Source of the DNA: Candidatus Omnitrophota bacterium
GTDB taxonomy: Bacteria > Omnitrophota > Gorgyraeia > Zapsychrales > Fredricksoniimonadaceae
Reading direction: 5' to 3'
Length of the DNA stretch: 64,000 nucleotides
Assembly: GCA_903908245.1 (NCBI GenBank)
Contig: CAIVRE010000009.1
Location: forward strand, 677 to 64,676
Below are positions 1 through 64,000 of the stretch, piece by piece; positions within the stretch are counted from its first letter, which is position 1; each line of letters starts with the position of its first letter. Both the position numbers and the translations under genes were made by a program. The notes beneath the pieces were generated by a model, which was not told the DNA's origin, did no database searches, and saw only the letters and a program-made list of their open reading frames with translations.

Positions 1-58
1 TAATGCCATTGAGAAGGAGCCCGTATTCAATAATGGTGTCTTTTAATTTACGATTCAT
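1..58 (-). CDS. 5' end of a gene that continues past the left edge (MNRKLKDTIIEYGLLLNGI...); possibly the next gene of the pst phosphate-transport cluster
   Basis: Manual minus-strand translation from ATG (revcomp of 56-58) stays open to position 1; it lies downstream of pstS on the same strand. Confidence 0.3.
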   Translation of the reverse strand, partial: MNRKLKDTIIEYGLLLNGI

Positions 59-185
59 AATTTTAGCATGACGAGAATGTATTATACACAAAACGGGAAC
101 CCGAACAATTATCTGAGGGCATATTAGAAAATAAGGGCAGGCCGTAGCGCAAGCCTGCCCTTATCTGATACTTAATTATTAACGA

Positions 186-1055
186 TCACAGACCAAGAGC
201 AGCATTTGCATCCGCATACTCTTTCGGGATTTCATAAAAACCCTGCTCTTCAACGATCTTTTGACCTTCAGGGCTCAATTCGAACTGAATGAACTCCTTG
301 ACCATTCCGGACGGAGTCCCGCTGACATACTGGTACAAAGGACGGGCGATCGGGTACTTGCCAGACATGACCGAAGCTTTATCAGTCGGATTGACCGCGA
401 TACCGTCTTTCGTCATCTTGATCTCAAGCAAAGTAACACCGGTAGCTTCTTTGGCATAACCGATACCAATATACCCGATAGCGGAAGGATCCGCCTTGAC
501 CGCTTCCACGATCTGGGAATTGCCATTCATGGCATTCATCTTCGGAGAATAATCCCCCTTCAATACCATTTCCTGCATGAAAGAATAGGTACCGGAATTT
601 GACTGGCGGCCATAAAGGTTGATTGGCATATTCGAACCGCCGACCTCCGACCAGTTGGTGATCTTGCCGCGATAGATCGCGCCGACCTGGTCCTTGGTCA
701 ACTCTTTAATAGGATTACCGGAATTAACAACAATGGTGACCGCGTCATAGGCGATCACAATACGACTGGGATTCACCCCGTTCGCCACCGCCATATCAAC
801 TTCCTTGGCTGAGATCGCGCGGGAAGCGTCAGCAATATCGCAACGCTTGTTAATAAGCGCCGCAATGCCTGTCCCGGAACCGCCGCCGGTCACCGAGATC
901 TTAGCTCCCGGATTCTGTTGCATGAACACCTCGGCCTCTTTCTGAGCGAGGTTGATAATGGTATCCGACCCCTTAACCTGGATCATAGCCGCGGAAGCGA
1001 TACCCGCGAAAGACATCCCTGCCAACACCAAACCGACAACTTTCAACACTTTCAT
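186..1055 (-). CDS. pstS: Phosphate ABC transporter substrate-binding protein PstS (PBP-like)
   Basis: 289 aa with N-terminal signal peptide; ISVTGGGSGTGIAAL..KRCDIADASR and YIGIGY motifs are typical of the PstS/PBP_like_2 family. Confidence 0.85.
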   Translation of the reverse strand: MKVLKVVGLVLAGMSFAGIASAAMIQVKGSDTIINLAQKEAEVFMQQNPGAKISVTGGGSGTGIAALINKRCDIADASRAISAKEVDMAVANGVNPSRIVIAYDAVTIVVNSGNPIKELTKDQVGAIYRGKITNWSEVGGSNMPINLYGRQSNSGTYSFMQEMVLKGDYSPKMNAMNGNSQIVEAVKADPSAIGYIGIGYAKEATGVTLLEIKMTKDGIAVNPTDKASVMSGKYPIARPLYQYVSGTPSGMVKEFIQFELSPEGQKIVEEQGFYEIPKEYADANAALGL

Positions 1056-1130
1056 ATATTCTCCTTAATGTTGTTTTAAAATACCTGCCGGAGCGGCCTC
1101 TCAGGGCCGCCCCATGCAGAAAAGAACGAT

Positions 1131-2405
1131 TTAGAACTTCAAGTTCCAGTCAACCTGCAGAACCTGCTGCGGATTGGTAGTCGTTAACCCGGTGGGATAG
1201 GTCAATGACTGAGCATAATAATAATCCAGGGCAAGGCTCGTATTCTTGCCGAGGCCATACTCCAGAATCCCTTCCCAGCTCTTCATGTTCGTCTTGCCAT
1301 TGTAACGATCTGAATCCGGAAAGTTGTCCAGGAACGCATCCCGGCCGAGACGGGCATAGATCAACTTGCCCTGCCACTGCCCTTTTGCCCCAACCTTCTT
1401 GTCGCCGAACTTAAAGCCGGCATCCCAACCATCACGGCCACTATTACCTTTGGCCATGCTGGTGTTACAGATATAGTCTCCGGAAAGAGCGATGTACGGC
1501 AGGAACGTATCCCCAAACAGATTATTGAAAGACAACTCCGCGCTGGGGTTTACAGCATTATAGTTATAAACATATTTACCACCGACGATCGTATTGGTGC
1601 TTTTCGTCGAAGCAAAAGTCGCACGATTCCCGATATTATTATTTTGATAATACGTTACGGCAGCATTCAGCCCTATCGCATCGGAGACTGCCAGATTAAA
1701 ACCTGGCTGAACTGCCAGCATAAGAGGATCAGAATAATCTGCAGTACGACTCTCATACATCACAAACAACATGCTGTTCATGTAAGCGTCAATCCCCGGG
1801 GCTACGCTATAATTCAACTGCGCTGCCAAGCCATCGGGATTAAGATCGGTATCCCAAATCATATCATTGGGCTGCCAAAGAGGATTTTTGAATTTACCAG
1901 CTGTTAATGTCACTTCAGGAACAGGCTTATATTGACCATAAGCATAATCCAGATCCAGAGCAGAAGTTCCTCCAGGAACATTCGCGGTGCCAGAGCTGCC
2001 CCACGTTGAGTTAGTGGAACGAGGATCCCCGGTATTTCCAGAAGCGATCCCAACTCCAACCATCATCTGGTCATTAGGCTTGGCCTCAAGCCCTAACCTC
2101 ATGCGTAAACGTCCACGGTTCTCGTTCTTTTGGTTCTTATCAACATCCAATTGATAGCGGGCACGCATATCACCCTTGAGCTTGACAGTCTGCACCCAAC
2201 TCGGTACTGCATCATTAGTCCCCTTGGCATTCTGCTTGGCAACATCCTGCTTGGTTTCATCCAAAAGGATCTGAGCTTCATTCGGTGATAAAATACCTTT
2301 CTCTACCAACTTCTGAACAAGGAGATCGGTCTCCCCTGCTCGCGCCAGCCCGGGACATGCCACCAGGCATACCGCTGTGATGATCAAAAAAACCTTTCTC
2401 AACAT
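1131..2405 (-). CDS. Outer-membrane beta-barrel porin, probably phosphate-selective (OprO/OprP-like)
   Basis: 424 aa; signal peptide, N-terminal helical extension, alternating hydrophobic pattern rich in aromatic and Gly residues, C-terminal ...WNLKF ending in Phe; directly upstream of pstS. Confidence 0.55.
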   Translation of the reverse strand: MLRKVFLIITAVCLVACPGLARAGETDLLVQKLVEKGILSPNEAQILLDETKQDVAKQNAKGTNDAVPSWVQTVKLKGDMRARYQLDVDKNQKNENRGRLRMRLGLEAKPNDQMMVGVGIASGNTGDPRSTNSTWGSSGTANVPGGTSALDLDYAYGQYKPVPEVTLTAGKFKNPLWQPNDMIWDTDLNPDGLAAQLNYSVAPGIDAYMNSMLFVMYESRTADYSDPLMLAVQPGFNLAVSDAIGLNAAVTYYQNNNIGNRATFASTKSTNTIVGGKYVYNYNAVNPSAELSFNNLFGDTFLPYIALSGDYICNTSMAKGNSGRDGWDAGFKFGDKKVGAKGQWQGKLIYARLGRDAFLDNFPDSDRYNGKTNMKSWEGILEYGLGKNTSLALDYYYAQSLTYPTGLTTTNPQQVLQVDWNLKF

Positions 2406-2780
2406 ACTACCTCCCTTGTTTTTGGTTTATTAATTAGCGTAAGTGTAACGATTGATTATTAAGGCAATATTAAGGAAAGATTAAGTGATCATAAACGAAA
2501 CAAATGTTACCGACGATCCATTAACGTAAGGTCGATCCGGATAAGATCAAGATCGGGAGAATAACGATGACCCTCTGTGCGCGAGCGATCTGTCACGCGA
2601 TCAATGGACCGATTAAAATGCCTTGTCGAGACCATCTCGCGTTCGAAAAACCTGTTGATCCTGCTTTTGATCGTTCTGTTTGTCTCCATAAGTGCCTCCT
2701 TTCTGGATTAAGTTTAATCACAAGATATAAAATGCGTGTGAAGGCGGCGTGAAGTGTTTATTAAGGAGAATACGCCCTGT

Positions 2781-2978
2781 TCAGGGTGTAACAAAAAAAG
2801 CCGAAAACTCAACAGGATCCATAAATGGCTGCAGGCTGATGATCTGGATGTCGAACCCCCGGAATAACTGAAGAGCCTGGGATGCGCGCATCGGCGAGAG
2901 ATGATCCAGGTCCCCGGAGACCCCATGATCCGGCTCAAAACGGATCTTGCGGGCCGTATCCGAAAGATCAACGCCGCC
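2781..2978 (-). other. Conserved C-terminal family module (~65 aa) of giant protein A
   Basis: GGVDLSD...L..LQ.F.GF...I.SLQPF is similar to the GGIDL...FNID..L..LQD..GFSPVI..I.P tails of the other three paralogs. Confidence 0.6.
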
Positions 2979-5900
2979 ATTCTCGTTTTGCGCGGCATTA
3001 TCCTGCGATGGATTATTGATCATTGCCAACCGTGAAAGGATCTGCTTGCGCAACGGGGTCATCCTAAAATTCTTTCTGGCGGAGATCTGACCGTATAAAC
3101 TTCTAAGCTGCTTCATATATACTGCGGGGTCAATAAATTCTTTTGCAGCACGCAATACTTCGATCTTCTTTTGGATCGCCTCAACCTCGGTTGCATACTG
3201 AAGATATTGCTGCGCCAGACCCGCGAGGACCGGGTCGCTTTCGGATGCCCGCCCGGAAACTTTCTTCGCAAACTCTTCTGTCCGCACAAAAACCTGACTA
3301 TTGACCTTTCGGATCTGTTTCCTGTGCATTTCAGGGATACTGGCCCCTTTTTCACCGCGTAATCCCTCGGCCATCTTTGTCAACACCCCGATCTCCGTCG
3401 CATATTCAGAATATTCTTGTGTCAGGCCCGAAACGACCGGATCATCCTTTGATCCCTGCCCCGCCGGAAGTTCTTCCTCCTGTTCAGACACCTTCACTTC
3501 CCCTCCCTGCGGCACACTCTCTGCCACAACAATGGGCTCTGCATTAGGGCCCACAACTTCCAATATCGGTCGTTTTTCGGGCAACGGCACCCCCGACAAC
3601 CATGGAAGGGACGTGGGGGATCCCCCCGCACCCAGGCCCAACAACCTGTTAACGGCCTCCACGTCCTGCGTTCCATTAATATGGATCAGCAATGCATCCC
3701 CCGGGTACGGCAGGGCAGCGTTAACCGTAAGGCTGTCCGGCACATTGCGCCTCTTGGCCTGGGAAAGCATTAGATAGAACGACCGGAAAAGATCAAAGGC
3801 GTCTGCCCTCTCACCCTCCTCATAATTATTTTGAATATCTGCCCATTCAGTCCGGATCTCGGGATAATCCTTGCTGATCTCACTTTCAGGTTTTACAAAA
3901 ACATTAAGGATATCATTAGTAAAATTAAGATACTTGAGCTGGCCGGCCAAACCCGTCTTTTTACCCAGTTGATCCAACAGATCGGTCACGGTCGCCACAA
4001 CCCTTGGCCCAAGGATCATAACGCCCGTTAATGCCGGGAACTGCTTCAACGTGTTATTCTTCAGATCATATTTCTCACGCAAATACTGTAATATTTTGCT
4101 GGGATGCACACTTTTCTCTTGATTTTCCTGCAACCGCCCAATATCCAGCTTCTCCAGGATCTCCCTGACGGGAGGCCGTGTCCGGGTAACATCAATATTA
4201 AGAAGGCCAAGGCCCTTTAACGCCTGCCCATCCACCCAATTGCCCAATAATCCGATATCCGTGCCCTCGAATCCCTGCATGGGGCCGAAATAGGCATCGC
4301 GGCTATAGATCAAAATGTGCCCGCCCCGTTCCGCCCCATGGCCAGGCCGCACCGGCTGCGAGGACGACTCGGAACACGGCCCGTTCATACACGCAGAAGT
4401 GCGATAACCGTTGATGACAGACCAGTCCAGGACACTGTCACTGCGCAACTCCCGGCTGCCGGCAAAAACAAACATCACTTTCAGATCACTCCACGGGATA
4501 CCCTTCAGATACGGATACCTGTCTGTAAAATCACTGTCCTGCAATCGGCTTTGAACAAACTGCACGGCCTCCAAATACGCATTCCCGCTTCCCTTTAATT
4601 GCGCAGGCAATACTTCAACCGGGACATCTTCCCTGAAAATACTTCCGCGACGGGAATCAACATACTGCTTAAGGCTGTCAACATCATCCGCATCCGGGTT
4701 CTCGGGAAGGATAACAAGCATGTCAATGCTTCTTTCATTCTCCGGCGCGATCTCCCAGCGCAGCTTCTTCATCCCGTCTTTCACGGCCAACTGAACACTA
4801 TTCTCATCGGAGCTGTTTAGCACACCAGCCGCAACCGATGCCCCCAACCTTCCACGCAGATCGGATACAAGTTTGTCGGTAACGCTCTTCATGGTCTTGC
4901 TCCACGACATTTGCATGATATTCGCATGCGGCACCCAGAAAATACCCATGCTGATCGCAACCGCCGCAATCCCTGCCAGAGATAACCCCATTGTCCCGGT
5001 CACACCGAACAAGACCATCACACCAAAGATCGTAAACCCGAAAGGCACTGAAAACAGCCGCAACCGGCTTATAAAACTGCGCATTTTATGATTATTCCGT
5101 GCCGTCAGCGACCCAAGGGAAGTTAAATTACTGGCATTCTTTATAACAGCCGACAATACACTTTTGCTCTGTTGCTCAATGTCCCCCGGATCCCCATAAA
5201 AAGACGGCATCAGGGTGTTGCCCTGCCGCAACAGGTCTGGCACCTCTTTCTTGATCTGTCGTTCAGACCTGGTCAACTGATAACTGTATAAAAGAGCCCA
5301 CCGCATAAATGGATAGATCTTGAAGCGCTCGGCCCAATGATCGTCCGCAAATTTATAATTCATTACTTTGTCTATGATCCCCCGATACTCCAGGATCCGC
5401 AAATACGTGGTGACATATTCCATCATTCGCGCCAGCGTCTCCGCATCGCCCAATAATTTCTGCTTCTGGTAATCATCCAAAGACGCATCATCCCTTTGAA
5501 GAAGATCATTCATGGCATTGATCGTGTCAATGGCCAGCAGATTAAAATGGCTCAACACCACCTGGTATCGTTCATTGAGGATCGGGTCGGACCCCTGCCT
5601 CAACATCAGTTCGGGAGTATACGGAGTCTTGCGAAGGATATCAAAAGCGCTGTTGAGAATAGCGTTAAGATCACTTAAAACAGCCTGCGGGCCTGGCTGA
5701 ACATGCCTCCATTGGGACACAAGAGTTCTCCAGCTCTGTAACGGCTTGATGACCGCCTCGTCAAGGCCCCTGTTCGGAATGATGACCACATCCGACGACA
5801 ATCCCTGGATATTAACCTTTCCATTCCCGTTGCCGCTTTCTGCAGCAAATTCCTGACGCAGCTCGCGGATCATGTCGCCGGTCTTGGCCATTTTTCTTAG

Positions 5901-8900
5901 GATATCTTTACGGATCTTCTTCGCGCCAACCCAGAAAAGAAGACCGCCGACCAGCGCCAGAACAAGTTGTGACGCCACGGTAAGCCTTGGAAAACCCTGA
6001 TCATTGCCGCTGATAACTCCGGAAAATTTATCCCTCAACCCGACAATGTCCCTGACCATATTGTTCGTTGTTTTATCTCCACGGGCACTTAACTGATCCA
6101 GATATTCATTCACTTCCTGCGGATCATTTGCAGATCCGATCCTTTGCTTTAACTCACGGATCAGGGCCTGTTCACGGGGCGTATAGGCTGCCTGGCCCGA
6201 TAACCAACGCATCTGATGATTTGCCCTCTCGGCGATCAGGTCCAACGCCAGACGCGTTGCTTCCACCTTGATCTGCTGCATACGAGGAGCCTCACCTCGC
6301 GGGTCGCTCGCCGCATGCAGTTCCGGCAGAGTATACGTTCCGAGACGGACGTTCAAAAGCCCTTTCTCACCGACGCGATCCGCCATCTTTTCCATGGCAT
6401 GCCTGTAAACATCATTAGAAGCCGGATTATCAACGGCCTGCACATCCGCACGCAAAATATCGACCCAATGACGGCTGTCCACCAGGTCTAAAAGCCCTTT
6501 ATCATTTGAACCGGCATAAACCTGCAACGCCATCATCCGTCCGAGAGCGGTCGTCATCAAACGGTCCAGGGCCATACCCCTCAGCGATGTCTGTGATCGA
6601 AGGATACGTGCGAGCTCGGGGATATTATTCGTCCGGGCGATCTGCCTCTTCTGATCCTCCAGGTTAAGTCCATTAAAATACGCCAACGACGACGTCCCCT
6701 GCCCCCCTGCCGCCGTAATGCCGCTTAAAAATGGATCCAACCCTGTTGCCGCACGACCATTCAATGAAACGAGTGTTCCCGCGGCGATCTTCGCCCTTTC
6801 GTATAATGCCGGTGCAATAAAATCCTTCATCTCTCTCCATCTTGGAGAAGTCATTAAAAACCGGCGGTCAGCGGAACTCCATTCCCGCAGCATCACCAAG
6901 GCACGAAGGTCCTTGTCAAAAACAACCGACGAAAGATTGGCGAATGGCCCGGGGTAAAAAACATCTTCCATATTGCCCAAAGCCTCGCGCCTCAGGATCT
7001 CGTCATAGATCAGGACGGCCAGGCCTTGCGGTACCGATCCCGCCTGGCCTTTAAGGGTGTTATAAGTTTGCGCCAACTGATCCGATGTCCAGTAATCACT
7101 CTGCAACAAGCGCGACCTGGCAACGGAATCTTCCGGCGCCCAGGAGAGGAAAGCCAACAAGGCACGACGGCCCGCACCTGACTGACCCTGTCCGGCCAAT
7201 TGCCCAACAGCACCGGGATCCTGGATGAGGATATCACTTAACATTTCAAAACCAACCCCTGCGACACCAGGTTTTCGCTGATCAATGGCCTTCTCGATCA
7301 CCTGCGTCAGGAACCGCACATCATGACCGTCCCGGTTGACCGCGAACTGCAAAAGATTTACCACCACTTCAGAGTAGGGCGAATTAAGAACGGCCTGTTC
7401 AATGCCGGACAGAGATCTCCGGTCATTCGAAAGCTCCTCTGTCAGGAGCTTCATCGCCTCTGCCCGGGCCCTGATATTGGAGTCCTGTGTCAGGATCCCT
7501 ACGGCGATATCGATCTGAGCTTGCCGTGGATCTCCGGCTTCCGGGTTACTCATCAAAGCCCATAAATTCGATCCGCTCTTCCCGTCCGAAACCCCCGGTA
7601 CGGGGTAGATCACTGCTCCGGCGGATAATACCCCGGGATCCTGACGCTTTGAATTCAGCCCCTGCTGCCCTGGACCGAAGCCGGACAGATCAAGGGTCAA
7701 TTGCCCTTCTCCAATATCTCCCGCGAACACACTGCCACCGGCAACGGCTGAAACAAGCTGTGGGGCGAACGCAGCCGCTCTTGTCCTCGACGGCCTCACC
7801 AGAGACTGGTCCTGTTTCATTACCTGGATCCGCCCCAAACGGGCCTCAGCCTTGAAATATTCCGCTTTAAGGTCGATCAGCCGTTCAAAGGCCTTTGCCA
7901 TCCGCTGATGCTCGTCGACCAGTTGATCTTTCCTGTAAAGATCCGGCCGTCCGGCTTTCTCCTGCCACGCGTTCAAGGCAGCCTTATGCTCGGCCTCTCC
8001 CTGTTCGATCTGACGGCTCAAGTCCCTGATCTCCGACACGGCTTTAGTGAATGCCTCACCAAGCTCTGCCTTGACGGTATCCAAATGAAGCTGGACCTTC
8101 GCCCTTTCCAAAAGCACGATCTCCTTGCGCGCATCCCTGCCGGAATCAAAGATAGGAAGTTCAAAATGTAGCGCCCCGTTGCCTCCTGTTGTCAAAGAAC
8201 TTGTCCTCATCTTTGACCCGGGAGAAAGATCATACAACGGATTGACCGCCTGCCCCTGGGATCCGGAAATGAAGAGCCCCGTCAGGTCCGCTGTCGGCAA
8301 ATATTCCGACCCCTGCAACTTGATCGTTTCTTCCACGGCAGCCCGGGCAACCTGCGCCCCCCGCAGCCGGTAATTGGGGCTGCCCTCTCCTGTCAATTGG
8401 TGCCGCAAGGACTCCTGTTGATCAGCGGCAATCGCCAGGAATTCTCCATCCCACAATAATTTCGGGGAAATATCCTCCTGCAATCTTTCAGCGGGCCGGC
8501 CCAGCATCTGGTTAAGCTCGATCGTCGATTGTTTCTTCTTGTTCTGCCAGCTCAACAGCTGCGCACGGAATTCGCCGGTCTGCTGGGCCAGAACATTAAG
8601 GTCAGAGGTAGTAGCAAAACCTCCCGCCTCCCTGGCCTTAAGCCCTTTTTGCGCCTCTTCCAGATCGGCAACCAGCGCCTGAAGCTGAACAATATGCTGT
8701 TGGGCACGTCCGATCTCAACGAACAGGGCCGTTGCATCGTTGACCTGTCCGGCAACCGCATCTTCCATATGATGCTGGGCGATCTGGGTCATTTTTAACG
8801 CCAGCGCTTTCTCTTTTAATTTCTTCCCTGAAACGACATCCATGATCTCGCCGGCCACACTAAATACAATCGGAGAAGCCGCGGCAATAGCATTACCGGT

Positions 8901-11900
8901 CGAAACACCGGCCATGACATCGTCAAAAACACCATTAAGCCCGCCGCTGAACGCCAGCTTGCCATTGTTGTTCACAAAAACACCGGCCTGTAAAGCCAGG
9001 CGGGAACTCCCCGACAAACGCTCCGACGCCTTGCTCTTAAGAACATCAATGGTCAACTCACCATTAAGAAAATTGTTCCCTGAGACCCGTGCAACCACCT
9101 CCGTAATATTCAAGTTCGCCGCGGGTTGAACAGGCAACCGCAGGAGAGCCTCCCCCATCTGCACAGGCAAAGGTTTAACCCCGGCCTCAGACGATCGAAA
9201 GACCAGCCGCGGATCCATTTGAGCCAGAACACCGTCTTGCTGTCTTGCAGTATTGATCCGGTCCTGTTCCGACTTCCCCAACGCTGCCAGAATAACGGGG
9301 CTTTCCGCCTCTGTCGGCACAATAATCTGAACCGGCAGGTTGACCCACAAAACGCCGTTCCTGTCTCCATCTACGATGACCGCGACAGCCTTGACAGGCC
9401 CGAGATCGATTTCCCGTCCCACAGGGGCCTCATTGACAGCAGATACCCTTCCCGCCAGGCGTTCACCGGACGGCGCCTGAACAAGAACGGGGTCTCCAAT
9501 TCCGAGCTTCACATCCTTCGGCAACAAGATAGCCGTATTCATATCATTAATATCACCGACCGTAACACGGCCTGTTCTTACCCTCAGAAGTTCGTCCCCT
9601 TTGGAGAATGATGACGAATGTTCCGAAAGGATCCCTGTAACAACGCCGCTTTCCGTCGCCACGACCCGAAGGCGGGATATCTGCCCCTGAAGCGTCAATA
9701 TCTGCGCCCGTAACGACGCCCTTCTGGCCTCTAACTCCGCCTCCTGGCCGCGAAGAGTATGCCGGACACCCGACCCATCCGGCCCGGCTTGCGCAAGCTG
9801 AGCCTGAATGCTGTTAAAAGCCTTGACCGCACCGCGATATTCCTCAAAGTATGATCCCTCCACAACCTCGGCGACTACCTGACCGGCCTCAACCCTGTCC
9901 CCCTCTTTAACAAAAAATTTTACAGGTCCGCGCGCGGGAGCTACCATGACCCGCTCTTCCAGCTTACGGACCATCGCAAGTGTCTGCGCCTGTCCACGAA
10001 CAGCATCAAAATTGGCCTGCGTCTTCAGCGGCGGAAATATTTCAGCCTCCACCTGAACCGTACTGTTCGGCGGGATCATCGAAGAAGTTGTAACAAGGAA
10101 CGAAACGATCGCCCCGGTCTTTTTCGGATTGAGCTGCCAATCAACGCTCACAATATTCTTGACCGGCTGGCCATCGATCCTGAAATTACGGATACGGCCA
10201 AAATATGTCTGAGTCACCGGGATCTCGATATTCAAACGAGCCCTTTGTCCGTAATAGTAACTGACGATATCCACACCCTTGTTCACCGTCATTCCATTAG
10301 CCACCAGAACCTCTTTAATGGAAAGGTCACACGGGGCTTTAACGGCTTCAACAGAACCCTTCTGATCAGCCTGGGCCAACTGCCTGCGAAGCTCATTGAT
10401 CCTTTCTTCCACCGGGGTGAGCTCTGCGACCGTCGCCCCGCCTTGAGCCTGCAGTCCCTTCAAAACCCTGTAGGTCCCTTCTTCGATAACCAACCGCCTG
10501 GCCAATCCTTCCCGTTGCTGCACTCTCTCAGGATCGATCAACGAAAAGATAATGTCTCCCTGCTTGTACTGTCCCTTGCTCTGGTCAAGGCCAAGGACAA
10601 TACCGCCAACCTGGGCCGTCAAACCAGCCTCGTCAAGGACAAGAGGGGTCTTCGCCGAGATCACATACGGCTTCACAAAGGCCATTTCTGCCTCGACCAT
10701 CTTGGCCACTCCGGCATCGGCATACTTTTGATCCGCAACACGGATAGCGGGTGACACCTCGACTGCGGGAGGATATTTGATCGGGACAGCCTTGGAGCTT
10801 GCCTCAGGAGCCGGAACAGCGGCAGGCACGAACAGTTTCTTGACGATCGTTCCATCCGATCGAGGATGAACATCGTGTTTTTCAACATTGTTCCCGCCAG
10901 GAAGGCCATATGACACAAAAGTGCCGGCCGGAAAGATCGTATAAATACCCTTACCTCCCTCATAACCTACCAGCAGCTTCGTGCTTTTCGTCAACGGGAT
11001 AAATCCCTGGATGTCAAGGTCCGCAACGATCGTCTCTTCTCCGGTCTCCCTGTTTATAAGAGTACCCGAAGCAACCGATCGCGTTTTGGTTCCCTGATGA
11101 AGTTCTGCATCCTGTCCTGGCTGCTCCAACACGATCGGTGTCACGCGCTCAACAATGGCGGGATGCGCCGGCCCAGGCAATGGATCATTACCGGTTATTG
11201 TACACCCGGAAGAAGTACACAATCCAGCCGACGCGGCGAGAACCAACAATAACTTTCTTGATACACCCTTTGGAAGCAAAGAGAACTTTAAACGAAAGAA
11301 ATTGCTGACCGGCAGGACTGTTTTACCAGAGAAGAACGAAACAGGCCGGAACTGGATCTTTTGCGCTGCATCTTCGAATGAAAACCCACCCGAAAAATAC
11401 CGCCTGGGCACTGCCTCCTGCTGACCGGGGTCATACTCCTCCCGGATCATGTCGTAAGCGCCCTGCTTGAGCGCCAGCATATACTGTTCATAGATACGCT
11501 GACTTGCGCCCCTGTCTTTTGTATCAATACCCGCTATTTTCTTCCGGCCAGCGTATATTTGATTAACAATATTGCTCTTAAGCTGGCGCTTGAACCAGAT
11601 CGCCAGTATCAATGCGTGATACATTTGACGCAACTGGGCGAACTGCGGGCCATCGTTCACTTCCCGTTCGATCTCCGGGATAATGATCTCGCGTGTGATC
11701 GTAGAGCACAATCCATTGATCTTTTCACGATCGCCGGCGGGTACCGCATTATCGGGGACGATCTTTTTCATGCTCAAATAGTCTTCATCGAGCAAAACTT
11801 TCAGACGGCTCCCGGAAATGAACGCAGCCCCATCTTTCTCATAAACAACAGCACTCTCGGGGATCACCCATACCTTGTTAACGGAATTCAGGGGGACATC

Positions 11901-12449
11901 AACATTGCCATATTGCTGCCTGATCTTTATGTAAACCTGTTCCCAGAATTTCTTTCCCAGTTCGTGCTCGGGATTGGTCATCGAAGCGGCGATCTGTTTC
12001 AGGAAGTAATCCTGTGTCAGCATGTCCTTCCCCGCCGTTGTCGCGCCAAAGACCGGATTGACGATACGGTCCGGCTCGGCCGGAGAAAGGTTGACCCAAA
12101 GGTCCTTTGCGGGAAATGTCAGGAACGTAAGAAAATATTTTATAAGCGACCTGGACTGTTCCTCATCCACTTGCGCATGACTCCCGGCATCAACGACAAA
12201 ATTGATCTTGAACGGGTCATTGGGATCAAGTGAGATGGCTTTGAGATTGGGGATAAAAGACGGGGGTGCTATGGATAATTCCACTCCTGGCGGAGGCGCC
12301 ATCACAATGCTTTGCGCGTGTGCCTCCCGAACACCCAGGATATCAAAAGAATAAACAAGCAATAACGCCCAGATCATACATTGGAACCATGGGCGCCCCC
12401 TTAAGGCAAGTGAAGGATTCAGTTTTCTCTCTCGGGTCAATTGACGCAT
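2781..12449 (-). CDS. Giant secreted multidomain protein, paralog A (3222 aa). N-terminal family module, internal signal/lipobox-like segment, two HlyD-type membrane-fusion modules, TolC-like outer-membrane-factor module, 3 predicted TM helices, family C-terminal module
   Basis: Uninterrupted 9.7 kb ORF. N-terminal module aa ~46-355 is homologous to the three other giant ORFs (DPFKINF, DLWVNLSP, GKKFW, LRQMY, PRRYFSGG). Real start may be the internal Met at ~12377 (MIWALLLVYSF...AHAQ signal peptide). Confidence 0.9.
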   Translation of the reverse strand: MRQLTRERKLNPSLALRGRPWFQCMIWALLLVYSFDILGVREAHAQSIVMAPPPGVELSIAPPSFIPNLKAISLDPNDPFKINFVVDAGSHAQVDEEQSRSLIKYFLTFLTFPAKDLWVNLSPAEPDRIVNPVFGATTAGKDMLTQDYFLKQIAASMTNPEHELGKKFWEQVYIKIRQQYGNVDVPLNSVNKVWVIPESAVVYEKDGAAFISGSRLKVLLDEDYLSMKKIVPDNAVPAGDREKINGLCSTITREIIIPEIEREVNDGPQFAQLRQMYHALILAIWFKRQLKSNIVNQIYAGRKKIAGIDTKDRGASQRIYEQYMLALKQGAYDMIREEYDPGQQEAVPRRYFSGGFSFEDAAQKIQFRPVSFFSGKTVLPVSNFFRLKFSLLPKGVSRKLLLVLAASAGLCTSSGCTITGNDPLPGPAHPAIVERVTPIVLEQPGQDAELHQGTKTRSVASGTLINRETGEETIVADLDIQGFIPLTKSTKLLVGYEGGKGIYTIFPAGTFVSYGLPGGNNVEKHDVHPRSDGTIVKKLFVPAAVPAPEASSKAVPIKYPPAVEVSPAIRVADQKYADAGVAKMVEAEMAFVKPYVISAKTPLVLDEAGLTAQVGGIVLGLDQSKGQYKQGDIIFSLIDPERVQQREGLARRLVIEEGTYRVLKGLQAQGGATVAELTPVEERINELRRQLAQADQKGSVEAVKAPCDLSIKEVLVANGMTVNKGVDIVSYYYGQRARLNIEIPVTQTYFGRIRNFRIDGQPVKNIVSVDWQLNPKKTGAIVSFLVTTSSMIPPNSTVQVEAEIFPPLKTQANFDAVRGQAQTLAMVRKLEERVMVAPARGPVKFFVKEGDRVEAGQVVAEVVEGSYFEEYRGAVKAFNSIQAQLAQAGPDGSGVRHTLRGQEAELEARRASLRAQILTLQGQISRLRVVATESGVVTGILSEHSSSFSKGDELLRVRTGRVTVGDINDMNTAILLPKDVKLGIGDPVLVQAPSGERLAGRVSAVNEAPVGREIDLGPVKAVAVIVDGDRNGVLWVNLPVQIIVPTEAESPVILAALGKSEQDRINTARQQDGVLAQMDPRLVFRSSEAGVKPLPVQMGEALLRLPVQPAANLNITEVVARVSGNNFLNGELTIDVLKSKASERLSGSSRLALQAGVFVNNNGKLAFSGGLNGVFDDVMAGVSTGNAIAAASPIVFSVAGEIMDVVSGKKLKEKALALKMTQIAQHHMEDAVAGQVNDATALFVEIGRAQQHIVQLQALVADLEEAQKGLKAREAGGFATTSDLNVLAQQTGEFRAQLLSWQNKKKQSTIELNQMLGRPAERLQEDISPKLLWDGEFLAIAADQQESLRHQLTGEGSPNYRLRGAQVARAAVEETIKLQGSEYLPTADLTGLFISGSQGQAVNPLYDLSPGSKMRTSSLTTGGNGALHFELPIFDSGRDARKEIVLLERAKVQLHLDTVKAELGEAFTKAVSEIRDLSRQIEQGEAEHKAALNAWQEKAGRPDLYRKDQLVDEHQRMAKAFERLIDLKAEYFKAEARLGRIQVMKQDQSLVRPSRTRAAAFAPQLVSAVAGGSVFAGDIGEGQLTLDLSGFGPGQQGLNSKRQDPGVLSAGAVIYPVPGVSDGKSGSNLWALMSNPEAGDPRQAQIDIAVGILTQDSNIRARAEAMKLLTEELSNDRRSLSGIEQAVLNSPYSEVVVNLLQFAVNRDGHDVRFLTQVIEKAIDQRKPGVAGVGFEMLSDILIQDPGAVGQLAGQGQSGAGRRALLAFLSWAPEDSVARSRLLQSDYWTSDQLAQTYNTLKGQAGSVPQGLAVLIYDEILRREALGNMEDVFYPGPFANLSSVVFDKDLRALVMLREWSSADRRFLMTSPRWREMKDFIAPALYERAKIAAGTLVSLNGRAATGLDPFLSGITAAGGQGTSSLAYFNGLNLEDQKRQIARTNNIPELARILRSQTSLRGMALDRLMTTALGRMMALQVYAGSNDKGLLDLVDSRHWVDILRADVQAVDNPASNDVYRHAMEKMADRVGEKGLLNVRLGTYTLPELHAASDPRGEAPRMQQIKVEATRLALDLIAERANHQMRWLSGQAAYTPREQALIRELKQRIGSANDPQEVNEYLDQLSARGDKTTNNMVRDIVGLRDKFSGVISGNDQGFPRLTVASQLVLALVGGLLFWVGAKKIRKDILRKMAKTGDMIRELRQEFAAESGNGNGKVNIQGLSSDVVIIPNRGLDEAVIKPLQSWRTLVSQWRHVQPGPQAVLSDLNAILNSAFDILRKTPYTPELMLRQGSDPILNERYQVVLSHFNLLAIDTINAMNDLLQRDDASLDDYQKQKLLGDAETLARMMEYVTTYLRILEYRGIIDKVMNYKFADDHWAERFKIYPFMRWALLYSYQLTRSERQIKKEVPDLLRQGNTLMPSFYGDPGDIEQQSKSVLSAVIKNASNLTSLGSLTARNNHKMRSFISRLRLFSVPFGFTIFGVMVLFGVTGTMGLSLAGIAAVAISMGIFWVPHANIMQMSWSKTMKSVTDKLVSDLRGRLGASVAAGVLNSSDENSVQLAVKDGMKKLRWEIAPENERSIDMLVILPENPDADDVDSLKQYVDSRRGSIFREDVPVEVLPAQLKGSGNAYLEAVQFVQSRLQDSDFTDRYPYLKGIPWSDLKVMFVFAGSRELRSDSVLDWSVINGYRTSACMNGPCSESSSQPVRPGHGAERGGHILIYSRDAYFGPMQGFEGTDIGLLGNWVDGQALKGLGLLNIDVTRTRPPVREILEKLDIGRLQENQEKSVHPSKILQYLREKYDLKNNTLKQFPALTGVMILGPRVVATVTDLLDQLGKKTGLAGQLKYLNFTNDILNVFVKPESEISKDYPEIRTEWADIQNNYEEGERADAFDLFRSFYLMLSQAKRRNVPDSLTVNAALPYPGDALLIHINGTQDVEAVNRLLGLGAGGSPTSLPWLSGVPLPEKRPILEVVGPNAEPIVVAESVPQGGEVKVSEQEEELPAGQGSKDDPVVSGLTQEYSEYATEIGVLTKMAEGLRGEKGASIPEMHRKQIRKVNSQVFVRTEEFAKKVSGRASESDPVLAGLAQQYLQYATEVEAIQKKIEVLRAAKEFIDPAVYMKQLRSLYGQISARKNFRMTPLRKQILSRLAMINNPSQDNAAQNENGGVDLSDTARKIRFEPDHGVSGDLDHLSPMRASQALQLFRGFDIQIISLQPFMDPVEFSAFFVTP
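11384..12311 (-). other. Conserved N-terminal family module of giant protein A
   Basis: Aligns by eye with the N-termini of ORFs 15127-17514, 19215-22448 and 50492-55183. Confidence 0.8.
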
Positions 12450-12586
12450 ACTTTTCTCAATAAAAAGCCGGACAAAACTTCAGAGGACTATTCTGTGAGA
12501 AAGTATATCCATCGAATATTAAGGGTAGGTTAAGAAAATATGATGCTTTTATAATTTAATAAGCAGTTCTGGAGATAAGAAAAGAT

Positions 12587-13873
12587 TTACGCGCGGGAAT
12601 GGCGGGAACGCGGGCGAAAAATAAGCCGTAAACCACTGTCGTAGCGAAGATAACTCCAGGTCCAGTTGATCATAGCCACCAGCTTATTACGAAAACCGAC
12701 CAGAGTCATTAAATGGAGCGCGGCCCACATGATCCAGGCAAGAAACCCCCGAAATTTTCCAAAAAACAGCTCGGCCACCGCGTGATGCCGGCCGACAGTC
12801 GCCAAAACACCGAGATCGTTATAAGAGAAAGCTTTCAGTTCTTCAGATTTCCGAAGTATGGACCGAAGATTTCGAGCAAGAAGCCTGGCCTGTTGAATAG
12901 CGACCGGAGCAAGCATCGGATGCCCCTTAGGTGTCTTTTCAGAAACCATGCATGCGACATCCCCCAAAGCAAAGATATCGTTAAAACCAGGCACCCTGTT
13001 ATAAGCGTCAACCCTTACCCGTCCACCGATGACACACTCCTTATTCAACCCGGGAATGATCACCCCCGTAACACCCGCCGCCCAAATAACATTTCTTGTC
13101 GGAATGACCTTGCCGTTTGAAAGTTCAACTTTCATTCCGTCAAAGGAAATGACCCTGGCATTAAGCCATACATTAACCCCATGCTCCGAAAGAAAAGCCT
13201 GCGCGCTGTGCGACGATCCCGGCGACATTCCTTTAAGCAAACGATCTTCCATATCAACCAGATGGACCTGCATCTTCTTAAGGTCAAGCTCCGGATGATC
13301 ATGCGGGAGCACGACCTGTTTGAGTTCACACAAAGCGCCGGACAGCTCCACACCGGTCGGGCCTCCTCCGATGATAACAAAGGTCATCAACCGGTCACGC
13401 TCTTCCAGCGAGGTCGTAAGGACCGCCCGCTCAAAATCTTCAAGGATCGAATTCTTCAGTTCCATTGCATCTGCGAGTGTCTTCATCGGAAGCGCGAACT
13501 GCTCAACATCCTTCATCCCGAAGAAATTCGTACCAGCCCCTGTTGCCAGGACAAGCTGATCATACGCAATATCACCGATAGATGTCGCGACACAATGCAA
13601 TTCCGGCTTAAGCTCCAGCACCTCAGCCATCCGAAAAATAAAATTTTCCTGCCCCCGGAATATCTCCCGTACAGGATAAGCGATCGAATCCGGCTCAAGC
13701 CCCGCCGTTGCCACCTGGTATAACAACGGCTGGAACGTATGATGATTGTTCTTGTCGATCAGGACCACCTGAACATCCGCACTCGCCAAAGCCTTGGCCA
13801 ATTCAATGCCGGCAAAGCCAGCGCCTATGATCACGATCCGGGGTTTTGAGGTAACAGGGATATTAACAGCCAT
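12587..13873 (-). CDS. ndh: Type II NADH dehydrogenase (NDH-2) / FAD-dependent pyridine nucleotide-disulfide oxidoreductase
   Basis: 428 aa; N-terminal VIIGAGFAGIELAK Rossmann FAD motif, second GGGPTGVE NAD(P) motif, C-terminal membrane-anchor-like helix. Confidence 0.85.
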   Translation of the reverse strand: MAVNIPVTSKPRIVIIGAGFAGIELAKALASADVQVVLIDKNNHHTFQPLLYQVATAGLEPDSIAYPVREIFRGQENFIFRMAEVLELKPELHCVATSIGDIAYDQLVLATGAGTNFFGMKDVEQFALPMKTLADAMELKNSILEDFERAVLTTSLEERDRLMTFVIIGGGPTGVELSGALCELKQVVLPHDHPELDLKKMQVHLVDMEDRLLKGMSPGSSHSAQAFLSEHGVNVWLNARVISFDGMKVELSNGKVIPTRNVIWAAGVTGVIIPGLNKECVIGGRVRVDAYNRVPGFNDIFALGDVACMVSEKTPKGHPMLAPVAIQQARLLARNLRSILRKSEELKAFSYNDLGVLATVGRHHAVAELFFGKFRGFLAWIMWAALHLMTLVGFRNKLVAMINWTWSYLRYDSGLRLIFRPRSRHSRA

Positions 13874-13953
13874 ATGTAATCTTTATCATATCATTAACTC
13901 GTGTATAATAAAAGGAAGGGTATCGTGCCCTCCCCTACAGTTATGAACAGTAT
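13874..13953. promoter_or_regulatory. Divergent promoter region between ndh (-) and lpxB (+)
   Basis: 80 nt AT-containing spacer between divergently oriented start codons. Confidence 0.35.
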
Positions 13954-15117
13954 ATGCACGAGAATGGAAAATTTACCATGAGCGATACAAGACAGAAAAT
14001 CCTCATCGTCGCGGGCGAAGAGTCCGGCGACATGCGCGCGGCGCCGTTAGTTCGCGCCATTAAGCATTATGCCCCCGGCACACAATTCATCGGCATTGCG
14101 GGAGACCGCTGCCGCCAGGAAGGTGTTGACACCTTTACCGACATCCGCGACCTGGCTGTGATCGGTTTCGTCGAAGTCATCAAGAATTTCTCAAGACTGA
14201 AGAAAGTCTTTGACCTCACTGTTCAAAAAGCCCGGGAAGAAAAACCCGACCTCGCTATCCTGGTGGACTACCCCGGCTTCAACCTCCGCCTGGCCGCTGA
14301 ACTCAAGAAACTCAATATCAAGGTCGTTTATTATGTAAGCCCCCAGGTCTGGGCGTGGAAAGCGTCGCGCGTCAAGATCATCAAGAAAGTCGTAGACCGG
14401 ATGATGGTGCTTTTTCCTTTTGAAAAAGACTTTTACGCCAAACATCAATATACTGCCGACTTCGTTGGGCATCCTCTGCTCGACGAAGTTCACGCCAGCA
14501 AGGATGCCGCCTCGTTCAAGGCATCCCTTGGACTGGACCCGAAATATACCGTCATCGGACTATTGCCCGGTTCAAGAAAAAATGAGATCGCTCATCTTCT
14601 GCCCATCATGTACGCAGCGGCCAATATCCTCAAAAAAGAAAACCCCCGCTTGCAGTTTGTCCTTTTACAAGCCAAAACGATCAGTGACGAACTGCTGGCT
14701 AAATACGCCCAAAAGGCCCCCGTTAGCCTCAAGATCACCAAAGAATATTATAACGGGCTAAATATTACCGACTTTTGTATCGTAGCCTCCGGAACAGCCA
14801 CGCTTGAAACCGGCATCATGGGCAAACCCATGGCCGTTGTTTACAAAACGGCATGGCTCACCTCTGTGATCGTACGGATCGTGATCCGGATCAAGGATGT
14901 ATCGCTGGTCAATATTGTGGCGGGAAAAAAGATCGTGGAGGAGTTGATCCAGGAGAACGCGACGCCGGCCAGGATCGTTAAAGCCATGCGCGGCCTCATC
15001 AATGACCAGGCTAAAACTCAAACCATGCGCAAAGAACTCTCCGCATTAAGGGCGAAACTGGGGAATCCCGGCGCAAGCCAGCGCGCGGCGAAAGTCGTGG
15101 TGGAAGAGCTGTCTTGA
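13954..15117 (+). CDS. lpxB: Lipid-A-disaccharide synthase
   Basis: 387 aa; ILIVAGEESGDMRAAPL N-terminal motif and overall GT19 pattern. Confidence 0.9.
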   Translation: MHENGKFTMSDTRQKILIVAGEESGDMRAAPLVRAIKHYAPGTQFIGIAGDRCRQEGVDTFTDIRDLAVIGFVEVIKNFSRLKKVFDLTVQKAREEKPDLAILVDYPGFNLRLAAELKKLNIKVVYYVSPQVWAWKASRVKIIKKVVDRMMVLFPFEKDFYAKHQYTADFVGHPLLDEVHASKDAASFKASLGLDPKYTVIGLLPGSRKNEIAHLLPIMYAAANILKKENPRLQFVLLQAKTISDELLAKYAQKAPVSLKITKEYYNGLNITDFCIVASGTATLETGIMGKPMAVVYKTAWLTSVIVRIVIRIKDVSLVNIVAGKKIVEELIQENATPARIVKAMRGLINDQAKTQTMRKELSALRAKLGNPGASQRAAKVVVEELS

Positions 15118-15126
15118 TACGGGGAT

Positions 15127-15318
15127 TTACTTCTGCTCGTTCAACCCTAAAAACAACCTCAGATCACTCATCGGCTCAATATTGATGATAACCGGCGAAA
15201 AACCCAGAGTGTCCTGAAGTTCCTGTAACTTCACCTGATCAATATTGAACTGCAGCCCATCACCCGAACCTCGTGTTTCCACGCTCAAACGTTCCGCCGT
15301 CAGGTCAATACCACCTTT
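15127..15318 (-). other. Conserved C-terminal family module of paralog B
   Basis: KGGIDLTAERLSVETRGSGDGLQFNIDQVKLQELQDTLGFSPVIINIEPMSDLRLFLG. Confidence 0.7.
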
Positions 15319-17514
15319 GGTGGCGTCCACCTTCCCCTCAGGAACCTTGGGGATCGAAGACTTCTCCAGATACGCGTTCAACGTATTGATCAACCGTTTT
15401 GTCAACGGAGCCAGGGCTGCAGGGCGAACTCCCTCTCTCACAGGCAAAAGCAACTGCCGTCCAACCTTAAAAAAATACTCTTCTATTACTGTCAGGTCTT
15501 CCGATCGGATATATCGCTCAACATCCTGAAGTATCTTTATTCCTTTACCGTCCTTAAAATACGGATGTTCCAACAAGGCATCAAAAAAACAGAAATCATC
15601 TTCGGAAATTGCCCCTTCAGGCAAATCCCTCGCGCCATACTGGGCCAAAAGGATGGCTAAAAACAAAAGCTCATGCCTGGCTGAATCCGGCTCCCCGTTG
15701 ACCGATAAACGCTTGTTGCCAATATCGACCATAATGACTTCCTCTGAAGGCCCCCTGACAATGAAATTCCGGCCATGCATATCCTTCGGCAGGATCCCAT
15801 GCAGGGCTGCTGCAATGGTCAGCAAGGTGCTCGTAACCTTCTTCTTAAGGGTAATGGTCAATTTCTTTTCCTGGGCATATTCTTCGATCGTTCGCCCTTC
15901 GATAAACTCTTCCACATAAACAACCCTGCCGCCTTCAGAAACAAATAACCCGCCCCATTGCGGAACGCCCCGGCCGTTCAATTGCCTCAAATTATTCGTT
16001 TCATGAGACCCTATGTCCTTTTGATTTTTCGCCCTTTTAACGGCCAGAAGAATATAAAAAGACCCGCCTTCTTTTAACGTGAATTGCATTTTGTAAACAT
16101 ATTTAAAAGCCCCTTCACCTGCGAATGAGACCGACACTTTTTCATCCAGATCATCCAGGTGTAAATTCGGGTGCTTGCTGATATTCTTTAGAAATTGCAA
16201 TAAAAGGCTCGGCTTCACCTTCTCGAACATTTCCATGGAAACGCTCAGCATATCGCCATAGATCTCTGTCCTCTTTTGATCTGTCTCCGCTATCAGAGGC
16301 CTCTGCACATCAACCCGAAAATGCGGTGCCTCTGCCCCTGGGTTGACAAGATCGTTTGTCGCCTCTGCCCGGTCAAAGCGTGACTGAACGACAGATAACG
16401 CACCCCGTGAATTCCTGTCATCGATCATGCTGCCGTCCGCAATAACTGTCATTGACAGATCGGTAAGCTGGGAATAATTCACCCCTCCCGAGAAATACTT
16501 CCGCGGGATAAGCTCACCGGAGACCGTATCTTGCTCCTCCTTGATAAGATCATAGGCGCCCTTCTTGAACGCCTCGACATACTGCGCCCAGATCTTCTCC
16601 GACTCCAAAGGATCATTAATATTGACACCCTCGACCTTGTTACGGTCAACATACACCAGGGACAAGACGCTCTGTTTGATCTTTTTCTTGAACCATGCCG
16701 CCAGGATCAACGACTGATAAACCTGACGTAACTTGGCAAAATTCTTCCCCTCATTGACCTCTTTCTCAAGCTCAGGGAGAACGATCGCACGGATCACATT
16801 CTTGGCCAGTTCCTGGGATTCCTTAACGGCTCCGGAAGCTTCACTACCTGCCCCAGTTGTGACCGAATTATTCAAGGCCACATAATCGCTTTCAAGCATG
16901 ACCTTGAGGCGGCTCTCAACCACATACGCCGTCCCGGCCTTGGCATTCTCATAGACCACGGCCTTCCCGGGAATAATCCAGACCTTATTAAACGTATCCA
17001 CCGGGATATCGGTGGTGCCATATTTCTCCTGCGCCTTTTTGTAAACCGCGGCCCAAAACTTTTTGCCTGTTTCGCCCTCGGGATAAATGACGGACGCTGT
17101 GATCTGTTTGAGAAGATAGTCCTGCGCCAAAAGATCCCGGCCCATTTCTGTCCGGCCGAACGCATCCGGCACAATACGGTCTTTTTCATAAGGGCTAAGA
17201 TTCACCCAAAGATCTTTCTCGGGAATAGTCAAAGACGCCATGAAATACCGGATCAGCCGCGCAGACTCCTCTTTGAGCTGATCGGACGAGTCCGGGAAGT
17301 TCCCTTTATCGAGAATAAAATCAAACCGTAATGGATCGGCAGGATAAACCTTGATGCCTTTGAATACCGGCGGCGCAAAAGGCGCGCTTAAAGACACCAT
17401 GGAACCAGGTGCAGGAAGAACAACGCTCTGGGCGTAAGAGGCAGGCACACTCGCGGCCACGAAGGCTATCAGCGTAAACGCTAAAATGAGTCTTTTTAAA
17501 AACCCCTTTATCAT
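15127..17514 (-). CDS. Giant-family secreted protein, paralog B (795 aa): N-terminal family module, protein-kinase-fold domain, C-terminal family module
   Basis: Signal peptide (..AASVPASYAQS); N module aa 31-345; kinase-like region aa ~455-660 (FAGEGAFKYVY, AVKRAK, DMHGRN, VDIG); C module aa 732-795. Confidence 0.9.
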   Translation of the reverse strand: MIKGFLKRLILAFTLIAFVAASVPASYAQSVVLPAPGSMVSLSAPFAPPVFKGIKVYPADPLRFDFILDKGNFPDSSDQLKEESARLIRYFMASLTIPEKDLWVNLSPYEKDRIVPDAFGRTEMGRDLLAQDYLLKQITASVIYPEGETGKKFWAAVYKKAQEKYGTTDIPVDTFNKVWIIPGKAVVYENAKAGTAYVVESRLKVMLESDYVALNNSVTTGAGSEASGAVKESQELAKNVIRAIVLPELEKEVNEGKNFAKLRQVYQSLILAAWFKKKIKQSVLSLVYVDRNKVEGVNINDPLESEKIWAQYVEAFKKGAYDLIKEEQDTVSGELIPRKYFSGGVNYSQLTDLSMTVIADGSMIDDRNSRGALSVVQSRFDRAEATNDLVNPGAEAPHFRVDVQRPLIAETDQKRTEIYGDMLSVSMEMFEKVKPSLLLQFLKNISKHPNLHLDDLDEKVSVSFAGEGAFKYVYKMQFTLKEGGSFYILLAVKRAKNQKDIGSHETNNLRQLNGRGVPQWGGLFVSEGGRVVYVEEFIEGRTIEEYAQEKKLTITLKKKVTSTLLTIAAALHGILPKDMHGRNFIVRGPSEEVIMVDIGNKRLSVNGEPDSARHELLFLAILLAQYGARDLPEGAISEDDFCFFDALLEHPYFKDGKGIKILQDVERYIRSEDLTVIEEYFFKVGRQLLLPVREGVRPAALAPLTKRLINTLNAYLEKSSIPKVPEGKVDATKGGIDLTAERLSVETRGSGDGLQFNIDQVKLQELQDTLGFSPVIINIEPMSDLRLFLGLNEQK
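16479..17421 (-). other. Conserved N-terminal family module of paralog B
   Basis: About 70 percent identical by eye to the paralog C module; motifs YPADPLRFDF, DLWVNLSPYEKDRIVP, EMGRDLLAQDYLLKQ, GKKFW, TTDIPVDTFNKVWIIP, RLKVMLESDY, LRQVYQSLILAAWFKKK, PRKYFSGG. Confidence 0.85.
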
Positions 17515-17636
17515 TCCTTGCCCCTTTGTTCACGGCCACCAAGTCGTCAGAGCAAGTATAATATATAAATATTTGATATTAGGATGGTTAGCGGTGCAGC
17601 CGAGAAAACGCTTTCTCGAATTTCTATAAGTCTTTA

Positions 17637-19064
17637 TTAATGCAGGTCTTTATTAATTATTTTTAAATTAAATAAATCGGTGTTCTTCGTCTCTTTGGAA
17701 TATAAAAGGGCAATAAAGGTCAATACCGCAAGCACCGAGAGATAAAGCCCGACAGAACCAACCCCATGATTCCTGGCAAGCCAGACAGCGGCGAAAGGAG
17801 TCAAAGCAGCCCCAAGAATAGACGAAACATTATAAGAAATGCCGGAACCGGTGTAGCGCACATTGGTCGGGAACAGCTCTGGAAGAATAGCCGACATGGG
17901 GCCGAAACTCAGGCCCATCAATGCCATACCAATACATAAAAACAACAGCATGAGCCCCATGTTCGCCCCCTCTCCCGTTCCCATGACCGCGGGAGAAAGA
18001 AAAGAATTGAATGAAAGCCCGAACACAATAATGGCAAAGGTCACCACCAAAAGGACACTGCGGCGGCCGAACCTGTCTGCCAGCCAACCGGCGATCGGGA
18101 TCATCCCTGCAAAAAAGAGAACGGAAAGAAGCTGCAACACCAGGAAACTCCGGTAGCCGATCCCCAGGAAACCTAATTCTGTTTTACCAATAGCGTAAGA
18201 GAGTATCCAGGTAGTCATCAAATAAAAAACCCCATATGTGGCCAGCATAATAAAGGTGCCAAGAACGAGTTCCTTGAAATGGTTCCGGAACACAACAGAC
18301 AAGGGGTTCTTGAGTTTCTCCCCTCGCGCCATGGCCCGGGCAAAGACCGGTGTCTCTTCAAGCTTGAACCGCACGTACAGCCCGATCGCCACCATAAAAA
18401 ATGATGCCAGAAACGGGATCCGCCATCCCCAGACGAGAAAATCACTCTGCATCTGCGCCTGGGCAGAATTGTAATTGAAGAAAATAGTTAGCAACAAAAA
18501 CGATCCGTTGGCGAGGATAAACCCGAACGGCGCGCCCAACTGCGGCCACATTGCAGCCCAGGCCCTTTTCCCGTCTTTGGCGGTCTCTGTGGCCAAAAGG
18601 GCCGCCCCCGACCATTCACCACCGAGACCAAGCCCCTGACAAAAACGCAAGATCGTGAGCAAAACAGGAGCCAGTAACCCGATCTGGAAAGCCGTCGGCA
18701 AAAGGCCGATCAGGAAGGTCGCAATGCCCATGGTGAACAACGACCCTACAAGAGTTGCCTTGCGCCCTATCCGGTCCCCGAAATGCCCGAAGAGAATGGA
18801 ACCGACCGGACGCGCCACAAAGGCAACGCCGAAAGTGGCCATGGATGCCAAAAGAGCCGCGCCTGGGTCACTCTTGGAAAAGAAAAGAATAGGAAAGACC
18901 GAAACAGCGGCCGTGGCATAGATGTAGAAATCATAGAACTCGATAGTCGTGCCGACCATGCTGGCAATAATGATGCGTTTGTGCGGTACTCCTACCCCGC
19001 TATCAGATACATCGACCACCGAAATATTATATGACAAAAACTCCTCCTGAAAGATCTTCTTCAA
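17637..19064 (-). CDS. MFS transporter (metabolite:H+ symporter-like)
   Basis: 475 aa, about 12 predicted TM helices, GHFGDRIGRK motif in loop 2-3 and second GWLADRFGRR motif. Confidence 0.8.
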   Translation of the reverse strand: MKKIFQEEFLSYNISVVDVSDSGVGVPHKRIIIASMVGTTIEFYDFYIYATAAVSVFPILFFSKSDPGAALLASMATFGVAFVARPVGSILFGHFGDRIGRKATLVGSLFTMGIATFLIGLLPTAFQIGLLAPVLLTILRFCQGLGLGGEWSGAALLATETAKDGKRAWAAMWPQLGAPFGFILANGSFLLLTIFFNYNSAQAQMQSDFLVWGWRIPFLASFFMVAIGLYVRFKLEETPVFARAMARGEKLKNPLSVVFRNHFKELVLGTFIMLATYGVFYLMTTWILSYAIGKTELGFLGIGYRSFLVLQLLSVLFFAGMIPIAGWLADRFGRRSVLLVVTFAIIVFGLSFNSFLSPAVMGTGEGANMGLMLLFLCIGMALMGLSFGPMSAILPELFPTNVRYTGSGISYNVSSILGAALTPFAAVWLARNHGVGSVGLYLSVLAVLTFIALLYSKETKNTDLFNLKIINKDLH

Positions 19065-19214
19065 AATGCATCAGGTTATATTATTTTTTGCTAATTTCGA
19101 AAGATCCGGGAGCAAGCCGCAATAATTCCTTACTCTTCCGTGCGTATGAAAACGCAAAAACGATCTTATCTGAGGGAATATTATACGCTTTTTGAGGAAA
19201 TATAGAAGGGCCCT

Positions 19215-19418
19215 TTACAGACCGCCTGCGGCGTTCGGCTGAATTCCCAGGAACTGTTGTAAACTTTCCGCCGGAAGTATCGACATGATCACCGGGGAAA
19301 ATCCTTCCGCGTCCTGCAGTCGCTGAAGCATGACCGGATCGATATTAAATGTAATCTCCCCGCCCTGATTGCGCACCACCAACCCCAGCTTGTCCGCGTT
19401 AAGATCGATACCACCTTT
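19215..19418 (-). other. Conserved C-terminal family module of paralog C
   Basis: KGGIDLNADKLGLVVRNQGGEITFNIDPVMLQRLQDAEGFSPVIMSILPAESLQQFLG. Confidence 0.7.
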
Positions 19419-22400
19419 GGTGTCTCCTGTTGGCAAATGCCCGACAGGCACCGCACTACCAGCCGAAGACAACAAACTATCAGGGACTTGATAATCAGAC
19501 CGCAAAAGACCCATTGCTTTAAACACATCACAATAAAAACCAACATCCTTATCTGACATGCCGTCAAACATAAAATTCCTTCTTCCCGACCCATAGCCCT
19601 GGAACAACCAAGCCATCACCTCTTTACCCAACCGCTCATCAGACCCGATGGTGCGATTACTGAGAATATCGGCAAGAACATCCCCGTATGTCCCGCTGAT
19701 CCTGTTCTTTAATACCTCCCATTTACCTGCACTCTGAAGTCGTTGTAGCATGTTAAGAACGATTTCCGGGGACTTTTGCTGATAAGCATGCAATAACTCA
19801 TGCAGGATCGACGCCTTTGTCTCTTGTCGAATATATTCTGCAGCGACACGATACGGATCCCTGTTCATCGAACGCGCCTCGAGAGCGATCTTGTCAACAA
19901 CATCGCCCCTCTTATTGATCAACGCAGCGCCTATGGCCATATTCAACATCTGTTCTTTGCTTTTGAAAATAGGGCGGAAACAAATCCCCGTCGCAGGATC
20001 AAAGAAAAAGAACGGGGTTGCGCTCATGTTCAATTGCATGAATGCCCCGCCATTCCCGACAAACGGCGCTTTCTGAAAACTCTCAGGATCTTTGATATTG
20101 ATGCCCAACTTCTCCAACAGATCCCCGAGCACAGGATTGGCAAGCGCCTCTCCACGGGCCTGACGAAGATATTCCTCCTGCCCCTTCTCGCCGAACACAT
20201 CCAAATGCCCTTCAGGGATCTTGTCATTACTGGCAATATAACCGGTCAAGCCATTGCCTTTACTTGCAGGAACTTTTATTGAATTTCCATTAAGTCCATC
20301 GAGAACAGATAAGACGCTCCCCAATTCTTTTGTGATACCCGGGCCCAATTCTCCTCTGTTGTTCGGTGCAAGCGGCGCTCCATCCCGACTAAAAGAACCG
20401 ATCCCCGCAGACTCTCCGGTCCAGCTCACCGCCACTGGCGATCCAAATGCAAGATAATTCTGCAGTCCCGTCATCCCTATAAAAGCCGTACCTTGAGGAG
20501 CCGCCTTCAAACGCTCTCTCAGACCATTCACGGCCGATTTATACTCTTCAATTGTTTGTTGGGCCTCCTTGATCTGCGCATTAATGAACTCAATGAAAGC
20601 CCCCATTCTCGCTTGAACAACATACGGGCGTCCGTCGGGTGTTCGATCGTATTGAAACCCATTCAATAACTGTCCCGTACGTCCCAGGGCTTCCGGACTG
20701 ATCCCGGACTCTAAATAACCTTTGGCCCAATCAAGGAATTTTTGAGACTGAAGCAGATCAACACTCATACTCGACATTTGATGCAAATACCCCCTCACAT
20801 TCCCAACGGGGTCTGCGAGCTCTTCATCAAAAATAACACGCACGGACTTTCCGTTCGATGAAGTGAACCTGAACCCGCCTTGAGTGCTCATCTGCCCATT
20901 GATATCCGCCGATCTTGGCACAAGAATGACCCGCCCACCCATCCGGCGATCAACCTGAAAAGTCACCACAAAGTCACCATCAAAGATCACCCCTGAGAAA
21001 CCATTATTCAAGATCAACTTTGCCTTGTGTCCCGTATATTGAAGCATGTTATCGCCTAAAGTTGCAACAGACAGGGCCCCATCCCTATCCAACTCAACCC
21101 GGTTAAGATACTGATCCCATCCCTCGGATGCTCTGCCATTGGCCCGGAGAACTCCTTCATTAAGACCCCCCTGAAACACGACCCTGTCGCGTGCTATTTC
21201 CTGGCTCCCGGCAACAGCAGCACTTCCAGGATCTTTGGCCGCCTGGACCACCCCAGCAATGCCCGCATTGGCATTATTAAATGTGGTAAGCGTCATCGAG
21301 ACGACCAACATCCCGAGGAATGCCGCCCGCGAGAACCCCCCGGTCATTTGCGCCGGGCTTGCCGTCACATTCAACACCGGCGACATCGCGAAGTTCACTC
21401 CACCCGAGAAATACTTCCGCGGGATCATCTCGTCGGCGTAAACATCCCGTTCTTCTTTGATGTAATTGAACGCACCCTTCTTGAACGCCTCAACGTAACG
21501 ACCCCAGATCTTTTCCGACTCCTTCGGGTCATCAATGTTGACCCCCGCGACCTTTTTCTGGTCGACGTAAACCTTGCTAAGAATGCTCGCCTTCACCTTT
21601 TTCTTATACCAGGCCGCCAGGATCAGCGATTGATACACCTGGCGCAACCGCGTAAAGTTCCTGCCTTCATTGACCTCTTTCTCAAGCAAAGGAAGGACGA
21701 TCTCCCGGATAACATTCTTGGTGAGTTCCTGCGTTTCCGGCACAACACCATTGCCTGAAAGCTCTGGCGCCTTCACCACCGCATTATCCAGCGCAACATA
21801 ATCGCTCTCCAGCATGACCTTGAGCCTGCTGGCAACAACAAAAGCCTTATCCCCGTTCTCAAAGACCTCGGCCTCGGCAGGAACGATCCAGACTTTATTA
21901 AAAGTGTCCACGGGAATGTCCGTTGTGCCGTACTGCTCGGCCGCTCTGCGATAAACCTCGGCCCAGAATTTTTTGCCTGCTTCACTCTCGGGATAAATGG
22001 CGGATGCGGTCACCTGCTTGAGCAAATAGTCCTGCGCCAGAAGATCGCGCCCCATCTCGCTCCGCCCGAATTCATCAGGGATGATGCGGTCTTTCTCGTA
22101 AGGCGAAAGGTTCACCCACAGATCCGTCTCGGGAACGGTCAGGCTGGCCAGAAAATATTTGATCAACCGGTTCGATTCGTCTTTTAATTCAGCACCAGGA
22201 TACACGGAATCACCTTTATCCAGAAGGAACTCGAAGCGGAACGGATCGTCGGGATGGACCTTGATTCCTTTAAGGACAGGCGGATTAAACGTTGAGCTTA
22301 ACTCAACCCGACTACCCGGTGCCGGTAAATACAAGGCACCCTGAGCATATGCATCGGGAACGATCTGGGCAAGGACCAATAAAAAAGAAAGGGCGCTGAC

Positions 22401-22448
22401 TGCGCCCTTTCGAAGAAAGCTGTAAATGCTTCCCGTCTTATTCATCAT
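19215..22448 (-). CDS. Giant-family secreted protein, paralog C (1077 aa): N-terminal family module, hydrophobic segment, beta-rich region, HELLHxxQQ zincin-like motif, C-terminal family module
   Basis: Signal peptide (..VPDAYAQG); N module aa 37-350; HELLH encoded at 19788-19802 (checked at nucleotide level); C module aa 1010-1077. Confidence 0.9.
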   Translation of the reverse strand: MMNKTGSIYSFLRKGAVSALSFLLVLAQIVPDAYAQGALYLPAPGSRVELSSTFNPPVLKGIKVHPDDPFRFEFLLDKGDSVYPGAELKDESNRLIKYFLASLTVPETDLWVNLSPYEKDRIIPDEFGRSEMGRDLLAQDYLLKQVTASAIYPESEAGKKFWAEVYRRAAEQYGTTDIPVDTFNKVWIVPAEAEVFENGDKAFVVASRLKVMLESDYVALDNAVVKAPELSGNGVVPETQELTKNVIREIVLPLLEKEVNEGRNFTRLRQVYQSLILAAWYKKKVKASILSKVYVDQKKVAGVNIDDPKESEKIWGRYVEAFKKGAFNYIKEERDVYADEMIPRKYFSGGVNFAMSPVLNVTASPAQMTGGFSRAAFLGMLVVSMTLTTFNNANAGIAGVVQAAKDPGSAAVAGSQEIARDRVVFQGGLNEGVLRANGRASEGWDQYLNRVELDRDGALSVATLGDNMLQYTGHKAKLILNNGFSGVIFDGDFVVTFQVDRRMGGRVILVPRSADINGQMSTQGGFRFTSSNGKSVRVIFDEELADPVGNVRGYLHQMSSMSVDLLQSQKFLDWAKGYLESGISPEALGRTGQLLNGFQYDRTPDGRPYVVQARMGAFIEFINAQIKEAQQTIEEYKSAVNGLRERLKAAPQGTAFIGMTGLQNYLAFGSPVAVSWTGESAGIGSFSRDGAPLAPNNRGELGPGITKELGSVLSVLDGLNGNSIKVPASKGNGLTGYIASNDKIPEGHLDVFGEKGQEEYLRQARGEALANPVLGDLLEKLGINIKDPESFQKAPFVGNGGAFMQLNMSATPFFFFDPATGICFRPIFKSKEQMLNMAIGAALINKRGDVVDKIALEARSMNRDPYRVAAEYIRQETKASILHELLHAYQQKSPEIVLNMLQRLQSAGKWEVLKNRISGTYGDVLADILSNRTIGSDERLGKEVMAWLFQGYGSGRRNFMFDGMSDKDVGFYCDVFKAMGLLRSDYQVPDSLLSSAGSAVPVGHLPTGDTKGGIDLNADKLGLVVRNQGGEITFNIDPVMLQRLQDAEGFSPVIMSILPAESLQQFLGIQPNAAGGL
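21398..22337 (-). other. Conserved N-terminal family module of paralog C
   Basis: See paralog B; near-identical motif set. Confidence 0.85.
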
Positions 22449-22765
22449 TTCCAGTGCCTTTACTCTGCCCCTTATTGACGACCCTCACCTGTTAAAATAT
22501 AACACTATTAAAAGGTAAAGATAAGGGCACGGGCCTTAAACCAGGAAAACGTTTTCTCCGCCGGTCCGAGATAAATCTTAAACACGCGTTAGACAGTAAG
22601 GATAAGACAAAAAAGCAAGCTCCGGTTGTCCGGTAAACCCCACAAGTCGAGCTGCCTTCCATGCGGTCCCATCCGGCCCGGTTATAACGGAATTTGCCGC
22701 CAAAATTACAGGCACTGATGCCAAGGCTTATGCTTTAAGGACACAATCCATATGAACTCTCCGGC
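22449..22765 (-). promoter_or_regulatory. Long (316 nt) non-coding leader/promoter region upstream of giant paralog C
   Basis: No ORF of 60 aa or more; contains short GC hairpins (e.g. tccggttgtccgg). The aaggggca element immediately upstream of the ATG is shared with paralog B. Confidence 0.35.
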
Positions 22766-23272
22766 TTATAGCTTTCTGCTGTCGTAAGCCCAGTGAAGAA
22801 CAGCCTGACGATGCCTTGGACGACAGGACATATCGCCTTTAGCACAGTACTTCTTGATCTGGGAAATATGCCTGACCATGGCCTTCCAGCGCCTGATCTG
22901 CCGCTGATCCTCTTCCGGCAAACGCCGGCCCATATAGTACCGGCAATACCACTGGAACCATCCCCGCGGGTCTTCCGGATAGATCCATAATTTCTTTTGC
23001 CAATACGATAAAGGGTTACTGGCGTTCACCCCAAAACAATTCAGATCCGGATCATGCTTCTCAGGACAAAGTTTTGCTTTCTTGAACCAGCTCGCTGGGA
23101 ATTCATTCCGGCAATCGGTCATGTATTTTCCGCCAAAGACACCCAGCTCTAACATTTGTTTTGGCGTCAGCTCTGGCTTAAATCCCTTATCAAAATTCCG
23201 GCCCATGAGTTCCGAGATAATATATCGATAATCCCGCTGCATCTTATCATTAACAATGATCGTTCTTTTCAT
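22766..23272 (-). CDS. Conserved hypothetical protein (Cys/Trp-rich, 168 aa)
   Basis: Clean ORF in the operon-like minus-strand series; no recognisable motif. Confidence 0.5.
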   Translation of the reverse strand: MKRTIIVNDKMQRDYRYIISELMGRNFDKGFKPELTPKQMLELGVFGGKYMTDCRNEFPASWFKKAKLCPEKHDPDLNCFGVNASNPLSYWQKKLWIYPEDPRGWFQWYCRYYMGRRLPEEDQRQIRRWKAMVRHISQIKKYCAKGDMSCRPRHRQAVLHWAYDSRKL

Positions 23273-23448
23273 TAAAAAACACCCTTGAATATGTGAACTA
23301 AGACATCTTTCATAAACGGCGGCTGAAAACTAAAACCTCCGTCCAATAACTTCTTGGAACAACACGCTGACCAGCCAAAACAACATCGGCTACCTTTGAT
23401 CCGCCCTGACAAATACCAGTTTTAGTTATGCTTCCGAAACGTCAAAAA

Positions 23449-24006
23449 CTATTTGCAAGGCAGAGCCTTTTCGATCGCAGACACCAGCGCTGGATCGAGC
23501 GGGATGACACCGCTGTCAAAGCGGGCAACCACTTGGCCGTTACCATCAATAAGGAACTTGTTGAAGTTCCAGGTCACGGGCCCCTTAAAGGGTGGATCCT
23601 CCGTCAAATACCTGAACAAAGGATCGATGTCCGCGCCCTTGACGCTTGTTTTCGCGAACAAGGGAAAAGTGGTCTTGTACTTAAGCTCACAAAAATTCTT
23701 GATCTCCTCATTGCCTCCCGGTTCCTGCCCCATGAAATTATTGGCCGGAAATGCAAGAACAACGAAACCGCGATCCTTGTAACGCAAGTACAATTCCTCC
23801 AGCCCTTTATACTGCGGGGTAAACCCGCAGCGGGAAGCTGTGTTAACGACCAGAACAACCTTCCCCTTGTAATCCGCCAGGGACTCTGTCTCTCCATTGA
23901 TTTTCTGCATACTGAACGAATAAATATTCATGGGCGCCTCCTCTGCATAGGCCGGATCCGCAATTACTATTGATAATAAAATTAAAGAAAATGTAATGAC
24001 TCTCAT
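23449..24006 (-). CDS. gpx: Glutathione peroxidase (Cys-type) with signal peptide
   Basis: 185 aa; VVLVVNTASRCGFT and LAFPANNFMGQEPG motifs, WNFNKFL. Confidence 0.9.
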   Translation of the reverse strand: MRVITFSLILLSIVIADPAYAEEAPMNIYSFSMQKINGETESLADYKGKVVLVVNTASRCGFTPQYKGLEELYLRYKDRGFVVLAFPANNFMGQEPGGNEEIKNFCELKYKTTFPLFAKTSVKGADIDPLFRYLTEDPPFKGPVTWNFNKFLIDGNGQVVARFDSGVIPLDPALVSAIEKALPCK

Positions 24007-24053
24007 TATTCCCTTTCTAAAAGTAAAACCGATCTAAGAGAGGTACCCTTTCG

Positions 24054-24707
24054 CTAATTGTCAACAGCCACGCCGGTCACGAACAGCACTGCATACTCTT
24101 GCTTGTTGCAGCCCTTAACTGAAGGCATAAGGACTTCTGGAGCAACCGGGAATATCGTACTTTGAACCATGGTCGGCAAACACGGATCATCACTTTTAGC
24201 CGGTGTGTAGCGCGCCGCGTGGCATGCGAGGTGCGTCACATCATAAAGCTTCGCGCCTCTATCAAGTTCCCAATGCTCCACGCCATCCTTATCCATAGAA
24301 TGAATAGTCAGTAAAGCGGTGACTTCCCGACCGCCTGTAACGACGTATTTGCCGGGAGGAAGCGGAAAGATCGGTTTTTCCATGATCAAGCCGTGTTCCT
24401 CCAGCCACCAATCCTTATCATCATATTTCCACTGTGCTGAAGCGATCCCGCCTGAAGCCTTTAACTTTTCGTAATCTTTCAGCATACATCCCCGAGGGCC
24501 AGGGTCTTGATGCCACAGACCCCAGAATTGGGCATTGCTTCCGGAGTTTGCGGCCGGATCACCCAGCGCCACGATGTACTCCATTGGAATGTGCTTGAAG
24601 ACCGTCTGAGCTCCACTCTCAGCTCGAGCCGAATATGCCCCGGCGAGCATTATAATGATCAAACACACGACCAAGAGCACGAAACGTAAGCAGCTGAACA
24701 TTCTCAT
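24054..24707 (-). CDS. Secreted hypothetical protein (ORF extends to 24749; start more likely at internal MRMFSCLRF... signal peptide)
   Basis: 231/217 aa; hydrophobic signal peptide followed by AYSARA; no recognised domain. Confidence 0.5.
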   Translation of the reverse strand: MRMFSCLRFVLLVVCLIIIMLAGAYSARAESGAQTVFKHIPMEYIVALGDPAANSGSNAQFWGLWHQDPGPRGCMLKDYEKLKASGGIASAQWKYDDKDWWLEEHGLIMEKPIFPLPPGKYVVTGGREVTALLTIHSMDKDGVEHWELDRGAKLYDVTHLACHAARYTPAKSDDPCLPTMVQSTIFPVAPEVLMPSVKGCNKQEYAVLFVTGVAVDN

Positions 24708-24727
24708 AAAAATACCCTCATCCAATT

Positions 24728-24826
24728 CTACGCACAGACCCAACCACAATCATCGGGCTCTGTCGAAGTGGGCAGCGCAGGCACATTGATGACAGCTGTT
24801 TTAGGTTTACGCGCATACTTTTTCAT
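24728..24826 (-). CDS. Small ORF (32 aa, MKKYARKPKTAVINVPALPTSTEPDDCGWVCA) with strong Shine-Dalgarno
   Basis: Manual translation; GGGGGGTGA lies 5 nt upstream of the ATG; it sits immediately upstream of the secreted hypothetical protein and downstream of the terminator at 24903-24940. Confidence 0.3.
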   Translation of the reverse strand: MKKYARKPKTAVINVPALPTSTEPDDCGWVCA

Positions 24827-24902
24827 ATAAATCACCCCCCTAAATTATGTCGAAACCAATAAAGGGTTCTTACATTATATTCAAACAAAGAAATGACATG
24901 CT

Positions 24903-24940
24903 TAATAAAAAACCTTCGGACTTTTTGATCATCCGAAGGT
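24903..24940 (-). terminator. Rho-independent terminator ending the moxR...S4 operon
   Basis: On the minus strand: accttcgga-(11 nt loop)-tccgaaggt hairpin followed by tttttatta; 44 nt downstream of the S4 gene stop. Confidence 0.7.
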
Positions 24941-24983
24941 CTTAAACAGGACCGAACCTCTAGCCTCTCAACTGCTTCCCCTT

Positions 24984-25379
24984 TTACAAACCCAACACAC
25001 GCTCTATTTCCCTGCGCTCTTTTTTTGTCGGGCGGCCTTCCCCTTTAGCGCGACGCGGCACCCATCCGCCCCGAATGAGTACAAGTTTATTCTTTTCCTC
25101 CTCGGGTGTTATATCCTCACAACAATCTTTTGCAACCTGAGCACCTACACGCTTATCGATGCATTTCAAAACCCGATACTGCCAGCAAACCCCCTCTTTG
25201 CGGACAACAATGACCTGCCCTACCATGACATCCCGTGAGGGCTTAACTTGCTGCCCATTAATACTGACCTTATGCCTTTTGCACAGATCCGTTGCCATTA
25301 ACCGCGTCTTACAGATCCGCACAGACCATAACCATTTGTCGATACGAACAACAACTGGAATAAGAGAGGTCGCGATCAA
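24984..25379 (-). CDS. S4-domain RNA-binding protein (Hsp15/YlmH-like)
   Basis: IDKWLWSVRICKTR..A..L....V.ING..VKPSRDV..G S4 signature; start may lie a few codons inside the ORF. Confidence 0.7.
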   Translation of the reverse strand: MIATSLIPVVVRIDKWLWSVRICKTRLMATDLCKRHKVSINGQQVKPSRDVMVGQVIVVRKEGVCWQYRVLKCIDKRVGAQVAKDCCEDITPEEEKNKLVLIRGGWVPRRAKGEGRPTKKERREIERVLGL

Positions 25380-26188
25380 TAAACCTCAGGGACAAAATGC
25401 TGGCTGTCGATCGGCGGACGCTTATATCCTTCTTTTCTCTGGCGTGGCGGCATCTTGATCGGCTGAGGGGTAAGATCCTTATACGAGATCAGTGTAAGCA
25501 GATGATGGATACAATTTAGACGCGCCCTCTTCTTGTCATCCGCATTCACCACATTCCAGCGGGCCTCTTTAATATCCGTACTTTTCATCATGACATCCTT
25601 GGCCTTGGAATAATCGACCCATTTGGAACGCGACTGAAGGTCCATCGGCGAAAGCTTCCAGCGGCGGACCGGATCCGTCATTCGGCTCTGAAACCGTTTC
25701 TCCTGCTCGTCATCGCTCACCGAGAACCAGTATTTCACAAGGATGATCCCGGAACGAATGATCATCCGCTCAAACTCCGGACAAGAGAACAAAAACTCTT
25801 TGTATTCCTCTTTGGTACAAAAACCCATCACATGCTCAACACCCGCACGGTTGTACCAGCTGCGGTCAAAGAGCACCATTTCCCCGGCGCAGGGCAACTG
25901 CGCCACATACCGCTGAAAATACCACTGGGCCTTCTCCTTCTCGGTAGGGGTCGCAAGGGCCACAACCCGGCAAACACGCGGATTTAAGTTTTGGGTAATA
26001 CGCTTGATAACCCCCCCTTTTCCGGCCGCATCCCGTCCTTCAAAAATAACAACAACCTTCAAGCCCTTGGCCTTGATCCATTCCTGCAGCTTCACCAACT
26101 CACGCTGCATTCGCGCCAGCTCTTTCTCGTAAAACTTATTCTTTAACTTCTTGCCCTTGTGGTCTTTCTTGTCCTTTTCATCTTTCAT
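25376..26188 (-). CDS. ppk2: Polyphosphate kinase 2 (PPK2 family)
   Basis: 270 aa; FEGRDAAGKGG Walker A, LFDRSWYNRAGVE, KFWFSVSDDEQ..RF PPK2 motifs. Confidence 0.9.
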   Translation of the reverse strand: MKDEKDKKDHKGKKLKNKFYEKELARMQRELVKLQEWIKAKGLKVVVIFEGRDAAGKGGVIKRITQNLNPRVCRVVALATPTEKEKAQWYFQRYVAQLPCAGEMVLFDRSWYNRAGVEHVMGFCTKEEYKEFLFSCPEFERMIIRSGIILVKYWFSVSDDEQEKRFQSRMTDPVRRWKLSPMDLQSRSKWVDYSKAKDVMMKSTDIKEARWNVVNADDKKRARLNCIHHLLTLISYKDLTPQPIKMPPRQRKEGYKRPPIDSQHFVPEVY

Positions 26189-26206
26189 AGCCCCTCCAGT
26201 GGAGAA

Positions 26207-26668
26207 TCAGCCTGTTCCTAAACGGATCTTGAAGACCAGTTTCTTGACTTCGCAATGGCCTTCATCCGGTGAGCACAAAGGGCGGTGAGCCTCGCCAGGA
26301 AAAAATACGGCAAACTCACCCGCACGGATCAGATTTCGGGTTATATCTTTTTCGGCCTTAAAGAACTGGCAATCCGTTTTCGGGTCATATTCCGTCAAAG
26401 GCGCCAACGCATCCTCCGGGGCCGTCTCCATCACTTCCCGGCCCTGAACAACATACTGCAGATCCATATACTCACGGTGCGTTTCAAACTTGCCATCTTT
26501 GGGATCCCTGGTAGGGCCTTGCGATGCCCGCAGGAAAAGCTCACGGCCTTTGATCTCAAGCTCCGGCGCAAATGGGCCGGCGATATCCGCCGCCGCAAGA
26601 AAGCGTGCGATCTCTTTCCTGGATGAAATATTATACCGCCCCAAATTCTTGATATTATCGATGATCAC
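26207..26668 (-). CDS. YhcH/YjgK/YiaL (DUF386) cupin-like protein
   Basis: 153 aa; HREYMDLQYVVQGRE...FAVFFPGEAHRP pattern. Confidence 0.65.
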   Translation of the reverse strand: MIIDNIKNLGRYNISSRKEIARFLAAADIAGPFAPELEIKGRELFLRASQGPTRDPKDGKFETHREYMDLQYVVQGREVMETAPEDALAPLTEYDPKTDCQFFKAEKDITRNLIRAGEFAVFFPGEAHRPLCSPDEGHCEVKKLVFKIRLGTG

Positions 26669-26682
26669 AAAAACTTCTCCTC

Positions 26683-27537
26683 TCAGCTTTTTCTTGTAAG
26701 ACGCTGCCTGAAAAACGGAAGGTTCCTTTCAGAAGAGAGAAAATAATAATCTTTCAACTTCCACGGAGCCTCGCCACGCTCAAAGGCCGCAGTATCAAGG
26801 AACTCGAGAGGCTTCCCGTCGGAGAAAGCATACAGGTTCAACCCCGCCTTCAGGAATATCGGCCAGGACCCCGCCAGGTCCCAGAAATGGACCTTGGCCA
26901 GCGAACCACAGCCACGGCCGATAGCGGGCCAGCAGAATTCACAGACCGCGGCCGCAAGAATGATCACCCGGCAATCCGTTTCTTTCCATTCAAACTTCGA
27001 AAGGATATCATCTGTCGCAATAAAGACGGAACGATTCGAAAGCTCTTCATCCACCGGAACAATCTTTGTTTTGACTTGCGCTGGCGTGAACGCATCTTTA
27101 ACAAAATACGCCGCGTCACCGTCACAATAAAATAATTCATTCAATGATGGAAAAAAGACCATGCCCAGCCAGGGGCGGCGCTCCTTCATCAGGCCGATGG
27201 AAATACCATAATACGGGATACGATTGGCATAAGCACGCGTGGCATCGATGGGATCAAGCGACCAGACAAATGGATGGGCATCAAGGAATGCATCATCCAG
27301 ATATTCACCGCGACGGGGATCTTCCTCATCAATAAGGACATGACGGCCGGACTTGATGAACGGGGATAATTTCCTGGCAGCCAAAGCAGAGATCTTAAGG
27401 TCAGTCTCGGTAATGACCGAGTTGTCAGGCTTTAACGATGAACGATTGCCATTGATAAGGCTTAAGGCAATGCCGCCACCTTCTTGCACCAGCTCGAACA
27501 TCACCTTCAGGCAGCTCTCGGCCGAAATCTCGCTCAT
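26683..27537 (-). CDS. Inositol monophosphatase / CysQ family phosphatase
   Basis: 284 aa; WSLDPIDATRAYA metal-binding motif, ATDDI, WD..AG motifs. Confidence 0.75.
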   Translation of the reverse strand: MSEISAESCLKVMFELVQEGGGIALSLINGNRSSLKPDNSVITETDLKISALAARKLSPFIKSGRHVLIDEEDPRRGEYLDDAFLDAHPFVWSLDPIDATRAYANRIPYYGISIGLMKERRPWLGMVFFPSLNELFYCDGDAAYFVKDAFTPAQVKTKIVPVDEELSNRSVFIATDDILSKFEWKETDCRVIILAAAVCEFCWPAIGRGCGSLAKVHFWDLAGSWPIFLKAGLNLYAFSDGKPLEFLDTAAFERGEAPWKLKDYYFLSSERNLPFFRQRLTRKS

Positions 27538-28277
27538 ATAATGCCTGCGGTATTCTCGAGGATCCAGGCCTGACGGCCGTCCAGGCGCTGGACCTTGATC
27601 CAGCCTTCCTTATGGCGAAGGATCCTGATCTGCTCACCTTCGGGGAGCTTGAAATACACTGTCGCCTGGGTCGACGGCTCAAATCGGGCTTCCGTCTTTG
27701 TCAGGATAACCGCACGGCCCAGCATATCGAAAAAATGAACACTGAAACCAACAAGAATATACCCGGCGACCAGCAGTGATAAACCGGTCCAAAGGATCAC
27801 CCTCTTGAGCGGCAGGCTCACATAAAGGCACCACAGCCAAACCACACCTGCCAGCATAAACGAAAGAAGCGCCAGCCATTTAAATTCACCGGAAGACAAA
27901 GATGAAAATACCCCGAACCAGCGGCTGTGTGAAGAAACCGTCTTTTCCGATTCATACTGTTCAACCGCCTGACGGGCAAAAACCAGATTGGCCCGGATAT
28001 CCCCGTCACGGGGCGCAAGGCGCTCGGCACGCAGGTAATTGATCATGGACTTGCCCAGGTTCCCCGCCCTGAAATAACTATTCCCAAGATTAAAATACAC
28101 CGCGGCGCTTTCAACGCCCGCGTCTTTAAGAACCCGCTCATTAAGGCTGACAGCCGCAGGATAATCCCCGGCCTGGTATTTTTGGACAGCCTGGGCAAAA
28201 AAATCCTCCCCCTGGCCGGCGAATACCCAGGAGGCCATACCAAAGAAGAAAAGAGAAACGAGCAATTTCATCCTCAT
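27534..28277 (-). CDS. batE: BatE-like TPR + SH3b protein
   Basis: Signal peptide, TPR (YFNLGNSYFRAGNLGKSMINY), TM helices, C-terminal SH3-like KEGWIKVQRLDGRQAWI; 4-nt overlap with batD. Confidence 0.65.
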   Translation of the reverse strand: MRMKLLVSLFFFGMASWVFAGQGEDFFAQAVQKYQAGDYPAAVSLNERVLKDAGVESAAVYFNLGNSYFRAGNLGKSMINYLRAERLAPRDGDIRANLVFARQAVEQYESEKTVSSHSRWFGVFSSLSSGEFKWLALLSFMLAGVVWLWCLYVSLPLKRVILWTGLSLLVAGYILVGFSVHFFDMLGRAVILTKTEARFEPSTQATVYFKLPEGEQIRILRHKEGWIKVQRLDGRQAWILENTAGII

Positions 28278-30121
28278 TTGACCCTCCGCTCGATCGCGTC
28301 CAATATATCCTCCAGGTCAAAAAGACTGCGCTGCATATCTGCCACGCTAACCGAAGCCGACGCAAAGCGCGCCCGCTCCGCCAGCTCAAAGAGCTCTTTT
28401 AATAACAAGATCTTGGACTTTTCTACCCCCCGGGCTAAAAGCTCAGCCTCGATCGATGCCAGATCGGCGTTACCCGGAGGGACATTGATCTTGCGTTCCA
28501 GATATTGAGTGAACAATCGGAACAAAAGCGTATAAAAATCTTTTGCGCCATTCTCCCTGATCTGAGCTTTAAGCGCGCTGATCGCCGCCTTGGCTACGCG
28601 AAGTGCCGCGCTCCTGCGCGCGAATCCGGGGTCGTTCAAAAGCTTCCGACGGTAAAGATACACCCCCATCAATACCCCCCAAATATTAAGATACAGGACA
28701 AAAACCGCCAATAATATGCCGTTACGGCCCAACCATCCCTGCTTCTGGGAAAGCTTTCCGGCATGATCCTTGACAAAAACAATATCTTTCCCCAAAGACT
28801 CCTTTAAAAGAGATACCGGCCGTTCTGTAAATCCGACCGCCTGGAATTCCTGGCCTTTATCCATCGGCAGGACTTCAACGGGAAAAGGCCCGCGTGTGAT
28901 GGTGGCATATTGCCCGGTTGATGTATCAAAATAACTGAACGCCACCGCCGGAACCTCTCCCTGCCCTTCATTGACCGGAATGATCACCTGCTCCAGCGTC
29001 TTCTGCCCGTCCGTTTCCTTGATCTGCGGATCATAAACCTTAAAACGCGCGTCCTTGAATGCCGGCATCTTAACGGTCTTCATATCCCCGGTCCCGGCGA
29101 CCGCCATCTTGAGCGTCACCGGATCTCCGGCTTTGACCTTAAGCGGAGCCGCTGAAACATCAAAAGTAAACCGGCCGACAGCTCCCGCAAAATCCGCCGG
29201 TTTCCCCTCCAGGGGCAAAGGCTTGACCTGGAACGTGAAAGGGCGCGACGAGATCGTCACAGGCTTTTTCTGATATGAATTGAAGAATCCGGAAAAAAAG
29301 TCATCCTCAAAAACACTGTTCCCGAAAGGATTACGGCGGACATTGTTCTTGATCATGAGGTTACCCGTTACAACCGCGGGCCCGAGGTTGAGCTCCCCGT
29401 CACGGGTCGGTGTCAAACGCGCGTTGAACTCAACCACTTCAAACGTCTTTCCGTTAACCTGTTCCTGATACTGTTTCGGACGCGCAAATTCGGAAAGGAC
29501 GAACCCCTCCTGCGGTATCTGCGGAAAAGAAATATCCTGGATCGGAAGTTCCCTGACATAAAGTTTGACCGTGATCGGGACTTCCTCATGAACATAACTG
29601 CTCGCAGCCGGCATTAAAAGGACCATCTGCACACGCTCGGCAATAGCCTGGGCATCATTAAGGATACCTGGCGCCGCCCCCTGCGGGTCCGGTGTCCCCC
29701 CCGGAGCTCCGGCAGCCGCCGTGGCCGCAACGACCTCCACAACGATCGGCCGGCTCAAATACGACTGGCCATTGATATTCACCTCGACAGAAGGGATCGT
29801 AAACTTTCCTTCCTTAAGCGGGATCAGCATATAACTGAATGCTTTGACCGTGGAGTACTCCCCGTTAACAACCTTGATCTGGGTCGACGGGCCTACAAAA
29901 CGCGCTTCGAACCCGTCAATGGCCGGCAAGGCGATCTGGCTGACATCCTGCGTCCCGTGCACCGTAAGCGTTAACTGCGCGGCCGATCCCATGGCCACGC
30001 GATCCGCATCAAGCGAGGCATCAAAAGAAATACCCTCGGCAAAGGCAGCGAACGCTGCCGTTGACGTCATGATCACCACAAGGATGAAACACCATATTTT
30101 TTTGTTCCCTGCTATTGCCAT
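28274..30121 (-). CDS. batD: BatD-like oxygen-tolerance protein (start taken at internal MAIAGNKKIW; ORF extends to 30175)
   Basis: About 615 aa, signal peptide, large beta-rich ectodomain, C-terminal TM segment with KR-rich tail; position in bat operon. Confidence 0.65.
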   Translation of the reverse strand: MAIAGNKKIWCFILVVIMTSTAAFAAFAEGISFDASLDADRVAMGSAAQLTLTVHGTQDVSQIALPAIDGFEARFVGPSTQIKVVNGEYSTVKAFSYMLIPLKEGKFTIPSVEVNINGQSYLSRPIVVEVVAATAAAGAPGGTPDPQGAAPGILNDAQAIAERVQMVLLMPAASSYVHEEVPITVKLYVRELPIQDISFPQIPQEGFVLSEFARPKQYQEQVNGKTFEVVEFNARLTPTRDGELNLGPAVVTGNLMIKNNVRRNPFGNSVFEDDFFSGFFNSYQKKPVTISSRPFTFQVKPLPLEGKPADFAGAVGRFTFDVSAAPLKVKAGDPVTLKMAVAGTGDMKTVKMPAFKDARFKVYDPQIKETDGQKTLEQVIIPVNEGQGEVPAVAFSYFDTSTGQYATITRGPFPVEVLPMDKGQEFQAVGFTERPVSLLKESLGKDIVFVKDHAGKLSQKQGWLGRNGILLAVFVLYLNIWGVLMGVYLYRRKLLNDPGFARRSAALRVAKAAISALKAQIRENGAKDFYTLLFRLFTQYLERKINVPPGNADLASIEAELLARGVEKSKILLLKELFELAERARFASASVSVADMQRSLFDLEDILDAIERRVK

Positions 30122-30128
30122 AACATTA

Positions 30129-31061
30129 TCACCAATCTTTTGAGACCGGACGCTCCTGACGAGGCTCACGAACAAAATTTAACATCCCCTTTGGCTGCTC
30201 ATTCTGGGCGAAATCATCAAGGAGCATATTCGCCTCGTCTTGAGATAATATATGCCCCTGCTCGGATTGTCCAGAAGAAGCCCCCTGATCGCCGGGTCCG
30301 TTCTTGTCGTCAGCCTTTTGCCCTTCAGGCTTTTTTTGTTCATCCCCGGGCTTTTGTCCTTCAGGCTTCTTTTCTTCCGCCTTCTTGTTTTCTTCGGCTT
30401 TCGACTCTTCAGCCTTTTGTTCTTCCTGAGACTTGGCCTGTTGCTGTTGGCCTTGCTGACCTTGATCCTTCTGCTGCTGGCTTTGATCCTTTTGCTGCTG
30501 ACTTTGATCCTTCTGTGACTGATCCTGATCTCTTTGCTGCTGGCTTTGCTTGTTATTTTCCTTCTGCTCCTGCTGCTTTTTCTTCAACCGTTCCAACTCG
30601 GCGGCCACGAATACACGATTCTCCTTTGCATCATCATGTTTCCCTTCCGCCGACGCCAGGATCTTGTCGTAATGAACAAGACTTTCCTCAACATTCTTGA
30701 TAGCGCCCTTGATATCTTTCTCTTCCTTGTCCACTCCCGCCTTATACAAAGCATTTGCCAAATTATATTGAACATCATCCTGCAGCTTCTTGTCGTCAGC
30801 CAATAAGGCTTTGTTAAGAAACCCGACGGCATCCATATATTTGCCTGTTTTATACGCAGCCGCGCCAAGGTCATAATCGATCCTGGGGTCATTGGGCGAT
30901 CTGGACGCCGCGGCTTCATAATGATCGGCGGCTTCATTGAATTTCCCCTTGAAATACGCCTCGTTCCCCCGGGCGACCTCACCGGCACCGGGAACAGCCA
31001 AAGCCGGGCCCTGCATGTAGAAAAATGCCGCAACAAGTAAACAAAGAATTCGTTCAGTCAT
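30129..31061 (-). CDS. batC: BatC-like TPR protein with long Q/K/E/D low-complexity tail
   Basis: Signal peptide, TPR-like N half (YFKGKFNEAADHYEAA...), QQQRDQDQSQKDQSQQQKDQ repeats. Confidence 0.65.
   Translation of the reverse strand: MTERILCLLVAAFFYMQGPALAVPGAGEVARGNEAYFKGKFNEAADHYEAAASRSPNDPRIDYDLGAAAYKTGKYMDAVGFLNKALLADDKKLQDDVQYNLANALYKAGVDKEEKDIKGAIKNVEESLVHYDKILASAEGKHDDAKENRVFVAAELERLKKKQQEQKENNKQSQQQRDQDQSQKDQSQQQKDQSQQQKDQGQQGQQQQAKSQEEQKAEESKAEENKKAEEKKPEGQKPGDEQKKPEGQKADDKNGPGDQGASSGQSEQGHILSQDEANMLLDDFAQNEQPKGMLNFVREPRQERPVSKDW
30300..30560. repeat. Imperfect tandem nucleotide repeats encoding the Q/K/E-rich tail of BatC
   Basis: Repeated ccttctgctgctggctttgatcc and ccttcaggctt units seen directly in the sequence. 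Confidence 0.7.
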
Positions 31062-32061
31062 ATTTTCTTCTCAGGGACAATGCCGTTTCAGCCAGAAGGA
31101 AGAACAACGCCAACATCAACGGAAGCTCGAAATGCTCGTTATATTTCTTTTCAACCCGACTTTCAATACTTCTTTTCTCAAGACGGGACAATTGGGATTC
31201 ATAAAGATAATCCAGCCCGAACTCCACCCCGCTGGAACGCACATACGCTCCCCCCGCCGCGGCCGCGATCTCTTTTAACATCGGCTCGTTGAGCCTGGAC
31301 TTGATAAAATTCCCTTCGGCATCCTTGATGAACTCGAGCTCTCCCTTGTCATTGAGCACACGCACCAGCTCGCCTTCCCTGGTCCCGATCCCGATCGTAA
31401 AGATACGGATCTTCTTTTGGGCAGCCACCCGGGCCCACTCCACCGGGTCCCCTTCCCAATTCTCCCCGTCCGTGAGGATGACCAGCACCTTATACTGAGA
31501 AGGCACGTCCTCATACCCCTTTAAAGCCTCCTGAATGGCCTGGCCGATATCTGTGCCGCCCCGCGGGATCGATGCCGTATTAAGGTCCTCAAGGCTCAGC
31601 AAAAAACCGCTGTAATCCGTTGTCAGCGGACAAGTCAGGAAAGCACTGCCGGAAAAAGCAATAAGCCCGACCCGGTCGCCTTTCAGTTTCTTCAGAAGGT
31701 CTTTGACCGCAAGCTTGGTCCGTTCCAGCCGGTTGGGTTTCACATCTTCCGTGAGCATGCTCTTGGATGTGTCGATCGCCAGGAAGATATCCAATCCTTC
31801 CCGCTTAACATCCTGCCATTCGAAACCCCACTGGGGACGGGCCAGCGTGACAACAGAACAGACCAGGACCGCACCGATCAAAAGATCTTTCCAGATATAA
31901 CGCTTCCGGGAAGAACTTGCCGCGATCTCCGGCATCAATTGCTTGTCGACAAAACGATAGATCCGCCGGCGCCTTCCTTTAGCCAAATAATAAAGGACAA
32001 CAGCGAACAGGAGAACAAGAATAAACGCGTTGAACATCCACGGTCTGGCGAACATAGTCAA
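31054..32061 (-). CDS. batB: BatB-like VWA-domain membrane protein
   Basis: N-terminal TM helices; MIDAS LAIDTSKSM; VWA fold pattern. Confidence 0.8.
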   Translation of the reverse strand: MTMFARPWMFNAFILVLLFAVVLYYLAKGRRRRIYRFVDKQLMPEIAASSSRKRYIWKDLLIGAVLVCSVVTLARPQWGFEWQDVKREGLDIFLAIDTSKSMLTEDVKPNRLERTKLAVKDLLKKLKGDRVGLIAFSGSAFLTCPLTTDYSGFLLSLEDLNTASIPRGGTDIGQAIQEALKGYEDVPSQYKVLVILTDGENWEGDPVEWARVAAQKKIRIFTIGIGTREGELVRVLNDKGELEFIKDAEGNFIKSRLNEPMLKEIAAAAGGAYVRSSGVEFGLDYLYESQLSRLEKRSIESRVEKKYNEHFELPLMLALFFLLAETALSLRRKYD

Positions 32062-33053
32062 GGGATCCTCAAAAAAACCGTCCGGCTCAATAATACCTCG
32101 ATGATCAGCAGGATCAACGCCGCGATCAAAACAATATCAAAATGCTCTTCATACTGACGAAAACCGGCCTGCTCGAACTTGACCTTCTCCATGGCATCGA
32201 TCTGGTCGTAAACAGCCTTTAACGAGGGCGTATCCGTGGCGCGGAAATAAGCCCCTCCGGTAAGCCGCGCGATCTCCTTGAGGATATCCTCATCAATGTC
32301 GATCTGCACATTCTGATATACCGTTCGCCCGAACATGTCCACCGCCGGATACGGGACCGGCCCGCGGCTGCCGGCACCGATCGTATAGATCCGCACTCCC
32401 TTGGCCTGCGCAGCCTTGGCCGCGGTCAGAGGGTCGATCTTGCCGGCATTATTAATGCCGTCGGTAAGAAGCAATATCACCTTGGCCTTGCCTGGAACAT
32501 CCCGCACCCGGTTGACCGCGGAGGCAATGGCCGATCCGATGGCCGTTCCGTCTTCCATCAGGCCGAATTTAACCCTGTCGAGATTGCTTTTTAACCAGGA
32601 ATAATCGGCCGTAAGAGGCGACACCGTATACGGCCGCGCCGCGAATGCCACGAGCCCTATACGGTCACCGCTGCGCTTGCCGATAAATTCACGAATAACA
32701 TTCTTGACCACATCCAGGCGGCTCGCTCTTTTATTGTTAAGGGTAAAATCCTCCGCGGCCATGCTAGTCGACACATCCATCGCCAGGACGATATTGATCC
32801 CTTCCGACTGATGCTGCGTCTCCCCCAACGGGCTGCGCGGGCCGGCCAGCGCGACCATGAAAAGCAGGATCGTCAACAGCCTCAATATCAACGGGACCCT
32901 CAACAAACGGACCCGCCAGGATGTTTTAAGCCCTTCCACCAGAGTGCCGGAAGAAAAACGGAATGACGGCGGCCTCAGCCTCCAGGTATAAATAACAACA
33001 GCAAAAAGCACGGCAGGAATGAAATAAAGGACCCAGGGGGACTTGAAGATCAT
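32058..33053 (-). CDS. batA: BatA-like VWA-domain membrane protein
   Basis: TM helices; LAMDVSTSM MIDAS; C-terminal TM. Confidence 0.8.
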   Translation of the reverse strand: MIFKSPWVLYFIPAVLFAVVIYTWRLRPPSFRFSSGTLVEGLKTSWRVRLLRVPLILRLLTILLFMVALAGPRSPLGETQHQSEGINIVLAMDVSTSMAAEDFTLNNKRASRLDVVKNVIREFIGKRSGDRIGLVAFAARPYTVSPLTADYSWLKSNLDRVKFGLMEDGTAIGSAIASAVNRVRDVPGKAKVILLLTDGINNAGKIDPLTAAKAAQAKGVRIYTIGAGSRGPVPYPAVDMFGRTVYQNVQIDIDEDILKEIARLTGGAYFRATDTPSLKAVYDQIDAMEKVKFEQAGFRQYEEHFDIVLIAALILLIIEVLLSRTVFLRIP

Positions 33054-33583
33054 GCGGCACCTCTGTCCGGATCGGCCGGAACGATCACGCGGGAGCCTTC
33101 CACAAAACGACGCGCCGACGTCAAAGCTTCCGCCCTATCGAAAGCAGAAGGCTCATGGCGGGCGAACTTGACCATATCGCTAATATTCAGGAACTGGCCC
33201 AGGAATTCCTGCTGCACATCGGAAAGGTCCGGAGCGATCCGCACCCGCTCCATAAACTCTTCTGTTGTCATTTCCGGAGCGCGGATGTTAAAGCGCTCCT
33301 CGATATAAAGACGAATGATACCCGAAAGGCAGAAATAAAAATGCTTTACAGCCGCCTCTCCCTCGGGACGCGTTTGTTCCAGCCGGGCAAGTTCGGCCAG
33401 CGCTTTCTCCCATGGCGGAACAGGGATGGCAACAGGCTCCCTGGGTTGGAAATACCGCAGAACAGAACGAAAACCCCAGACGGCCAGAAGGACCAACACA
33501 AATCCCGCCAGCAACCACAACCACCACCAATCCCCGGGCAATGCCACCGGGGCGTGAATATCCCTCAAGCTCTGCGGCGTCAT
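33050..33583 (-). CDS. Small membrane protein of the bat operon (DUF4381-like)
   Basis: 177 aa with N-terminal TM (WWWLWLLAGFVLVLLAVWGF); translationally coupled (ATGA overlaps) on both sides. Confidence 0.55.
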   Translation of the reverse strand: MTPQSLRDIHAPVALPGDWWWLWLLAGFVLVLLAVWGFRSVLRYFQPREPVAIPVPPWEKALAELARLEQTRPEGEAAVKHFYFCLSGIIRLYIEERFNIRAPEMTTEEFMERVRIAPDLSDVQQEFLGQFLNISDMVKFARHEPSAFDRAEALTSARRFVEGSRVIVPADPDRGAA

Positions 33584-34497
33584 CTGGCCCTCTTTCTTCT
33601 CATGGCAAAGAACCGCACCAGGTGATCGGCGAACGACCCCTGGGTTGAAACATCAATATGATCCATATTCAATGACCGGAACAACCTCGAACGCTGTTCC
33701 ACCCTCATCAGCGCCCGGCCCGCGTACTCGTCACGCACGGCGACATAAGAACTGTCCACCGTATAGGCCCGCCCGGTCTCGGCATCCTCCAATTCAACAA
33801 GCCCGCAGTCGGGCAGGTCCATCTCCCGCGGGTCATTAAGGGTCACCGCAATAACATCGTGCCGCTTGTTGGCGACCCTAAGCGCCTTGATAAAACGCGG
33901 AGCCGCATTGCCCGGCATAACAGAATGATCCGCCTCAGGCTCAAAAAAGTCGGAGATAATAAAAGTCACCGCCTTGCGGGTCGTAACACGGGTCATAAAT
34001 TGCATGGCGGCCGCAATATCTGTGCCGCGGCCTGAAGGCTCAAAACAAAGGATCTCACGGATGATCCGAAGGACATGACTGCGGCCTTTGCGTGGCGGAA
34101 TGAATTTCTCCACCTCACCCGTAAAAAAGATCAGCCCGATCTTGTCATTATTGCGGATGGCCGAGAATGCGAGTACCGCCGCCACTTCCGCGGCCAGGCG
34201 GCTCTTGAGCTGACGGACGCTGGCAAAACGGCAGGAACGCGACGCATCCACCAGGATCATCACAGTCATTTCCCGTTCTTCAACGAACTTCTTGATATGA
34301 GGAACTCCAGTGCGGGCGGTGACGTTCCAGTCGATAGAACGCACATCATCCCCAGGCTGATACTCACGGACCTCGTCAAATTCGATCCCGCGCCCTTTAA
34401 ACACGCTCTGGTACTGGCCGGCAAAAACATCCGTGACCAGGCGTTTCGTGGTGATCTCGATCCGGCGTACATTCTCTATAATATCTTTCGGCAGCAT
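33580..34497 (-). CDS. DUF58 (VWA-like) protein; ORF extends to 34629 but start is probably the internal MLPKD...
   Basis: GQYQSVFKGRGIEFDEVREYQPGDDVRSIDWNVTAR DUF58 signature; the upstream extension would overlap moxR by 104 nt. Confidence 0.75.
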   Translation of the reverse strand: MLPKDIIENVRRIEITTKRLVTDVFAGQYQSVFKGRGIEFDEVREYQPGDDVRSIDWNVTARTGVPHIKKFVEEREMTVMILVDASRSCRFASVRQLKSRLAAEVAAVLAFSAIRNNDKIGLIFFTGEVEKFIPPRKGRSHVLRIIREILCFEPSGRGTDIAAAMQFMTRVTTRKAVTFIISDFFEPEADHSVMPGNAAPRFIKALRVANKRHDVIAVTLNDPREMDLPDCGLVELEDAETGRAYTVDSSYVAVRDEYAGRALMRVEQRSRLFRSLNMDHIDVSTQGSFADHLVRFFAMRRKRAR

Positions 34498-34525
34498 CAC
34501 GATCCTCCCGACAGCCCCTGATCGG

Positions 34526-35518
34526 TCACGGGACCTGAACTTCCTCAAAAATACGCGCGACAAGATCCTCGGAAGACTTGTTCTCCGCTTCCGCCTCGTA
34601 CGTAGGAATAACACGATGCCGGAGGACATCCATCCCGATCGACTTCACATCCTGCGGGGTCACATAGCCGCGCCCGTTAAGGAACGCGAATGCCTTGGAT
34701 GCCAGCGTCAGGCTGATCGTCGCGCGCGGAGAAGCCCCGTATTGGATCAGCGGCTTAAGGTCCGTCAGGCGATACTTCTCGGGCGTCCGGGTCGCCGAAA
34801 CAATATCCACGATATATTGCTCGATCTTCTCATCCATATATACCTGGTCAACGATCTTGCGGGCATTAAGGATATCTTCCGGCGACACGACACGATTGAC
34901 CACGGCCGATCTCTGGGTTGTTGCCATGCGCTTGAGGATCAGAAGCTCTTCCTCTTTCGTCGGATAGGTGACCTTGACCTTCAGCATAAAACGGTCGACC
35001 TGCGCCTCGGGCAAAGGATAAGTGCCTTCCTGCTCAATAGGATTCTGGGTCGCCATGACCAGAAAAGGCGCGTCAAGCTTCAGGGTCGTCTCGCCGATCG
35101 TTACCTGCCGTTCCTGCATCGCTTCCAAAAGAGCGCTTTGAACCTTGGCCGGAGCGCGATTGATCTCGTCGGCCAGGATAATATTGGAAAATACAGGCCC
35201 TTTCTTTACAGAGAACGAGCGCGTATTCTGGTCGTAAATAAGCGTCCCGATCAGGTCCGCGGGCAGCATATCCGGCGTGAACTGTATCCGCTGAAACCGG
35301 CACTGAAGGGTATCGGCCAGGGTTTTAACCGCCGTGGTCTTGGCCAGTCCAGGCACACCTTCCACCAGCACATGACCGTCAGCAAGTAATCCCACGATCA
35401 GCCGTTCCAGTAAATATTTCTGCCCGACGATCACTTTCTGGGCTTCCAGCATCAGGGCTGAAACAAACCCGCTCTCTTTTTTGACCAGCTCATTGATCAT
35501 TGCTATGCCGACACTCAT
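34526..35518 (-). CDS. moxR: MoxR-family AAA+ ATPase
   Basis: VLVEGVPGLAKT Walker A, ILADEINRA Walker B; 330 aa. Confidence 0.9.
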   Translation of the reverse strand: MSVGIAMINELVKKESGFVSALMLEAQKVIVGQKYLLERLIVGLLADGHVLVEGVPGLAKTTAVKTLADTLQCRFQRIQFTPDMLPADLIGTLIYDQNTRSFSVKKGPVFSNIILADEINRAPAKVQSALLEAMQERQVTIGETTLKLDAPFLVMATQNPIEQEGTYPLPEAQVDRFMLKVKVTYPTKEEELLILKRMATTQRSAVVNRVVSPEDILNARKIVDQVYMDEKIEQYIVDIVSATRTPEKYRLTDLKPLIQYGASPRATISLTLASKAFAFLNGRGYVTPQDVKSIGMDVLRHRVIPTYEAEAENKSSEDLVARIFEEVQVP

Positions 35519-35541
35519 AGGATCCTCCCTTGTTGTACCCG

Positions 35542-36729
35542 CTAGATCTCTCCCTGCTCAAACAATGCTTCAAGCGCCCGAGCCACTTTCGGATCGAACC
35601 ATACACCTGAATAGTCGCGGATCTCGGCGATCGCGTGTTCCTTGCCAAACCCGTCGCGATAGGGCCGGTCGGTGGTCATGGCATCGTAGGCATCAGCCAC
35701 CGCAATGATCGCCGCGATGACCGGGATATCCTCACCCTTCAGGCCATCGGGATAACCACTGCCGTCGTAATGTTCATGATGATGCTTCACCCCCGCCACG
35801 CAGCCGTCAAAATCGCGGATATTCGCCAGGATCTCCGCACCCCTCAGGGGATGCGCGCGTATCACCTGGAACTCTTCGACCGTAAGCCGGTCGCGCTTGA
35901 GCAGGATCGCTTCAGGCACCGCGATCTTCCCGATATCATGCAAAAGGCTGGAAATATAAAGGTTCTCAAAGAACTTCGGCGGAGCAAGAACAAGCTCCAT
36001 ATCCACCATCTTGCGCGCAATGGCCACCGCGTATTTTGTCACACGTTCCGTATGCCCATGCGTGTACGAATCCTTGGCTTCGATCGCCGACCCCAAAGCC
36101 ACCGTCGTCTGAATGAATAAATTCCGCGAACGATCCGCTTCTTTCTTCAGGTCCTCGAACAAAAGGGCATTACGGATAGCCATCGCCACATCGGAGGCAA
36201 GAGCAGCAAAGAAATCCAGCTCTTCCTGCTCCATCTTCGTGCCATCTTTCTTCTCTCCCAACAAGAGGACCGCGAGCAACTGATGCCGATAGAACGCGGG
36301 GACACATGCCACACTATTAAGCATCGGCATGTGTTCGCTCACCTGATGCAAAAGGTCCCTCGTTCCATTAACCCCTTCAATAACGCTCTCCCGCCAAAGA
36401 AGCCGGTTAATATCATCCGCCACAAGCGCATTGCGGTTGGTGATCAAGTACTTGTATTCTTTCTGAAAGAAAACCTTGATCAGGGGGTGCTCACGGTCGA
36501 AACGGATAAAATTCTCCGGGATACGCTCGCCGGCCACCCCTCGGGAAACACTAAGCACATAGCTGTCCAGCGCAGGCTCATAAAGGATCATCCCGGCATG
36601 GGTCAGATCCGCCTTTCGAACAAGCATCCGCACCATCAGCTTGATCAGAAGGACATGATCATGGATCATGATCATCCCTTTACTGGCAGCTTCAAGCTCT
36701 TTCTTATAGTCGATCCTGGTGGCTATCAT
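35542..36729 (-). CDS. HD-GYP domain phosphodiesterase with N-terminal GAF-like sensor
   Basis: HTERVTKYA, LLHDIGKIAVPEAILLK, HHEHYDGSGYPDGL motifs. Confidence 0.85.
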   Translation of the reverse strand: MIATRIDYKKELEAASKGMIMIHDHVLLIKLMVRMLVRKADLTHAGMILYEPALDSYVLSVSRGVAGERIPENFIRFDREHPLIKVFFQKEYKYLITNRNALVADDINRLLWRESVIEGVNGTRDLLHQVSEHMPMLNSVACVPAFYRHQLLAVLLLGEKKDGTKMEQEELDFFAALASDVAMAIRNALLFEDLKKEADRSRNLFIQTTVALGSAIEAKDSYTHGHTERVTKYAVAIARKMVDMELVLAPPKFFENLYISSLLHDIGKIAVPEAILLKRDRLTVEEFQVIRAHPLRGAEILANIRDFDGCVAGVKHHHEHYDGSGYPDGLKGEDIPVIAAIIAVADAYDAMTTDRPYRDGFGKEHAIAEIRDYSGVWFDPKVARALEALFEQGEI

Positions 36730-36735
36730 GATCTG

Positions 36736-37092
36736 TCAGGCAATATAGGAAAGGACAACACTCTTAAGCTCCTCCAATACCAAAGGCTTGTGAATAAAGC
36801 CGATACTCCCAAGGCTTTCCGCCTCCTGCGACGCCCCCTTATCTTCAGTCCCGGAAACCATCACAACCTTGACCGTTATATTCCGTCGGCGCAATTCCCG
36901 CAGCACTTCGATCCCGCTCATCCCCTCCATCCGCACATCAAGAAGGACAAGGTCAAAAACATCCTGCTCGATAAGACGGATCGCCTCCTTGCCGTCGGCA
37001 GCGGTCAAGGCATCAACCCCCCGTTTCCTGAAAAAGCTCCGCGAGAACTCACGCACATCAAGCTCATCATCAACAACCAGTATTTTCGGCAT
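36736..37092 (-). CDS. Single-domain response regulator (CheY-like receiver)
   Basis: KILVVDDE...D-loop DLVLLDVRMEGMSG...K; 118 aa. Confidence 0.9.
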   Translation of the reverse strand: MPKILVVDDELDVREFSRSFFRKRGVDALTAADGKEAIRLIEQDVFDLVLLDVRMEGMSGIEVLRELRRRNITVKVVMVSGTEDKGASQEAESLGSIGFIHKPLVLEELKSVVLSYIA

Positions 37093-37181
37093 AAAGACCT
37101 TGGCGAGACCTCAATAATTCACAAAGAAGATAACTATAATTATAAACATCCGTACATTATTTCAATAAAAAAAACATATAA

Positions 37182-38681
37182 CTATCCGGCATTCCCGGCC
37201 GCGGAAAGCGTTAACGACATCCTTGTCCCGGACATATAAGCCGAATCGACCTCAATACGGCCGCCATGATCTTCCTCCACGATCTTGCGGATAACATAAA
37301 GCCCGAGCCCGGTGCCTTTGCGGGCCGTCGGCTTGGTCGTAAAGAACGGCGTAAAAAGCTTTGGCCTGTCCTGATCCCTCACTCCAATACCGTTATCGGC
37401 AAAAATGATCCGCACCTTGTCATTGAACGGCTCAACGCTCACCGCAAGCTCCGGCCGGTATTGCGATCCACCGCCGGAAGCCTGGCGCAGGGCCATCGCA
37501 TCACTGGCATTATCGATCAAATTAAAGAACACTTCCTGAAGCCGGGCATAATTCCCTGTCACCTGCGGAATACGCAAAGGATCATATCGTCTGACAATGT
37601 TCATCTGTTCGGTCTTGATCTTGAACTGCGCCATTTCGCAGGCGGAATCCAGGATCTTGTCAATGTCGCACGCAGAATACCCTTCATCGCCTTTACGGGA
37701 ATATTTCATCAGGCCCTGGACGATCGCACCGCCACGGGCTACATTGTCCTGAAGCCGGGACAGGGAATGCTCAAACTCCTGCTCGATATCCCTTAACTCC
37801 GGCGAATTGAACAATTCCCGCTTGAGCGCAAGCGTGTCCTTCATCCCGCCGGCAATAAACCCCATCGCATGCAACCGGTTGTTGATCTGGTGTGAAAGCC
37901 CGTCCGCCATTACGCCGATCGTCGCCATTTTCTCGGCATTAAATAACTGCTCCTGCGACTTTTTCATGTCCTCATAAAAAAGCGCATTCTCAATGGCTGT
38001 TGCCGACTGGTTCGCCACCACCGTGAACATCGAGAGGTCATCAGCGCTAAAAGACTTGCCCGATACTTTTGGGCCAAGGACCAGAAAACCCACCAGCCTG
38101 GTCTCGATCATGCTGGGGACCCCCAGAACCCCATGAAATGCCGCAAGCTCCTTACAGATCGCCGATGAAACCCTTAAATCCGTCGCTGGATTTCCGGGTT
38201 CTGCTTTATCAAACAACACCGGCCTTTTGGTCCGTATCAATTCCCGGACAAGATCCGAATCAGCCGGTATCGCCTCAGGAAAAGAAACCCGGACTCTCCT
38301 CGATACGGCAGCCCCCAACCTGTACTCCTGACCATCCTTATCCAGGATATAAACAACACTGTGTTCCACCCGGACTACGCGGATAACGATCCGGGAAATA
38401 AGCTTCAAAAGCTTGCCGATATCCCTGACCCGGCCCATACCAGCCGAAGCCTGGATCAATGCCGCCTGATAACGCCGGCGTTCCCGGAAAAACCGGTCTG
38501 CCGCCTTCTTCTGCAAGAAAAGATACGCGAACGGCCCGACAGTCGCCAAAAAAGCCATGGCGATCAAAGGGAAAAAACGTTCCTGCGGATACCTAAGGGC
38601 AATAAAGAACGGAAGCCCAAAGACCAAAGAATAAACCGCGATCAAAGCGCCAAAATGGCTGATCAACAAACGAATGCCCAT
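37182..38681 (-). CDS. Sensor histidine kinase with TM helices and GAF domain
   Basis: H-box LSHQINNRLHAM, N-box NLIDNASDAM, G1 DNGIGV, G2 GTGLGL. Confidence 0.85.
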   Translation of the reverse strand: MGIRLLISHFGALIAVYSLVFGLPFFIALRYPQERFFPLIAMAFLATVGPFAYLFLQKKAADRFFRERRRYQAALIQASAGMGRVRDIGKLLKLISRIVIRVVRVEHSVVYILDKDGQEYRLGAAVSRRVRVSFPEAIPADSDLVRELIRTKRPVLFDKAEPGNPATDLRVSSAICKELAAFHGVLGVPSMIETRLVGFLVLGPKVSGKSFSADDLSMFTVVANQSATAIENALFYEDMKKSQEQLFNAEKMATIGVMADGLSHQINNRLHAMGFIAGGMKDTLALKRELFNSPELRDIEQEFEHSLSRLQDNVARGGAIVQGLMKYSRKGDEGYSACDIDKILDSACEMAQFKIKTEQMNIVRRYDPLRIPQVTGNYARLQEVFFNLIDNASDAMALRQASGGGSQYRPELAVSVEPFNDKVRIIFADNGIGVRDQDRPKLFTPFFTTKPTARKGTGLGLYVIRKIVEEDHGGRIEVDSAYMSGTRMSLTLSAAGNAG

Positions 38682-38682
38682 A

Positions 38683-40056
38683 TTAGAATTTATACGTCAT
38701 CGTCGCGTAAAGCAGGTTCGTCCACTGCTTGTACGTCCCGTTGTTATTGCCGCCGTTAACAGTATTATCAATATCCCGGGGCATATAATAGATCCCCGAC
38801 CAGGCAAGATCGAGAGTCAGGTCCTTGCGGATATCGTATCCAAACCCGGTCGTAATGCCGTGGCTGACAGTATCGGGAAGGTTCGGCTCCCAGTTATCCC
38901 CGGGAACAGGGCTCTGATGGTGATAGTACCCGCCGCGAACACGAAAGCGGTCGCTCACGTCATACTGGGCTCCCACTGCAGCGGAAATAACACTTTGCCA
39001 GTCACGCGCGACCGGATTGCCATTGTTAAGGACCGCCAGACGGGAAGGATCGGACTCGGACGGATACGCAAGCTCCTCCTCATTGACCACCGACCAGTTC
39101 ATCCACTCCAGGTCCGCGTTAAAAGTCCATTTGTTCGTCGGTTTAAAACTATACCCCAAGACCAAACTGTCAGGCAATGTCGCTTTGGATACCACCTCTG
39201 TCTGATAGGAAGCTCCGCCGAATATCCCCTGGTAATTACTTTCCGGGGTGCCATCGCCGTTAAGGTCCACAACATTATTTGTATTAAGGCCATCCAGATG
39301 GATCTTGCCCTTATACTTATGCTGTATAGCGCTGCGATACATCAGGCCGAATTGATTCTGATCGTTCAACTTATACAAACCGGCAATACGAAAACCGGCC
39401 GCCGTATCACTTCCTTTAAGCTTGAAATTGCCATCAAAAGCAGTGACACCGGCCGGGCCCTGCTGAAGCTTTTTCTGCTTATCAACATTCGAATCATCAA
39501 TATCAAGGCCCAACGCGAGAGAGAACTGATCATTCACTTTGTAGGCTGTCGTGATCAGATAATCCTGATTGGCGATCTCCGCCCGGGTCGTACTGTAACG
39601 CAACGAACTGGTCTGCCCCCAGTCGGTCACCAGGCCCCACGATGACATGGCCCCCAATCCCAAAGCAAAATCCTTTGTCCCCAGATCCGTTACAAAAAAA
39701 CCTTCAGGAATAAGAAAGCTGTCCCGGCCCATCTTATTCTTGATCGTCCCGGCTCCATTGACGTAATCGCTTTTAGGTTGAATGATCGAAAGCCCCAGGG
39801 AAAGATTATTCCCCTTTAACTGGGTCATACCGGCAGGATTGTAATAAACAGCCGACGGATCATTCGCTTCCCCCGTGAACGCAGACCCTTTTCCGACCGC
39901 CGCGGCATCCGGCACTTCCACCCGATACCCGCCGGAACCCGCCGCAAAGACCACAGGACAATAAAGGAATGCCAGCAAGACAGCCAAAGAAAGGAAATAA
40001 CGCTTGAACATAGACTTCTCCCCGTTAAATGAATGATTAGTCATGATCACTAACAA
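38683..40056 (-). CDS. FadL/OmpP1/TodX-family outer-membrane hydrophobic-compound transporter
   Basis: 457 aa, signal peptide, beta-strand alternation, C-terminal ...MTYKF; 1 nt from HK start. Confidence 0.65.
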   Translation of the reverse strand: MLVIMTNHSFNGEKSMFKRYFLSLAVLLAFLYCPVVFAAGSGGYRVEVPDAAAVGKGSAFTGEANDPSAVYYNPAGMTQLKGNNLSLGLSIIQPKSDYVNGAGTIKNKMGRDSFLIPEGFFVTDLGTKDFALGLGAMSSWGLVTDWGQTSSLRYSTTRAEIANQDYLITTAYKVNDQFSLALGLDIDDSNVDKQKKLQQGPAGVTAFDGNFKLKGSDTAAGFRIAGLYKLNDQNQFGLMYRSAIQHKYKGKIHLDGLNTNNVVDLNGDGTPESNYQGIFGGASYQTEVVSKATLPDSLVLGYSFKPTNKWTFNADLEWMNWSVVNEEELAYPSESDPSRLAVLNNGNPVARDWQSVISAAVGAQYDVSDRFRVRGGYYHHQSPVPGDNWEPNLPDTVSHGITTGFGYDIRKDLTLDLAWSGIYYMPRDIDNTVNGGNNNGTYKQWTNLLYATMTYKF

Positions 40057-40104
40057 TCATTCTATCGTTCTAAATAAGAGGGAAAAGACTTTTTTGATTT
40101 TTTT

Positions 40105-41028
40105 TCAAACAAGAATCGCATTGATATCGTCAGGGTTTTGACAATTCAACACATTCAAGGCAGGATCGATCTTGCGGATAAGGCCCTTAAGGACCTTCCC
40201 TGGGCCGATCTCGACCAGATCAGTGATCCCCCGGGAACTGATAAAACGAATGGTATCAACCCATTGAACAGAGGAATATATCTGTCTGGCAAGGTTCTCA
40301 CGGATCTCTTCAACGGTTTCCTGGGGGTCCCCGGTCACATTCGTGATCACTTTTACATCAGACACCTTTAGGGGAACATCCTTGAGCGCAACGGCGAACT
40401 TATCGGCCGCAGGTCTCATCAACGACGAGTGAAATGCTCCGGCGACATCCAGCGGGAATATTTTCTTGCACCCGGACGCCGTCAGGACCGCACAGGCCTT
40501 TGCCACCTTGTCGGCCTGGCCGGTGATCACGATCTGGTCCGGCGCATTAAAATTGGCCACCTCACACCCGGCCTCACGGCAAATATCCACCAGTTTGTCC
40601 TTATCAAACCCGATGACCGCCGCCATCTTGCCGGGATTCAGTCTGGCCGCTTCATCCATGAAAGCCCCGCGTTTCTGAATGAGCCGAAGAGACTCTTCAA
40701 AAGACAGCACTCCCGCCGCACACATGGCCCCGTACTCCCCAAGGCTGAGCCCGGCAGTATATTCCACGTTCACACCCGCCAACCGGCCGCTCGCCCGTAA
40801 AGCTTCCAAGGCCGCCATACTCATTGTGAAAATTGCCGGCTGACAGTTGGAAGTGACCATCAGCTTTTCTTCCGGCCCCTGAAAAATAATATCCGCGAGG
40901 TCATAGCCCAGCACGTCATTGGCCTTGTCAAAAACAGCCTTTGCCGCCGGAACATTATCATAGAACTCCTTGCCCATCCCGACCTTCTGCGCGCCCTGGC
41001 CAGGAAAGATCAACGCGATATTCTTCAC
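40105..41028 (-). CDS. fabD: Malonyl-CoA:ACP transacylase (start at GTG 41026-41028; the ATG-initiated ORF to 41184 would overlap fabH)
   Basis: IFPGQGAQ, GLSLGEYGAMCAAG active-site Ser motif, and GAFHS. Confidence 0.9.
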   Translation of the reverse strand: MKNIALIFPGQGAQKVGMGKEFYDNVPAAKAVFDKANDVLGYDLADIIFQGPEEKLMVTSNCQPAIFTMSMAALEALRASGRLAGVNVEYTAGLSLGEYGAMCAAGVLSFEESLRLIQKRGAFMDEAARLNPGKMAAVIGFDKDKLVDICREAGCEVANFNAPDQIVITGQADKVAKACAVLTASGCKKIFPLDVAGAFHSSLMRPAADKFAVALKDVPLKVSDVKVITNVTGDPQETVEEIRENLARQIYSSVQWVDTIRFISSRGITDLVEIGPGKVLKGLIRKIDPALNVLNCQNPDDINAILV

Positions 41029-41029
41029 T

Positions 41030-42013
41030 TTAATAGCTCCATTCAATAATATTCGCCGCAGCCACAAGGCCTGCACCGAACACGACAAGAGCGACGTTAT
41101 CACCCTTCCTGATACGGCCGGATTCAACAGCTTCACAAAGAGCGACCACCACTGACGCGGCGGAAATATTGCCGTATTTATCAATATTGATAAAGAACCT
41201 TTCCTTATCTATGCCCGCCCGTTTGGCAACACTGGCAATGATACGGTCATTGGCCTGATGAGGGACAACACACTTGATATCGTCAAGCAAAAGCCCCGCC
41301 CTCTGCGCCGCAATACCCACAGCCTCAGCCATGCCAGGGACCGCATGCTTGAACAGTTCCTGCCCGTTCATGACAACAAAAGGAAGCTTGGAAGAATCCA
41401 ACGCCTGATCGAACGGTGTCCGCGTCTTGTCCGAAATAACACCCATCAAAGAAGCCCCGTCACCGTCGGATATCATATATTCAGACAGGATCCCGCCTTG
41501 GGCAACTTTTCCCAACACCGCCGCACCGGCCCCATCCCCGAAAAGCACGCAGGTATTCCGGTCTTTCCAGTCGATAATGCTCGTAAAACGGTCGGCCGCA
41601 ATGACCAGTGCGTTCTTGGCCTGTCCAGTGGCGATGAACTGCTTGGCAGTGGTCAACGCGTAAAGGAAGCCGGAACACGCGGCGCTGATGTCATAGGCAA
41701 AAGCCTTCTTCGCGCCAATGGCTTTCTGCACCAGGCAAGCAACGGACGGAAAATTACTGTCGGGCGTGACAGTGGCCACAAAGATCGCTTCAATATCTTC
41801 GGCTTTGACAGGTGAATTCCTGAGCGCATCCAGGGCGGCCGCGACCGCAAGGTCGCTCGTCTTCTCGCCTTCAGCGGCGATCCGGCGCTCCCGGATCCCG
41901 GTCCGCGAGATGATCCACTCGTCTGTGGTTTCCACCAGTTTCTCGATATCCTGATTCGTGAGCGTCCTGAGCGGAAGATAACGGCCCAGCGCAATGATTC
42001 CGACTTTATTCAT
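41030..42013 (-). CDS. fabH: 3-oxoacyl-ACP synthase III
   Basis: 327 aa; AACSGFLYAL active-site Cys, HQANDRI, and GAG motifs. Confidence 0.9.
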   Translation of the reverse strand: MNKVGIIALGRYLPLRTLTNQDIEKLVETTDEWIISRTGIRERRIAAEGEKTSDLAVAAALDALRNSPVKAEDIEAIFVATVTPDSNFPSVACLVQKAIGAKKAFAYDISAACSGFLYALTTAKQFIATGQAKNALVIAADRFTSIIDWKDRNTCVLFGDGAGAAVLGKVAQGGILSEYMISDGDGASLMGVISDKTRTPFDQALDSSKLPFVVMNGQELFKHAVPGMAEAVGIAAQRAGLLLDDIKCVVPHQANDRIIASVAKRAGIDKERFFINIDKYGNISAASVVVALCEAVESGRIRKGDNVALVVFGAGLVAAANIIEWSY

Positions 42014-42993
42014 TTGAGGGATGCCTTGATCTGGTCGAGGATATTATGGTCCACCTCGCGCATGGTCGCGCGGATAGCATTCTTGATCGCTTTCGGGGAT
42101 GAGCGCCCGTGACATTTCATCACGATACCATTCACGCCCAGCAAAGGGGCCCCGCCGTATTCTGAATAATCAACATTCTTCTTAAGGGTCTTCAAAGACC
42201 CCTTCATCAGCAAAGCGCCAAGCATGGCCAGAGGATTTCTCTTGATCTCCCGCTTGAGCACGATACCCGCAGACTCCATCAATCCTTCAGACAATTTAAT
42301 GATCACATTACCAACAAATCCGGAACAGATGATACAATCGGCTTTATTGGAAAAGATCTTGTTCGGCTCGATATTCCCGAGGAATCCGGGGACTTTTGCT
42401 TTCAGCAGATCGTAAGACTGTTTGTCAAAACCCGACCCCTTGCCCTCTTCCTCGCCAATATTGACCAGCCCGACCGTCGGATCCTCAATCCCCATCACAA
42501 TGCGCATATAAGCCCGCGCCATAAGGCCATACTGGCAAAGATGCTCAGGCTTCGGTTCGGAATTCGCGCCGACATCGATCAAAAAAGCCATCCCGTTGAC
42601 CTGGGGGATCACAAGGCCTATCCCGGGACGGTCAACCCCCTCGATCATCCGAAGATAGAAAGTGGATGCGGCGACCAGCGCCCCGGTATTCCCGGCAGAA
42701 ACAAAAGCGTCATAGCCTCCGCTCTTGAGAAGATTAACCCCGACGGCAATGGAACAGTCCTTCTTGCGACGGATAACATCGAGCGGATTATCATCCATGT
42801 CCACTACTTCGGAAGCGTGAACGACCTCAACCCTGTCCTTAGGATAAGAATACTTGGCAAGCTCCGCCCTGACCCTGTCTTCAATACCAACCAGGGTTAT
42901 CGAGATAGAAAGCTCTTTGACAGCGTCAACGACACCAGCCACGATATTGGCCGGAGCATGATCACCGCCCATGGCGTCAACAACGATCTTCAT
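42010..42993 (-). CDS. plsX: Phosphate acyltransferase PlsX
   Basis: MKIVVDAMGGDHAP N-terminus, classic PlsX. Confidence 0.9.
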   Translation of the reverse strand: MKIVVDAMGGDHAPANIVAGVVDAVKELSISITLVGIEDRVRAELAKYSYPKDRVEVVHASEVVDMDDNPLDVIRRKKDCSIAVGVNLLKSGGYDAFVSAGNTGALVAASTFYLRMIEGVDRPGIGLVIPQVNGMAFLIDVGANSEPKPEHLCQYGLMARAYMRIVMGIEDPTVGLVNIGEEEGKGSGFDKQSYDLLKAKVPGFLGNIEPNKIFSNKADCIICSGFVGNVIIKLSEGLMESAGIVLKREIKRNPLAMLGALLMKGSLKTLKKNVDYSEYGGAPLLGVNGIVMKCHGRSSPKAIKNAIRATMREVDHNILDQIKASLK

Positions 42994-43016
42994 GCGAAAA
43001 ATAACCTGCCGTTAAA

Positions 43017-43208
43017 TTACGCGCTCTTCTTAACCTTGGGCGCCACGACCTGCCTGCCTTTATAACAGCCGGTGATCGGACAAATACGATGAGAGATCCC
43101 CGCCTTGCTGCCTTCGCTCTTCGTGCTGGCCGTTGTGATCACCAGCTTCTGATGCGTACGGCGCCTGCGCGCGCGGGCCTTGGAATGTTGTCTTTTTGGA
43201 TTTGGCAT
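43017..43208 (-). CDS. rpmF: 50S ribosomal protein L32
   Basis: 63 aa; MPNPKRQHSKARARRRRTHQKL..C..C Zn-ribbon form. Confidence 0.85.
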   Translation of the reverse strand: MPNPKRQHSKARARRRRTHQKLVITTASTKSEGSKAGISHRICPITGCYKGRQVVAPKVKKSA

Positions 43209-43223
43209 TTCACTTACTCCCTT

Positions 43224-43634
43224 TTACAGTTTATCTTTTTCACACTTGCATTCTTCTTTGTTCAATTCCGCGCCGCAACCGGCGCAGATCCCTTTACAAT
43301 CTTTCCTGCACAAAGCATGCGACTGATGATCTATCAGTATTTCTTCGCGGATAGCCCGGCCGATATCCACATATTCATCCAGCGGCCCGAACTCAAATTC
43401 CAGCTCGTAATGCGCCATATGATCACTATGGATATTCTCCAAACAACGCGAACAGCAAATATCCCGCGAAAAGAAAACATCGAGCGTCGCGAGAATGTAA
43501 TCATCGATCCGCGTCAATACTCCCTTGACCCGCACGGGGCACTGGAATTCATCGGCAATGTCCAGGTCCTTAGGCGTTGCCTGGTCCTGATACTCCGTTC
43601 CGGAGCTTGAGACATCGCGGATCCTGACCTTCAT
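43224..43634 (-). CDS. yceD: YceD/DUF177 family protein (large-subunit rRNA accumulation)
   Basis: CSRCL...CAGCGAEL CxxC pairs; conserved position upstream of rpmF-plsX. Confidence 0.75.
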   Translation of the reverse strand: MKVRIRDVSSSGTEYQDQATPKDLDIADEFQCPVRVKGVLTRIDDYILATLDVFFSRDICCSRCLENIHSDHMAHYELEFEFGPLDEYVDIGRAIREEILIDHQSHALCRKDCKGICAGCGAELNKEECKCEKDKL

Positions 43635-44143
43635 TCTTTAAAAGAGCCCTTCATCTTTTTAACAACACATGGAGGAACAAAAGGAGACAACTTGGCACCG
43701 AATTTTGCCACTTCCTTAAGAAGCGAGGACGAAAGGAACGAAAACCCTTCCGATGGCATCAGGAACACCGTTTCAATATCTTCCGCCAGGCGGCGATTCG
43801 TTTCCGCCATCTGGAATTCATATTCAAAATCCGCGGTCATACGCAAGCCCCTCACAAGAACGCCAGCCTTCCTGCGCCGCGCAAGGTCAACGACCAGACC
43901 GTCAAACCCCTCCACCATGATCCCCTTCATCCCTTTGGTGGCCTCCCTGACCATCGCCACCCGATCCTCAAGGGAGAACATATACTTCTTGTTCGGGTTG
44001 TTGGCAACGGCCACTACAACCTTGCCGAAAATGAACGCGGCCCGCTTCATCACATCCAGATGCCCGTAAGTCACAGGGTCGAAACTGCCGGGATAGATCG
44101 CGTTGCGCGCCATATCAAATGCCTTCTTTTGCCTGCCGCTCAA
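43631..44143 (-). CDS. coaD: Phosphopantetheine adenylyltransferase
   Basis: AIYPGSFDPVTYGHLDV motif. Confidence 0.9.
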   Translation of the reverse strand: MSGRQKKAFDMARNAIYPGSFDPVTYGHLDVMKRAAFIFGKVVVAVANNPNKKYMFSLEDRVAMVREATKGMKGIMVEGFDGLVVDLARRRKAGVLVRGLRMTADFEYEFQMAETNRRLAEDIETVFLMPSEGFSFLSSSLLKEVAKFGAKLSPFVPPCVVKKMKGSFKE

Positions 44144-44702
44144 ATACCGTTAGATGCGATGACCCGTAAATTTTGTCCCTAACAAGCAGAAATCTGCCTG
44201 CTATCTCCACAACACCGTCGAGTTCAGGCAGAGTTTCGTCATTGCCATACTGTGCAACCAGGAACGAATTGGGGTGTAATATATCATGCGACATCAGCGT
44301 TTTCAAGGTTTTTCTCCCCAGTCTCATATCAAAAGGCGGGTCAAAAAAGACCACATGGAATTTACGCCCCTGACGGGCCATCTCCTTGACCGATGAAAAC
44401 ACATCTTTGACAATAAGGCTGGCCTTCTGGCCCCGTTCCCCCGGCTTAATGATCATCAGATTCTCTTCGATACACTCAACGCATTTCGAATCACGTTCAA
44501 CCATGCAAACCTCTGAAGCCCCACAAGATAAAGCTTCAAACCCCATGGCACCGCTTCCCGAAAAAAGGTCCAGGAAAGAAAGGCCGTCCAGGTCATGGCC
44601 GATGATATCAAATACCGCCTTGCGCAGAAGATTCTGCGTTGGCCTGATATGCGCAGGCATAAAAATATTACGGCCCGAATCTTTACCGTTAATGATCTTC
44701 AT
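44115..44702 (-). CDS. rsmD: 16S rRNA (guanine966-N2)-methyltransferase RsmD (start at internal MKIING; ORF extends to 44756)
   Basis: LDLFSGSGAMGFEALSCGA SAM motif; VFFDPPF. Confidence 0.85.
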   Translation of the reverse strand: MKIINGKDSGRNIFMPAHIRPTQNLLRKAVFDIIGHDLDGLSFLDLFSGSGAMGFEALSCGASEVCMVERDSKCVECIEENLMIIKPGERGQKASLIVKDVFSSVKEMARQGRKFHVVFFDPPFDMRLGRKTLKTLMSHDILHPNSFLVAQYGNDETLPELDGVVEIAGRFLLVRDKIYGSSHLTVFERQAKEGI

Positions 44703-45724
44703 GATCGACCGTTCTTTTCTGTATAAATAATGATCTTGTTCATCATATCCACACACGCGGACGGGTTCACCCCCACTGCGGTCTCCCCGGAAAGCATCAC
44801 ATAATCCGTGCCATCCAGGATGGCATTGGCCACATCCGTCACTTCCGCACGGGTCGGAAGACGTTCTTCTGTCATTCTTTCCAGCATTTGAGTCGCTGTA
44901 ATGACCGGCTTGTGCACATCATTGCATTTACGGATGATCGCTTTCTGGATCATGGGCACTTCCCAGATAGGCAGAGACACCCCCATGTCGCCACGGGCGA
45001 TCATAATACCATCGCTCACACTGAGAATAGGATCAATATTACGAACGCCTTCCCGATCTTCGATCTTAGCAATGACCTGCGGCGTGTGATCATGGGACTT
45101 AATATGAGCTTTAAGCGCAAGGATATCGGCTTTATTACGCACAAAAGACTGGGCGATAAGGTCCACCTGATGCTCCAGGCAAAACGCCAGGTTAATGCGG
45201 TCTTTTTCAGTAATGCCTTTAAAACTTAATTTGGCATCGGGGATATTCACACCCTTATGCTCTTTAATGACCCCTCCAATAACGACCCGCACCTTGAGCA
45301 TCTTCTTCTCGATCCCTTCAGCCTCAAAGGCGATCGTTCCATCATCAACATAAACCGGCTGGCCGTTCTTGATATCCTTCAAAGGGCCATCATAATCGAA
45401 CGGGATAACACTCCCGCCGATAGCCTCCTTGTCCGGCGCAAGCCAGACCCTCTGCCCTTTCCTGACCTCGACCGGCGCGTGATCCTTAAGCGTGCCGATA
45501 CGGATACGATAACCCTCAAGGTCCCCCAGGATACGGATATGCCGGTGATACTTCCTGTTCAACTGGCGGACAAGATGAATACGCTCCAGATGCTCATCGA
45601 GGCTTCCATGAGAAAAATTCAAACGCACCACATCCATACCCGCGCGCATCATTTTAAGCAGCATCGTTGAACTCGACGACGCAGGGCCTAATGTGCAAAT
45701 GATCTTTGTCTTTGGCATATTCAA
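44699..45724 (-). CDS. pyk: Pyruvate kinase, short form lacking the C-terminal regulatory domain
   Basis: KIICTLGPAS, RLNFSHG, MIARGDMGV, MLSGETA motifs; ends at 341 aa right after the A-domain. Confidence 0.8.
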   Translation of the reverse strand: MNMPKTKIICTLGPASSSSTMLLKMMRAGMDVVRLNFSHGSLDEHLERIHLVRQLNRKYHRHIRILGDLEGYRIRIGTLKDHAPVEVRKGQRVWLAPDKEAIGGSVIPFDYDGPLKDIKNGQPVYVDDGTIAFEAEGIEKKMLKVRVVIGGVIKEHKGVNIPDAKLSFKGITEKDRINLAFCLEHQVDLIAQSFVRNKADILALKAHIKSHDHTPQVIAKIEDREGVRNIDPILSVSDGIMIARGDMGVSLPIWEVPMIQKAIIRKCNDVHKPVITATQMLERMTEERLPTRAEVTDVANAILDGTDYVMLSGETAVGVNPSACVDMMNKIIIYTEKNGRS

Positions 45725-45743
45725 ACCTCTTGTATTTTTTATC

Positions 45744-47819
45744 TTACCCGGCCAGGACTCTTTTCAAATATTCCGGATAACGCTTGCGAATAGTCCCCCT
45801 GACCAATGAATGGGCCTTTAAAGCCGGGTCAGCCTTCACCAATTCAACAGCCTCTTTGCGCGCGGCTTCAAGCACATCGATCTGCGTTAAAGGGTTCACA
45901 ACGCGCAACTCATTGATCCCGTGTTGATGGCGGCCGAAATACTGCCCGGGCCCGCGGATCTCAAGGTCATTCTGGGCGATCGTAAAACCGTTCGTGGTCT
46001 GAATGATCGCCTCCAGGCGCCGCCGCCCCTCATCACTGGCAGGATCGCCAAGTAAAATACACACCGCGCTCTTTTCACTACGCCCGATACGCCCGCGCAG
46101 CTGGTGCAATTGCGCCAACCCGAACCGGTCGGCATTCTCGATGACCATCACATTCGCATTAGGCACATCGATCCCCACTTCCAAAACTGTCGTCGTCACC
46201 AGAACATCGATCTCATGACGCTTGAACCGTTCCATCACCTCGCGAGCCTGCCCCTTCGGCAGGCGCCCGTGAACCAGCCCCACTTGAAAATCCTTGAGAT
46301 CGTCCTTCCTGAAGCGCTCATACATATCCGTCGCGGCTTTAAGGTCCGCCTTCTCATTCTCTTCAATAACAGGATAAACAATATACGCTTGCGTCCCTTT
46401 CTTCAGCCACTCGGCCACACGCTTGTAAACGCCTTCAGCCTGCGCGCCGGTAAAATGATAGGTCTTGATCGCGCCACGCCCTTCAGGCTTTTCATCGATC
46501 ACCGACACATCCAGGTCGCCGTAAAGGGTCAGGCAAAGCGTCCGCGGGATAGGGGTCGCTGTCATCACCAGCACATCGGGATTCTCCCCCTTAGATGATA
46601 ACAGCGCGCGCTGTTTAACGCCAAACTTATGCTGTTCATCCACCGCAACAAAACTCAGATCCCTGAACTCCACCCCTTCTTCCAGCAAGGCGTGCGTTCC
46701 AATAACCACATCCACCTCACCGGCCTTGATACGGGCATAAAGGGCCTCTTTATCTTTCTTCTTGAGTGCGCTGTTAAGCAACGCCACCCTGACCTCGCCA
46801 AAAGGGCCTTCGGAAAAATACTGCGTGAACGTGACAAAATGCTGTTCCGCCAATATCTCTGTCGGGCACATCAGCGCGGCCTGATGGCCATTGGTGACCG
46901 CGGCCAAACACCCGAAGAACGAGACCACGGTCTTGCCCGAACCGACATCCCCCTGCAAAAGACGAAGCATGGGAGTCTTCTTTTGCATATCCTGCGCAAT
47001 TTCAGCAATGGCCCGCCCCTGGGCTGCGGTCAGGCAAAACGGAAAAGCCCGCAGGAACCGTTCATGGAATTCTTTGGGGATAAAGTGCGCAAAGCCTCTC
47101 TTCTTAAGAAAGCTCAAGCGCCTGAGGATCACCGAAACCTGAAATAAAAAAAACTCGTCAAAACACAACCGGTGATCGGCCGACTCCTGTGCCTTTTCAT
47201 CATCAGGGAAATGCACCTGACGAAGACTCTTCCCGACAGGCCAAAGGGCCTGACGTTCACGCACCGCGGCAGGGATCACATCTGCCAGGTCACCCGCATA
47301 ATGCTCCAACGCATACCACATCACCTTGCGCAGATACCGCTGGCCTATGCCCTTGGTCAACGGATATACCGGCACGATCCTTCCAGTCGACAACGTCTCA
47401 TCCCCGTCGGTAATGATCTCATACTCGGGGCTCACGATCTGGATCTTGCTGTTAAAGACCTCGACACGTCCGTAAACCACGACTTTATCACCCGGATGAA
47501 AATAATTGGCCAGATAAGGCTGATTGAACCAGGTACAAAACACCTTGGCATCATCATCCTCCAGGATGATCTCGAAGAGGTGCTTCCTGTTAAAGAACGA
47601 CCGCCGGCCTCCCTTGGCCGACACAAAACCCGCGGCCACCTGCATTTCACCGGGTTTTAACGCGCTGATAGGGGTGATCTTGCGTCTGTCCTCATAACGC
47701 CGGGGAAAAAAATATAACAAGTCCTCGATACTGTGAACACCCAGATTCCCGAACAGCTTCTTTCGAGCCGGGCCGACTCCTTTTAAGAACTGAACAGAGG
47801 TCTCATCCAATGCAGGCAT
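45744..47819 (-). CDS. recG: ATP-dependent DNA helicase RecG
   Basis: 691 aa; wedge domain, LLQGDVGSGKT Walker A, DEQHKFG, QLRGRIGR. Confidence 0.9.
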   Translation of the reverse strand: MPALDETSVQFLKGVGPARKKLFGNLGVHSIEDLLYFFPRRYEDRRKITPISALKPGEMQVAAGFVSAKGGRRSFFNRKHLFEIILEDDDAKVFCTWFNQPYLANYFHPGDKVVVYGRVEVFNSKIQIVSPEYEIITDGDETLSTGRIVPVYPLTKGIGQRYLRKVMWYALEHYAGDLADVIPAAVRERQALWPVGKSLRQVHFPDDEKAQESADHRLCFDEFFLFQVSVILRRLSFLKKRGFAHFIPKEFHERFLRAFPFCLTAAQGRAIAEIAQDMQKKTPMLRLLQGDVGSGKTVVSFFGCLAAVTNGHQAALMCPTEILAEQHFVTFTQYFSEGPFGEVRVALLNSALKKKDKEALYARIKAGEVDVVIGTHALLEEGVEFRDLSFVAVDEQHKFGVKQRALLSSKGENPDVLVMTATPIPRTLCLTLYGDLDVSVIDEKPEGRGAIKTYHFTGAQAEGVYKRVAEWLKKGTQAYIVYPVIEENEKADLKAATDMYERFRKDDLKDFQVGLVHGRLPKGQAREVMERFKRHEIDVLVTTTVLEVGIDVPNANVMVIENADRFGLAQLHQLRGRIGRSEKSAVCILLGDPASDEGRRRLEAIIQTTNGFTIAQNDLEIRGPGQYFGRHQHGINELRVVNPLTQIDVLEAARKEAVELVKADPALKAHSLVRGTIRKRYPEYLKRVLAG

Positions 47820-49462
47820 TAGTTTTTCACTGCAGCAAGCTGATCGCTTTCATAAAGGCACTGCAAGATCTCGAGTTCGTCACGGTCGAACCACACCCGT
47901 GCACAAATCTTGCATTTATCGACTTCAACCGGATATTTCGGATTAATGAACCGGCGTGTCATCTTCTGACGGACATCCAGGCATGACGGACAAACAATGC
48001 TCTTCTGGTCATAGATCTGGTCGAAAGGATTGCTCCGCAAAACCACGACCTGTTCACGGGTCATCCGTGCCAGATCCCTGATCCGCTCATCAAACTGCAC
48101 TTCTTTCGTAGCCACAATGTGAAGCACATCCATCTCCCCGACCAAAGCCCCCTGACAGGAGGGACATTTCTTTATCTGAACCCCCTCATAAACAGCAGGA
48201 ACAAGCATAGACTGACACCGGGGGCACTGGTCCTTGGCCGCCGGAATAACGGGCTTACCGAAAACCAATGACGCGTTCCCCGGGCCAACAGGCATCCCCA
48301 GGCCTCCTGGGACAGGAAGAGGAACAGGGACAGGTATAGCCGGAATGTCTCCCAATGTCGCGGAAGTTTGCGCCGCTGGACCAGGATGAAGCGTCTCAAA
48401 GCGGGACTTGGCCCTATTGAGCGCATTATCCAAGTCGGCCTCTTTGGCGTGAGCCATATCCAGTAAAATGCCGACACGCTTCTTGATCGGAGGATGGGTC
48501 GAGAACAGATCCGAGAACAGATCCTCATTATCATCATACGCGCTCTGACGGGGGCTCAAAATAAAGATCGCGTCCATGTTCTCACCCGGGATACCGGCGC
48601 CTTTCCAGCGCTGATCAATAATATGCAGGGCTTCCGCCAATGCCAGGGGATTGCGCGTCAATTGAACAGCCATGGCATCCGCGCGGTATTCCCTCTGACG
48701 GGAAATGAACAAAGACCCCAGATACCCGATGAACTTAAGCGCCAGCGCGATCAGAAAAACGATCAGCAGCAGAACAACAAAAGAACCGCCACTATCACGC
48801 CGGGAAGAAGAACGGCTTCCGCCGGAGATATTTCCGTAAAAAAGCATCCGCCGCGAAATATCACAAATAGTATCAAAAGCCTTGAATACAACGCTGGTGA
48901 CCGTGGTTTCCAGGCAGTCCCCGGTCGCGATATGCCCCGCTTCGTGCGCGACCACGGCTTCCAGTTGCTCCCGGTTAAGGCGCTTAAGAAGGCCTTCCGT
49001 GATCCCTATGACCGAACGCCCCTGAAAATCCTGCAGGGCAAAAGCGTTCATCGCCGCTGTAGGGATAAGATACGCCTCGATCCGGTACTTTCCGCCGGTA
49101 GCAACGGATGCCTCCTCGACAACATTCCGGAATACCCGTTCATCGTCTTTCTGGGGATCCGCAATGCGGCCGGACATATACTGGAGGGTTTTGTCGATCA
49201 GGGCATCGGTGGACGCGAACCAATGCACCGCGCTGAGAACAAGAGCGCCCCCCATGGTCCACGAAATGGTCGGCAGGTCCAATAAGCTTAAAGGGGAGAT
49301 TCTCAGCCCGTCGAACCGGTCATGGACCGAGTTAAAAAGGTAATACTTGACCACCCAGACGATCAGCAAAGCCCCCAGGACATAAAGAACTACAAGGAAA
49401 GCCAGCGACCATTGGATTGAGCGGGACTTGCTTTGCTCGATCTCAACGAAAGAGTAGGGCAT
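47819..49462 (-). CDS. M48-family (HtpX-like) membrane zinc metallopeptidase with C-terminal double zinc-ribbon extension
   Basis: TM helices, AVVAHEAGHIATGD HExxH; C-terminal CPRC..CPSC and CPSC..CKIC. Confidence 0.8.
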   Translation of the reverse strand: MPYSFVEIEQSKSRSIQWSLAFLVVLYVLGALLIVWVVKYYLFNSVHDRFDGLRISPLSLLDLPTISWTMGGALVLSAVHWFASTDALIDKTLQYMSGRIADPQKDDERVFRNVVEEASVATGGKYRIEAYLIPTAAMNAFALQDFQGRSVIGITEGLLKRLNREQLEAVVAHEAGHIATGDCLETTVTSVVFKAFDTICDISRRMLFYGNISGGSRSSSRRDSGGSFVVLLLIVFLIALALKFIGYLGSLFISRQREYRADAMAVQLTRNPLALAEALHIIDQRWKGAGIPGENMDAIFILSPRQSAYDDNEDLFSDLFSTHPPIKKRVGILLDMAHAKEADLDNALNRAKSRFETLHPGPAAQTSATLGDIPAIPVPVPLPVPGGLGMPVGPGNASLVFGKPVIPAAKDQCPRCQSMLVPAVYEGVQIKKCPSCQGALVGEMDVLHIVATKEVQFDERIRDLARMTREQVVVLRSNPFDQIYDQKSIVCPSCLDVRQKMTRRFINPKYPVEVDKCKICARVWFDRDELEILQCLYESDQLAAVKN

Positions 49463-49463
49463 T

Positions 49464-50018
49464 TTAAAATTTTACTTGTGGAACATTCCGCTCGGCGACA
49501 TCATCAAGCTTGAAAAATTCTGCGGGCTGGAACGCGAACTGCCCGGCGATAATACTATTAGGGAAAGTCTGGATCGCCGTATTATAACGGCTGACCTCGT
49601 CATTATAATATTGCCGGGCGAACCCGATCTTGTTCTCGGTCGTGGTAAGCTCTTCCTGAAGGCGCAACATGGTCTGGTCGGCCTTAAGGTTCGGATAATT
49701 CTCCGCCACCGCCATCAAACTGCGCAATGTCGAGGTGAGCATATTCTCGGCCGCCAGCTTGTCCTGGATCGAGCTTGCGTCCACCGCCATCTGACGCGCT
49801 TTTGTCACACTCTCCAAAGTGCCGCGTTCATGGGTCATGTACCCCTTGGCCGTTTCTACCAGATTCGGGATAAGATCATGCCGGCGTTTAAGCTGGACAT
49901 CGATCTGTGACCAGGCATTTTGAAATGACACACGCATCTGAACCAGCGCATTGTACATCCCGACAACCATCATAACAACGACAACCACGACGCCAAGAAC
50001 GATCAATAGTGGTACCAT
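49464..50018 (-). CDS. lemA: LemA family protein
   Basis: N-terminal TM then YNALVQMRVSFQNAWSQIDVQLKRRHDLIPNLVETAKGY. Confidence 0.9.
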   Translation of the reverse strand: MVPLLIVLGVVVVVVMMVVGMYNALVQMRVSFQNAWSQIDVQLKRRHDLIPNLVETAKGYMTHERGTLESVTKARQMAVDASSIQDKLAAENMLTSTLRSLMAVAENYPNLKADQTMLRLQEELTTTENKIGFARQYYNDEVSRYNTAIQTFPNSIIAGQFAFQPAEFFKLDDVAERNVPQVKF

Positions 50019-50047
50019 TTTAACGCCCCCCTCGAATAATTTTGCCC

Positions 50048-50449
50048 TTACCTGATACGCCCGATCTCCCGCTCCAACTGGCGGCGGTACCCTTTATGGA
50101 ACACCTCTTCAAAATCATACCCATTGCGGAAACTGTCGAATGTATCGTCATCCTGCTTTGCCAGAAGCTGATGGGAAACCATATTAAACACAATATGGCC
50201 AAAATCCTCCGTACTCTTAACCCCCCAGTGATGCAGGACATTCAAGGCCAGCGGACCGAACTTCCTGACCGTCATATCCTTGATCCCCGTCAAAAGCTGG
50301 TCTCCTGTCACATGACGCTCTTTCTTGAACCGGCGCTGCGTATAATGAAGGGCTTCCATAACGAATTCATAGGCCCCTTCCTTATAACGAGGGTCCTGTT
50401 CACAAACTTTCTCAACTTTATCGTAGAATCTCTGATCCATAAAAAGCAT
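50048..50449 (-). CDS. Conserved hypothetical cytoplasmic protein (133 aa)
   Basis: Clean ORF with good codon periodicity; no recognised motif. Confidence 0.5.
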   Translation of the reverse strand: MLFMDQRFYDKVEKVCEQDPRYKEGAYEFVMEALHYTQRRFKKERHVTGDQLLTGIKDMTVRKFGPLALNVLHHWGVKSTEDFGHIVFNMVSHQLLAKQDDDTFDSFRNGYDFEEVFHKGYRRQLEREIGRIR

Positions 50450-50491
50450 TGTACCACAAGATCCCTGGAATTAAAGCGACACGATGGGAAC

Positions 50492-50683
50492 TTAATTAAC
50501 GCCCGCTCCAAAGAACCGGGGAAAACTTTCCAACGGCTTTATACTATATATGACAGGGGTCAATCCCGGGGCATCCTGATAAACTTTAAGCTCTTCAGGG
50601 CTGATGTTGAAATAAAAACCACCAGCCTGTCCCTGGACCTTCATATCCATCGTCCCGGCGCCAAGGTCAATACCGCCCTTCTC
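50492..50683 (-). other. Conserved C-terminal family module of paralog D
   Basis: KGGIDLGAGTMDMKVQGQAGGFYFNISPEELKVYQDAPGLTPVIYSIKPLESFPRFFG. Confidence 0.7.
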
Positions 50684-53600
50684 GGCCTCATCCAACGGCG
50701 CATCAACACGAATGGACTCAGCCTCAGGCCCAAACCCGGGAAGGTCCAGCTGGAGATAACGGGTCGGATTATCCGCGCTGTCTTTTAACGGATATAAGCG
50801 CTGAAGGGCTCCCTCGGCATCCTTCAAAGACACCCCCCACCATTCCTCCAAAAGCTCCTCATCCCCGGGCTTAACCCCATCTTCCGGGATCTCCTCCCCC
50901 CTGAAAATAGTCCAGGACGGAACACTCCTGAAGCCCATCTTATATAATATTTTCCCGGATCGATGGCTGACCGGATTGGCCGCCACATCCGCATTGATCC
51001 CCATTACCGCAGAACGGGATACCGCCTCTTCCAGCGTCTTCAAGAACAATATCTCTCCCAAACGCTTCCCCCTGAGATCAGGGACAACTTCCAGCAGGGA
51101 CAAGACATACCTCTCCTCAACATACCCGCGCCTAGAAGGAAGGCCTCCCCAAAGATGCGACAACGAGAGGCCGACCAAACTTCCGCCGGAACGCACCTCA
51201 ACAAGGAACGCGCCCGGGGCATGGGCTTTGATCCTCCAGAATTCAATATTCAAACTCCCGAAATCTTTATTGATGGCAAGCCACTCCGACACCATCTTTT
51301 CGATCTGCTCCTCGCCATCGATCGGCCTCATCGAAAACTTCTCGCCGGAGGCCATCGTGATATCAACAACCCCATTCTCTTTCTTTTCAACCGAGACCGA
51401 TGCGGCAGGATCAACGCTCTCCGCCGGACGCCAGCTCAAAAGCGATAACTGCGCGTCAAAACGGCCTTTCGATGCCTTTAAAATGTGCTCCCTGAAGCCT
51501 GCCTGCATGACAGCTGATCCAAACGGCGGCGTAGTTGCGACAAACTCCTCTAATCGGGGCAATCCTTTATGCTTGCGGGAAATCTGTTTGTAAAGGACTA
51601 CAAAATCCCTCATCTTCTGCAATTCCCGATTCGCAATGTTTGTCAACGGCTTGCCGTCCATGACCAGATCCATACTTGAACGGAACAAGGGGAACTCGTC
51701 GATCCATCGTTGAAGGTCCTGTGCCGCCATACCTTCCGGCGACCCTGGCCTTGAGGTGTCACAGAAGTTCTTCACTCGGATATCACCGATGATCCTGGAG
51801 AACAACTCCACGGCAAAAAGCGGATTAACAATATCCGTAACTTTCACAAACCTGACCTCGGGAGGCAACGCCTTCAAAAATCCTCCAAGAATGCCCTCTC
51901 CCTGCAGATCCGCATTGATATCTACCCTGTTTATCTGGATCCCGAACTCGCCGGGCCTTAAACCAAACCCATGATCAAGCCATTTCAGCCGATGGATGGA
52001 CCCCGCGGATCCGCCTGACACTCCATCGGACCCAACCGGTTTAATGACAAAACTTCGAAACTCCATCCCCTCCCTGCCCGGATCTTCCTGCAAACGGTAC
52101 GTCCGGCCTTTTTTATCCTCAAACACTAACTTTTCCAGACTATTCACCGTCATCGCACGATCCCCCGCCCTTCGCAATGATAATGAAAAGAAAGGCACTT
52201 TTCTGAGCGGCTCGGCCAATACCGCCAAAGCTTTTAAGCCGGCGTCTCCATCGAAAGCTCCGGCGGCGTACTTGTACGAAAGCCAGTCAAGATAAGAAGC
52301 CATTGGAACTGTCGCCGGGCTTGTATCCCATGAGACAGGCGCGGGGACCTCCAGCGACCGGGCTCGCCACCCCTCAAAGATATCCAGCCCTACACCCAGA
52401 TAAAAACGTAATGTCCTGACCGGATCACCGCCAACTGCCGTTGCGAATATCTGCACGACCGGCACACGGACCTCCCGCACTCCGCTCGCTTTCACTACAG
52501 CGGCCCTGTACACCTCATACAATTCCCGTGCTGAAAATTTCCTTGCGTCCCCTCGGAACTCGGGAAGAAGGTCAAAGGCAAGATCCGGCGGAAATCCATC
52601 AAGCTTCTCATCAATGCCATACGCCACCAACTGTTCTTGCACTGCGGTCTCCCTGCTGCGGCCATGTCCCGTAAAATACATCAAAGACAACGTCCTCTGT
52701 GCGGCGTACGGACTGAATACCGGAAGGCGCACAAGCCGGACCGTTCCCCCCGTTACCATAATTCTTGCTTCCAAGACCTTCTTTCCGCGTGCCAAAGCGG
52801 TCCGAACAGCCGTAAAATAACCGCGCGCGAACCTACTCCCCAAAGCAGGGGTTGTCTCGCGATATGCCAAAGACCGGATATACACTTCGAACCCGGAGAC
52901 CGCCTTGCCGGCATCTTTTGGCGTTAGCGAATTAAAATTGATCCGTTTTGATAATAAAATAAGCCGCTCGACCCGTTTCTGCCTGAAACCCGCCGAACCC
53001 GCTGATGCCTCTTCTTTTTCCTTCTGATAATCCTGAAATGTCACCCCTTGCGGACCCGAAGGCTCCTGAATGCTTTGGGAAGGATCAGCCAAAAGCAGGT
53101 CAGCAGCCTCTGCCTTCTGCGCCTCACCACTTAATTCCCCAAGGCGAAGCATCTGCCTGGAAAGAATATCCGCAACCTGCCCGTAGTGATCCCCAAGGTC
53201 TCTTCGCCTTCCTTTGACATAAAAAGCGGAAATACGGGATATGATCCCGTTCGCCCTGCCGATCTCCGCGATGACCGTTTCGATCGCGTCAAAACCATAT
53301 TGTCCCCTAAGCCTCTCCCGCTCATTCTCATCTTTATCCTGGGCACCGCGCAAACCGTAAGCTCGCTCCACCTGCGATGCCTGCTCCAACAGGCTCCCCA
53401 GCCTCCGGCCTAACCCCGGGACCACCTGATCGAGAAGATCCAGGTTATACCCGATGATCGATCCATTGGTTGGTAACCACGAAAGAGCCATCCCGCTGAT
53501 AAAAGTACGGCCAAATAATGTTTGACGGAGCTGCGAATTCGCAAGGCCGCCCCACCCGGACTCGGGACCGGTCTGCCTCAAAAGATTCAACGTCTCCGGC

Positions 53601-55183
53601 TCTTCCACACGGCTGTAAACCACCCGCCCTGCCTTAGGCTGAAGCTGCCCCATGAATGTTTTAAAAAGGCCTCCCTGCAAGCCCAACCTTTTGAAATATG
53701 CCCGCTTGATGGTCAGATCAGTGATGATGTCCCCAGGCATCGGCTTTTCATACTCCAGGGACAATACCTCCGGATCAACTTCAGTAACCTCCCCCTCAAA
53801 ATGCACCTGCCCCTTGGCAACCACCGTAAGCACAAAAACATCCCCAATACGCGTCCTGCTCTCTTCTTCGGATAACCGGCTGTAACGAGCCTCAAAAAGC
53901 ATCTCTTTCTCTTTAACCCGCATCATAAATGAATGTGTGACTCTCGGGCGGGTCGCAGTGATCCTGCGAATATTGGCCTCGATATCAAGAACGTTTTCAG
54001 GCTTTATTGCTTCAACGAAATTCCCCGGCGGGCCAGCCCAACCCGCTGGCCTGGCCAAAGAAGAGACCACCACACACCTGTCGGGAATGAATTTCCCCCC
54101 GTTAAGAATATCCTCAACCTGCAAGACACGCATTGAACTGTCCGACAGGACGATCCCGCCGGAAAAATATTTACGCGGCAGGACATCTCCGGAATATCCG
54201 TCTTTTTCCTCCTTGATAAAATTAAAAACCCCCTTGCGAAATGATTCCAGATACTGCTCGTAAACCCTCTGAGGAGCATCCGGCTCCCCCGTATCCACCC
54301 CCGCGATCTTGTTCTTGTCAACATAGATAGATGCCGCGATCGAATCCTTAAGCTTCTTTTTATACCAGGCCGCAAGAATAAATGAATGATACACCTGCCG
54401 CAGGCGCGAGAAATGTTCTCCTTCATTGACCTCTTTCTCCAGCGCCGGGATAACAATATCCCGCATGACCTGATTGGCCAGGCCATCAACATTCGCCGGA
54501 TCCCCGCCCGTCTCTGCAACGGTCTTCCTGGAAAGCGCCAGGTAATCCACCTCCAGCATGACCTTTAGCCTCGCGCCGACAACCAATGCGGCCGCCGATC
54601 CTTTCGCCGCATCCGGCTTCTCGTTCACCGTCACCTCTGACGGAACGATCCACACCCGATGCCGGGTATCGACCGGAATATCCGTTGTCCCGAACTTCGC
54701 TTGCGCCTGACGGTATACCTCGTCCCAAAATTCCCTGCCCAAAGCCTCATCCGGATTCAATGCCGACGCAGCGATCTGCTTTAAGAGATAATCCTGCTGC
54801 AAAAGATCGCGGCCCATTTCTGTCAGGCCAAACGCCTCGGGGACGATACGGTCTTTTTCTTCAGGAGAAAGGTTAACCCAAAGGTCTTTTTCGGGGATCG
54901 TAAGGGACGCAAGAAAATACTTGATCAATCGTTGCGATTCATCCTGCCAATCATGGCCATCGTCCGGCGTGTCGCCTTTATCCAGAATAAAATCGAACCG
55001 GAACGGCTGATCCGAATAAACACGCACTCCCACAAGCTCCGGAGCGGTAAAAGCCCCGGAAAAATGGACCATCTGTCCTGCCGCAGGTAAAAATTCAGAA
55101 CCCCGGGCCGGAGCTACACCCGTTAAGATGAAGATCCCGGACAAGAATATGGAAAGGCATTTTCTCAACAGCGTCATTCTCAT
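50492..55183 (-). CDS. Giant-family secreted protein, paralog D (1563 aa): N-terminal family module, long uncharacterised central region, GNAT-like motifs, C-terminal family module
   Basis: Signal peptide; N module aa 30-343; GNAT-like LRGKRLGEILF....NPVSHRSGKILYKMGF at aa ~1370-1420; C module aa 1500-1563. Confidence 0.9.
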   Translation of the reverse strand: MRMTLLRKCLSIFLSGIFILTGVAPARGSEFLPAAGQMVHFSGAFTAPELVGVRVYSDQPFRFDFILDKGDTPDDGHDWQDESQRLIKYFLASLTIPEKDLWVNLSPEEKDRIVPEAFGLTEMGRDLLQQDYLLKQIAASALNPDEALGREFWDEVYRQAQAKFGTTDIPVDTRHRVWIVPSEVTVNEKPDAAKGSAAALVVGARLKVMLEVDYLALSRKTVAETGGDPANVDGLANQVMRDIVIPALEKEVNEGEHFSRLRQVYHSFILAAWYKKKLKDSIAASIYVDKNKIAGVDTGEPDAPQRVYEQYLESFRKGVFNFIKEEKDGYSGDVLPRKYFSGGIVLSDSSMRVLQVEDILNGGKFIPDRCVVVSSLARPAGWAGPPGNFVEAIKPENVLDIEANIRRITATRPRVTHSFMMRVKEKEMLFEARYSRLSEEESRTRIGDVFVLTVVAKGQVHFEGEVTEVDPEVLSLEYEKPMPGDIITDLTIKRAYFKRLGLQGGLFKTFMGQLQPKAGRVVYSRVEEPETLNLLRQTGPESGWGGLANSQLRQTLFGRTFISGMALSWLPTNGSIIGYNLDLLDQVVPGLGRRLGSLLEQASQVERAYGLRGAQDKDENERERLRGQYGFDAIETVIAEIGRANGIISRISAFYVKGRRRDLGDHYGQVADILSRQMLRLGELSGEAQKAEAADLLLADPSQSIQEPSGPQGVTFQDYQKEKEEASAGSAGFRQKRVERLILLSKRINFNSLTPKDAGKAVSGFEVYIRSLAYRETTPALGSRFARGYFTAVRTALARGKKVLEARIMVTGGTVRLVRLPVFSPYAAQRTLSLMYFTGHGRSRETAVQEQLVAYGIDEKLDGFPPDLAFDLLPEFRGDARKFSARELYEVYRAAVVKASGVREVRVPVVQIFATAVGGDPVRTLRFYLGVGLDIFEGWRARSLEVPAPVSWDTSPATVPMASYLDWLSYKYAAGAFDGDAGLKALAVLAEPLRKVPFFSLSLRRAGDRAMTVNSLEKLVFEDKKGRTYRLQEDPGREGMEFRSFVIKPVGSDGVSGGSAGSIHRLKWLDHGFGLRPGEFGIQINRVDINADLQGEGILGGFLKALPPEVRFVKVTDIVNPLFAVELFSRIIGDIRVKNFCDTSRPGSPEGMAAQDLQRWIDEFPLFRSSMDLVMDGKPLTNIANRELQKMRDFVVLYKQISRKHKGLPRLEEFVATTPPFGSAVMQAGFREHILKASKGRFDAQLSLLSWRPAESVDPAASVSVEKKENGVVDITMASGEKFSMRPIDGEEQIEKMVSEWLAINKDFGSLNIEFWRIKAHAPGAFLVEVRSGGSLVGLSLSHLWGGLPSRRGYVEERYVLSLLEVVPDLRGKRLGEILFLKTLEEAVSRSAVMGINADVAANPVSHRSGKILYKMGFRSVPSWTIFRGEEIPEDGVKPGDEELLEEWWGVSLKDAEGALQRLYPLKDSADNPTRYLQLDLPGFGPEAESIRVDAPLDEAEKGGIDLGAGTMDMKVQGQAGGFYFNISPEELKVYQDAPGLTPVIYSIKPLESFPRFFGAGVN
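54154..55093 (-). other. Conserved N-terminal family module of paralog D
   Basis: YSDQPFRFDFILDKG, DLWVNLSPEEKDRIVP, EMGRDLLQQDYLLKQ, TTDIPVDTRHRVWIVP, RLKVMLEVDY, LRQVYHSFILAAWYKKK, PRKYFSGG. Confidence 0.85.
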
Positions 55184-55254
55184 AAAATACTTATTTAAAA
55201 TGTTTAAAGTACAACATCATAAGTATTTACTATAAAGTATAAGAAAACAAGAGG
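55184..55254. promoter_or_regulatory. AT-rich divergent promoter region (giant D on minus, membrane ORF on plus)
   Basis: 71 nt that is more than 70 percent A+T. Confidence 0.35.
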
Positions 55255-55743
55255 ATGACGCGATTTGTGCGGATAAATCATGCTATAATGCAGACTATGA
55301 AATTACCGGAACGATTATTTGAAAAATCCTATTTTATCCTCTTTGCCTGGCTGTGCCTGGAAGAGCTGGCTGTTCTGTGGACACCTCACTCTGAAGCGTT
55401 CGTCTATTACCACATCCTCGGGGCCTTCCATCCACCGGCCAGGATATTCTACTATCTGGCCATTATGAGGACAGGGATCACCATCATCTGCCTGCCCCCC
55501 CTGTTCAATTACGCCTTTAACAAAAAGAGGGACTGGGCCTGGTTCTTCAAACCTCTCCTGTTCGTAAGGATCGTCCTTGATGTAACGGGCCACAACCACG
55601 AATTCCAGTTCCTGAAGATCCTGTCCCACACCAGCACCTTCCTGCCACTGGCCGCCATCTCCATCTGGATAGGCATCACATTCCTGTCATATAAAGCGCA
55701 CTTCCTCTGCGCATTCCCTGAAAACAAAACCGGGGCACATTAG
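55255..55743 (+). CDS. Hypothetical small membrane protein (start uncertain)
   Basis: 162-aa ORF with 3-4 hydrophobic helices; one of only two plus-strand genes. Confidence 0.4.
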   Translation: MTRFVRINHAIMQTMKLPERLFEKSYFILFAWLCLEELAVLWTPHSEAFVYYHILGAFHPPARIFYYLAIMRTGITIICLPPLFNYAFNKKRDWAWFFKPLLFVRIVLDVTGHNHEFQFLKILSHTSTFLPLAAISIWIGITFLSYKAHFLCAFPENKTGAH

Positions 55744-55831
55744 GTCCCCTCTGCACTTTCAGAGGAAGATCCGATGCACCCCGGCCCTTACAACAATACC
55801 TGCTCAATACTTCAACAAACAATACTTCCTT

Positions 55832-56362
55832 TTATTGCCACTTATTCCAGAACAAACGGGCAGGATCAAATTTGTCACGCGGTTTATCTTCGCCTGTCGG
55901 GCAGCCGACAGCAATAACAGCCAAAGGAATAACTTTATCCGGCATGCCAAGAGCCTGTTTTACAAAAGCGACCCTTTCCGGACGGGGATGCGCTGCGGTC
56001 CAGCAGGCGCCAAGCCCCAGCGACTGGGCCGCCAGCAGGATATTCTGCACAGCCGCTGAACAATCCTGCACCCAATAATCAACATCTGTGCCCCCATGCG
56101 CCTGATCCATATCGCTGGCGACAACAATGGCATGCTTCGCTGTCAAGATCATCTTGGCATACGGCAAACCTTCCACCAGCCCATTCAAGATGCTCTCATC
56201 ATCAATAACAATAAAATACCAATGACGGGTATCACGTGACGAGGGAGCGGCCATCCCCGCGCGGACCAGGGTCTCAAGATCTTGACGGGATACCGGCCGC
56301 CCGGTATAGCGGCGGATACTACGACGATTCGCAATAGTTTCAAGAACAGGATTAACTGCCAT
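55832..56362 (-). CDS. Nitroreductase family protein
   Basis: IANRRSIRRYTGRPV N-terminus; 176 aa. Confidence 0.85.
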   Translation of the reverse strand: MAVNPVLETIANRRSIRRYTGRPVSRQDLETLVRAGMAAPSSRDTRHWYFIVIDDESILNGLVEGLPYAKMILTAKHAIVVASDMDQAHGGTDVDYWVQDCSAAVQNILLAAQSLGLGACWTAAHPRPERVAFVKQALGMPDKVIPLAVIAVGCPTGEDKPRDKFDPARLFWNKWQ

Positions 56363-56373
56363 AAAAACTCCGT

Positions 56374-58455
56374 TTAAAGGATGATCCGGGCATCAACGGC
56401 AAAAGAACCGTCTTTATTCGTGATCAACGGGTTAATATCCACTTCTTTCACGTGCGCAGCGATCTTTTGAATGGCCATCAAGGTCTTGATGATCGATTCT
56501 TTATGCGCGCCTTGACCACGGTAACCATCCAGAAGTTTCTTGGCCTTGATCTCACCCACCAAACGCTGAGCCTCATTCTCATTGAAAGGGACAATACGGA
56601 ACGACACATCCTTGAGTACCTCAACAAAAATACCGCCAAGGCCGAACATGACAGCCGGGCCGAACTGCGGGTCTTTATTCATCCCCACGATGCACTGAAG
56701 GCCGTCGACCATCTGACAAAGGTTCACACCCAGAAGATCCGCCTTGGGGGCATTCCTCCTGACCGTCTCCATCATCAGCGCGAACTTGGCTTTAAGTTCC
56801 TCCGCATTCTTGATGTTAAGGATAACGCCACCCACATCCGACTTATGGATAATATCAACCGACGCGATCTTCATGGCGATCGGGTACATCTTCTTTGCTT
56901 CAGCCTCTTTCACCGCTTCTTCCGCCGTCGTGGCAAAACCCCACTTGGGCATCGGAACGCCGCAGATCTCAAGGACCTTGCGGGATTCATGCTCGAGCAG
57001 GAACGTGCGCCCTTCCTTGCGGATAGACTCAATGATCGCAAGCGCAGCCGCCGGGATCTCGGGGACCTGCGCTTTCTCCTTTGAACGCAAAGAAATTTCC
57101 TGCCAGGTATAAAGGGCTTTCAAGCCCGCCACGGCTTCGCGCACCTCGGTCATGGCGGGGATCTGCGCTTCATGAAAAACCTGGATGGCCTCACGCGAAC
57201 GTTCACCGCCAACGATCGCCACCACCAAGGGCTTGTTGCGGCCGCCGGCATCATATTCTTCCACGATCGCCTTGGCCACCTGCACCGGGTCCGTGACCGC
57301 AGTCTCGCAGTAAAGAACGATCAACGACTTGACCTTGTCTTCCGCCAGCGCGATCCTGACCGCCTTGCGATAACTTTCACAACCGCCGCCGCCCGTCACA
57401 TCAATGGGATTCTTTGTGCTTCCGAACTCGGGCATGGTCTGACGGAATTTTGCTTCCAACCACACAGGGTCTTCCAAGAGCTTGATGCCAAAGACCTCAC
57501 ATTCGTCGGTAGCGCTCACGCCAATACCACCGCCGTTCGTAATGATCAGCGAATCCTCACCCTTGGGCATAGGCTGTGAAAGCGTACACGCCGCGCCGAA
57601 CGCCTCGGTAAAGGTCCGGCAGCGCATCATGCCAAGCTGATTGAACACCGCTGAATAGATCTTGTCGGAACCCGACAATGAACCCGTATGGGATGCCGCC
57701 GCCTGCGCACCGCGCGAAGATGAACCGGACTTCAGGATCACGACAGGCTTTCTGATCTCCGTCGACAGGAACTTGCGCCCGTCCTTGATACCTTCCATAT
57801 AGATCAGGATCACTTTTACATGCGGGTCATCATTAAAATACTCAATGAGCTCTTTCTCCCCGATATCCGCCTTGTTCCCCAGGCTGACAACCGCCGCAAG
57901 GCCGATCTTCTCCATCATCGTCCAACCCATGAGCGAGATCGCCATGGCGCCGCTCTGCGAAACAAACGCGATCGTACCCGGCAAAACCTCTGTCGGGCCG
58001 AAAGACGCGTTCAATTTCGCCGGAGAATAAACGAACCCGAACGTATTGGGCCCCAGCATCGCGATATTATGCTTGTCCGCAATATCTTTTAACACCTGCT
58101 CTTCCTTGACCTTGCCGATCTCGGAGAATCCGGAAGTAATAATAACCGTCCCCTTCACATTCTTCTGTACACACTCCTTGAGAATGCCCTCGACCAGGGG
58201 AGCCGGAACCGCGATCACCGCAAAATCAATATCACCGGGAACATCCAGCAATGACGGAAAACACGGCAGGCCAAGAAGCTCGGTCGCCTTTCTGTTAACA
58301 GGATAGATCTTTCCCTTATAGCCGTTCTGGATCACATTGTTCAATATCTGATACCCGACCTTGCCCGGTTCAGATGACGCGCCGACAATGGCAACGCTTT
58401 TCGGATTAAAGACCTTCTCCAAATTCTGGATCTTTTGCGGAATATCCCCTGCCAT
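56374..58455 (-). CDS. Acetyl-CoA synthetase (ADP-forming) / NDP-forming acyl-CoA synthetase, fused alpha-beta
   Basis: 693 aa; CoA-binding N-domain (SVAIVGAS..GK), succinyl-CoA-synthetase-like ligase domain, C-terminal ATP-grasp. Confidence 0.85.
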   Translation of the reverse strand: MAGDIPQKIQNLEKVFNPKSVAIVGASSEPGKVGYQILNNVIQNGYKGKIYPVNRKATELLGLPCFPSLLDVPGDIDFAVIAVPAPLVEGILKECVQKNVKGTVIITSGFSEIGKVKEEQVLKDIADKHNIAMLGPNTFGFVYSPAKLNASFGPTEVLPGTIAFVSQSGAMAISLMGWTMMEKIGLAAVVSLGNKADIGEKELIEYFNDDPHVKVILIYMEGIKDGRKFLSTEIRKPVVILKSGSSSRGAQAAASHTGSLSGSDKIYSAVFNQLGMMRCRTFTEAFGAACTLSQPMPKGEDSLIITNGGGIGVSATDECEVFGIKLLEDPVWLEAKFRQTMPEFGSTKNPIDVTGGGGCESYRKAVRIALAEDKVKSLIVLYCETAVTDPVQVAKAIVEEYDAGGRNKPLVVAIVGGERSREAIQVFHEAQIPAMTEVREAVAGLKALYTWQEISLRSKEKAQVPEIPAAALAIIESIRKEGRTFLLEHESRKVLEICGVPMPKWGFATTAEEAVKEAEAKKMYPIAMKIASVDIIHKSDVGGVILNIKNAEELKAKFALMMETVRRNAPKADLLGVNLCQMVDGLQCIVGMNKDPQFGPAVMFGLGGIFVEVLKDVSFRIVPFNENEAQRLVGEIKAKKLLDGYRGQGAHKESIIKTLMAIQKIAAHVKEVDINPLITNKDGSFAVDARIIL

Positions 58456-58487
58456 AAAAACCTGCTTTCATTATTTTATATTCAATC

Positions 58488-58523
58488 AAAAAATACCATA
58501 GGGGAGGGTTTGGGACCCTCCCC
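58488..58523 (-). terminator. Putative intrinsic terminator downstream of PFOR
   Basis: ggggagggt-ttggg-accctcccc hairpin (58501-58523); on the minus strand it is followed by uaugguauuuuuug. Confidence 0.5.
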
Positions 58524-58530
58524 TACATTA

Positions 58531-61500
58531 TTACGGTTGAACCGTTTTTACGACCGCTGCTGCCTGAGCCGCCAGTGTTTCATAGATCGCCCATTTACGG
58601 TCAATATCCTCCTGGCCAAGCTTAATAAGCCGCTCGGCTTCCGCAGGATTTGACTTCTGAAGGACCTTGAACCGCTGCTGGCGGTTGGCTTCCTCACTGA
58701 ACTTGACCTTCGGAGCCGCAGAATCCAGCGTAAGCGGATTCTTGCCTTCATTAATGAGGGACGGATTATAACGGAATAACGGCCAATGACCCGTCTCAAC
58801 CGCCATCTTCTGTTCCGTCAACCCGCCCGCCATGTTGATACCATGGGCGATACAATGACTGTAGGCAATGATCAACGACGCACCCGGATACTTCTCGGCT
58901 TCCATGAACGCCTTGACCGTGTGCTCATCTTTAGCGCCGACCGCAACCGTCGCCACATACACATGGCCATAGGTCATAATAATGCGCGCAAGGTCTTTCT
59001 TGGGGAGGGTCTTTCCGCCCGCCGCAAACTTCGCCACCGCGCCGCGAGGCGTAGACTTGGAAGCCTGCCCTCCGGTATTTGAATAGACCTCGGTATCCAG
59101 CACAAGGACATTCACGTTACGGCCCTGCGCCAGCACATGATCAAGCCCGCCGAAACCGATATCATAGGCCCAGCCATCGCCGCCGAAGATCCAGACGCTC
59201 TTTTGAGCCAGATAATCCACCAGCGACAACAAATGCTTCGCATCCGAACTGCTGTTACCCTTGAGTTTAGCCTTAAGGATCGCGATACGCTTGCGCTGTT
59301 CAACGATCCCCGCCTCCTCGCTCTGATCCGCCCCGAGAAGCGCACTGACCAGATCAGCGCCGATCTGTCCTTCCATCTTTTTAAGAAGTTCGGAAGCATT
59401 CTCGGCTTTCTTGTCGATCGCCAGACGGAACCCAAGCCCGAATTCGGCATTGTCCTCGAACAAGGAATTCGACCAGGCCGGGCCATGCCCTGCCAGGTTC
59501 TTGGTATAAGGCGTAGTCGGAAGGTTCCCGCCGTAGATCGATGTGCATCCCGTCGCATTCGCAATGACCGCACGGTCGCCGAAAAGCTGGGTGACCAGTT
59601 TAATATACGGTGTTTCACCGCAACCGGCACAGGCGCCGGAGAACTCGAACAACGGCTGCAGGAACTGCACGCCGCGCACTGTGTTCTGCTTGACCTTCGT
59701 ACGATCCACCTCGGGAAGGGCAAAGAAGAAATCCCAATTCCTTGCTTCCTGTTCACGAATAGGCAGGATCGGCGTCATATTGATCGCTTTTTTCGTCGGA
59801 TCCTTTTTGCTCTTTGCAGGGCACGCGGAAACACAAACACCGCACCCTGTGCAATCTTCCGCGGCGATCTGGATACGGAACTGCTGCCCGGCGAATTCCT
59901 TATCCTTCGCACCGACAGTAATAAACGACGCGGGAGCGCCTTTCAGGTTTGCCGGATCAATGACTTTACTGCGGATAACCGCATGCGGGCAAACAAGCAC
60001 GCACTTGCCGCACTGAATACACGTCTCGGAATCCCAGGCAGGACATTCCAGCGCAATACAGCGCTTTTCATACATCGTCGTCCCCGTCGGAAATGTGCCA
60101 TCAACGGGCATTTTACTGACCGGCAACTTGTCGCCGCGGCCGGCAATGATCTCGGAGGTGACCGTCTTCACGAATTCGGTCGGCATTCCGGAAACAGGCG
60201 ACTTCAATTCGATCTTGCTGGAAACAGCCGCCGGCACCTTCACTTCGTGCAAATTGGCAATGGTCGTGTCGACCGCCTTGAAATTCTGGGCAACAACATC
60301 CGCCCCCTTCTTGCCATACGCCTTTTCGATCGACTTCTTGATCTGGGCAATGGCCTCCTCTTTCGGCAGGACGCCGGAGATATAAAAGAAACTGGTCTGC
60401 ATGATCGTATTGATCCTGCCGCCCATGCCGGTCTCATTAGCGACCGCGTAAGCGTCAATAACAAAGAACTTGAGCTTCTTTTCAATAATATGCTGCTGGG
60501 TCAAACGGGTCAGGTTATCCCAAACCTTGTCCGCGGCGAACTGGCTGTTAAGCAGAAAGACCGCGCCTTCCGCCGCATCCTTAAGGACATCATACCTCTC
60601 CAGGAAAACGAACTGATGGCAACCGATAAAATTCGCCTTACCGATCAGGTACGGAGCGTGGATCGGGTTTGGCCCGAACCGCAAATGCGAAAAGGTCATT
60701 GACCCTGACTTTTTGGAATCATAAACAAAATAACCCTGGCCGTAATTCGGGGTATTCTCGCTGATGATCTTGATGGTCGCCTTGTTCGCGCCGACCGTTC
60801 CATCCGCCCCAAGACCGTAGAACAGACAGCACACGCTCTTGGGGTCCTCAACGATAAAAGATTCATCCACTTCCAGGCTGGTATGGGAAACGTCATCATT
60901 AATGCCCACCGTGAAATGATTCTTCGGGGCAGGCTTCTTCATCTCGTCAAAAACCGCCTTGACCATCGCCGGCGTAAACTCCTTGGACGAGAGGCCATAG
61001 CGCCCGCACACCACCTTGGGAACAGACTTGAGCAGGCCTTCCTGCTGAGCCTCGAACAGGGCATTGACAACATCCTGATACAAAGGCTCGCCAATGGAAC
61101 CAGGTTCTTTCGTACGGTCCAGGACAGACAGGTACTTAAGCGTCTTGGGCAGGGCTGCAACAAAATGCTTAACAGAGAACGGACGGTACAGGCGGACCTT
61201 GATCACACCGACCTTTTCGCCTTTTTTAACCAGAGCATCGATCGTGGTCTGAACGGTCTCGATCCCGGAGCCCATTACGACAATAACGCGCTCGGCATCC
61301 GCCGGGCCATAATAATCAAACAGGTTATACTGACGGCCAACCAGCTTGGCGAACTTGTTCATGATGTCCTGGACGATCCCGGGGCACTTGGAATAAAAGG
61401 GATTCACGGTCTCGCGGCCCTGGAAATACACATCCGGGTTCTGGGCCGTACCGCGCATCACCGGAAGATCAGGCGTAAGCGCGCGATTGCGGTGCGCGAT

Positions 61501-62100
61501 CACCAGGTCATCGGTAATAAAAGCCTTGATATCATTCTCATCAAGCATCTCGATCTTGGCAACTTCGTGGGATGTACGAAAACCATCGAAGAAATGCAGG
61601 AACGGGATACGGCTTTCCAGGGTCGCAGCATGCGCGATCAGGGAAAGGTCCATCACTTCCTGGACACTGCCGGATGCCAGCATCGCGAAACCGGTCTGAC
61701 GGGCCGCATAAATATCCGAATGATCGCCGAAAATAGACAACGCCTGAACCGCCAGCGAGCGAGCCGATACATGGAACACCGTCGAAGTTAACTCGCCGGC
61801 GATCTTGTACATATTGGGGATCTTCAGCAGCAGCCCTTGAGAAGCGGTAAAAGTGGTGGTCATCGCCCCTGTCTGCAGCGCTCCATGGACAGTACCGGCG
61901 GCACCGCCCTCAGACTGCATTTCCTGGATCATGGGGATAGAACCCCAGATATTCTTGATACCCGCCGCCGCCCATTCATCCGCCAATTCCCCCATCGTGG
62001 ACGACGGAGTAATAGGATAGATCGCCGCCACATCCGAACAACGGTACGCGATGTACGCCGCGGCTTCATTACCATCAAGTGTATAGATCTTACGTGCCAT
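58531..62100 (-). CDS. nifJ: Pyruvate:ferredoxin (flavodoxin) oxidoreductase, single-chain
   Basis: 1189 aa; CIQCGKCVLVCPHAVIR / CTGCGVCVSACP ferredoxin motifs, GGDGWAYDIGFGGLDH TPP motif. Confidence 0.95.
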   Translation of the reverse strand: MARKIYTLDGNEAAAYIAYRCSDVAAIYPITPSSTMGELADEWAAAGIKNIWGSIPMIQEMQSEGGAAGTVHGALQTGAMTTTFTASQGLLLKIPNMYKIAGELTSTVFHVSARSLAVQALSIFGDHSDIYAARQTGFAMLASGSVQEVMDLSLIAHAATLESRIPFLHFFDGFRTSHEVAKIEMLDENDIKAFITDDLVIAHRNRALTPDLPVMRGTAQNPDVYFQGRETVNPFYSKCPGIVQDIMNKFAKLVGRQYNLFDYYGPADAERVIVVMGSGIETVQTTIDALVKKGEKVGVIKVRLYRPFSVKHFVAALPKTLKYLSVLDRTKEPGSIGEPLYQDVVNALFEAQQEGLLKSVPKVVCGRYGLSSKEFTPAMVKAVFDEMKKPAPKNHFTVGINDDVSHTSLEVDESFIVEDPKSVCCLFYGLGADGTVGANKATIKIISENTPNYGQGYFVYDSKKSGSMTFSHLRFGPNPIHAPYLIGKANFIGCHQFVFLERYDVLKDAAEGAVFLLNSQFAADKVWDNLTRLTQQHIIEKKLKFFVIDAYAVANETGMGGRINTIMQTSFFYISGVLPKEEAIAQIKKSIEKAYGKKGADVVAQNFKAVDTTIANLHEVKVPAAVSSKIELKSPVSGMPTEFVKTVTSEIIAGRGDKLPVSKMPVDGTFPTGTTMYEKRCIALECPAWDSETCIQCGKCVLVCPHAVIRSKVIDPANLKGAPASFITVGAKDKEFAGQQFRIQIAAEDCTGCGVCVSACPAKSKKDPTKKAINMTPILPIREQEARNWDFFFALPEVDRTKVKQNTVRGVQFLQPLFEFSGACAGCGETPYIKLVTQLFGDRAVIANATGCTSIYGGNLPTTPYTKNLAGHGPAWSNSLFEDNAEFGLGFRLAIDKKAENASELLKKMEGQIGADLVSALLGADQSEEAGIVEQRKRIAILKAKLKGNSSSDAKHLLSLVDYLAQKSVWIFGGDGWAYDIGFGGLDHVLAQGRNVNVLVLDTEVYSNTGGQASKSTPRGAVAKFAAGGKTLPKKDLARIIMTYGHVYVATVAVGAKDEHTVKAFMEAEKYPGASLIIAYSHCIAHGINMAGGLTEQKMAVETGHWPLFRYNPSLINEGKNPLTLDSAAPKVKFSEEANRQQRFKVLQKSNPAEAERLIKLGQEDIDRKWAIYETLAAQAAAVVKTVQP

Positions 62101-62165
62101 AATCCCATCCCTCTTTCTTTATGCTTTCCCGAAGCATTAATTGTTAAACAAGCCATTAAACATGA

Positions 62166-62193
62166 ACGCCCTGCGTTTTCGCAGGGCGTTTTT
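62166..62193 (+). terminator. Stable hairpin with T-tract in the HD-GYP/PFOR intergenic region (orientation ambiguous)
   Basis: acgccctgc-gttttc-gcagggcgt followed by tttt on the plus strand; flanking genes are on the minus strand, where the U-tract is weak. Confidence 0.4.
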
Positions 62194-62350
62194 CAAACAC
62201 AAGACATTAATTCACTGTCCCAAATAGACTTAACAAGAAGACAACTTTTTACGCTTGCAGACTCCATATCTGACACCGGAATTTTCCTGCTGGAAGAATT
62301 TAAATGTTGTAAACAATATACACACAATTAAAAGCCTGTAAACACTTTTT

Positions 62351-63811
62351 TCAGCTCTTGTTGGGAGGGCAAACGATCTTTTCGAGGGAATCAACGATCT
62401 TCTGATCGATCTTGTCTTTCATATCCCGAAGGGTCCTCATAGCCTCTGAATAAGGCAGGGCCTTGCGGTACGGACGGTCGGATGTCAGCGCATCATAGAT
62501 ATCCGCAATGGCAAGGATCCGGACCGGAAGGGTTATCTGATCCCCTTTTAACCCGTCGGGATACCCCGTTCCGTCAAGTTTCTCGTGATGATGGCGCACC
62601 ATGTCGCACAAAGGCTGCAAGGACGATATGGGCCGAATGATCCCTTCCCCTATTTCCGGATGCCGTTTCATGATCAGCCATTCCTGGTCATTCAAAGGGG
62701 CCGGCTTGATCAGGATCTCATCCATGATCCCGATCTTGCCCACATCATGGATCCTGGCCGCGTCCCTGAGGTCCCCTACCTCTCCCGGTGGCAGCCCGAT
62801 ATACTGGGCTATGGAAACAGCATACTGGCCAACCCTGTCCAGATGTCCGCGCGAATAATCGTCTTTGGCCTCAACCGCCATCGCAAGAGCCGAAAGCGTT
62901 TCAAAATATGTTTTCCCGACATCCGCGCTCAATTTGGAGTTCTCGATCGCCACGGCTGTCTGTGTGGCAAGATTAAGCAAAAGCACCATTTCTTCTTCCT
63001 GGAACGGCGCCGTGACCTTACGGCCCGAAACAGCAATAACGCCCATCACTTCATTATGAAAGAGCAGGGGCGCGCAGATCACCGGGAATTCCAGGCCTTC
63101 CGCAGCCCGGTTCTCACCACCGGACAGATACTGGACTTTCGGGATAATAAGTGCCGTACGCGCAATGATCGCCGGAGCGAAAGGGCTCGTTTCCAGGGAA
63201 AACCATGTCTTGTCAAAAGACTCCATCGACGCGCCGAATACCGTCTTGACCGTCAGAGACTTCTTTTCCCTGTCGACCAAAAGCAGGAAACCCTGCTTGC
63301 CGGATAACGCCTCGGTTATTGTCTCAACAATAAGGTCAAGGAACGAATCAATGTTGCGGATATTCGAAATGCCATGCCCCACCCGGGTCAAAACCGACTG
63401 AAGCGTCTTCTTGGCGGTCTGAAGGCTGGCCACATTCTCCTCAAGGCGGGAAGTGATCTCACGGAAAGTACGCGTCAGGATCGCGATCTCGTTCTCATCC
63501 CCTTTAAGAAGGTCCTGGATCTTTTCCGTCCCCATGATCTCGCGCAGTTTCCCCGCGCTGGTCCTGGTAACATCCACCAGATTGATCAACAACGCCCGCA
63601 TAGCCCAATAACCGGTCGCGATCCCCACCACCACAAAAATAAGCACCGTATTAAGGTCATCAACAGACAGGCTTACCTGCCCGTCAACTTTCAACTGATA
63701 ATAAAGATACATCAGGATCGACAGCGGAAGCAGCGCCAGGACAATAAAGAAAACCTGGAACCTGACCACAACAGAGGAATTTTGAAGGGACTGCATCTGC
63801 ATGTTTTTCAT
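62351..63811 (-). CDS. HD-GYP domain phosphodiesterase with N-terminal TM/HAMP-like and GAF domains
   Basis: GHLDRVGQYA, IHDVGKIGIMDEIL, HHHEKLDGTGYPDGL motifs. Confidence 0.85.
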   Translation of the reverse strand: MKNMQMQSLQNSSVVVRFQVFFIVLALLPLSILMYLYYQLKVDGQVSLSVDDLNTVLIFVVVGIATGYWAMRALLINLVDVTRTSAGKLREIMGTEKIQDLLKGDENEIAILTRTFREITSRLEENVASLQTAKKTLQSVLTRVGHGISNIRNIDSFLDLIVETITEALSGKQGFLLLVDREKKSLTVKTVFGASMESFDKTWFSLETSPFAPAIIARTALIIPKVQYLSGGENRAAEGLEFPVICAPLLFHNEVMGVIAVSGRKVTAPFQEEEMVLLLNLATQTAVAIENSKLSADVGKTYFETLSALAMAVEAKDDYSRGHLDRVGQYAVSIAQYIGLPPGEVGDLRDAARIHDVGKIGIMDEILIKPAPLNDQEWLIMKRHPEIGEGIIRPISSLQPLCDMVRHHHEKLDGTGYPDGLKGDQITLPVRILAIADIYDALTSDRPYRKALPYSEAMRTLRDMKDKIDQKIVDSLEKIVCPPNKS

Positions 63812-63820
63812 AAGCTCACT

Positions 63821-64000
63821 CTAGAATAACAGTTTTATTCCCGTAACAAAGGATCTTGTGTTCCAGATGCCAGCGGACAGCCCTGTAAAGCACCCGGCGC
63901 TCAAGGTCCTGCCCTTCATCAATAAGGTCCTGCACGGAATGACGATGGTCGATCCGCACGGTATCCTGCTCAATAATAGGCCCCTGGTCAAGGTCCGCGA
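63821..64000 (-). CDS. 3' end of a gene entering from the right edge (...RAVRWHLEHKILCYGNKTVI*)
   Basis: Manual minus-strand translation: 59 open codons ending at TAG (revcomp of 63821-63823), 9 nt upstream of the HD-GYP start. Confidence 0.35.
   Translation of the reverse strand, partial: SRTLTRGLLLSRIPCGSTIVIPCRTLLMKGRTLSAGCFTGLSAGIWNTRSFVTGIKLLF

Follow-up and report, generated by a model that had tools for sequence, protein, structure and literature searches.

Constant terminal modules around variable cargo in a very large and apparently undescribed protein family, almost entirely from Candidatus Omnitrophota

Introduction

What kind of protein combines a signal peptide and two constant terminal modules with central regions that show no significant similarity to each other? 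The question is raised by four genes in a 64,000-nt stretch of DNA, referred to here as the window, from a Candidatus Omnitrophota bacterium (GCA_903908245.1, contig CAIVRE010000009.1, positions 677 to 64,676, forward strand). The Omnitrophota are widespread, uncultured and ultra-small bacteria, and their dependence on hosts or prey has been deduced mainly from genomes. An initial annotation of the window, made from the sequence alone, compared the four genes to polymorphic effector or cohesin/dockerin-type docking systems. The present analysis assigns them to a protein family of very large size that appears to be undescribed and is almost entirely confined to the Omnitrophota.

Results and Discussion

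Overall architecture of the four proteins

The four open reading frames, designated A, B, C and D, encode proteins of 3222, 795, 1077 and 1563 aa, respectively. Their coordinates and lengths are those annotated initially and all of them, with the features described below, are located on the minus strand. Together they cover 19,983 nt, or 31.2% of the 64-kb window, close to the 30 percent estimated at first. Each protein consists of a signal peptide, an N-module, a cargo region and a C-module.

In gene A (2781..12449) the signal peptide comprises residues 1-45 (12315..12449; ...AHA↓QS, as read from the sequence) and is followed by the N-module (11385..12314; residues 46-355), which ends in ...PRRYFSGG. 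The junction motif DAAQ, a variant of the D-x-A-M motif described below, lies 5 aa past the N-module (11361..11372). The very long cargo includes coiled-coil regions that resemble MFP/TolC, together with 3-4 hydrophobic segments, and a divergent C-module of 65 aa (2784..2978; GGVDL...IISLQPF...) occupies the exact C-terminus. An alternative gene call for A starts 24 codons downstream and yields a product of 3198 aa. Gene B (15127..17514), the product of which is identical to database protein P0143, encodes a signal peptide (17431..17514; residues 1-28, SYA↓QS), an N-module (16483..17430; residues 29-344), the junction motif DLSM (16450..16461) with a second copy, DGSM, 8 aa further on, a kinase-like cargo and a C-module of 62 aa (15130..15315; GGIDL...FNID...PVIINIEP...FLG).

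Gene C (19215..22448) has a signal peptide (22344..22448; residues 1-35, AYA↓QG), an N-module (21399..22343; residues 36-350) and the junction motif NFAM (21384..21395), followed by a cargo with an internal signal-peptide-like hydrophobic segment and an HELLH string, and by a C-module of 66 aa (19218..19415). In gene D (50492..55183) the signal peptide (55100..55183; residues 1-28, ARG↓S) and the N-module (54155..55099; residues 29-343) precede the junction motif DSSM (54131..54142), a cargo of 1150 aa with a weak GNAT match towards its end, and a C-module of 61 aa (50495..50677). A DRAM motif in the middle of this cargo (52151..52162; residue 1008) may mark the boundary between two cargo units.

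The shared modules

As proposed initially, all four proteins start with a signal peptide, each with a K/R-containing n-region, a hydrophobic core and an A-x-A-type cleavage site. The same holds across the family, where the hydrophobic core is present in 192, the K/R n-region in 186 and an AXA-like site in 180 of 199 N-termini. The N-module, of approximately 315 aa, always follows immediately past the signal peptide. Its homology among the four proteins is evident from pairwise E-values of 1e-82 to 1e-160. The N-modules of B and C are 66% identical over 357 aa (BLASTP, E 1.5e-159); the earlier figure of about 70 percent is reproduced in a MAFFT alignment (70%) and not by BLASTP. Identities by BLASTP are 51% between B and D, 54% between C and D, and 40-44% between A and the other three (E 1e-82 to 1e-93). 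A hidden Markov model (HMM) built from 280 sequences, all from outside the window, recovers A, B, C and D with 394, 549, 531 and 453 bits, and finds no further N-modules in the six-frame translation of the window.

The C-module, with the consensus GGIDL...DPAML...PVIINIxP...FLG over approximately 65 aa, always lies at the extreme C-terminus, where a median of 7 aa follows it. The C-modules of B, C and D are significantly similar in pairwise comparisons (E 1e-10 to 1.6e-15) and score 83.5, 87.5 and 62.2 bits with an HMM built from 254 sequences, again all from outside the window. The C-terminus of A retains GGVDL...IISLQP and gives a weak signal, with a pairwise E-value of 0.58 and an HMM score of 14.9 bits, for which E is 4e-4 in a search of the ORFs of the window. 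Because of these scores it is called divergent and not clear, though it lies at the exact C-terminus. The proposal that one C-module closes all four proteins is therefore firm for B, C and D, and holds for A in the form of a divergent, still detectable copy.

Recent gene conversion among A-D was considered and rejected, with DNA identities of 65-72% and a longest exact match of 23 nt. In the window no RNA element was matched by Rfam.

Size, distribution and genomic context of the family

Among 1.84 billion proteins, the C-module profile matches 5,527 cluster representatives at E≤1e-3, a number that falls to 1,837 at E≤1e-10. For the N-module 1,295-1,402 relatives were matched, of which the named ones are nearly all from Candidatus Omnitrophota. 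At least 577 genomic loci were confirmed, again almost all from this phylum, often with several members per genome and sometimes in tandem. The lineage specificity suggested initially is substantiated. The best 80 of these at least 577 loci all derive from metagenome-assembled genomes (MAGs) that bear the label Omnitrophota/Omnitrophica, 'uncultured Planctomycetales' or Candidatus Elulimicrobium, and they likewise show multiple copies per genome and some tandem arrays. A viral origin was rejected, since a scan of 2.9 million viral contigs yielded only 3 loci.

The two modules occur together as a rule. An N-module is also present on 39 of the 51 C-module matches of at least 700 aa, and 52 of the 67 same-frame pairs of N- and C-modules in genomic loci are uninterrupted ORFs. 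The arrangement of constant ends around exchanged cargo, first noted in four genes, extends in this way to hundreds of relatives. Complete members range from 381 to 3,222 aa and family ORFs reach about 3,700 aa or more; those of at least 3,700 aa run off the ends of loci L043, L073 and L078. Free-standing 'N-only' proteins are not a separate class, as six of the six examined proved to be the first piece of a split gene. Phase variation through a poly-G tract in Ser-Gly-Gly codons was rejected as a general mechanism; runs of at least seven G occur at 3 of 95 sites, all three of which are frameshifted. In-frame TAG stops also occur at the junction, and may represent true polymorphism, read-through or assembly error. 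That so many of these genes are fragmented or mis-started in MAG annotations is explained in part by the repetition of the N-module and by frequent splitting at the junction.

Many of the database relatives are fragments or marked as partial, as would be expected if the family reflected chance similarity or an assembly artefact. The probability of such an origin is negligible, given E-values down to 1e-160 within the window and the presence of the family in hundreds of independent assemblies. In addition, the longest stretch of exact identity among A-D is 23 nt, so that they are not a product of duplicated assembly.

The idea of a conserved neighbouring secretion or processing gene found no support. 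In the window, A-D are surrounded by ordinary housekeeping genes with no secretion or processing partner. At the 80 related loci, too, all-against-all clustering of the ORFs revealed no conserved neighbour, since the groups obtained were either antisense shadow ORFs or housekeeping families of a generic kind; the commonest neighbour family, an ABC exporter, is found at 7 of the 80 loci. Neither immunity-like nor secretion genes adjoining the family members are conserved at these 80 loci, an observation that, together with the housekeeping neighbours, speaks against a reading of the proteins as effectors.

Cargo diversity

The cargoes of A-D show no significant mutual similarity, in line with the initial annotation; the best pair, A and B, reaches only 29% identity over 96 aa with an E-value of 0.004 (BLASTP). 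The labels first given to the cargoes fared unequally. Those of A and B are backed by profile matches: the A cargo matches Pfam OEP above the gathering score (E 1e-5) and TIGR01730 RND_mfp below the cut-off (3.4e-9), and the kinase-like B cargo matches the PADLOC profiles PD-T4-6 (1.3e-8) and MAD6 kinase (7.8e-5). The labels of C and D lack such backing, as C has the HELLH string alone, with no family match, and the GNAT match of D (17 bits) is below the cut-off.

Across the family, related cargo was found in 71 of 9,453 member pairs (0.75%), at a mean N-module identity of 65%. Pairs of N-modules that are approximately 90% identical are joined to unrelated cargoes, and two such proteins come from one genome (L033 and L035). 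Cargo lengths vary from 0 to more than 2,700 aa. The recognisable cargoes are mainly enzymes of cytoplasmic type, including Pkinase/Kdo/APH kinases, methyltransferases, Radical_SAM, GNAT, HATPase_c, Zeta_toxin, Polbeta NTase, HAD, His_Phos_1, PPDK_N and Bac_transf, in addition to HEAT/TPR repeats. In one split gene, the cargo ORF that follows the N-module encodes a MafB19-type deaminase. Enzymes that depend on cofactors, radical SAM enzymes among them, would be odd as Sec passengers, which is a second point against an effector reading. Such enzymes need ATP, SAM or Fe-S clusters, and these are not available outside the cytoplasm.

No hydrophobic segment is present in 75% of the cargoes. In 12 members one strong hydrophobic segment lies between the N- and C-modules, often directly past the N-module; if this single segment spans the membrane, the N- and C-terminal ends would be on opposite sides, which would also speak against an effector reading. 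In A, C and P0088 the N-module is directly followed by what looks like the remnant of a signal peptide or lipobox.

The D-x-A-M motif

A short motif, D-x-A-M, is enriched approximately 10-fold where the cargo joins either module, and also between cargo units. The frequency of AM dipeptides per residue is 0.0229 after the N-module and 0.0130 before the C-module, compared with 0.0023 in mid-cargo, and approximately 70% of the junction AM sites have an Asp at position -2. Within the cargoes 78 D-x-A-M motifs were observed, where shuffled sequences contain 8.9 +/- 3.2, and in long members the motif recurs every few hundred residues. Neighbouring ORFs from outside the family show no such excess (14 observed, 18 expected). 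Synonymous sites inside the motif vary freely, which identifies it as a motif at the protein level. The possibility that it provides a ribosome-binding site and start codon within the gene was rejected, as all Ala and both Asp codons are used; upstream of the motif no purine-rich signal is present. D-x-A-M is a putative site of proteolytic processing.

Relation to known families and folds

Neither module could be placed in a known family, as the initial annotation had stated. Searches against Pfam and NCBIfam gave no match for the modules, either with whole proteins at E≤1 or with isolated modules at E≤10. The N-module profile has no match among PDB sequences, and the C-module profile gives nothing meaningful there, only spurious leucine-rich-repeat and borderline matches. 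Among these, a match to a PDB 'Rab family protein' (Roco) with an E-value of 1.4e-8 was rejected: its score is built up from 13 separate matches of 2-4 bits, which pair the PVIxxIxPLxSL tail with internalin-type leucine-rich repeats. The modules are not described in the main papers on Omnitrophota, nor did a full-text literature search bring up any account of them. Two outcomes had been named as arguments against the original proposal, a known-family match for either module and a lack of significant similarity among the N-termini. Both were looked for; the modules match no known family and the N-termini are significantly similar.

The AlphaFold2 (AF2) model of the N-module of B has a pLDDT of 74.7 and no fold match. 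The predicted secondary structure of the N-module comprises seven helices and three hairpins, and is not that of a β-helix. The most conserved motif of the module, DLWVNLSPxEKDRI, is situated in a low-confidence loop of the model. Invariant residues occur in WVNLSPxE, DxxxxDYxLKQ and ExN. The C-module, modelled in a minimal member, is predicted to be a mixed α/β structure of two short strands and helices (pLDDT 70-79), with no fold match in the PDB. With pLDDT values of 71-75 the confidence of the models is no more than moderate, and the missing fold matches are therefore weaker evidence than they appear.

Proposed function

The explanation that we favour, to which we assign about an even chance, is that A-D are effectors exported by Sec, whose constant ends serve in sorting or delivery and which may contain processing sites. 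The layout would then be read as a cleavable Sec signal peptide, a constant N-domain of approximately 315 aa, a short linker usually carrying D-x-A-M, a hypervariable cargo, often a second D-x-A-M linker, and a constant C-domain of approximately 65 aa that closes the protein. The N- and C-domains would serve as common handles for otherwise unrelated enzymes, routing or presenting them outside the cytoplasm through a sorting or delivery step specific to the phylum. The cargoes would form an effector set of ultra-small, host- or prey-dependent bacteria, and the D-x-A-M sites would be the places where cargo units are cut free. Such a scheme implies that the proteins are exported beyond the periplasm and act on another cell, and that the N- and C-domains have binding partners. 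A role as effectors or as part of a delivery system is plausible because of the Sec signal peptides, the toxin-like and cytoplasmic-type cargoes, and the reported predatory or host-dependent lifestyle. To this extent the first interpretation stands; its cohesin/dockerin analogy is not supported, as there was neither a dockerin or cohesin signal nor, in the window and the 80 loci, a scaffold partner.

The same features also fit a scaffold for display, to which we give a rather low probability. Here the N-domain would anchor the protein to the envelope of the producer (outer membrane, peptidoglycan or surface coat), the C-domain would aid assembly, and the cargoes would act on the surface or in the periplasm of the producer, without delivery into another cell. 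The Sec signal peptides and the solubility of most cargoes agree with this, as does the resemblance of the A cargo to periplasmic adaptor and outer-membrane channel parts. The hydrophobic relic past the N-module of A, C and P0088 suggests, moreover, that cargo was derived from proteins that were already exported. However, most of the recognisable cargo represents nucleotide- or SAM-dependent chemistry of cytoplasmic type, which is unworkable in the periplasm or on the surface, and no anchoring domain (SLH, OmpA, LysM or lipobox) is detectable in the N-module, with a lipobox in 2 of 199 members.

Returning to the effector reading, a more far-reaching form of it is offered tentatively, as one that we consider rather doubtful: the N-domain, the C-domain and D-x-A-M might together constitute an undescribed sorting, delivery and maturation route of the Omnitrophota that releases enzymes into or onto a host or prey. 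Thousands of cytoplasmic-type enzymes would be exported by Sec, handled via both constant domains and cut at D-x-A-M; the N-domain could be a translocation or self-processing module, and the giant proteins of the phylum may follow the same logic.

As the molecular toolkit behind the host- or prey-dependent lifestyle of the Omnitrophota, the family is a strong candidate. Profiles of the N- and C-modules would give an annotation to thousands of 'hypothetical proteins' in one step, allow candidate effectors to be listed per genome, and make it possible to test whether the giant proteins share the same plan. The family also supplies targets for experiments on localisation, cleavage at D-x-A-M and the binding partners of the domains.

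Comparison with known systems

The cargo proteins of the type IX secretion system (T9SS) of Bacteroidota resemble the family in having a Sec signal, a short constant C-terminal domain, unrelated cargoes, a distribution over one phylum, and many copies per genome from genes scattered on the chromosome. These parallels are what might suggest that the modules are diverged forms of a known sorting or docking family (T9SS CTD, dockerin, TPS domain, SLH or PEP-CTERM-like), which we regard as highly improbable. There is no relation in sequence or fold, Por_Secre_tail/TIGR04183 being unmatched, in accordance with the empty Pfam, NCBIfam and PDB searches described above. The T9SS CTD is a seven-strand Ig-like β-sandwich, whereas the C-module is predicted, with moderate model confidence, to be mixed α/β, and the N-module to consist of helices and three hairpins. 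Furthermore, T9SS cargo proteins have no constant N-domain of 315 aa, and most of them are hydrolases or adhesins rather than kinases, methyltransferases or radical SAM enzymes. No T9SS components are present among the genes of the 64-kb window. Of a docking system, the duplicated calcium-binding repeat Dockerin_1 has no Pfam match in A-D or in the isolated modules, and no candidate cohesin scaffold occurs in the window or the 80 loci.

The N-module is reminiscent of the TPS domain, a constant domain of approximately 250-300 aa directly past the signal peptide of large variable exoproteins. However, the TPS domain is a β-helix with an adjacent TpsB (Omp85-type) transporter gene, whereas the N-module is predicted to be helix-rich with three hairpins and has no partner gene; the TPS/haemagglutination-activity profile gives no Pfam match. 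Polymorphic toxins (CDI, Rhs, LXG, MafB) have in common with the family the constant trafficking parts, the swapped enzymatic domains, the multiple and sometimes tandem copies, and zeta-toxin, deaminase and nucleotidyltransferase cargo types. In these toxins the variable domain is at the extreme C-terminus and is followed by an immunity gene, whereas in the family the variable part lies inside the protein, ahead of a constant C-terminus, and none of the genes downstream is conserved across the 80 loci.

Within the phylum, the family resembles the giant proteins ('Archaeovorins', 10.1101/2023.11.21.568195) in its signal peptides, its Pfam repertoire and its N-terminal regions without known domains. 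The same domain classes and unannotated N-terminal regions of the giants are reported in 10.1101/2023.11.21.568195 and 10.64898/2026.06.07.730766, together with a type II/IV secretion-pilus locus that is conserved throughout the phylum. Ultra-small size and host-dependent or predatory traits are reported in PMC10066038, and a predatory or host-dependent lifestyle also in 10.1101/2023.11.21.568195. It is conceivable, although unlikely, that A-D are small relatives of the giants, with the N- and C-domains as termini of a superfamily of membrane-associated multi-enzyme polyproteins, D-x-A-M as unit boundaries, and the enzymes acting in or at the cytoplasmic face of the producer after an unusual insertion route. 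The repertoire described for the giants (methyltransferases, Radical_SAM, HEAT_2, TPR, PPDK_N, HATPase_c and HAD) is shared by the family, the unannotated N-terminal regions of the giants are located near signal peptides, and both the ORFs that run off L043, L073 and L078 and the recurrence of D-x-A-M in long members would fit. However, the giants exceed 30,000 aa and have many transmembrane helices, whereas family members measure 381 to about 3,700 aa or more and mostly have none; as 75% lack a transmembrane-like segment after the signal peptide, a cytoplasmic location of the cargo would be hard to reach.

The MARTX toxins provide a further parallel, as their conserved N- and C-terminal regions bracket variable internal effector domains. 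MARTX toxins differ in type I secretion, without a Sec signal, and in their glycine-rich A/B/C repeats and cysteine protease domain, for which A-D gave no Pfam/NCBIfam matches. The resemblance, drawn by analogy, is one of working logic only: MARTX effectors are freed by cleavage at short linkers, and the D-x-A-M linkers on either side of and between cargo units, if they are indeed cleaved, would fit the same scheme.

Constant domains of genes A-D

Genes A-D belong to a very large, Omnitrophota-restricted family of Sec-signal proteins in which constant N- and C-terminal domains enclose swapped, mostly enzymatic cargo, with a linker motif at the junctions. Genes A (2781-12449, 3222 aa), B (15127-17514, 795 aa), C (19215-22448, 1077 aa) and D (50492-55183, 1563 aa) were confirmed by ORF check and translation, all on the minus strand, and occupy 19,983 nt or 31% of the window, close to the 30 percent of the initial annotation. 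All four start with a typical Sec-type signal peptide with an A-x-A-type cleavage site (4/4). The proposed common N-terminus is evident from BLASTP, in which the first ~350 residues align in every pair with 40-66% identity (E 1e-82 to 1.5e-159). An HMM of 280 N-modules (the ~315-aa domain that follows the signal peptide and ends in YFSGG), taken solely from other assemblies to prevent circularity, scores 394-549 bits on A-D and has zero other matches in a six-frame translation of the window. A clear C-terminal domain of ~62-66 aa (C-module) is shared by B, C and D (pairwise E values 1e-10 to 1.6e-15; 62-88 bits against an HMM of 254 external sequences). In A it scores weakly, at 14.9 bits (window-level E 4e-4), and the match lies at the very C-terminus and retains GGVDL and IISLQP.

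The cargo regions between the modules are mutually unrelated, as originally described, with no similarity detected by BLASTP. The labels given to them fared unevenly: TolC/adaptor-like for A and kinase-like for B have modest profile support, GNAT for D stays below threshold, and the zincin label of C corresponds to the HELLH string alone. At the DNA level the window paralogues are 65-72% identical, share a longest exact word of 23 nt and have AT-rich upstream regions that are separate for each gene; they are old, not recent copies of each other. The gene B protein is identical to the database protein P0143. In a public assembly gene A is called from a start 24 codons downstream (3198 aa, skipping window positions 12378-12449), which strips the positively charged n-region from the signal peptide, and gene C is called one codon shorter.

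Neither module yields a Pfam-A or NCBIfam match, at E<=1 in searches with whole proteins and at E<=10 with the modules alone, and the N-module profile has no match among PDB sequences. The strongest matches of the C-module profile, to Roco 'Rab family' proteins, were rejected as homology, being the sum of thirteen 2-4-bit matches to leucine-rich repeats. The last third of the module (profile positions 84-107, PVIxxIxPLxSLxxFLG) resembles one unit of the internalin-type 22-residue leucine-rich repeat, a likeness that gives the Roco structures 5il7, 6hlu and 8r4b a misleading summed E-value (1.4e-8); the three other PDB matches are borderline (E 0.023-0.14). The N-module is predicted to fold into seven helices and three beta-hairpins, with its best-conserved motif, DLWVNLSPxEKDRI, in a low-confidence loop, and the C-module into a small mixed alpha/beta unit. 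No well-characterised family is matched and the N-termini are significantly similar, so the initial view that the modules cannot be placed in a known family stands, with the caveat that the models are just moderately confident. The searchable literature, with the main Omnitrophota papers, gave no description of the modules or of the junction motif, and neither did Pfam (2025) or NCBIfam (2026).

Family size, distribution and architecture

A word-indexed search with the gene B N-module retrieved 1,295 proteins, the named ones nearly all 'hypothetical protein, Candidatus Omnitrophota/Omnitrophica' and none with a precomputed Pfam domain over the N-module; a second search, with the relative P0003, retrieved 1,402. 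When 1.84 billion cluster representatives were searched exhaustively by HMM, the C-module profile matched 5,527 proteins at E<=1e-3 (1,837 at E<=1e-10), always at the extreme C-terminus, and 39 of the 51 listed matches of at least 700 aa have an N-terminal N-module as well. Scanning one genome per species confirmed at least 577 genomic loci. The best 80 of these all lie in Omnitrophota MAGs, some labelled 'uncultured Planctomycetales' and one Candidatus Elulimicrobium, with several family loci per genome; tandem pairs or triplets occur at L011, L017, L037, L056, L059, L060 and L078. The suggested lineage specificity is supported by these 80 loci and by the named N-module relatives. Odd labels on carriers (several 'uncultured Planctomycetales' MAGs; single matches in Minisyncoccia, Pacearchaeota and Candidatus Elulimicrobium, which NCBI places in the Patescibacteria group) probably arise from labelling or binning rather than from a broader distribution. 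Only three of 2.9 million viral contigs in IMG/VR carry family loci (L083-L085, N-module genes at 55% identity), and these could be prophage-adjacent or misclassified host contigs.

The N-module never starts past residue ~120. Among 199 complete N-termini a hydrophobic core is present in 192, preceding K/R residues in 186 and an AXA-like site in 180 (often A-x-A followed directly by Q), and a lipobox in just 2. Complete members range from 381 to 3,222 aa (median 1,024), with cargo of 2 to 2,775 aa and a median tail of 7 aa beyond the C-module; the longest family ORFs, of at least 3,650-3,750 aa, run off the ends of several loci. In 75% the cargo has no hydrophobic segment; one strong segment is found in 12, often directly after the N-module. 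One of the two main rival readings, in which the proteins make up a display scaffold on the envelope of the producer itself, is unlikely, and such a role would not fully exclude delivery of effectors. In gene A (residues 400-418, about 11196-11252, minus strand, LLLVLAASAGLCTSSGC), gene C (residues 372-390, about 21279-21335, minus strand, AAFLGMLVVSMTLTTFNNANA) and the relative P0088 the segment after the N-module is like the relic of a second signal peptide or lipobox, as though the N-module had been joined to the front of a complete exported pre-protein. Segments of this kind lie no more than 80 aa from the N-module in 15 of 140 members.

Cargo exchange and content

Among 138 distinct proteins with both modules, identity spans 42-100% between N-modules (mean 65%) and averages 47% between C-modules, and related cargo is found in only 71 of 9,453 pairs (0.75%) at BLASTP E<1e-5. 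N-modules of ~90% identity occur with unrelated cargo, including at two loci of one genome, L033 and L035. These comparisons indicate that cargo is swapped, beyond mere divergence. The N- and C-module identities are correlated (Spearman 0.73), and therefore both ends travel together. Of the window cargoes, only those of A and B have any relative in the sampled set. The C-terminal half of the gene A cargo (residues about 1924-2952, including a transmembrane cluster) is 39% identical to positions 3-3530 of L049, from another Omnitrophota MAG, and is among the few instances in which cargo is shared.

Pfam scans of 93 members reveal several types of kinase (Pkinase, Kdo, APH, YrbL), numerous SAM methyltransferases, GNAT, HATPase_c, Zeta_toxin, Polbeta nucleotidyltransferase, HAD, His_Phos_1, PPDK_N and Bac_transf domains, and HEAT and TPR repeats; Radical_SAM cargo was found in 3/40. 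At the P0012 locus (genes at 7067-9727 and from 9743 onward) a split member has a cargo ORF with dCMP_cyt_deam_1/MafB19-type deaminase domains, known from polymorphic toxins, and another family-sized gene (1471 aa) follows it.

Most of this cargo needs ATP, SAM, acetyl-CoA or Fe-S clusters, which implies cytoplasmic chemistry. The main argument against simple export is that cargoes dependent on cofactors, radical SAM among them, follow a Sec signal, a puzzle also faced by the authors who described the giant Omnitrophota proteins of >30,000 aa (10.1101/2023.11.21.568195). Those giants are reported to have domain classes that the present cargo list closely matches, and N-terminal regions without identifiable domains near their signal peptides (10.1101/2023.11.21.568195; 10.64898/2026.06.07.730766). 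In the other main rival reading, the family comprises small versions of such polyproteins, which are membrane-associated, and acts at the membrane of the producer itself; this is rather improbable, and it too is not fully exclusive of effector delivery.

The D-x-A-M junction motif

Across the family, in loci L001-L092, the linkers at either end of the cargo bear a short motif, D-x-A-M, which had escaped the initial annotation; variants follow N/D-x-A/S-M/Q, often with a beta-branched residue next. The 50 aa that follow the N-module contain 0.0229 AM dipeptides per residue and the 40 aa preceding the C-module 0.0130, compared with 0.0023 mid-cargo, an enrichment of about 10-fold and 6-fold, respectively. 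Asp is found at -2 of AM in 106/160 cases after the N-module and 52/73 before the C-module, and the motif is present at these positions in 110 and 62 of 140 proteins. It also recurs mid-cargo every few hundred residues, commonly as doublets (78 observed versus 8.9 +/- 3.2 in shuffled sequences, ~9-fold; maximum 19 in 200 shuffles), with no excess in 409 neighbouring non-family ORFs (14 observed, 18 expected). The setting is polar linker sequence, with no conserved flanking context beyond weak preferences for neighbouring residues (beta-branched after Met). A related DPAML sits within the C-module itself.

The 6,657 residues of A-D contain 11 copies of the pattern [DN]x[AS][MQ]. Six begin no more than 16 residues past YFSGG, among them those at 11361-11372 (A), 16450-16461 (B), 21384-21395 (C) and 54131-54142 (D), all on the minus strand, and two directly precede the gene A C-module. 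Gene D further contains DRAM in its cargo (residue 1008, 52151-52162, minus strand), DPSQ mid-cargo and DESQ inside the N-module.

An internal translation start at the motif was ruled out: no Shine-Dalgarno-like signal lies upstream, and the codons vary freely, with all Ala codons and both Asp codons in use. D-x-A-M thus acts at the level of the protein, perhaps as a processing site or unit boundary; cleavage is suggested because a short linear motif brackets and separates cargo units, as a processing site would.

Split genes and genomic context

Many database relatives are only 341-366 aa long and end directly after the N-module. All six such genes examined have a large same-strand cargo ORF downstream, with the C-module at its end wherever the 3' end was recovered; they are the first pieces of split genes. 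Three are split by one in-frame TAG 10-15 codons past YFSGG (L087/L088, 6250-6252/4283-4285; L090, 5042-5044; L092, 2514-2516), L091 by an in-frame TGA (5060-5062), and L086 and L089 by a frameshift in a rare poly-G run at Ser-Gly-Gly codons. Beyond the stops the same frame runs on into cargo and C-module. Counting L017 and L031 as well, single in-frame stops are TAG in 4/6 and lie 10-15 codons past YFSGG or elsewhere; the TAG stops cluster beside the N-module/cargo junction, and one stands at the Q/M position of a D-A-A-Q/M motif. An internal stop is present in 5/67 same-frame pairs of N- and C-module. Runs of at least seven G (7-8 G) occur at 3/95 invariant Ser-Gly-Gly sites, all three frameshifted (L086 7030-7040; L089 2712-2720; L024 about 10980), and the other 92 avoid long G runs. 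A Transposase_mut (MULE-type) gene is inserted at 3017-4309 of L089, between the N-module and cargo ORFs. The split genes could be pseudogenes, assembly errors, polymorphisms or cases of read-through, in a family with fast turnover.

The other window genes are ordinary, encoding a phosphate-type binding protein, porins, NDH-2, LpxB, an MFS transporter, glutathione peroxidase, PPK2, PlsX/FabH/FabD, FadL, RecG, pyruvate kinase, an M48 peptidase with LemA, PFOR and an acetyl-CoA-synthetase-type ligase. A complete aerotolerance-type operon lies between C and D (27534-35518, minus strand; MoxR AAA+ ATPase, DUF58, two VWA/BatA-like proteins, TPR protein, BatD and SH3/TPR protein). No Rfam family was found in the window. 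Every 4-kb bin has a negative GC skew (-0.10 to -0.21), and nearly all genes lie on the minus strand, which fits a single replichore with a strong bias in gene orientation. The search for a conserved neighbouring secretion or processing gene came out negative, as ORF clustering of 80 related loci gave no conserved partner; the clusters comprise antisense shadow ORFs and generic families, the commonest being an ABC exporter at 7/80 loci.

Comparison with known systems

The constant domains would serve as handles for sorting or delivery, the cargoes as effectors that act on host or prey cells or inside them, and D-x-A-M would mark maturation sites; this reading has about an even chance of being correct. 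That the family marks a previously undescribed route of sorting, delivery and maturation is a more tentative proposal. Specialists in candidate phyla or in secretion would be surprised that >5,000 clusters sharing a junction motif and two domains without annotation had escaped notice, and through this family what these nanobacteria deploy against hosts becomes directly testable.

The family resembles T9SS cargo in its signal peptide and constant C-terminal domain, and, on the reading given here, MARTX toxins, whose constant arms enclose internal effectors released at linkers, but fails the membership tests for both. The resemblance to polymorphic effector systems, drawn in the initial annotation, extends to the swapped enzymatic domains of polymorphic toxins and not to membership, tests of which the family likewise fails. 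The working logic of the family has precedents in these three systems.

Follow-up and report, generated by a model that had tools for sequence, protein, structure and literature searches.

The window, a 64,000-nucleotide stretch of DNA from a Candidatus Omnitrophota bacterium, contains an uninterrupted reading frame of 9.67 kb with no stops, which encodes a protein referred to here as giant protein A. Its parts are listed below from the N-terminus to the C-terminus.

2781..12449 (-): giant protein A, whole ORF, 3,222 aa plus stop
12312..12449 (-): signal-peptide-like N-terminus, aa 1-46 (sequence reading and family alignment)
11265..12311 (-): N-domain, aa 47-395, common to three paralogues in the window and >600 protein clusters
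11193..11264 (-): conserved hydrophobic segment, aa 396-419, preceded by basic residues; candidate membrane anchor of ambiguous topology
10668..11192 (-): Pro-rich linker, aa 420-594, variable in length and sequence
10035..10667 (-): MFP module 1 (MFP1), aa 595-805 (profiles, PDB alignments, hhalign, AF2, Foldseek); strands 595-638, hairpin helices 640-668 and 674-696, lipoyl second half and beta-barrel 700-805
9318..9989 (-): MFP module 2 (MFP2), aa 821-1044 (same evidence as MFP1); strands 821-862, hairpin helices 865-888 and 900-925, lipoyl second half and beta-barrel 928-1044
9108..9317 (-): spacer, aa 1045-1114; helix 1050-1077 and low-confidence 1081-1110 (AF2)
7815..9107 (-): TolC/OMF module, aa 1115-1545 (OEP profile, family matches, AF2, Foldseek); helix 1115-1145, strands 1150-1184, long helix 1187-1276, helix 1281-1316, helix 1342-1383, strands 1386-1390 and 1426-1430, long helix 1436-1499, helix 1507-1540
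5979..7757 (-): conserved region, aa 1565-2157, probably periplasmic
5889..5978 (-): transmembrane helix and basic stretch (KKIRKDILRKMAK), aa 2158-2187, read as outside to inside
5130..5882 (-): all-helical domain, aa 2190-2440, probably cytoplasmic
4911..5108 (-): transmembrane helical hairpin, aa 2448-2513
3630..4721 (-): alpha/beta domain, aa 2577-2940, sugar-1-phosphate nucleotidyltransferase fold, closest to GDP-fucose pyrophosphorylase
3015..3440 (-): long coiled-coil-like helices, aa 3004-3145, in a variable-sequence region
2784..2999 (-): C-terminal domain of ~60-70 aa, aa 3151-3222, common to the paralogues; low AF2 confidence

The unusual size of the ORF is the sole point in favor of an artefact, in which a misassembly, frameshift or missed stop joined separate MFP, MFP and TolC genes. 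The frame is stop-free over its 9.67 kb, an identical protein (P0121; cluster-mate P0278) is present in independent ENA/NCBI assemblies, and collinear ~3,000-aa homologues were found in ENA, NCBI, JGI and Logan data. The identical protein and the collinear homologues refute this explanation, and we regard its likelihood as negligible.

Adaptor and duct modules

Adaptors and the outer-membrane channel are normally encoded as separate proteins. The initial annotation had placed two HlyD/MFP-type modules and then one two-repeat TolC/OEP module in giant protein A, and the profiles, AF2 and Foldseek upheld this order and the approximate boundaries. All the motifs it had quoted were found at their positions within the single ORF 2781-12449 (-): QYKQGDIIFSLID at aa 627-639, VKAPCDLSIKEVLVANGMTV at aa 703-722, VKEGDRVEAGQVVAEV at aa 847-862, VVATESGVVTGIL at aa 929-941, ATTSDLNVL... 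at aa 1279-1317, PIFDSGRDARKE... at aa 1432-1457 and YFKAEARLG at aa 1531-1539.

The profile scan was run on segments of giant protein A. OEP (PF02321; E 5.5e-11, 43 bits vs a cut-off of 22, two stretches), HlyD_3 (23.1 bits vs 22.2, aa 703-807) and Biotin_lipoyl (25.1 bits vs 22.1, aa 843-862) were above the Pfam gathering cut-offs. NCBIfam RND_mfp (TIGR01730) matched both MFP modules (2.8e-7 and 7.5e-5) below the NCBIfam cut-off, and the matches of Biotin_lipoyl, HlyD_2 and RND_mfp, taken together, cover both modules. NCBIfam TolC gave 4.5e-4 and 19 bits vs a cut-off of 225, so the OMF module is not a TolC equivalog. Among diverged family members, OEP matched 12 of 15 (best 1.6e-12) and HlyD_D23 matched nine of 15. 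A PDB sequence search with the single giant protein A sequence found nothing significant; the family profile matched the adaptors 4l8j (4.9e-10), MacA (3e-8), EmrA (1e-6) and MexA (1e-4), with separate stretches for each MFP module.

Both MFP modules follow the order of lipoyl half, alpha-hairpin, second lipoyl half and beta-barrel. In the AF2 model, hairpins at aa 640-696 and 865-925 split the lipoyl domain, and strands of the beta-barrel follow the second lipoyl half at aa 700-805 and 928-1044. By hhalign, the two modules are homologues (96%, E 1.5e-9), and MexA matched the model by Foldseek (E 5e-9, TM 0.63, ~250 columns). The hairpin spans (57 and 60 aa) and the 17-aa linker between the modules are conserved in length across the family, and MFP1 has a conserved tip motif, 'L..L....AAT..E'. 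RND- and MacB-type adaptors have a membrane-proximal domain, while EmrA/HlyD types do not. This domain is absent from both MFP modules in the AF2 model, where the ~210-225 aa of each consist only of hairpin, lipoyl domain and beta-barrel.

A typical OMF is a free-standing protein of ~420-500 aa with its own signal peptide or lipobox. The OMF module is instead internal to the 3,222-aa chain, between MFP2 and the 590-aa region, and ~81 residues separate aa 1045 from aa 1125 in most family members. The AF2 model of the modules (pLDDT 78) shows the canonical secondary-structure order, and its pTM of 0.46 is uninformative on how the modules pack. In the model, the OMF module has four beta-strands and long helices in antiparallel order, as in the OMF protomers that each contribute a third of an alpha/beta barrel. 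Foldseek matched it to about 15 different solved OMFs, including TolC, OprM, OprN, CusC, VceC, MtrE and CmeC (E 8e-14 to 7e-10, target TM 0.54-0.70 and 0.6-0.7 for TolC, OprM and CusC, ~460 columns). The long-helix spans (90 and 64 aa) are conserved in length across the family. The tip motif 'R..GGF' and a 35-aa loop between strands 1386-1390 (S4) and 1426-1430 (S5) are also conserved. Both strands are short, and the loop between them is of low confidence in the AF2 model.

Another possible explanation is that a chance or compositional (coiled-coil) likeness to the OEP and HlyD profiles was scored and the real folds are absent. The null PDB search with the single sequence and the NCBIfam scores under their own cut-offs speak for it. 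Against it, the Pfam cut-offs were exceeded and the structural match spans the full OMF protomer length, beta-strands included. The matches in 12 of 15 diverged relatives, the AF2 secondary structure and the Foldseek matches refute this explanation, to which we give almost no credence. The module likenesses are far beyond chance, and the presence of two MFP modules and a complete TolC/OMF module in one chain of giant protein A is confirmed.

Flanking regions and membrane topology

The first 46 residues contain a basic stretch, a hydrophobic core of ~14 aa and 'AHA|Q', a putative cleavage site at which the family alignment conserves 'AYAQ'. The N-domain (aa 47-395) had no Pfam or NCBIfam match. 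MFPs typically have an inner-membrane anchor just ahead of them, either an N-terminal transmembrane helix or a lipid. Here, a conserved hydrophobic segment at aa 401-419, basic on its N-side and without a conserved Cys, lies 175 residues upstream of MFP1. The topology of the N-terminus is contradictory, since the signal-peptide-like start and aa 401-419 cannot both cross from inside to outside.

The conserved region downstream of the OMF module (aa 1565-2157) had no profile match. Beyond it, three transmembrane helices are predicted (one single and one helical hairpin); they carry basic cytoplasmic flanks, and ~1,000 downstream residues are predicted to be cytoplasmic. Therefore, giant protein A is an anchored envelope protein, and the earlier description as a secreted protein is not supported. 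The AF2 model of aa 2140-3222 is confident (pTM 0.71). The domain at aa 2577-2940 has the alpha/beta fold of nucleotidyltransferases, and after its strand 1 the family consensus is 'VIxPED', with no Gly-rich loop ('GGxGxR', the catalytic loop). The C-terminal domain follows the pattern 'GG[IV]DL ... GF.. I ... P'. No transporter or ATPase module, Walker A motif or ABC signature was recognized in the chain.

The family and a proposed export machine

About 40 clusters of ~3,000-aa proteins have the whole architecture in common, and their modules and linkers hardly vary in length. The relatives are labeled Omnitrophota wherever the source names the organism, and public sources label them only 'TolC family protein' or 'biotin carboxyl carrier protein'. 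These clusters and 35 representatives found at E<1e-30 are collinear between aa 595 and ~2940, with identities of 23-57% and with ~1,600 residues downstream of the MFP-OMF cassette co-conserved with it. What the modules are and in what order they stand is established, as is the fact that they are conserved and that their lengths and those of the linkers vary little.

The lower coiled-coil half of an OMF is the part that contacts the adaptor hairpins in known pumps. Exactly these lower halves are retained in the partial-deletion variants, the relatives without the beta-barrel half (P0138, P0151, P0186 and P0187). Another relative is without the whole OMF (P0135) and one is without the whole MFP-OMF cassette (P0194). 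These relatives show that the channel is dispensable in some lineages and, therefore, not essential to the family core. Their persistence could also mean that the TolC-like and MFP-like modules form an envelope strut, which would tie the inner membrane rigidly to the outer one as a spacer or surface-structure anchor and transport nothing. Length conservation would equally suit a spacer, and no energy module was found in the chain. However, most members keep the full channel fold, with both long helices and both beta-hairpins, and the conserved tip motifs are typical of the adaptor-duct interface, so we judge a strut improbable.

A tripartite pump usually has its cognate transporter encoded in the operon of its other parts. 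The nearest genes encode a porin, a PstS-like protein, NDH-2 and LpxB, and the neighbors at two homologous loci are housekeeping genes. No ABC, RND or MFS gene adjoins the giant protein A gene in the window or its counterparts at those loci; the window's one MFS-type gene (17637-19064) is ~5 kb off, past four other genes. Giant protein A could still be the outer half of a conventional pump, a 6:3 assembly that docks on an ABC, RND or MFS transporter encoded elsewhere in the genome, with no role for the remaining chain beyond anchoring or regulation. In its favor, the MFP modules resemble RND, MacA and EmrA-type adaptors most, and the chain itself is without a recognized engine. In opposition stand the lack of an adjacent transporter gene at the three loci, the missing membrane-proximal domain, which RND/MacB adaptors use to grip the transporter, and the ~1,600 co-conserved downstream residues, which argue for an integrated machine. 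We consider docking on a separate transporter unlikely. The initial annotation had suggested a self-contained conduit, and this was not supported: the chain has no transporter or ATPase module and no membrane-proximal domain, and relatives are without the barrel half, the OMF or the cassette.

The explanation we favor, with some reserve, is a family of ~3,000-aa envelope-spanning proteins in which a single polypeptide makes up the outer two-thirds of a tripartite export system and works as follows. Sec would export the chain up to residue 2157, starting at about residue 47 (or about 420). To our knowledge, all known OMFs trimerize. A trimer of this module would use two beta-hairpins per chain to make a 12-stranded outer-membrane barrel with an alpha-barrel of ~100 Å below, as in known OMFs, and would thereby bring along six MFP modules. 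A chain with two MFP modules and one OMF module is consistent with the 6:3 ratio of pumps if the OMF trimerizes, and the linker lengths would allow it. The 17-aa linker would let MFP1 and MFP2 sit next to each other, each such pair being one of the three dimers of a hexameric ring, and the ~81-aa spacer would be long enough for the ring to fold back beneath the OMF tip, hairpin tip to coiled-coil tip. The downstream region of ~590 aa would lead the chain back to the inner membrane, where the three transmembrane helices would fix it. The cytoplasmic helical domain and the GDP-fucose-pyrophosphorylase-like domain would occupy the place of the canonical ABC, RND or MFS engine. Our guess for the cargo is a glycoconjugate or a polymer of the envelope, or else the paralogues with which giant protein A has its N- and C-terminal domains in common.

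A bolder version, which we consider rather improbable, is an unrecognized single-gene trans-envelope export machine of Omnitrophota. In it, three identical chains would together make the outer-membrane pore and a ring of six adaptors. The region at aa 1565-2157 would be a novel base in the periplasm, and nine helices would form an inner-membrane/cytoplasmic platform that carries a nucleotide-sugar-binding domain. The machine would export a glycopolymer or hundreds of N-/C-terminally tagged paralogues, possibly toward host or prey cells.

The 6:3 stoichiometry and tip-to-tip docking of tripartite pumps were long debated before they were settled. A natural, conserved chain of two adaptors and one duct is independent evidence, drawn from evolution, for an adaptor dimer per duct protomer as the functional unit, and structural work could use giant protein A directly as a single-chain construct. 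The fusion also suggests an apparatus that spans the envelope and runs without any of the known inner-membrane engines. Omnitrophota are an uncultured phylum, partly predatory or symbiotic, and these findings provide an initial functional clue to one representative of a very large family of long proteins with unexplained N- and C-terminal domains in common.

Comparison with known systems

The adaptor-channel fusion had been called highly unusual, and in agreement with this, our literature search yielded no paper describing a fusion of two MFPs and an OMF. The giant Omnitrophota proteins reported previously (West-Roberts et al. 2023, 10.1101/2023.11.21.568195; Seymour et al. 2023, PMC10066038; a 2026 preprint, 10.64898/2026.06.07.730766) come from the same phylum and are likewise very long, with a signal peptide, transmembrane segments and few annotated domains. 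These studies deal with ORFs >20 kb, whose products exceed ~6,700 aa, or with a catalogue of 916 long proteins (2026 preprint) and discuss them as adhesins or cell-wall-degrading effectors. A term search of the texts found neither TolC nor efflux in any of the three, and no HlyD in the two preprints.

Bucl8 of Burkholderia pseudomallei (PMC7682875) is also a natural OMF with two OEP domains and extra fused sequence. It differs in its extracellular collagen-like tail, its separate adaptor and transporter genes, and its lack of the adaptor modules and inner-membrane and cytoplasmic domains that giant protein A has.

The TolC/OMF family (TCDB 1.B.17; TolC 1ek9, OprM 1wp1, CusC 3pik, VceC 1yc9) shares the two OEP repeats and the protomer fold of two beta-hairpins, two long helices of ~65-90 residues and two shorter return helices. 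Its members are free proteins of ~450 aa with their own signal or lipobox, whereas the module in giant protein A occupies aa 1115-1545 of a 3,222-aa chain and is flanked by large domains, has the conserved 35-aa S4-S5 loop and is only 12-15% identical to them; the likeness is known from sequence and a single-chain model.

The MFPs (TCDB 8.A.1; MexA 1t5e, MacA 4dk0, EmrA 4tko, HlyD) have the same split lipoyl (barrel-sandwich) domain, alpha-hairpin and beta-barrel, which occur twice here. Unlike them, giant protein A has tandem copies in one chain, separated by a 17-aa linker, with short hairpins (~24-29-residue helices), and these are covalently joined to the duct they would normally bind. An adjacent transporter gene and a membrane-proximal domain are also absent.

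TriABC uses two adaptors, and fused adaptor dimers are functional. A system like the tandem is the engineered TriA-TriB fusion of TriABC-OpmH (PDB 6vej), in which two non-identical adaptors are the repeating unit, three per pump; the family profile matched this fused chain (E 2.6e-4). Fusions of this type are laboratory constructs or the adaptors are separate genes, and none includes an OMF, whereas the tandem in giant protein A is natural, conserved and fused to its duct.

Adaptor and TolC-like modules of protein A

A single uninterrupted ORF, window 2781-12449 (-), encodes all 3,222 aa of protein A, and each peptide quoted from it in the initial annotation was found at its given residue number. 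That annotation described two HlyD-type adaptor modules followed by a TolC-like module in window 7814-10661, which corresponds to aa ~596-1545, and profiles, an AlphaFold2 (AF2) model and Foldseek all bore this out. The two adaptor (MFP) modules and the TolC-type outer-membrane factor (OMF) module are referred to here as the cassette. The model covers aa 585-1565, was built from a 31-sequence alignment and has a mean pLDDT of 78.2.

Elements of the cassette in the AF2 model
MFP module 1 (aa 595-805): strands, helical hairpin aa 640-668 and 674-696, strands to aa 805, then a short linker
MFP module 2 (aa 821-1044): strands, hairpin aa 865-888 and 900-925, strands to aa 1044
Adaptor-to-OMF spacer: helix aa 1050-1077 and a 30-residue low-confidence stretch
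OMF module (aa 1115-1545), first half: short helix, beta-hairpin region aa 1150-1184, long helix 1187-1276, return helix 1281-1316
OMF module, second half: equatorial helices, two short strands around a 35-residue loop, long helix 1436-1499, return helix 1507-1540

The order of the OMF elements in the model is TolC-type. Foldseek against the PDB matched TolC, ST50, OprM, OprN, OprJ, VceC, CusC, SilC, CmeC and MtrE (E 8e-14 to 7e-10, target TM-scores 0.54-0.70, ~460 columns), as well as MexA (E 5e-9, TM 0.63, ~250 columns). Each adaptor module has a size of only ~210-225 residues and, therefore, lacks the membrane-proximal domain, as do adaptors of the EmrA/HlyD type. The predicted structure confirmed the cassette domains as two adaptors and an OMF.

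When the whole protein was scanned, Pfam OEP (PF02321) reached 25.9 bits against a gathering score of 22, the HlyD and lipoyl families were weak, and NCBIfam returned RND_mfp (3.4e-9, two stretches) and TolC (2.4e-3). RND_mfp matched MFP modules 1 and 2 separately. The HMM scan of the cassette that had been proposed at the outset put OEP, HlyD_3 and Biotin_lipoyl all over the Pfam cut-offs; by segment, OEP scored 43 bits (E 5.5e-11, two stretches), HlyD_3 23.1 bits (cut-off 22.2; aa 703-807) and Biotin_lipoyl 25.1 bits (cut-off 22.1; aa 843-862). A single-sequence comparison of protein A with PDB sequences gave nothing significant. When 15 family members were combined into a profile, it matched solved adaptors, on distinct stretches of module 1 and module 2: 4l8j (4.9e-10), MacA 4dk0 (3e-8), EmrA 4tko (1e-6), MexA (~1e-4) and the engineered TriA-TriB fusion 6vej (2.6e-4). 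Scanned individually, 12 of these 15 members contained OEP (best 1.6e-12) and nine contained HlyD_D23.

The two MFP modules are homologous by hhalign (probability 96%, E 1.5e-9, 127 columns), which points to a tandem duplication. No likeness between the two OEP repeats of protein A was detected by hhalign; given that the fold match extends over the full length, the OMF assignment was not doubted on this account. The S4-S5 loop of the OMF (aa ~1391-1425, window 8175-8279 (-)) carries a conserved family motif, 'NPLYDL.PG...RTSSL..G.N'. It has a near-constant length of 29-36 aa (12 in two members) and is predicted, at low AF2 confidence, to face outward.

The protein A family and its deletion variants

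The central region of protein A had no match in a word-indexed homology search. With the 950-residue query, an exhaustive search of 1.84 billion representatives returned 61 proteins, including 35 at E<1e-30; the majority have lengths of 2,400-3,500 aa and align over the entire query. Protein A itself is present at 100% identity in another assembly (P0121), and its cluster-mate P0278 occurs on five contigs. By BLAST, the relatives are 23-57% identical to protein A over a collinear stretch, aa ~595 to ~2940, and the N-terminal ~350-aa domain and last ~60 aa are also common to them. A profile search found about 40 clusters of such ~3,000-aa proteins, with the source names 'TolC family protein, partial', 'outer membrane protein TolC', 'Outer membrane efflux protein' and 'biotin carboxyl carrier protein'; their precomputed Pfam matches include OEP and barrel-sandwich-hybrid families. 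The cassette could be an artefact, or its similarity to pump components could be due to chance. Both explanations are refuted by the family from the exhaustive search, the collinear relatives, the recurrent profile matches in members and the Foldseek match, and we give either almost no credence.

A genome-contig scan with protein A alone found no relative; with a 4-sequence alignment, the gene was found in two GTDB species representatives, one an Omnitrophota MAG and the other labelled Ca. Elulimicrobium. The locus titled 'Candidatus Elulimicrobium sp.' (L004, DYOU01000011.1) encodes a 42%-identical relative. In NCBI taxonomy, the genus belongs to the Patescibacteria group rather than to Omnitrophota; either the label is discrepant, or the family has a broader taxonomic range.

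Across 31 members, module lengths were near-invariant despite a mean column identity of ~25%, and motifs at the hairpin tips and OMF tips were conserved.

Lengths of cassette elements
Inter-adaptor linker: 17 aa
Adaptor hairpin spans: 57 and 60 aa
OMF long-helix spans: 90 and 64 aa
Adaptor-to-OMF spacer: about 81 aa (51 in one member, 73-104 in the others)

Several relatives have lost parts of the cassette. P0135 lacks exactly the spacer and OMF module (protein A aa ~1099-1581), and P0194 has neither the adaptors nor the OMF. Four others (P0138, P0151, P0186 and P0187) keep of the OMF only aa ~1237-1345 and ~1462-1545, that is, the lower halves of the long helices and the return helices, with both beta-hairpins and the upper barrel gone. 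Therefore, the cassette is an accretion on an older core, made up of the N-domain, mid region, TM helices and nucleotidyltransferase-like domain, and some lineages can do without the outer-membrane pore. In known pumps, the tip coiled-coils of the OMF are the surface bound by the adaptors; that precisely these are retained hints at selection for the adaptor-tip interaction. A cassette acting as a strut in the envelope, with no transport, is quite improbable in our estimation; the loss of the upper barrel in four relatives would favour a strut, and the conserved tip motifs speak against it.

Topology, tag domains and gene context

Conserved hydrophobic segments of protein A were found at aa 22-40, 401-419, 2158-2176, 2465-2483 and 2488-2506. 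A second AF2 model covered aa 2140-3222 (pLDDT 79.5, pTM 0.71).

Elements of aa 2140-3222 in the AF2 model
aa 2158-2187: TM helix, followed by a strongly basic stretch
aa 2190-2440: all-helical domain
aa 2448-2513: TM helical hairpin
aa 2577-2940: alpha/beta domain, followed by long helices
C-terminal end (aa 3151-3222): C-terminal tag, poorly predicted

By their basic flanks, these helices would place aa 2177-2464 and everything beyond aa 2513 in the cytoplasm, and the cassette, like all else up to aa 2157, in the periplasm. While the observation and domain assignments made for protein A initially held, its description as secreted did not, since the predicted topology is that of an anchored protein. 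The N-terminus (window 12312-12449 (-)) resembles a cleavable Sec signal with a conserved 'AYA|Q', and aa 401-419 (window 11193-11264 (-)) are signal-anchor-like, inside-to-outside, by their basic N-side. The two are mutually exclusive because both would cross inside-to-outside; either aa 401-419 do not span the membrane or the N-domain is cytoplasmic. A lipoprotein lipobox at aa 396-419 was rejected, as the Cys residues of protein A are not conserved among relatives. A conserved region of ~590 aa (aa 1565-2157, window 5979-7757 (-)) separates the OMF from the next TM helix downstream; by topology, it should lead from the level of the OMF equator to the inner membrane again. This region matched no profile and no PDB sequence, the N-domain had no profile match, and no Walker A or ABC signature motifs were found in protein A.

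Three window paralogues share only the N-domain and C-terminal tag with protein A.

Tag-bearing genes of the window
2781-12449 (-): protein A, with tags at 11265-12449 (N-terminal) and 2784-2999 (C-terminal)
15127-17514 (-): paralogue
19215-22448 (-): paralogue
50492-55183 (-): paralogue

All four have a signal-peptide-like start, a ~350-aa N-domain (40-66% identity) that matched nothing in Pfam or NCBIfam, and a ~60-aa C-terminal domain, 'GGIDL...GF.P.I..I.P'. The superfamily comprises >600 clusters, Omnitrophota wherever named, and homologues of the N-domain are 'Candidatus Omnitrophica/Omnitrophota' in every source giving a name. The middle parts carry cytoplasmic-type enzymes: kinases, PP2C, SNF2 helicases, radical SAM, methyltransferases, NUDIX, HAD and M48+UbiB. 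The two shared domains resemble tags by which proteins would be targeted or secreted.

The gene content of the window is that of a Gram-negative chromosome (LpxB, porin, FadL-type outer-membrane protein, PFOR, BatA-D/MoxR operon and fatty-acid synthesis genes). The BatA-D-like aerotolerance-type cluster (27534-35518 (-)) contains TPR/SH3, BatD, TPR, two VWA/BatA proteins, DUF4381, DUF58 and a MoxR AAA_3 ATPase; the mechanical ORF list shows an overlap of ~100 nt between ORFs 33580-34629 and 34526-35518. The protein A gene is flanked by a porin and a PstS-like gene downstream and by NDH-2 and lpxB upstream, and two homologous loci have succinyl-CoA ligase, Mrp/ParA-type genes and complex I as neighbours. 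No transporter gene is adjacent to the protein A gene, and there is no conserved operon partner in the window or these two loci. The cassette might still serve a pump encoded separately, which we consider unlikely.

Proposed mechanism and comparison with known systems

On balance, we lean toward protein A acting as a homotrimer in which the OMF modules would form a TolC-like pore and alpha-barrel. The 2:1 ratio per chain would give 6:3, with six adaptor modules forming a ring docked below the pore. Each chain would be fixed in the inner membrane by its own helices, and the downstream region and cytoplasmic domains would replace the classical transporter. The linker lengths are compatible with this arrangement: the 28-residue helix and about 50 flexible residues of the spacer presumably reach well beyond the ~100-120 A needed, as estimated from known pump dimensions. 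Were protein A to transport, the nucleotide-sugar-type domain suggests a glycoconjugate as cargo, and the common tag domains point to the paralogues.

In structure, the cassette is adaptor plus OMF, and it would work as such. Known OMFs and adaptors are free-standing proteins, whereas the modules of protein A are not, and known tripartite systems usually form an operon with a transporter, which the protein A locus does not. Within a limited coverage of the literature, a natural adaptor-OMF fusion is not mentioned in the part covered of a large tripartite-system review or in an outer-membrane pore fusion survey, and neither TolC, HlyD nor such a fusion was found in the papers on Omnitrophota giant proteins covered. 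Among known systems, those nearest to the cassette are covalent adaptor dimers made by engineering and TriABC, a pump with two adaptors (6vej), together with OMFs fused to other sequence, of which Bucl8 is an example.

What the first reader, a model, noticed from the sequence alone, without database searches (positions are those of the whole stretch)
11198..11261. Internal signal-peptide/lipobox-like segment directly after the N-module of paralog A (fusion fossil?)
At aa ~396-417 paralog A reads SRKLLLVLAASAGLCTSSGC. This is a basic n-region, a hydrophobic core and Cys residues resembling a degenerate lipobox, as found at the start of AcrA-type adaptor lipoproteins. The MFP-like modules follow it. 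Paralog C has a comparable hydrophobic stretch (RAAFLGMLVVSMTLTTF) at the same junction. This suggests the family N-module was grafted in front of pre-existing secreted or lipoprotein precursors. It also hints that the N-module could be proteolytically released.
Basis: inference. Interest (0 to 1): 0.55.

Follow-up and report, generated by a model that had tools for sequence, protein, structure and literature searches.

The report
Internal signal-peptide-like boundary element
A short stretch inside a 3,222-residue Omnitrophota-type envelope protein looks like a secretion signal; the stretch is kept at the same module boundary in most relatives but its two cysteines are not, so it is a conserved internal export-signal-like element rather than a conserved lipoprotein site.

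Summary
Residues 397-417 (window 11199-11261, minus strand) of a 3,222-aa ORF read SRKLLLVLAASAGLCTSSGCT: basic residues, an 11-residue hydrophobic core, then a small/polar tail with Cys411 and Cys416.

It is not chance. About 35 of 39 orthologous giant proteins carry a basic-plus-hydrophobic segment at this junction, after a conserved ..VSL(I/V)P(R/K)G(M/I/V)S(R/K)K motif. Its hydrophobicity and charge profile match these proteins' own N-terminal signal peptides, not their true membrane helices.

The cysteines are not conserved (1 of 35). Orthologues have Ala-x-Ala-type tails instead. Two non-orthologous family members share the G(L/A)CT(S/A)SGC motif. Three distant giants with a different N-terminal module have an internal Tat-plus-lipobox signal after that module.

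Downstream modules are of periplasmic type (efflux-adaptor-like, TolC-like), and the N-module has its own signal peptide. A plain single-pass helix therefore fits poorly.

Best reading: this is the cargo's own export signal, made internal by fusion and kept under selection, with a lineage-specific lipobox-like variant here. Cleavage, lipidation and N-module release are untested. Similar Sec- or Tat-like segments recur at other module boundaries, which I found described nowhere in the library searched.

The parts
2781..12449 (-). Giant ORF 'paralog A', 3,222 aa, that contains the finding
   Evidence: A public metagenome scaffold carries the same gene called from Met25. Orthologue N-termini support the upstream start.
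12315..12449 (-). N-terminal signal peptide (aa 1-45): basic n-region, hydrophobic core, AHA|Q
   Evidence: Of 115 N-terminally complete family members, 108 have such a signal and 77 have [AVSG]xA[QE] after it.
11280..12314 (-). Family N-module (aa 46-390) plus the extension specific to this orthologous group; the invariant YFSGG lies at 11385-11399
   Evidence: invariant columns; AlphaFold pLDDT mostly 75-94 for residues 50-300; no Pfam or NCBIfam match; no PDB fold match.
11184..11279 (-). Junction element aa 391-422, LLPKGVSRK-LLLVLAASAGL-CTSSGCTITGND. n-region 11253-11273; hydrophobic core 11220-11252; Cys411 11217-11219; Cys416 11202-11204
   Evidence: Predicted helix 398-414, pLDDT about 74. 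Conserved in position in orthologues.
10635..11198 (-). Poorly conserved region aa 418-605 between the junction and the adaptor-like module
   Evidence: Orthologue homology starts only at about aa 540-610. No Pfam match. Low model confidence. Orthologue P0125 has a weak PG_binding_3 match in the equivalent region.
10161..10634 (-). Efflux-adaptor (MFP)-like module, aa 606-763
   Evidence: TIGR01730 at E 3.4e-9. HlyD_D23 and HlyD_3 score above the Pfam cut-off in orthologues. A profile gives adaptors as the top PDB hits: 4l8j 6e-7, MacA, EmrA, HlyD.
7836..8372 (-). TolC/OEP-like module, aa 1360-1538
   Evidence: PF02321 at 25.9 bits against a cut-off of 22; 48 bits in orthologue P0125.
7719..7799 (-). 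Second, weaker internal signal-like segment, aa 1551-1577, VRPSRTRAAAFAPQLVSAVAGGSVFAG
   Evidence: Several orthologues have clear Sec- or Tat-like signals at this boundary (SRRTFL.., SRRKFF..).
5922..5984 (-). First strong membrane helix, aa 2156-2176, followed by KKIRKDILRK
   Evidence: 19-window 2.07; charge on the C-side, which implies that the preceding region is outside the cytoplasm.
4914..5057 (-). Hydrophobic hairpin, aa 2465-2512
2784..2978 (-). Family C-module, aa 3158-3222 (GGVDL...F.I...P)
   Evidence: Shared by all four paralogs in the window.
21264..21344 (-). Comparable junction segment in paralog C (TGGFSRAAFLGMLVVSMTLTTFNNANA)

Best explanation
Residues 391-422 form a signal-peptide-like unit: a basic PKGVSRK stretch, an 11-residue hydrophobic core, and a small/polar tail. 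The unit marks the boundary between the family's exported N-module and a periplasm-type cargo made of efflux-adaptor-like and TolC-like modules. It is a conserved part of this giant protein. Most likely it is the export signal, or signal-anchor, that the adaptor/TolC-like protein owned before a signal peptide plus N-module was fused in front of it. It has been kept since then as a second, internal start-transfer or tether signal.

Its conserved design is of the signal peptidase I kind, with an Ala-x-Ala-type tail. The window's copy has switched to a lipobox-like tail (..SSGC), a variant also seen in other members of the family.

In the finished protein I expect it does not cross the membrane as an ordinary stop-transfer helix. 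Either it follows the N-module through SecYEG and sits at the periplasmic face as a hydrophobic tether, or it acts as a cleavable signal once it is separated from the N-module.

Shown: its presence, its positional conservation, its signal-like profile, the periplasm-type modules downstream, and the non-conservation of Cys. Inferred: its origin by fusion, its present use, and any cleavage or lipidation.
For: Conservation. A HMMER scan of 1.84 billion representatives with aa 391-1590 found about 25 giant orthologues. Together with 9 metagenome loci, about 35 of 39 junctions carry the motif ..VSL[IV]P[RK]G[MIV]S[RK]K followed by a 12-17-residue hydrophobic stretch.

Profile. Junction segments have a median 19-window hydropathy of 1.47, with net charge +2.2 on the N-side and -0.1 on the C-side. 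The same proteins' N-terminal signals score 1.64, +2.5 and -0.8. Their first strong membrane helix scores 2.12, with +2.4 on the C-side.

Tail. Strict AxA occurs in the tail window in 13 of 35 orthologues, against 11% of control windows.

Downstream modules. They are of periplasmic type: TIGR01730, OEP, HlyD_D23 and HlyD_3, and PDB adaptors as the top profile hits. The next strong helix carries its positive cluster on the far side.

Related cases. The same kind of element sits in front of adaptor/TolC-like regions in distant giants that have a different N-terminal module, there as Tat plus lipobox in 3 of 3. In P0130 an inserted region is followed by a new signal-like segment just before the cargo. 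Elsewhere in the N-module family, about 18% of members carry a hydrophobic segment right after the N-module, the clearest being Sec-, Tat- or lipobox-like signals.
Against: No free-standing homologue of the cargo that starts with this signal was found, so the fusion origin is inferred rather than shown.

The N-module has its own signal peptide. An N-in/C-out signal behind it therefore has no obvious way to act unless the N-module is detached, and no protease or cleavage site is demonstrated.

Four orthologues (P0002, P0004, P0147, and P0130 at the original site) have lost the hydrophobic stretch but keep the cargo. The element is therefore dispensable in some lineages.

No dedicated predictor (SignalP, LipoP, DeepTMHMM) could be run. 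The signal-like call rests on hydropathy, charge and motif statistics that I computed myself.
Confidence: 0.5

Rival explanations
1. It is a working lipoprotein signal: Lgt lipidates Cys416 (or Cys411), signal peptidase II cuts in front of it, the N-module is released, and the adaptor-like part becomes an AcrA-type lipoprotein.
For: C416 fits the permissive PROSITE lipobox pattern, as do the second Cys of P0006 and P0017, which share G[LA]CT[SA]SGC. Three distant giants have a canonical or near-canonical internal Tat-plus-lipobox signal at the analogous place (LVSGC, TIGC, LFGC). Adaptor proteins are often lipoproteins (established knowledge).
Against: Cys is present in 1 of 35 orthologous junctions. 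The strict lipobox is not met: position -3 is Ser for C416 and position -1 is Leu for C411. The segment is 390 residues from the N-terminus and follows a module that has its own export signal, so the cut site would face the wrong side unless the N-module stays in, or is removed in, the cytoplasm. There is no internal start codon or ribosome-binding site. The window contains no lgt or lspA and no bona fide lipoprotein for comparison.
Confidence: 0.12
2. It is a plain stop-transfer membrane helix. The N-module stays outside, tethered to the inner membrane, and everything after residue 420 is cytoplasmic.
For: There is an uncharged stretch of 22 residues, and a helix is predicted at 398-414. N-terminal signal, outside domain, helix, then cytoplasmic domains is a common sensor-like layout. 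Counting the junction segment and the three strong hydrophobic segments at 2156-2512, but not the weak peak at 1188-1206, gives paralog A an even number of segments between the N- and C-modules (one search lists five at its threshold).
Against: Positive charge lies on the N-side in essentially all orthologues, which contradicts the positive-inside rule for this orientation. The 19-window hydropathy (median 1.47) is well below that of the proteins' real helices (2.12). The downstream modules are of periplasmic or outer-membrane type. The next strong helix has its charges placed as if the preceding part were outside. In many family members the junction segment is the only hydrophobic segment, which would put the C-module on the opposite side from its place in the 50 of 88 members that have none.
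Confidence: 0.15
3. It is a decaying relic, or a chance hydrophobic patch, with no present function.
For: Four orthologues have lost it. The sequence of the core is not conserved. Hydrophobic 12-residue stretches occur in 9.6% of control windows.
Against: It is retained at the same position, with the same charge asymmetry and tail composition, in about 35 of 39 orthologues that have diverged to 25-46% identity. A conserved basic motif precedes it.
Confidence: 0.1
4. Polyprotein or sequential targeting. These multi-module proteins are cut at linker motifs, and each piece then uses its own Sec, Tat or lipoprotein signal. The junction element would be the true N-terminal signal of the adaptor/TolC-like piece.
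For: Signal-like segments recur at a second boundary, including Tat consensus motifs kept in several orthologues. Internal Tat-plus-lipobox signals are conserved in 3 of 3 distant giants. A [DNS]x[AS]M motif is six-fold enriched in the 120 residues after the N-module and precedes many of these segments. Others have suggested proteolytic processing of Omnitrophota giants (bioRxiv 10.1101/2023.11.21.568195).
Against: No protease, cleavage product or proteomic evidence exists. The N-terminal signal would engage Sec before any cytoplasmic cut. Orthologues that lack the segment still carry the cargo. The linker motif is not an in-frame ribosome-binding site plus start codon.
Confidence: 0.12

Closest known systems
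Bacterial lipoprotein signal peptides (Lgt/LspA substrates, e.g. AcrA-type adaptors; PROSITE PS51257)
   Same: A basic n-region, a short hydrophobic core, and small residues before a Cys. C416 fits the permissive pattern. An adaptor-like module lies downstream.
   Different: The segment is internal (residue about 400) rather than N-terminal, and it follows an exported module. The strict lipobox is not met. Cys is absent from all other orthologues.
Sec-type (signal peptidase I) signal peptides, and the N-terminal signal-anchors of HlyD/EmrA/MacA-type adaptors
   Same: n-h-c organisation and charge asymmetry. Ala-x-Ala-type tails in many orthologues. Hydropathy like that of the proteins' own N-terminal signals. 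Located upstream of adaptor-like domains.
   Different: The location is internal. About 190 non-conserved residues separate it from the adaptor-like module. Cleavage is unproven.
Internal Tat signals of dual Sec/Tat-targeted membrane proteins (Keller 2012, PMC3471235; Tooke 2017, PMC5449189)
   Same: A precedent for a functional internal export signal of moderate hydrophobicity. Tat-consensus internal segments occur at other boundaries and in relatives.
   Different: Those signals follow an even number of membrane helices, so the twin-arginine motif is cytoplasmic. Here only one N-terminal signal precedes. The window's segment has S-R-K, not a twin-arginine motif.
Bipartite organelle presequences (thylakoid-lumen and mitochondrial intermembrane-space proteins); from general knowledge, not tested here
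   Same: Two targeting signals in series, the second being signal-peptide-like with an AxA site.
   Different: In those cases the first signal is a short peptide removed by a known protease. Here a folded module of about 350 residues lies between the two signals, and no protease is known.
Topologically 'frustrated' hydrophobic segments (Gafvelin and von Heijne 1994; from general knowledge)
   Same: A moderately hydrophobic segment whose flanking charges conflict with the orientation that its neighbours impose on it. Such a segment is expected not to span the membrane.
   Different: Those were engineered constructs. Here the conflict is natural and conserved.

Membership tests
Lipoprotein signal peptide (SPase II) | Located at the N-terminus of the precursor (Cys within about the first 15-35 residues) | tested here: not met
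   The Cys residues are at positions 411 and 416 of 3,222. There is no internal ATG/GTG and no ribosome-binding site; the only nearby TTG (L391) has no SD-like sequence.
Lipoprotein signal peptide (SPase II) | Lipobox [LVI][ASTVI][GAS]C | tested here: inconclusive
   The strict form is not met (AGLC, SSGC). The permissive PROSITE-type pattern is met for C416 only.
Lipoprotein signal peptide (SPase II) | Invariant Cys conserved among orthologues | tested here: not met
   Cys is present in 1 of 35 orthologous junctions. It is shared only with the non-orthologous P0006 and P0017.
Lipoprotein signal peptide (SPase II) | Diacylglyceryl modification and globomycin-sensitive cleavage | not testable with these tools
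   This needs an experiment. lgt and lspA are not in the window.
Sec-type signal peptide (SPase I) | Positive n-region, hydrophobic core of 7-15 residues, polar c-region with small residues at -3 and -1 | tested here: met
   Charge is +2.2 on the N-side and -0.1 on the C-side, and the median core is 15 residues. AxA occurs in 13 of 35 junctions against 11% of controls. The window copy has small residues (SSG, SGC) but no AxA.
Sec-type signal peptide (SPase I) | N-terminal position and actual cleavage | tested here: not met
   The position is internal. Cleavage cannot be tested here.
Stop-transfer transmembrane helix | About 18 or more hydrophobic residues, and flanking charges that obey the positive-inside rule for the imposed orientation | tested here: not met
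   The 19-window hydropathy is 1.76 here and has a median of 1.47 in orthologues, against 2.12 for the true helices. Positive charges are on the side that would face the periplasm.
Periplasmic efflux adaptor (MFP: HlyD/AcrA/MacA/EmrA) for the downstream module | Lipoyl, barrel-sandwich and hairpin domains recognised by family models | tested here: inconclusive
   In A itself TIGR01730 scores 36 bits against a cut-off of 94.9, and the Pfam HlyD models are below their cut-offs. Orthologues pass the Pfam cut-offs for HlyD_D23 and HlyD_3. A profile gives PDB adaptors as the top hits. This is domain-level similarity, not membership of a transporter family.
TolC/OEP outer-membrane factor for the downstream module | A match to PF02321 above the gathering score | tested here: met
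   25.9 bits against 22 in A; 48.1 and 33.3 bits in P0125 and P0136, but 19.4 bits (below the cut-off of 22) in P0133. Only one repeat-like stretch matches. TIGR01844 is far below its cut-off.
Dual Sec/Tat-targeted protein with an internal Tat signal | An internal S/T-R-R-x-F-L motif preceded by an even number of membrane helices | tested here: not met
   The window segment has S-R-K-L-L-L, and only one hydrophobic segment precedes it.

The most novel reading that the evidence does not exclude
Signal-like segments (Sec, Tat or lipoprotein type) are a systematic feature of module boundaries in Omnitrophota multi-module and giant proteins. They would work because the proteins are processed at linker motifs into separately targeted pieces: a bacterial polyprotein with one export signal per module. 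A wilder version has the second signals unmasked only after delivery into a prey cell, where they hijack its Sec, Tat or Lol machinery. The many 'transmembrane helices' and the discarded internal signal-peptide calls reported for these giants (bioRxiv 10.64898/2026.06.07.730766) would then partly be such boundary signals.
Probability: 0.12. Interest if true: 0.85.

Novelty: new variant of a known kind. Interest (0 to 1): 0.55.

Why it matters
Omnitrophota are ultra-small, probably host-dependent bacteria known for very long proteins. How those proteins are exported, arranged in the envelope or processed is unknown.

A conserved signal-peptide-like element sits behind an already exported N-terminal module. 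Similar Sec-like, Tat-like and Tat-plus-lipobox elements occur at other module boundaries and in related giants. This gives a concrete handle for experiments: reporter fusions, globomycin or palmitate assays, and N-terminal proteomics. These could decide whether the proteins are single trans-envelope polypeptides, polyproteins, or something else.

It also cautions that counts of 'TM helices' in such giants may include export-signal-like boundary segments. Finally, it exposes a large family, unmatched in Pfam or NCBIfam, in which a fixed N-module and C-module flank very diverse cargo.

Tried and rejected
- Word-index homologue search with aa 380-1250 found nothing. The full HMMER scan was needed.
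- A profile of the three CTSSGC junctions found nothing in the protein collection: 11 candidates, none scored. In GTDB genomes, 28 stretches matched the pattern and none was confirmed. How widespread the Cys variant is remains unknown.
- Internal translation start at the junction: rejected. There is no ATG or GTG, and the only TTG lacks an SD-like sequence. The internal Met codons of P0006 and P0017 have only weak SD-like context.
- The idea that the [DNS]x[AS]M linker motif is a fossil ribosome-binding site plus start codon: rejected at the DNA level.
- The 'fossil start Met' in P0006, P0017 and P0095: ambiguous, because the Met can be part of that linker motif.
- Correlation between a junction segment and the Pfam type of the cargo: the sample is too small (3 of 27 with Pfam domains against 18 of 91 without), so no claim is made.
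- No Pfam or PDB sequence match for aa 418-605, 1590-2160, 2180-2465 or 2510-3222. The sidedness of the C-terminal third rests on flanking charges only.
- A second structure prediction of the adaptor region was not attempted. The tool description admits only window sequences and homologous-protein hits, and most orthologues came from the representatives search.
Full report
WHAT IS THERE. The finding lies in a 3,222-aa ORF on the minus strand (2781-12449). Window 11199-11261 encodes aa 397-417, SRKLLLVLAASAGLCTSSGCT. The full unit is aa 391-422: LLPKGVSRK, then LLLVLAASAGL, then CTSSGCTITGND. It has three basic residues, an 11-residue hydrophobic core, and a small/polar tail with Cys411 and Cys416. 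No positive charge follows until R431. The same gene occurs on a public 98-kb metagenome scaffold.

THE FAMILY. Four ORFs in the window share two modules: 2781-12449, 15127-17514, 19215-22448 and 50492-55183. The first is an N-module of about 350 residues. It opens with a classical signal peptide and ends in an invariant YFSGG. The second is a C-module of about 65 residues (GGIDL...F.I...P). Neither matches Pfam or NCBIfam. The predicted N-module fold (pLDDT mostly 75-94 for residues 50-300) has no PDB match. A homologue search returned 568 proteins; every organism name shown among the 120 listed is Omnitrophota-type, apart from two labelled Pacearchaeota. In them the N-module is followed by very diverse cargo: kinases, methyltransferases, radical SAM, receiver domains, WD40, ankyrin, a subtilase and more. 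Of 115 N-terminally complete members, 108 have an N-terminal basic-plus-hydrophobic signal, and 77 have [AVSG]xA[QE] behind it.

IS IT MORE THAN CHANCE? A HMMER scan of 1.84 billion representatives with aa 391-1590 found about 25 giant orthologues of 2,400-3,467 aa, 25-46% identical over the cargo. Homology starts at about aa 540-610; aa 418-540 is not conserved. Nearly all orthologues carry, after YFSGG, a conserved extension FSFxDAA...F(T/S)VSL(I/V)P(R/K)G(M/I/V)S(R/K)K. A 12-17-residue hydrophobic stretch and a Pro/Gly/Ser/Ala-rich tail follow. A metagenome scan added nine more junctions of the same design. In total about 35 of 39 junctions have the segment. P0002, P0004, P0147 and P0130 (at the original site) have lost it. 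The base rate for such hydrophobic stretches in 120-residue control windows of family proteins is 9.6%.

SIGNAL PEPTIDE OR MEMBRANE HELIX? I compared three classes of segment within the same orthologues.
- Junction segments: median 12-window hydropathy 2.23, 19-window 1.47, net charge +2.2 before and -0.1 after.
- Their N-terminal signal peptides: 2.27, 1.64, +2.5 and -0.8.
- Their first strong membrane helix: 2.64, 2.12, and +2.4 after the helix.
The junction element therefore has the profile of a signal peptide, not of these proteins' membrane helices. A strict A-x-A occurs in the tail window of 13 of 35 junctions, for example QANAQ, HANAA, VNAQA and ASAHA. The control rate is 11%. No dedicated predictor was available, so this call rests on my own statistics.

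THE CYSTEINES. Among 35 orthologous junctions only the window's protein has Cys. The closest orthologue locus is 64% identical in the N-module and 50-56% in the adaptor part, and is frameshifted in its MAG. It reads KKILLGLLAAAPFIASAHATAF.

The Cys motif is still not random. P0006 and P0017 have different cargo, yet they carry ..LLGLCTSSGCTF.. and ..YLGACTASGCSS.. after their N-modules. GLCTSSGCT is identical to the window's sequence. The permissive PROSITE-type lipobox pattern matches the second Cys in all three. Three distant giants have a different N-terminal module (P0178 residues 1-596 resemble P0168 38-610). They all carry an internal Tat-plus-lipobox signal after that module: SRRRFLEFLLAGAAAGTIGC, SRRDFFAIAAGFGLTSLFGC and NRRRFLALAGMALAGLVSGC. 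Switching between type I and lipoprotein-type signals among relatives is what real export signals do; this last point is established knowledge, and using it here is inference.

WHAT SURROUNDS IT.
- TIGR01730 matches aa 606-763 at E 3.4e-9.
- Orthologues pass the Pfam cut-offs for HlyD_D23 and HlyD_3; two of the three tested also pass for OEP, up to 48 bits.
- A 15-sequence profile gives periplasmic adaptors as the top PDB hits: 4l8j 6e-7, MacA/MexA, EmrA, HlyD.
- A itself passes the OEP cut-off at aa 1360-1538.
- One orthologue has a weak peptidoglycan-binding match between the junction and the adaptor module.
The first strong helix (aa 2156-2176) is followed by KKIRKDILRK. The hairpin at 2465-2512 is preceded by KMRSFISRLR. 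By the positive-inside rule, aa 420-2155 lie outside the cytoplasm.

THE TOPOLOGY PROBLEM. The N-module is exported by its own signal, and the part after the junction is of periplasmic type. The junction segment therefore cannot be a single membrane crossing without placing adaptor- and TolC-like modules in the cytoplasm and inverting its own charge bias. As an N-in/C-out signal it has no obvious way to act behind an exported module.

Family-wide parity points the same way. Of 88 complete proteins with both modules, 50 have no hydrophobic segment in between. Many of those with a junction segment have it as their only one, which would flip the C-module to the other side.

Two readings remain. 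The segment may ride through SecYEG and act as a hydrophobic tether or a redundant signal. Or it may work as a signal after the N-module is detached. I cannot separate them. The loss of the segment in four orthologues that keep the cargo favours the first. The conserved signal features and the conserved Tat and lipobox motifs in relatives favour the second.

A WIDER PATTERN. About 18% of N-module proteins (21 of 118) have a hydrophobic segment within 120 residues of YFSGG. Most of these have a basic n-region and an A-x-A|Q-type tail, for example ..SVAQPVFAQS and ..NLAYAQE. Others have a Tat consensus: TRRDFLRAAG.., TRRQFLKAAG.. and SRRRFLGML...

Inside the giant orthologues a second boundary, after the TolC-like module, again carries signal-like segments. 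Some are Tat-like (SRRTFL.., SRRKFF..). The window's copy is a weaker version at aa 1551-1577. A short motif [DNS]x[AS]M is six-fold enriched in the 120 residues after the N-module and often precedes these segments. It is not an in-frame ribosome-binding site plus start codon.

In P0130 an insertion of about 330 residues separates the N-module from a new signal-like segment placed just before the cargo. This suggests that the signal travels with the cargo.

LITERATURE. Two papers on Omnitrophota giant proteins report many predicted membrane helices. One treats internal signal-peptide calls as chunking artefacts. Neither mentions boundary signals or this N/C-module family in the passages my term searches returned. 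Functional internal Tat signals are known, but they follow an even number of helices (PMC3471235, PMC5449189).

VERDICT.
- The element is signal-peptide-like, sits at the fusion boundary, and plausibly descends from the cargo's own export signal.
- It is a conserved element rather than a fossil.
- The lipobox is a lineage-specific variant, not a conserved site.
- Release of the N-module is untested.
Confidence in the best explanation is about 0.5. The rivals are a working lipobox (0.12), a plain membrane helix (0.15), a functionless relic (0.10) and polyprotein processing (0.12).

Noticed in passing
window 2781-12449, 15127-17514, 19215-22448, 50492-55183 (all minus strand): Four paralogs share a signal peptide plus an N-module of about 350 aa (ending in an invariant YFSGG) and a C-module of about 65 aa (GGIDL...F.I...P). 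These flank unrelated cargo: adaptor/TolC-like, kinase-like, unknown, and weakly GNAT-like. There are 568 or more database relatives with very diverse, mostly cytoplasm-type enzyme cargo. Neither module matches Pfam or NCBIfam, and the N-module has no PDB fold match.
   Followed up: partly
about 120 residues after YFSGG in family members; in the window, paralog B aa 352-366, C aa 352-370, D aa 348-354 and 1008-1014: A short motif [DNS]x[AS]M (DRAM, DSAM, DQAM..) is enriched: 6.7 per 1,000 aa just after the N-module, against 1.1 elsewhere and 0.3 inside the N-module. It recurs before internal signal-like segments. SSSP[IVL] behaves similarly in other lineages. It could be a linker or a processing motif. 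It is not an SD-plus-ATG relic at the DNA level.
   Followed up: partly
window 7719-7799 (aa 1551-1577 of paralog A) and the same boundary in P0134, P0137, P0145, P0148, P0153, P0155, P0174: A second internal signal-like segment follows the TolC-like module. It is degenerate in the window copy. Several orthologues have clear Sec- or Tat-like signals there (SRRTFL.., SRRKFF.., ..PLAAQ, ..AVFAQN).
   Followed up: partly
P0168 aa 590-613, P0175 aa 473-496, P0178 aa 576-599: Three distant giant proteins with a different N-terminal module all have an internal twin-arginine motif, a hydrophobic core and a lipobox Cys directly after that module and before TolC/adaptor-like regions.
   Followed up: partly
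window 12315-12449 (aa 1-45) and orthologue N-termini: The N-terminal signals of this orthologous group share an unusual conserved pattern, W-F-R-x-x-C at the start of the hydrophobic core and G-x-D-x-x-R..AYAQ after it. This is more sequence conservation than a plain cleaved signal normally shows. It also supports Met1 (12449) rather than the database start at Met25 (12377).
   Followed up: partly
window 11385-11399: YFSGG is invariant in all 56 aligned N-modules and lies at the very end of the fold. An invariant Phe-Ser at a module end recalls autoproteolytic sites such as the HFS motif of Nup98. This is a recollection only, with no structural or sequence test made.
   Followed up: no
L002 10001-12353 (GCA_015233705.1, JADFXE010000020.1): The closest orthologue locus is split over three reading frames, annotated as a 466-aa 'partial' protein plus small ORFs. 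This is either MAG sequencing error or a pseudogene.
   Followed up: partly
aa 1178-1206 of paralog A (window about 8832-8918) and fragments P0156, P0163, P0167: A conserved, moderately hydrophobic motif, SGNAIGAA.P(I/V)V.Q.AG..IDVVSGK, lies inside the cargo. Its role is unknown.
   Followed up: no
window 28274-34629 (minus strand): A BatA/BatD/VWA/TPR/DUF58 gene row (the aerotolerance-operon type) lies between the paralogs. Other neighbours include a PPK2 gene at 25376-26188, and a PBP-like binding-protein gene (186-1055) and a Porin_5 gene (1131-2405) just downstream of paralog A.
   Followed up: no
whole window: Nearly all ORFs of at least 250 aa that match a known family or homologue lie on the minus strand (LpxB-like 13954-15117 is an exception). 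GC skew is negative in every 4-kb block (-0.10 to -0.21). This fits a single replication arm with strong gene-strand bias.
   Followed up: no
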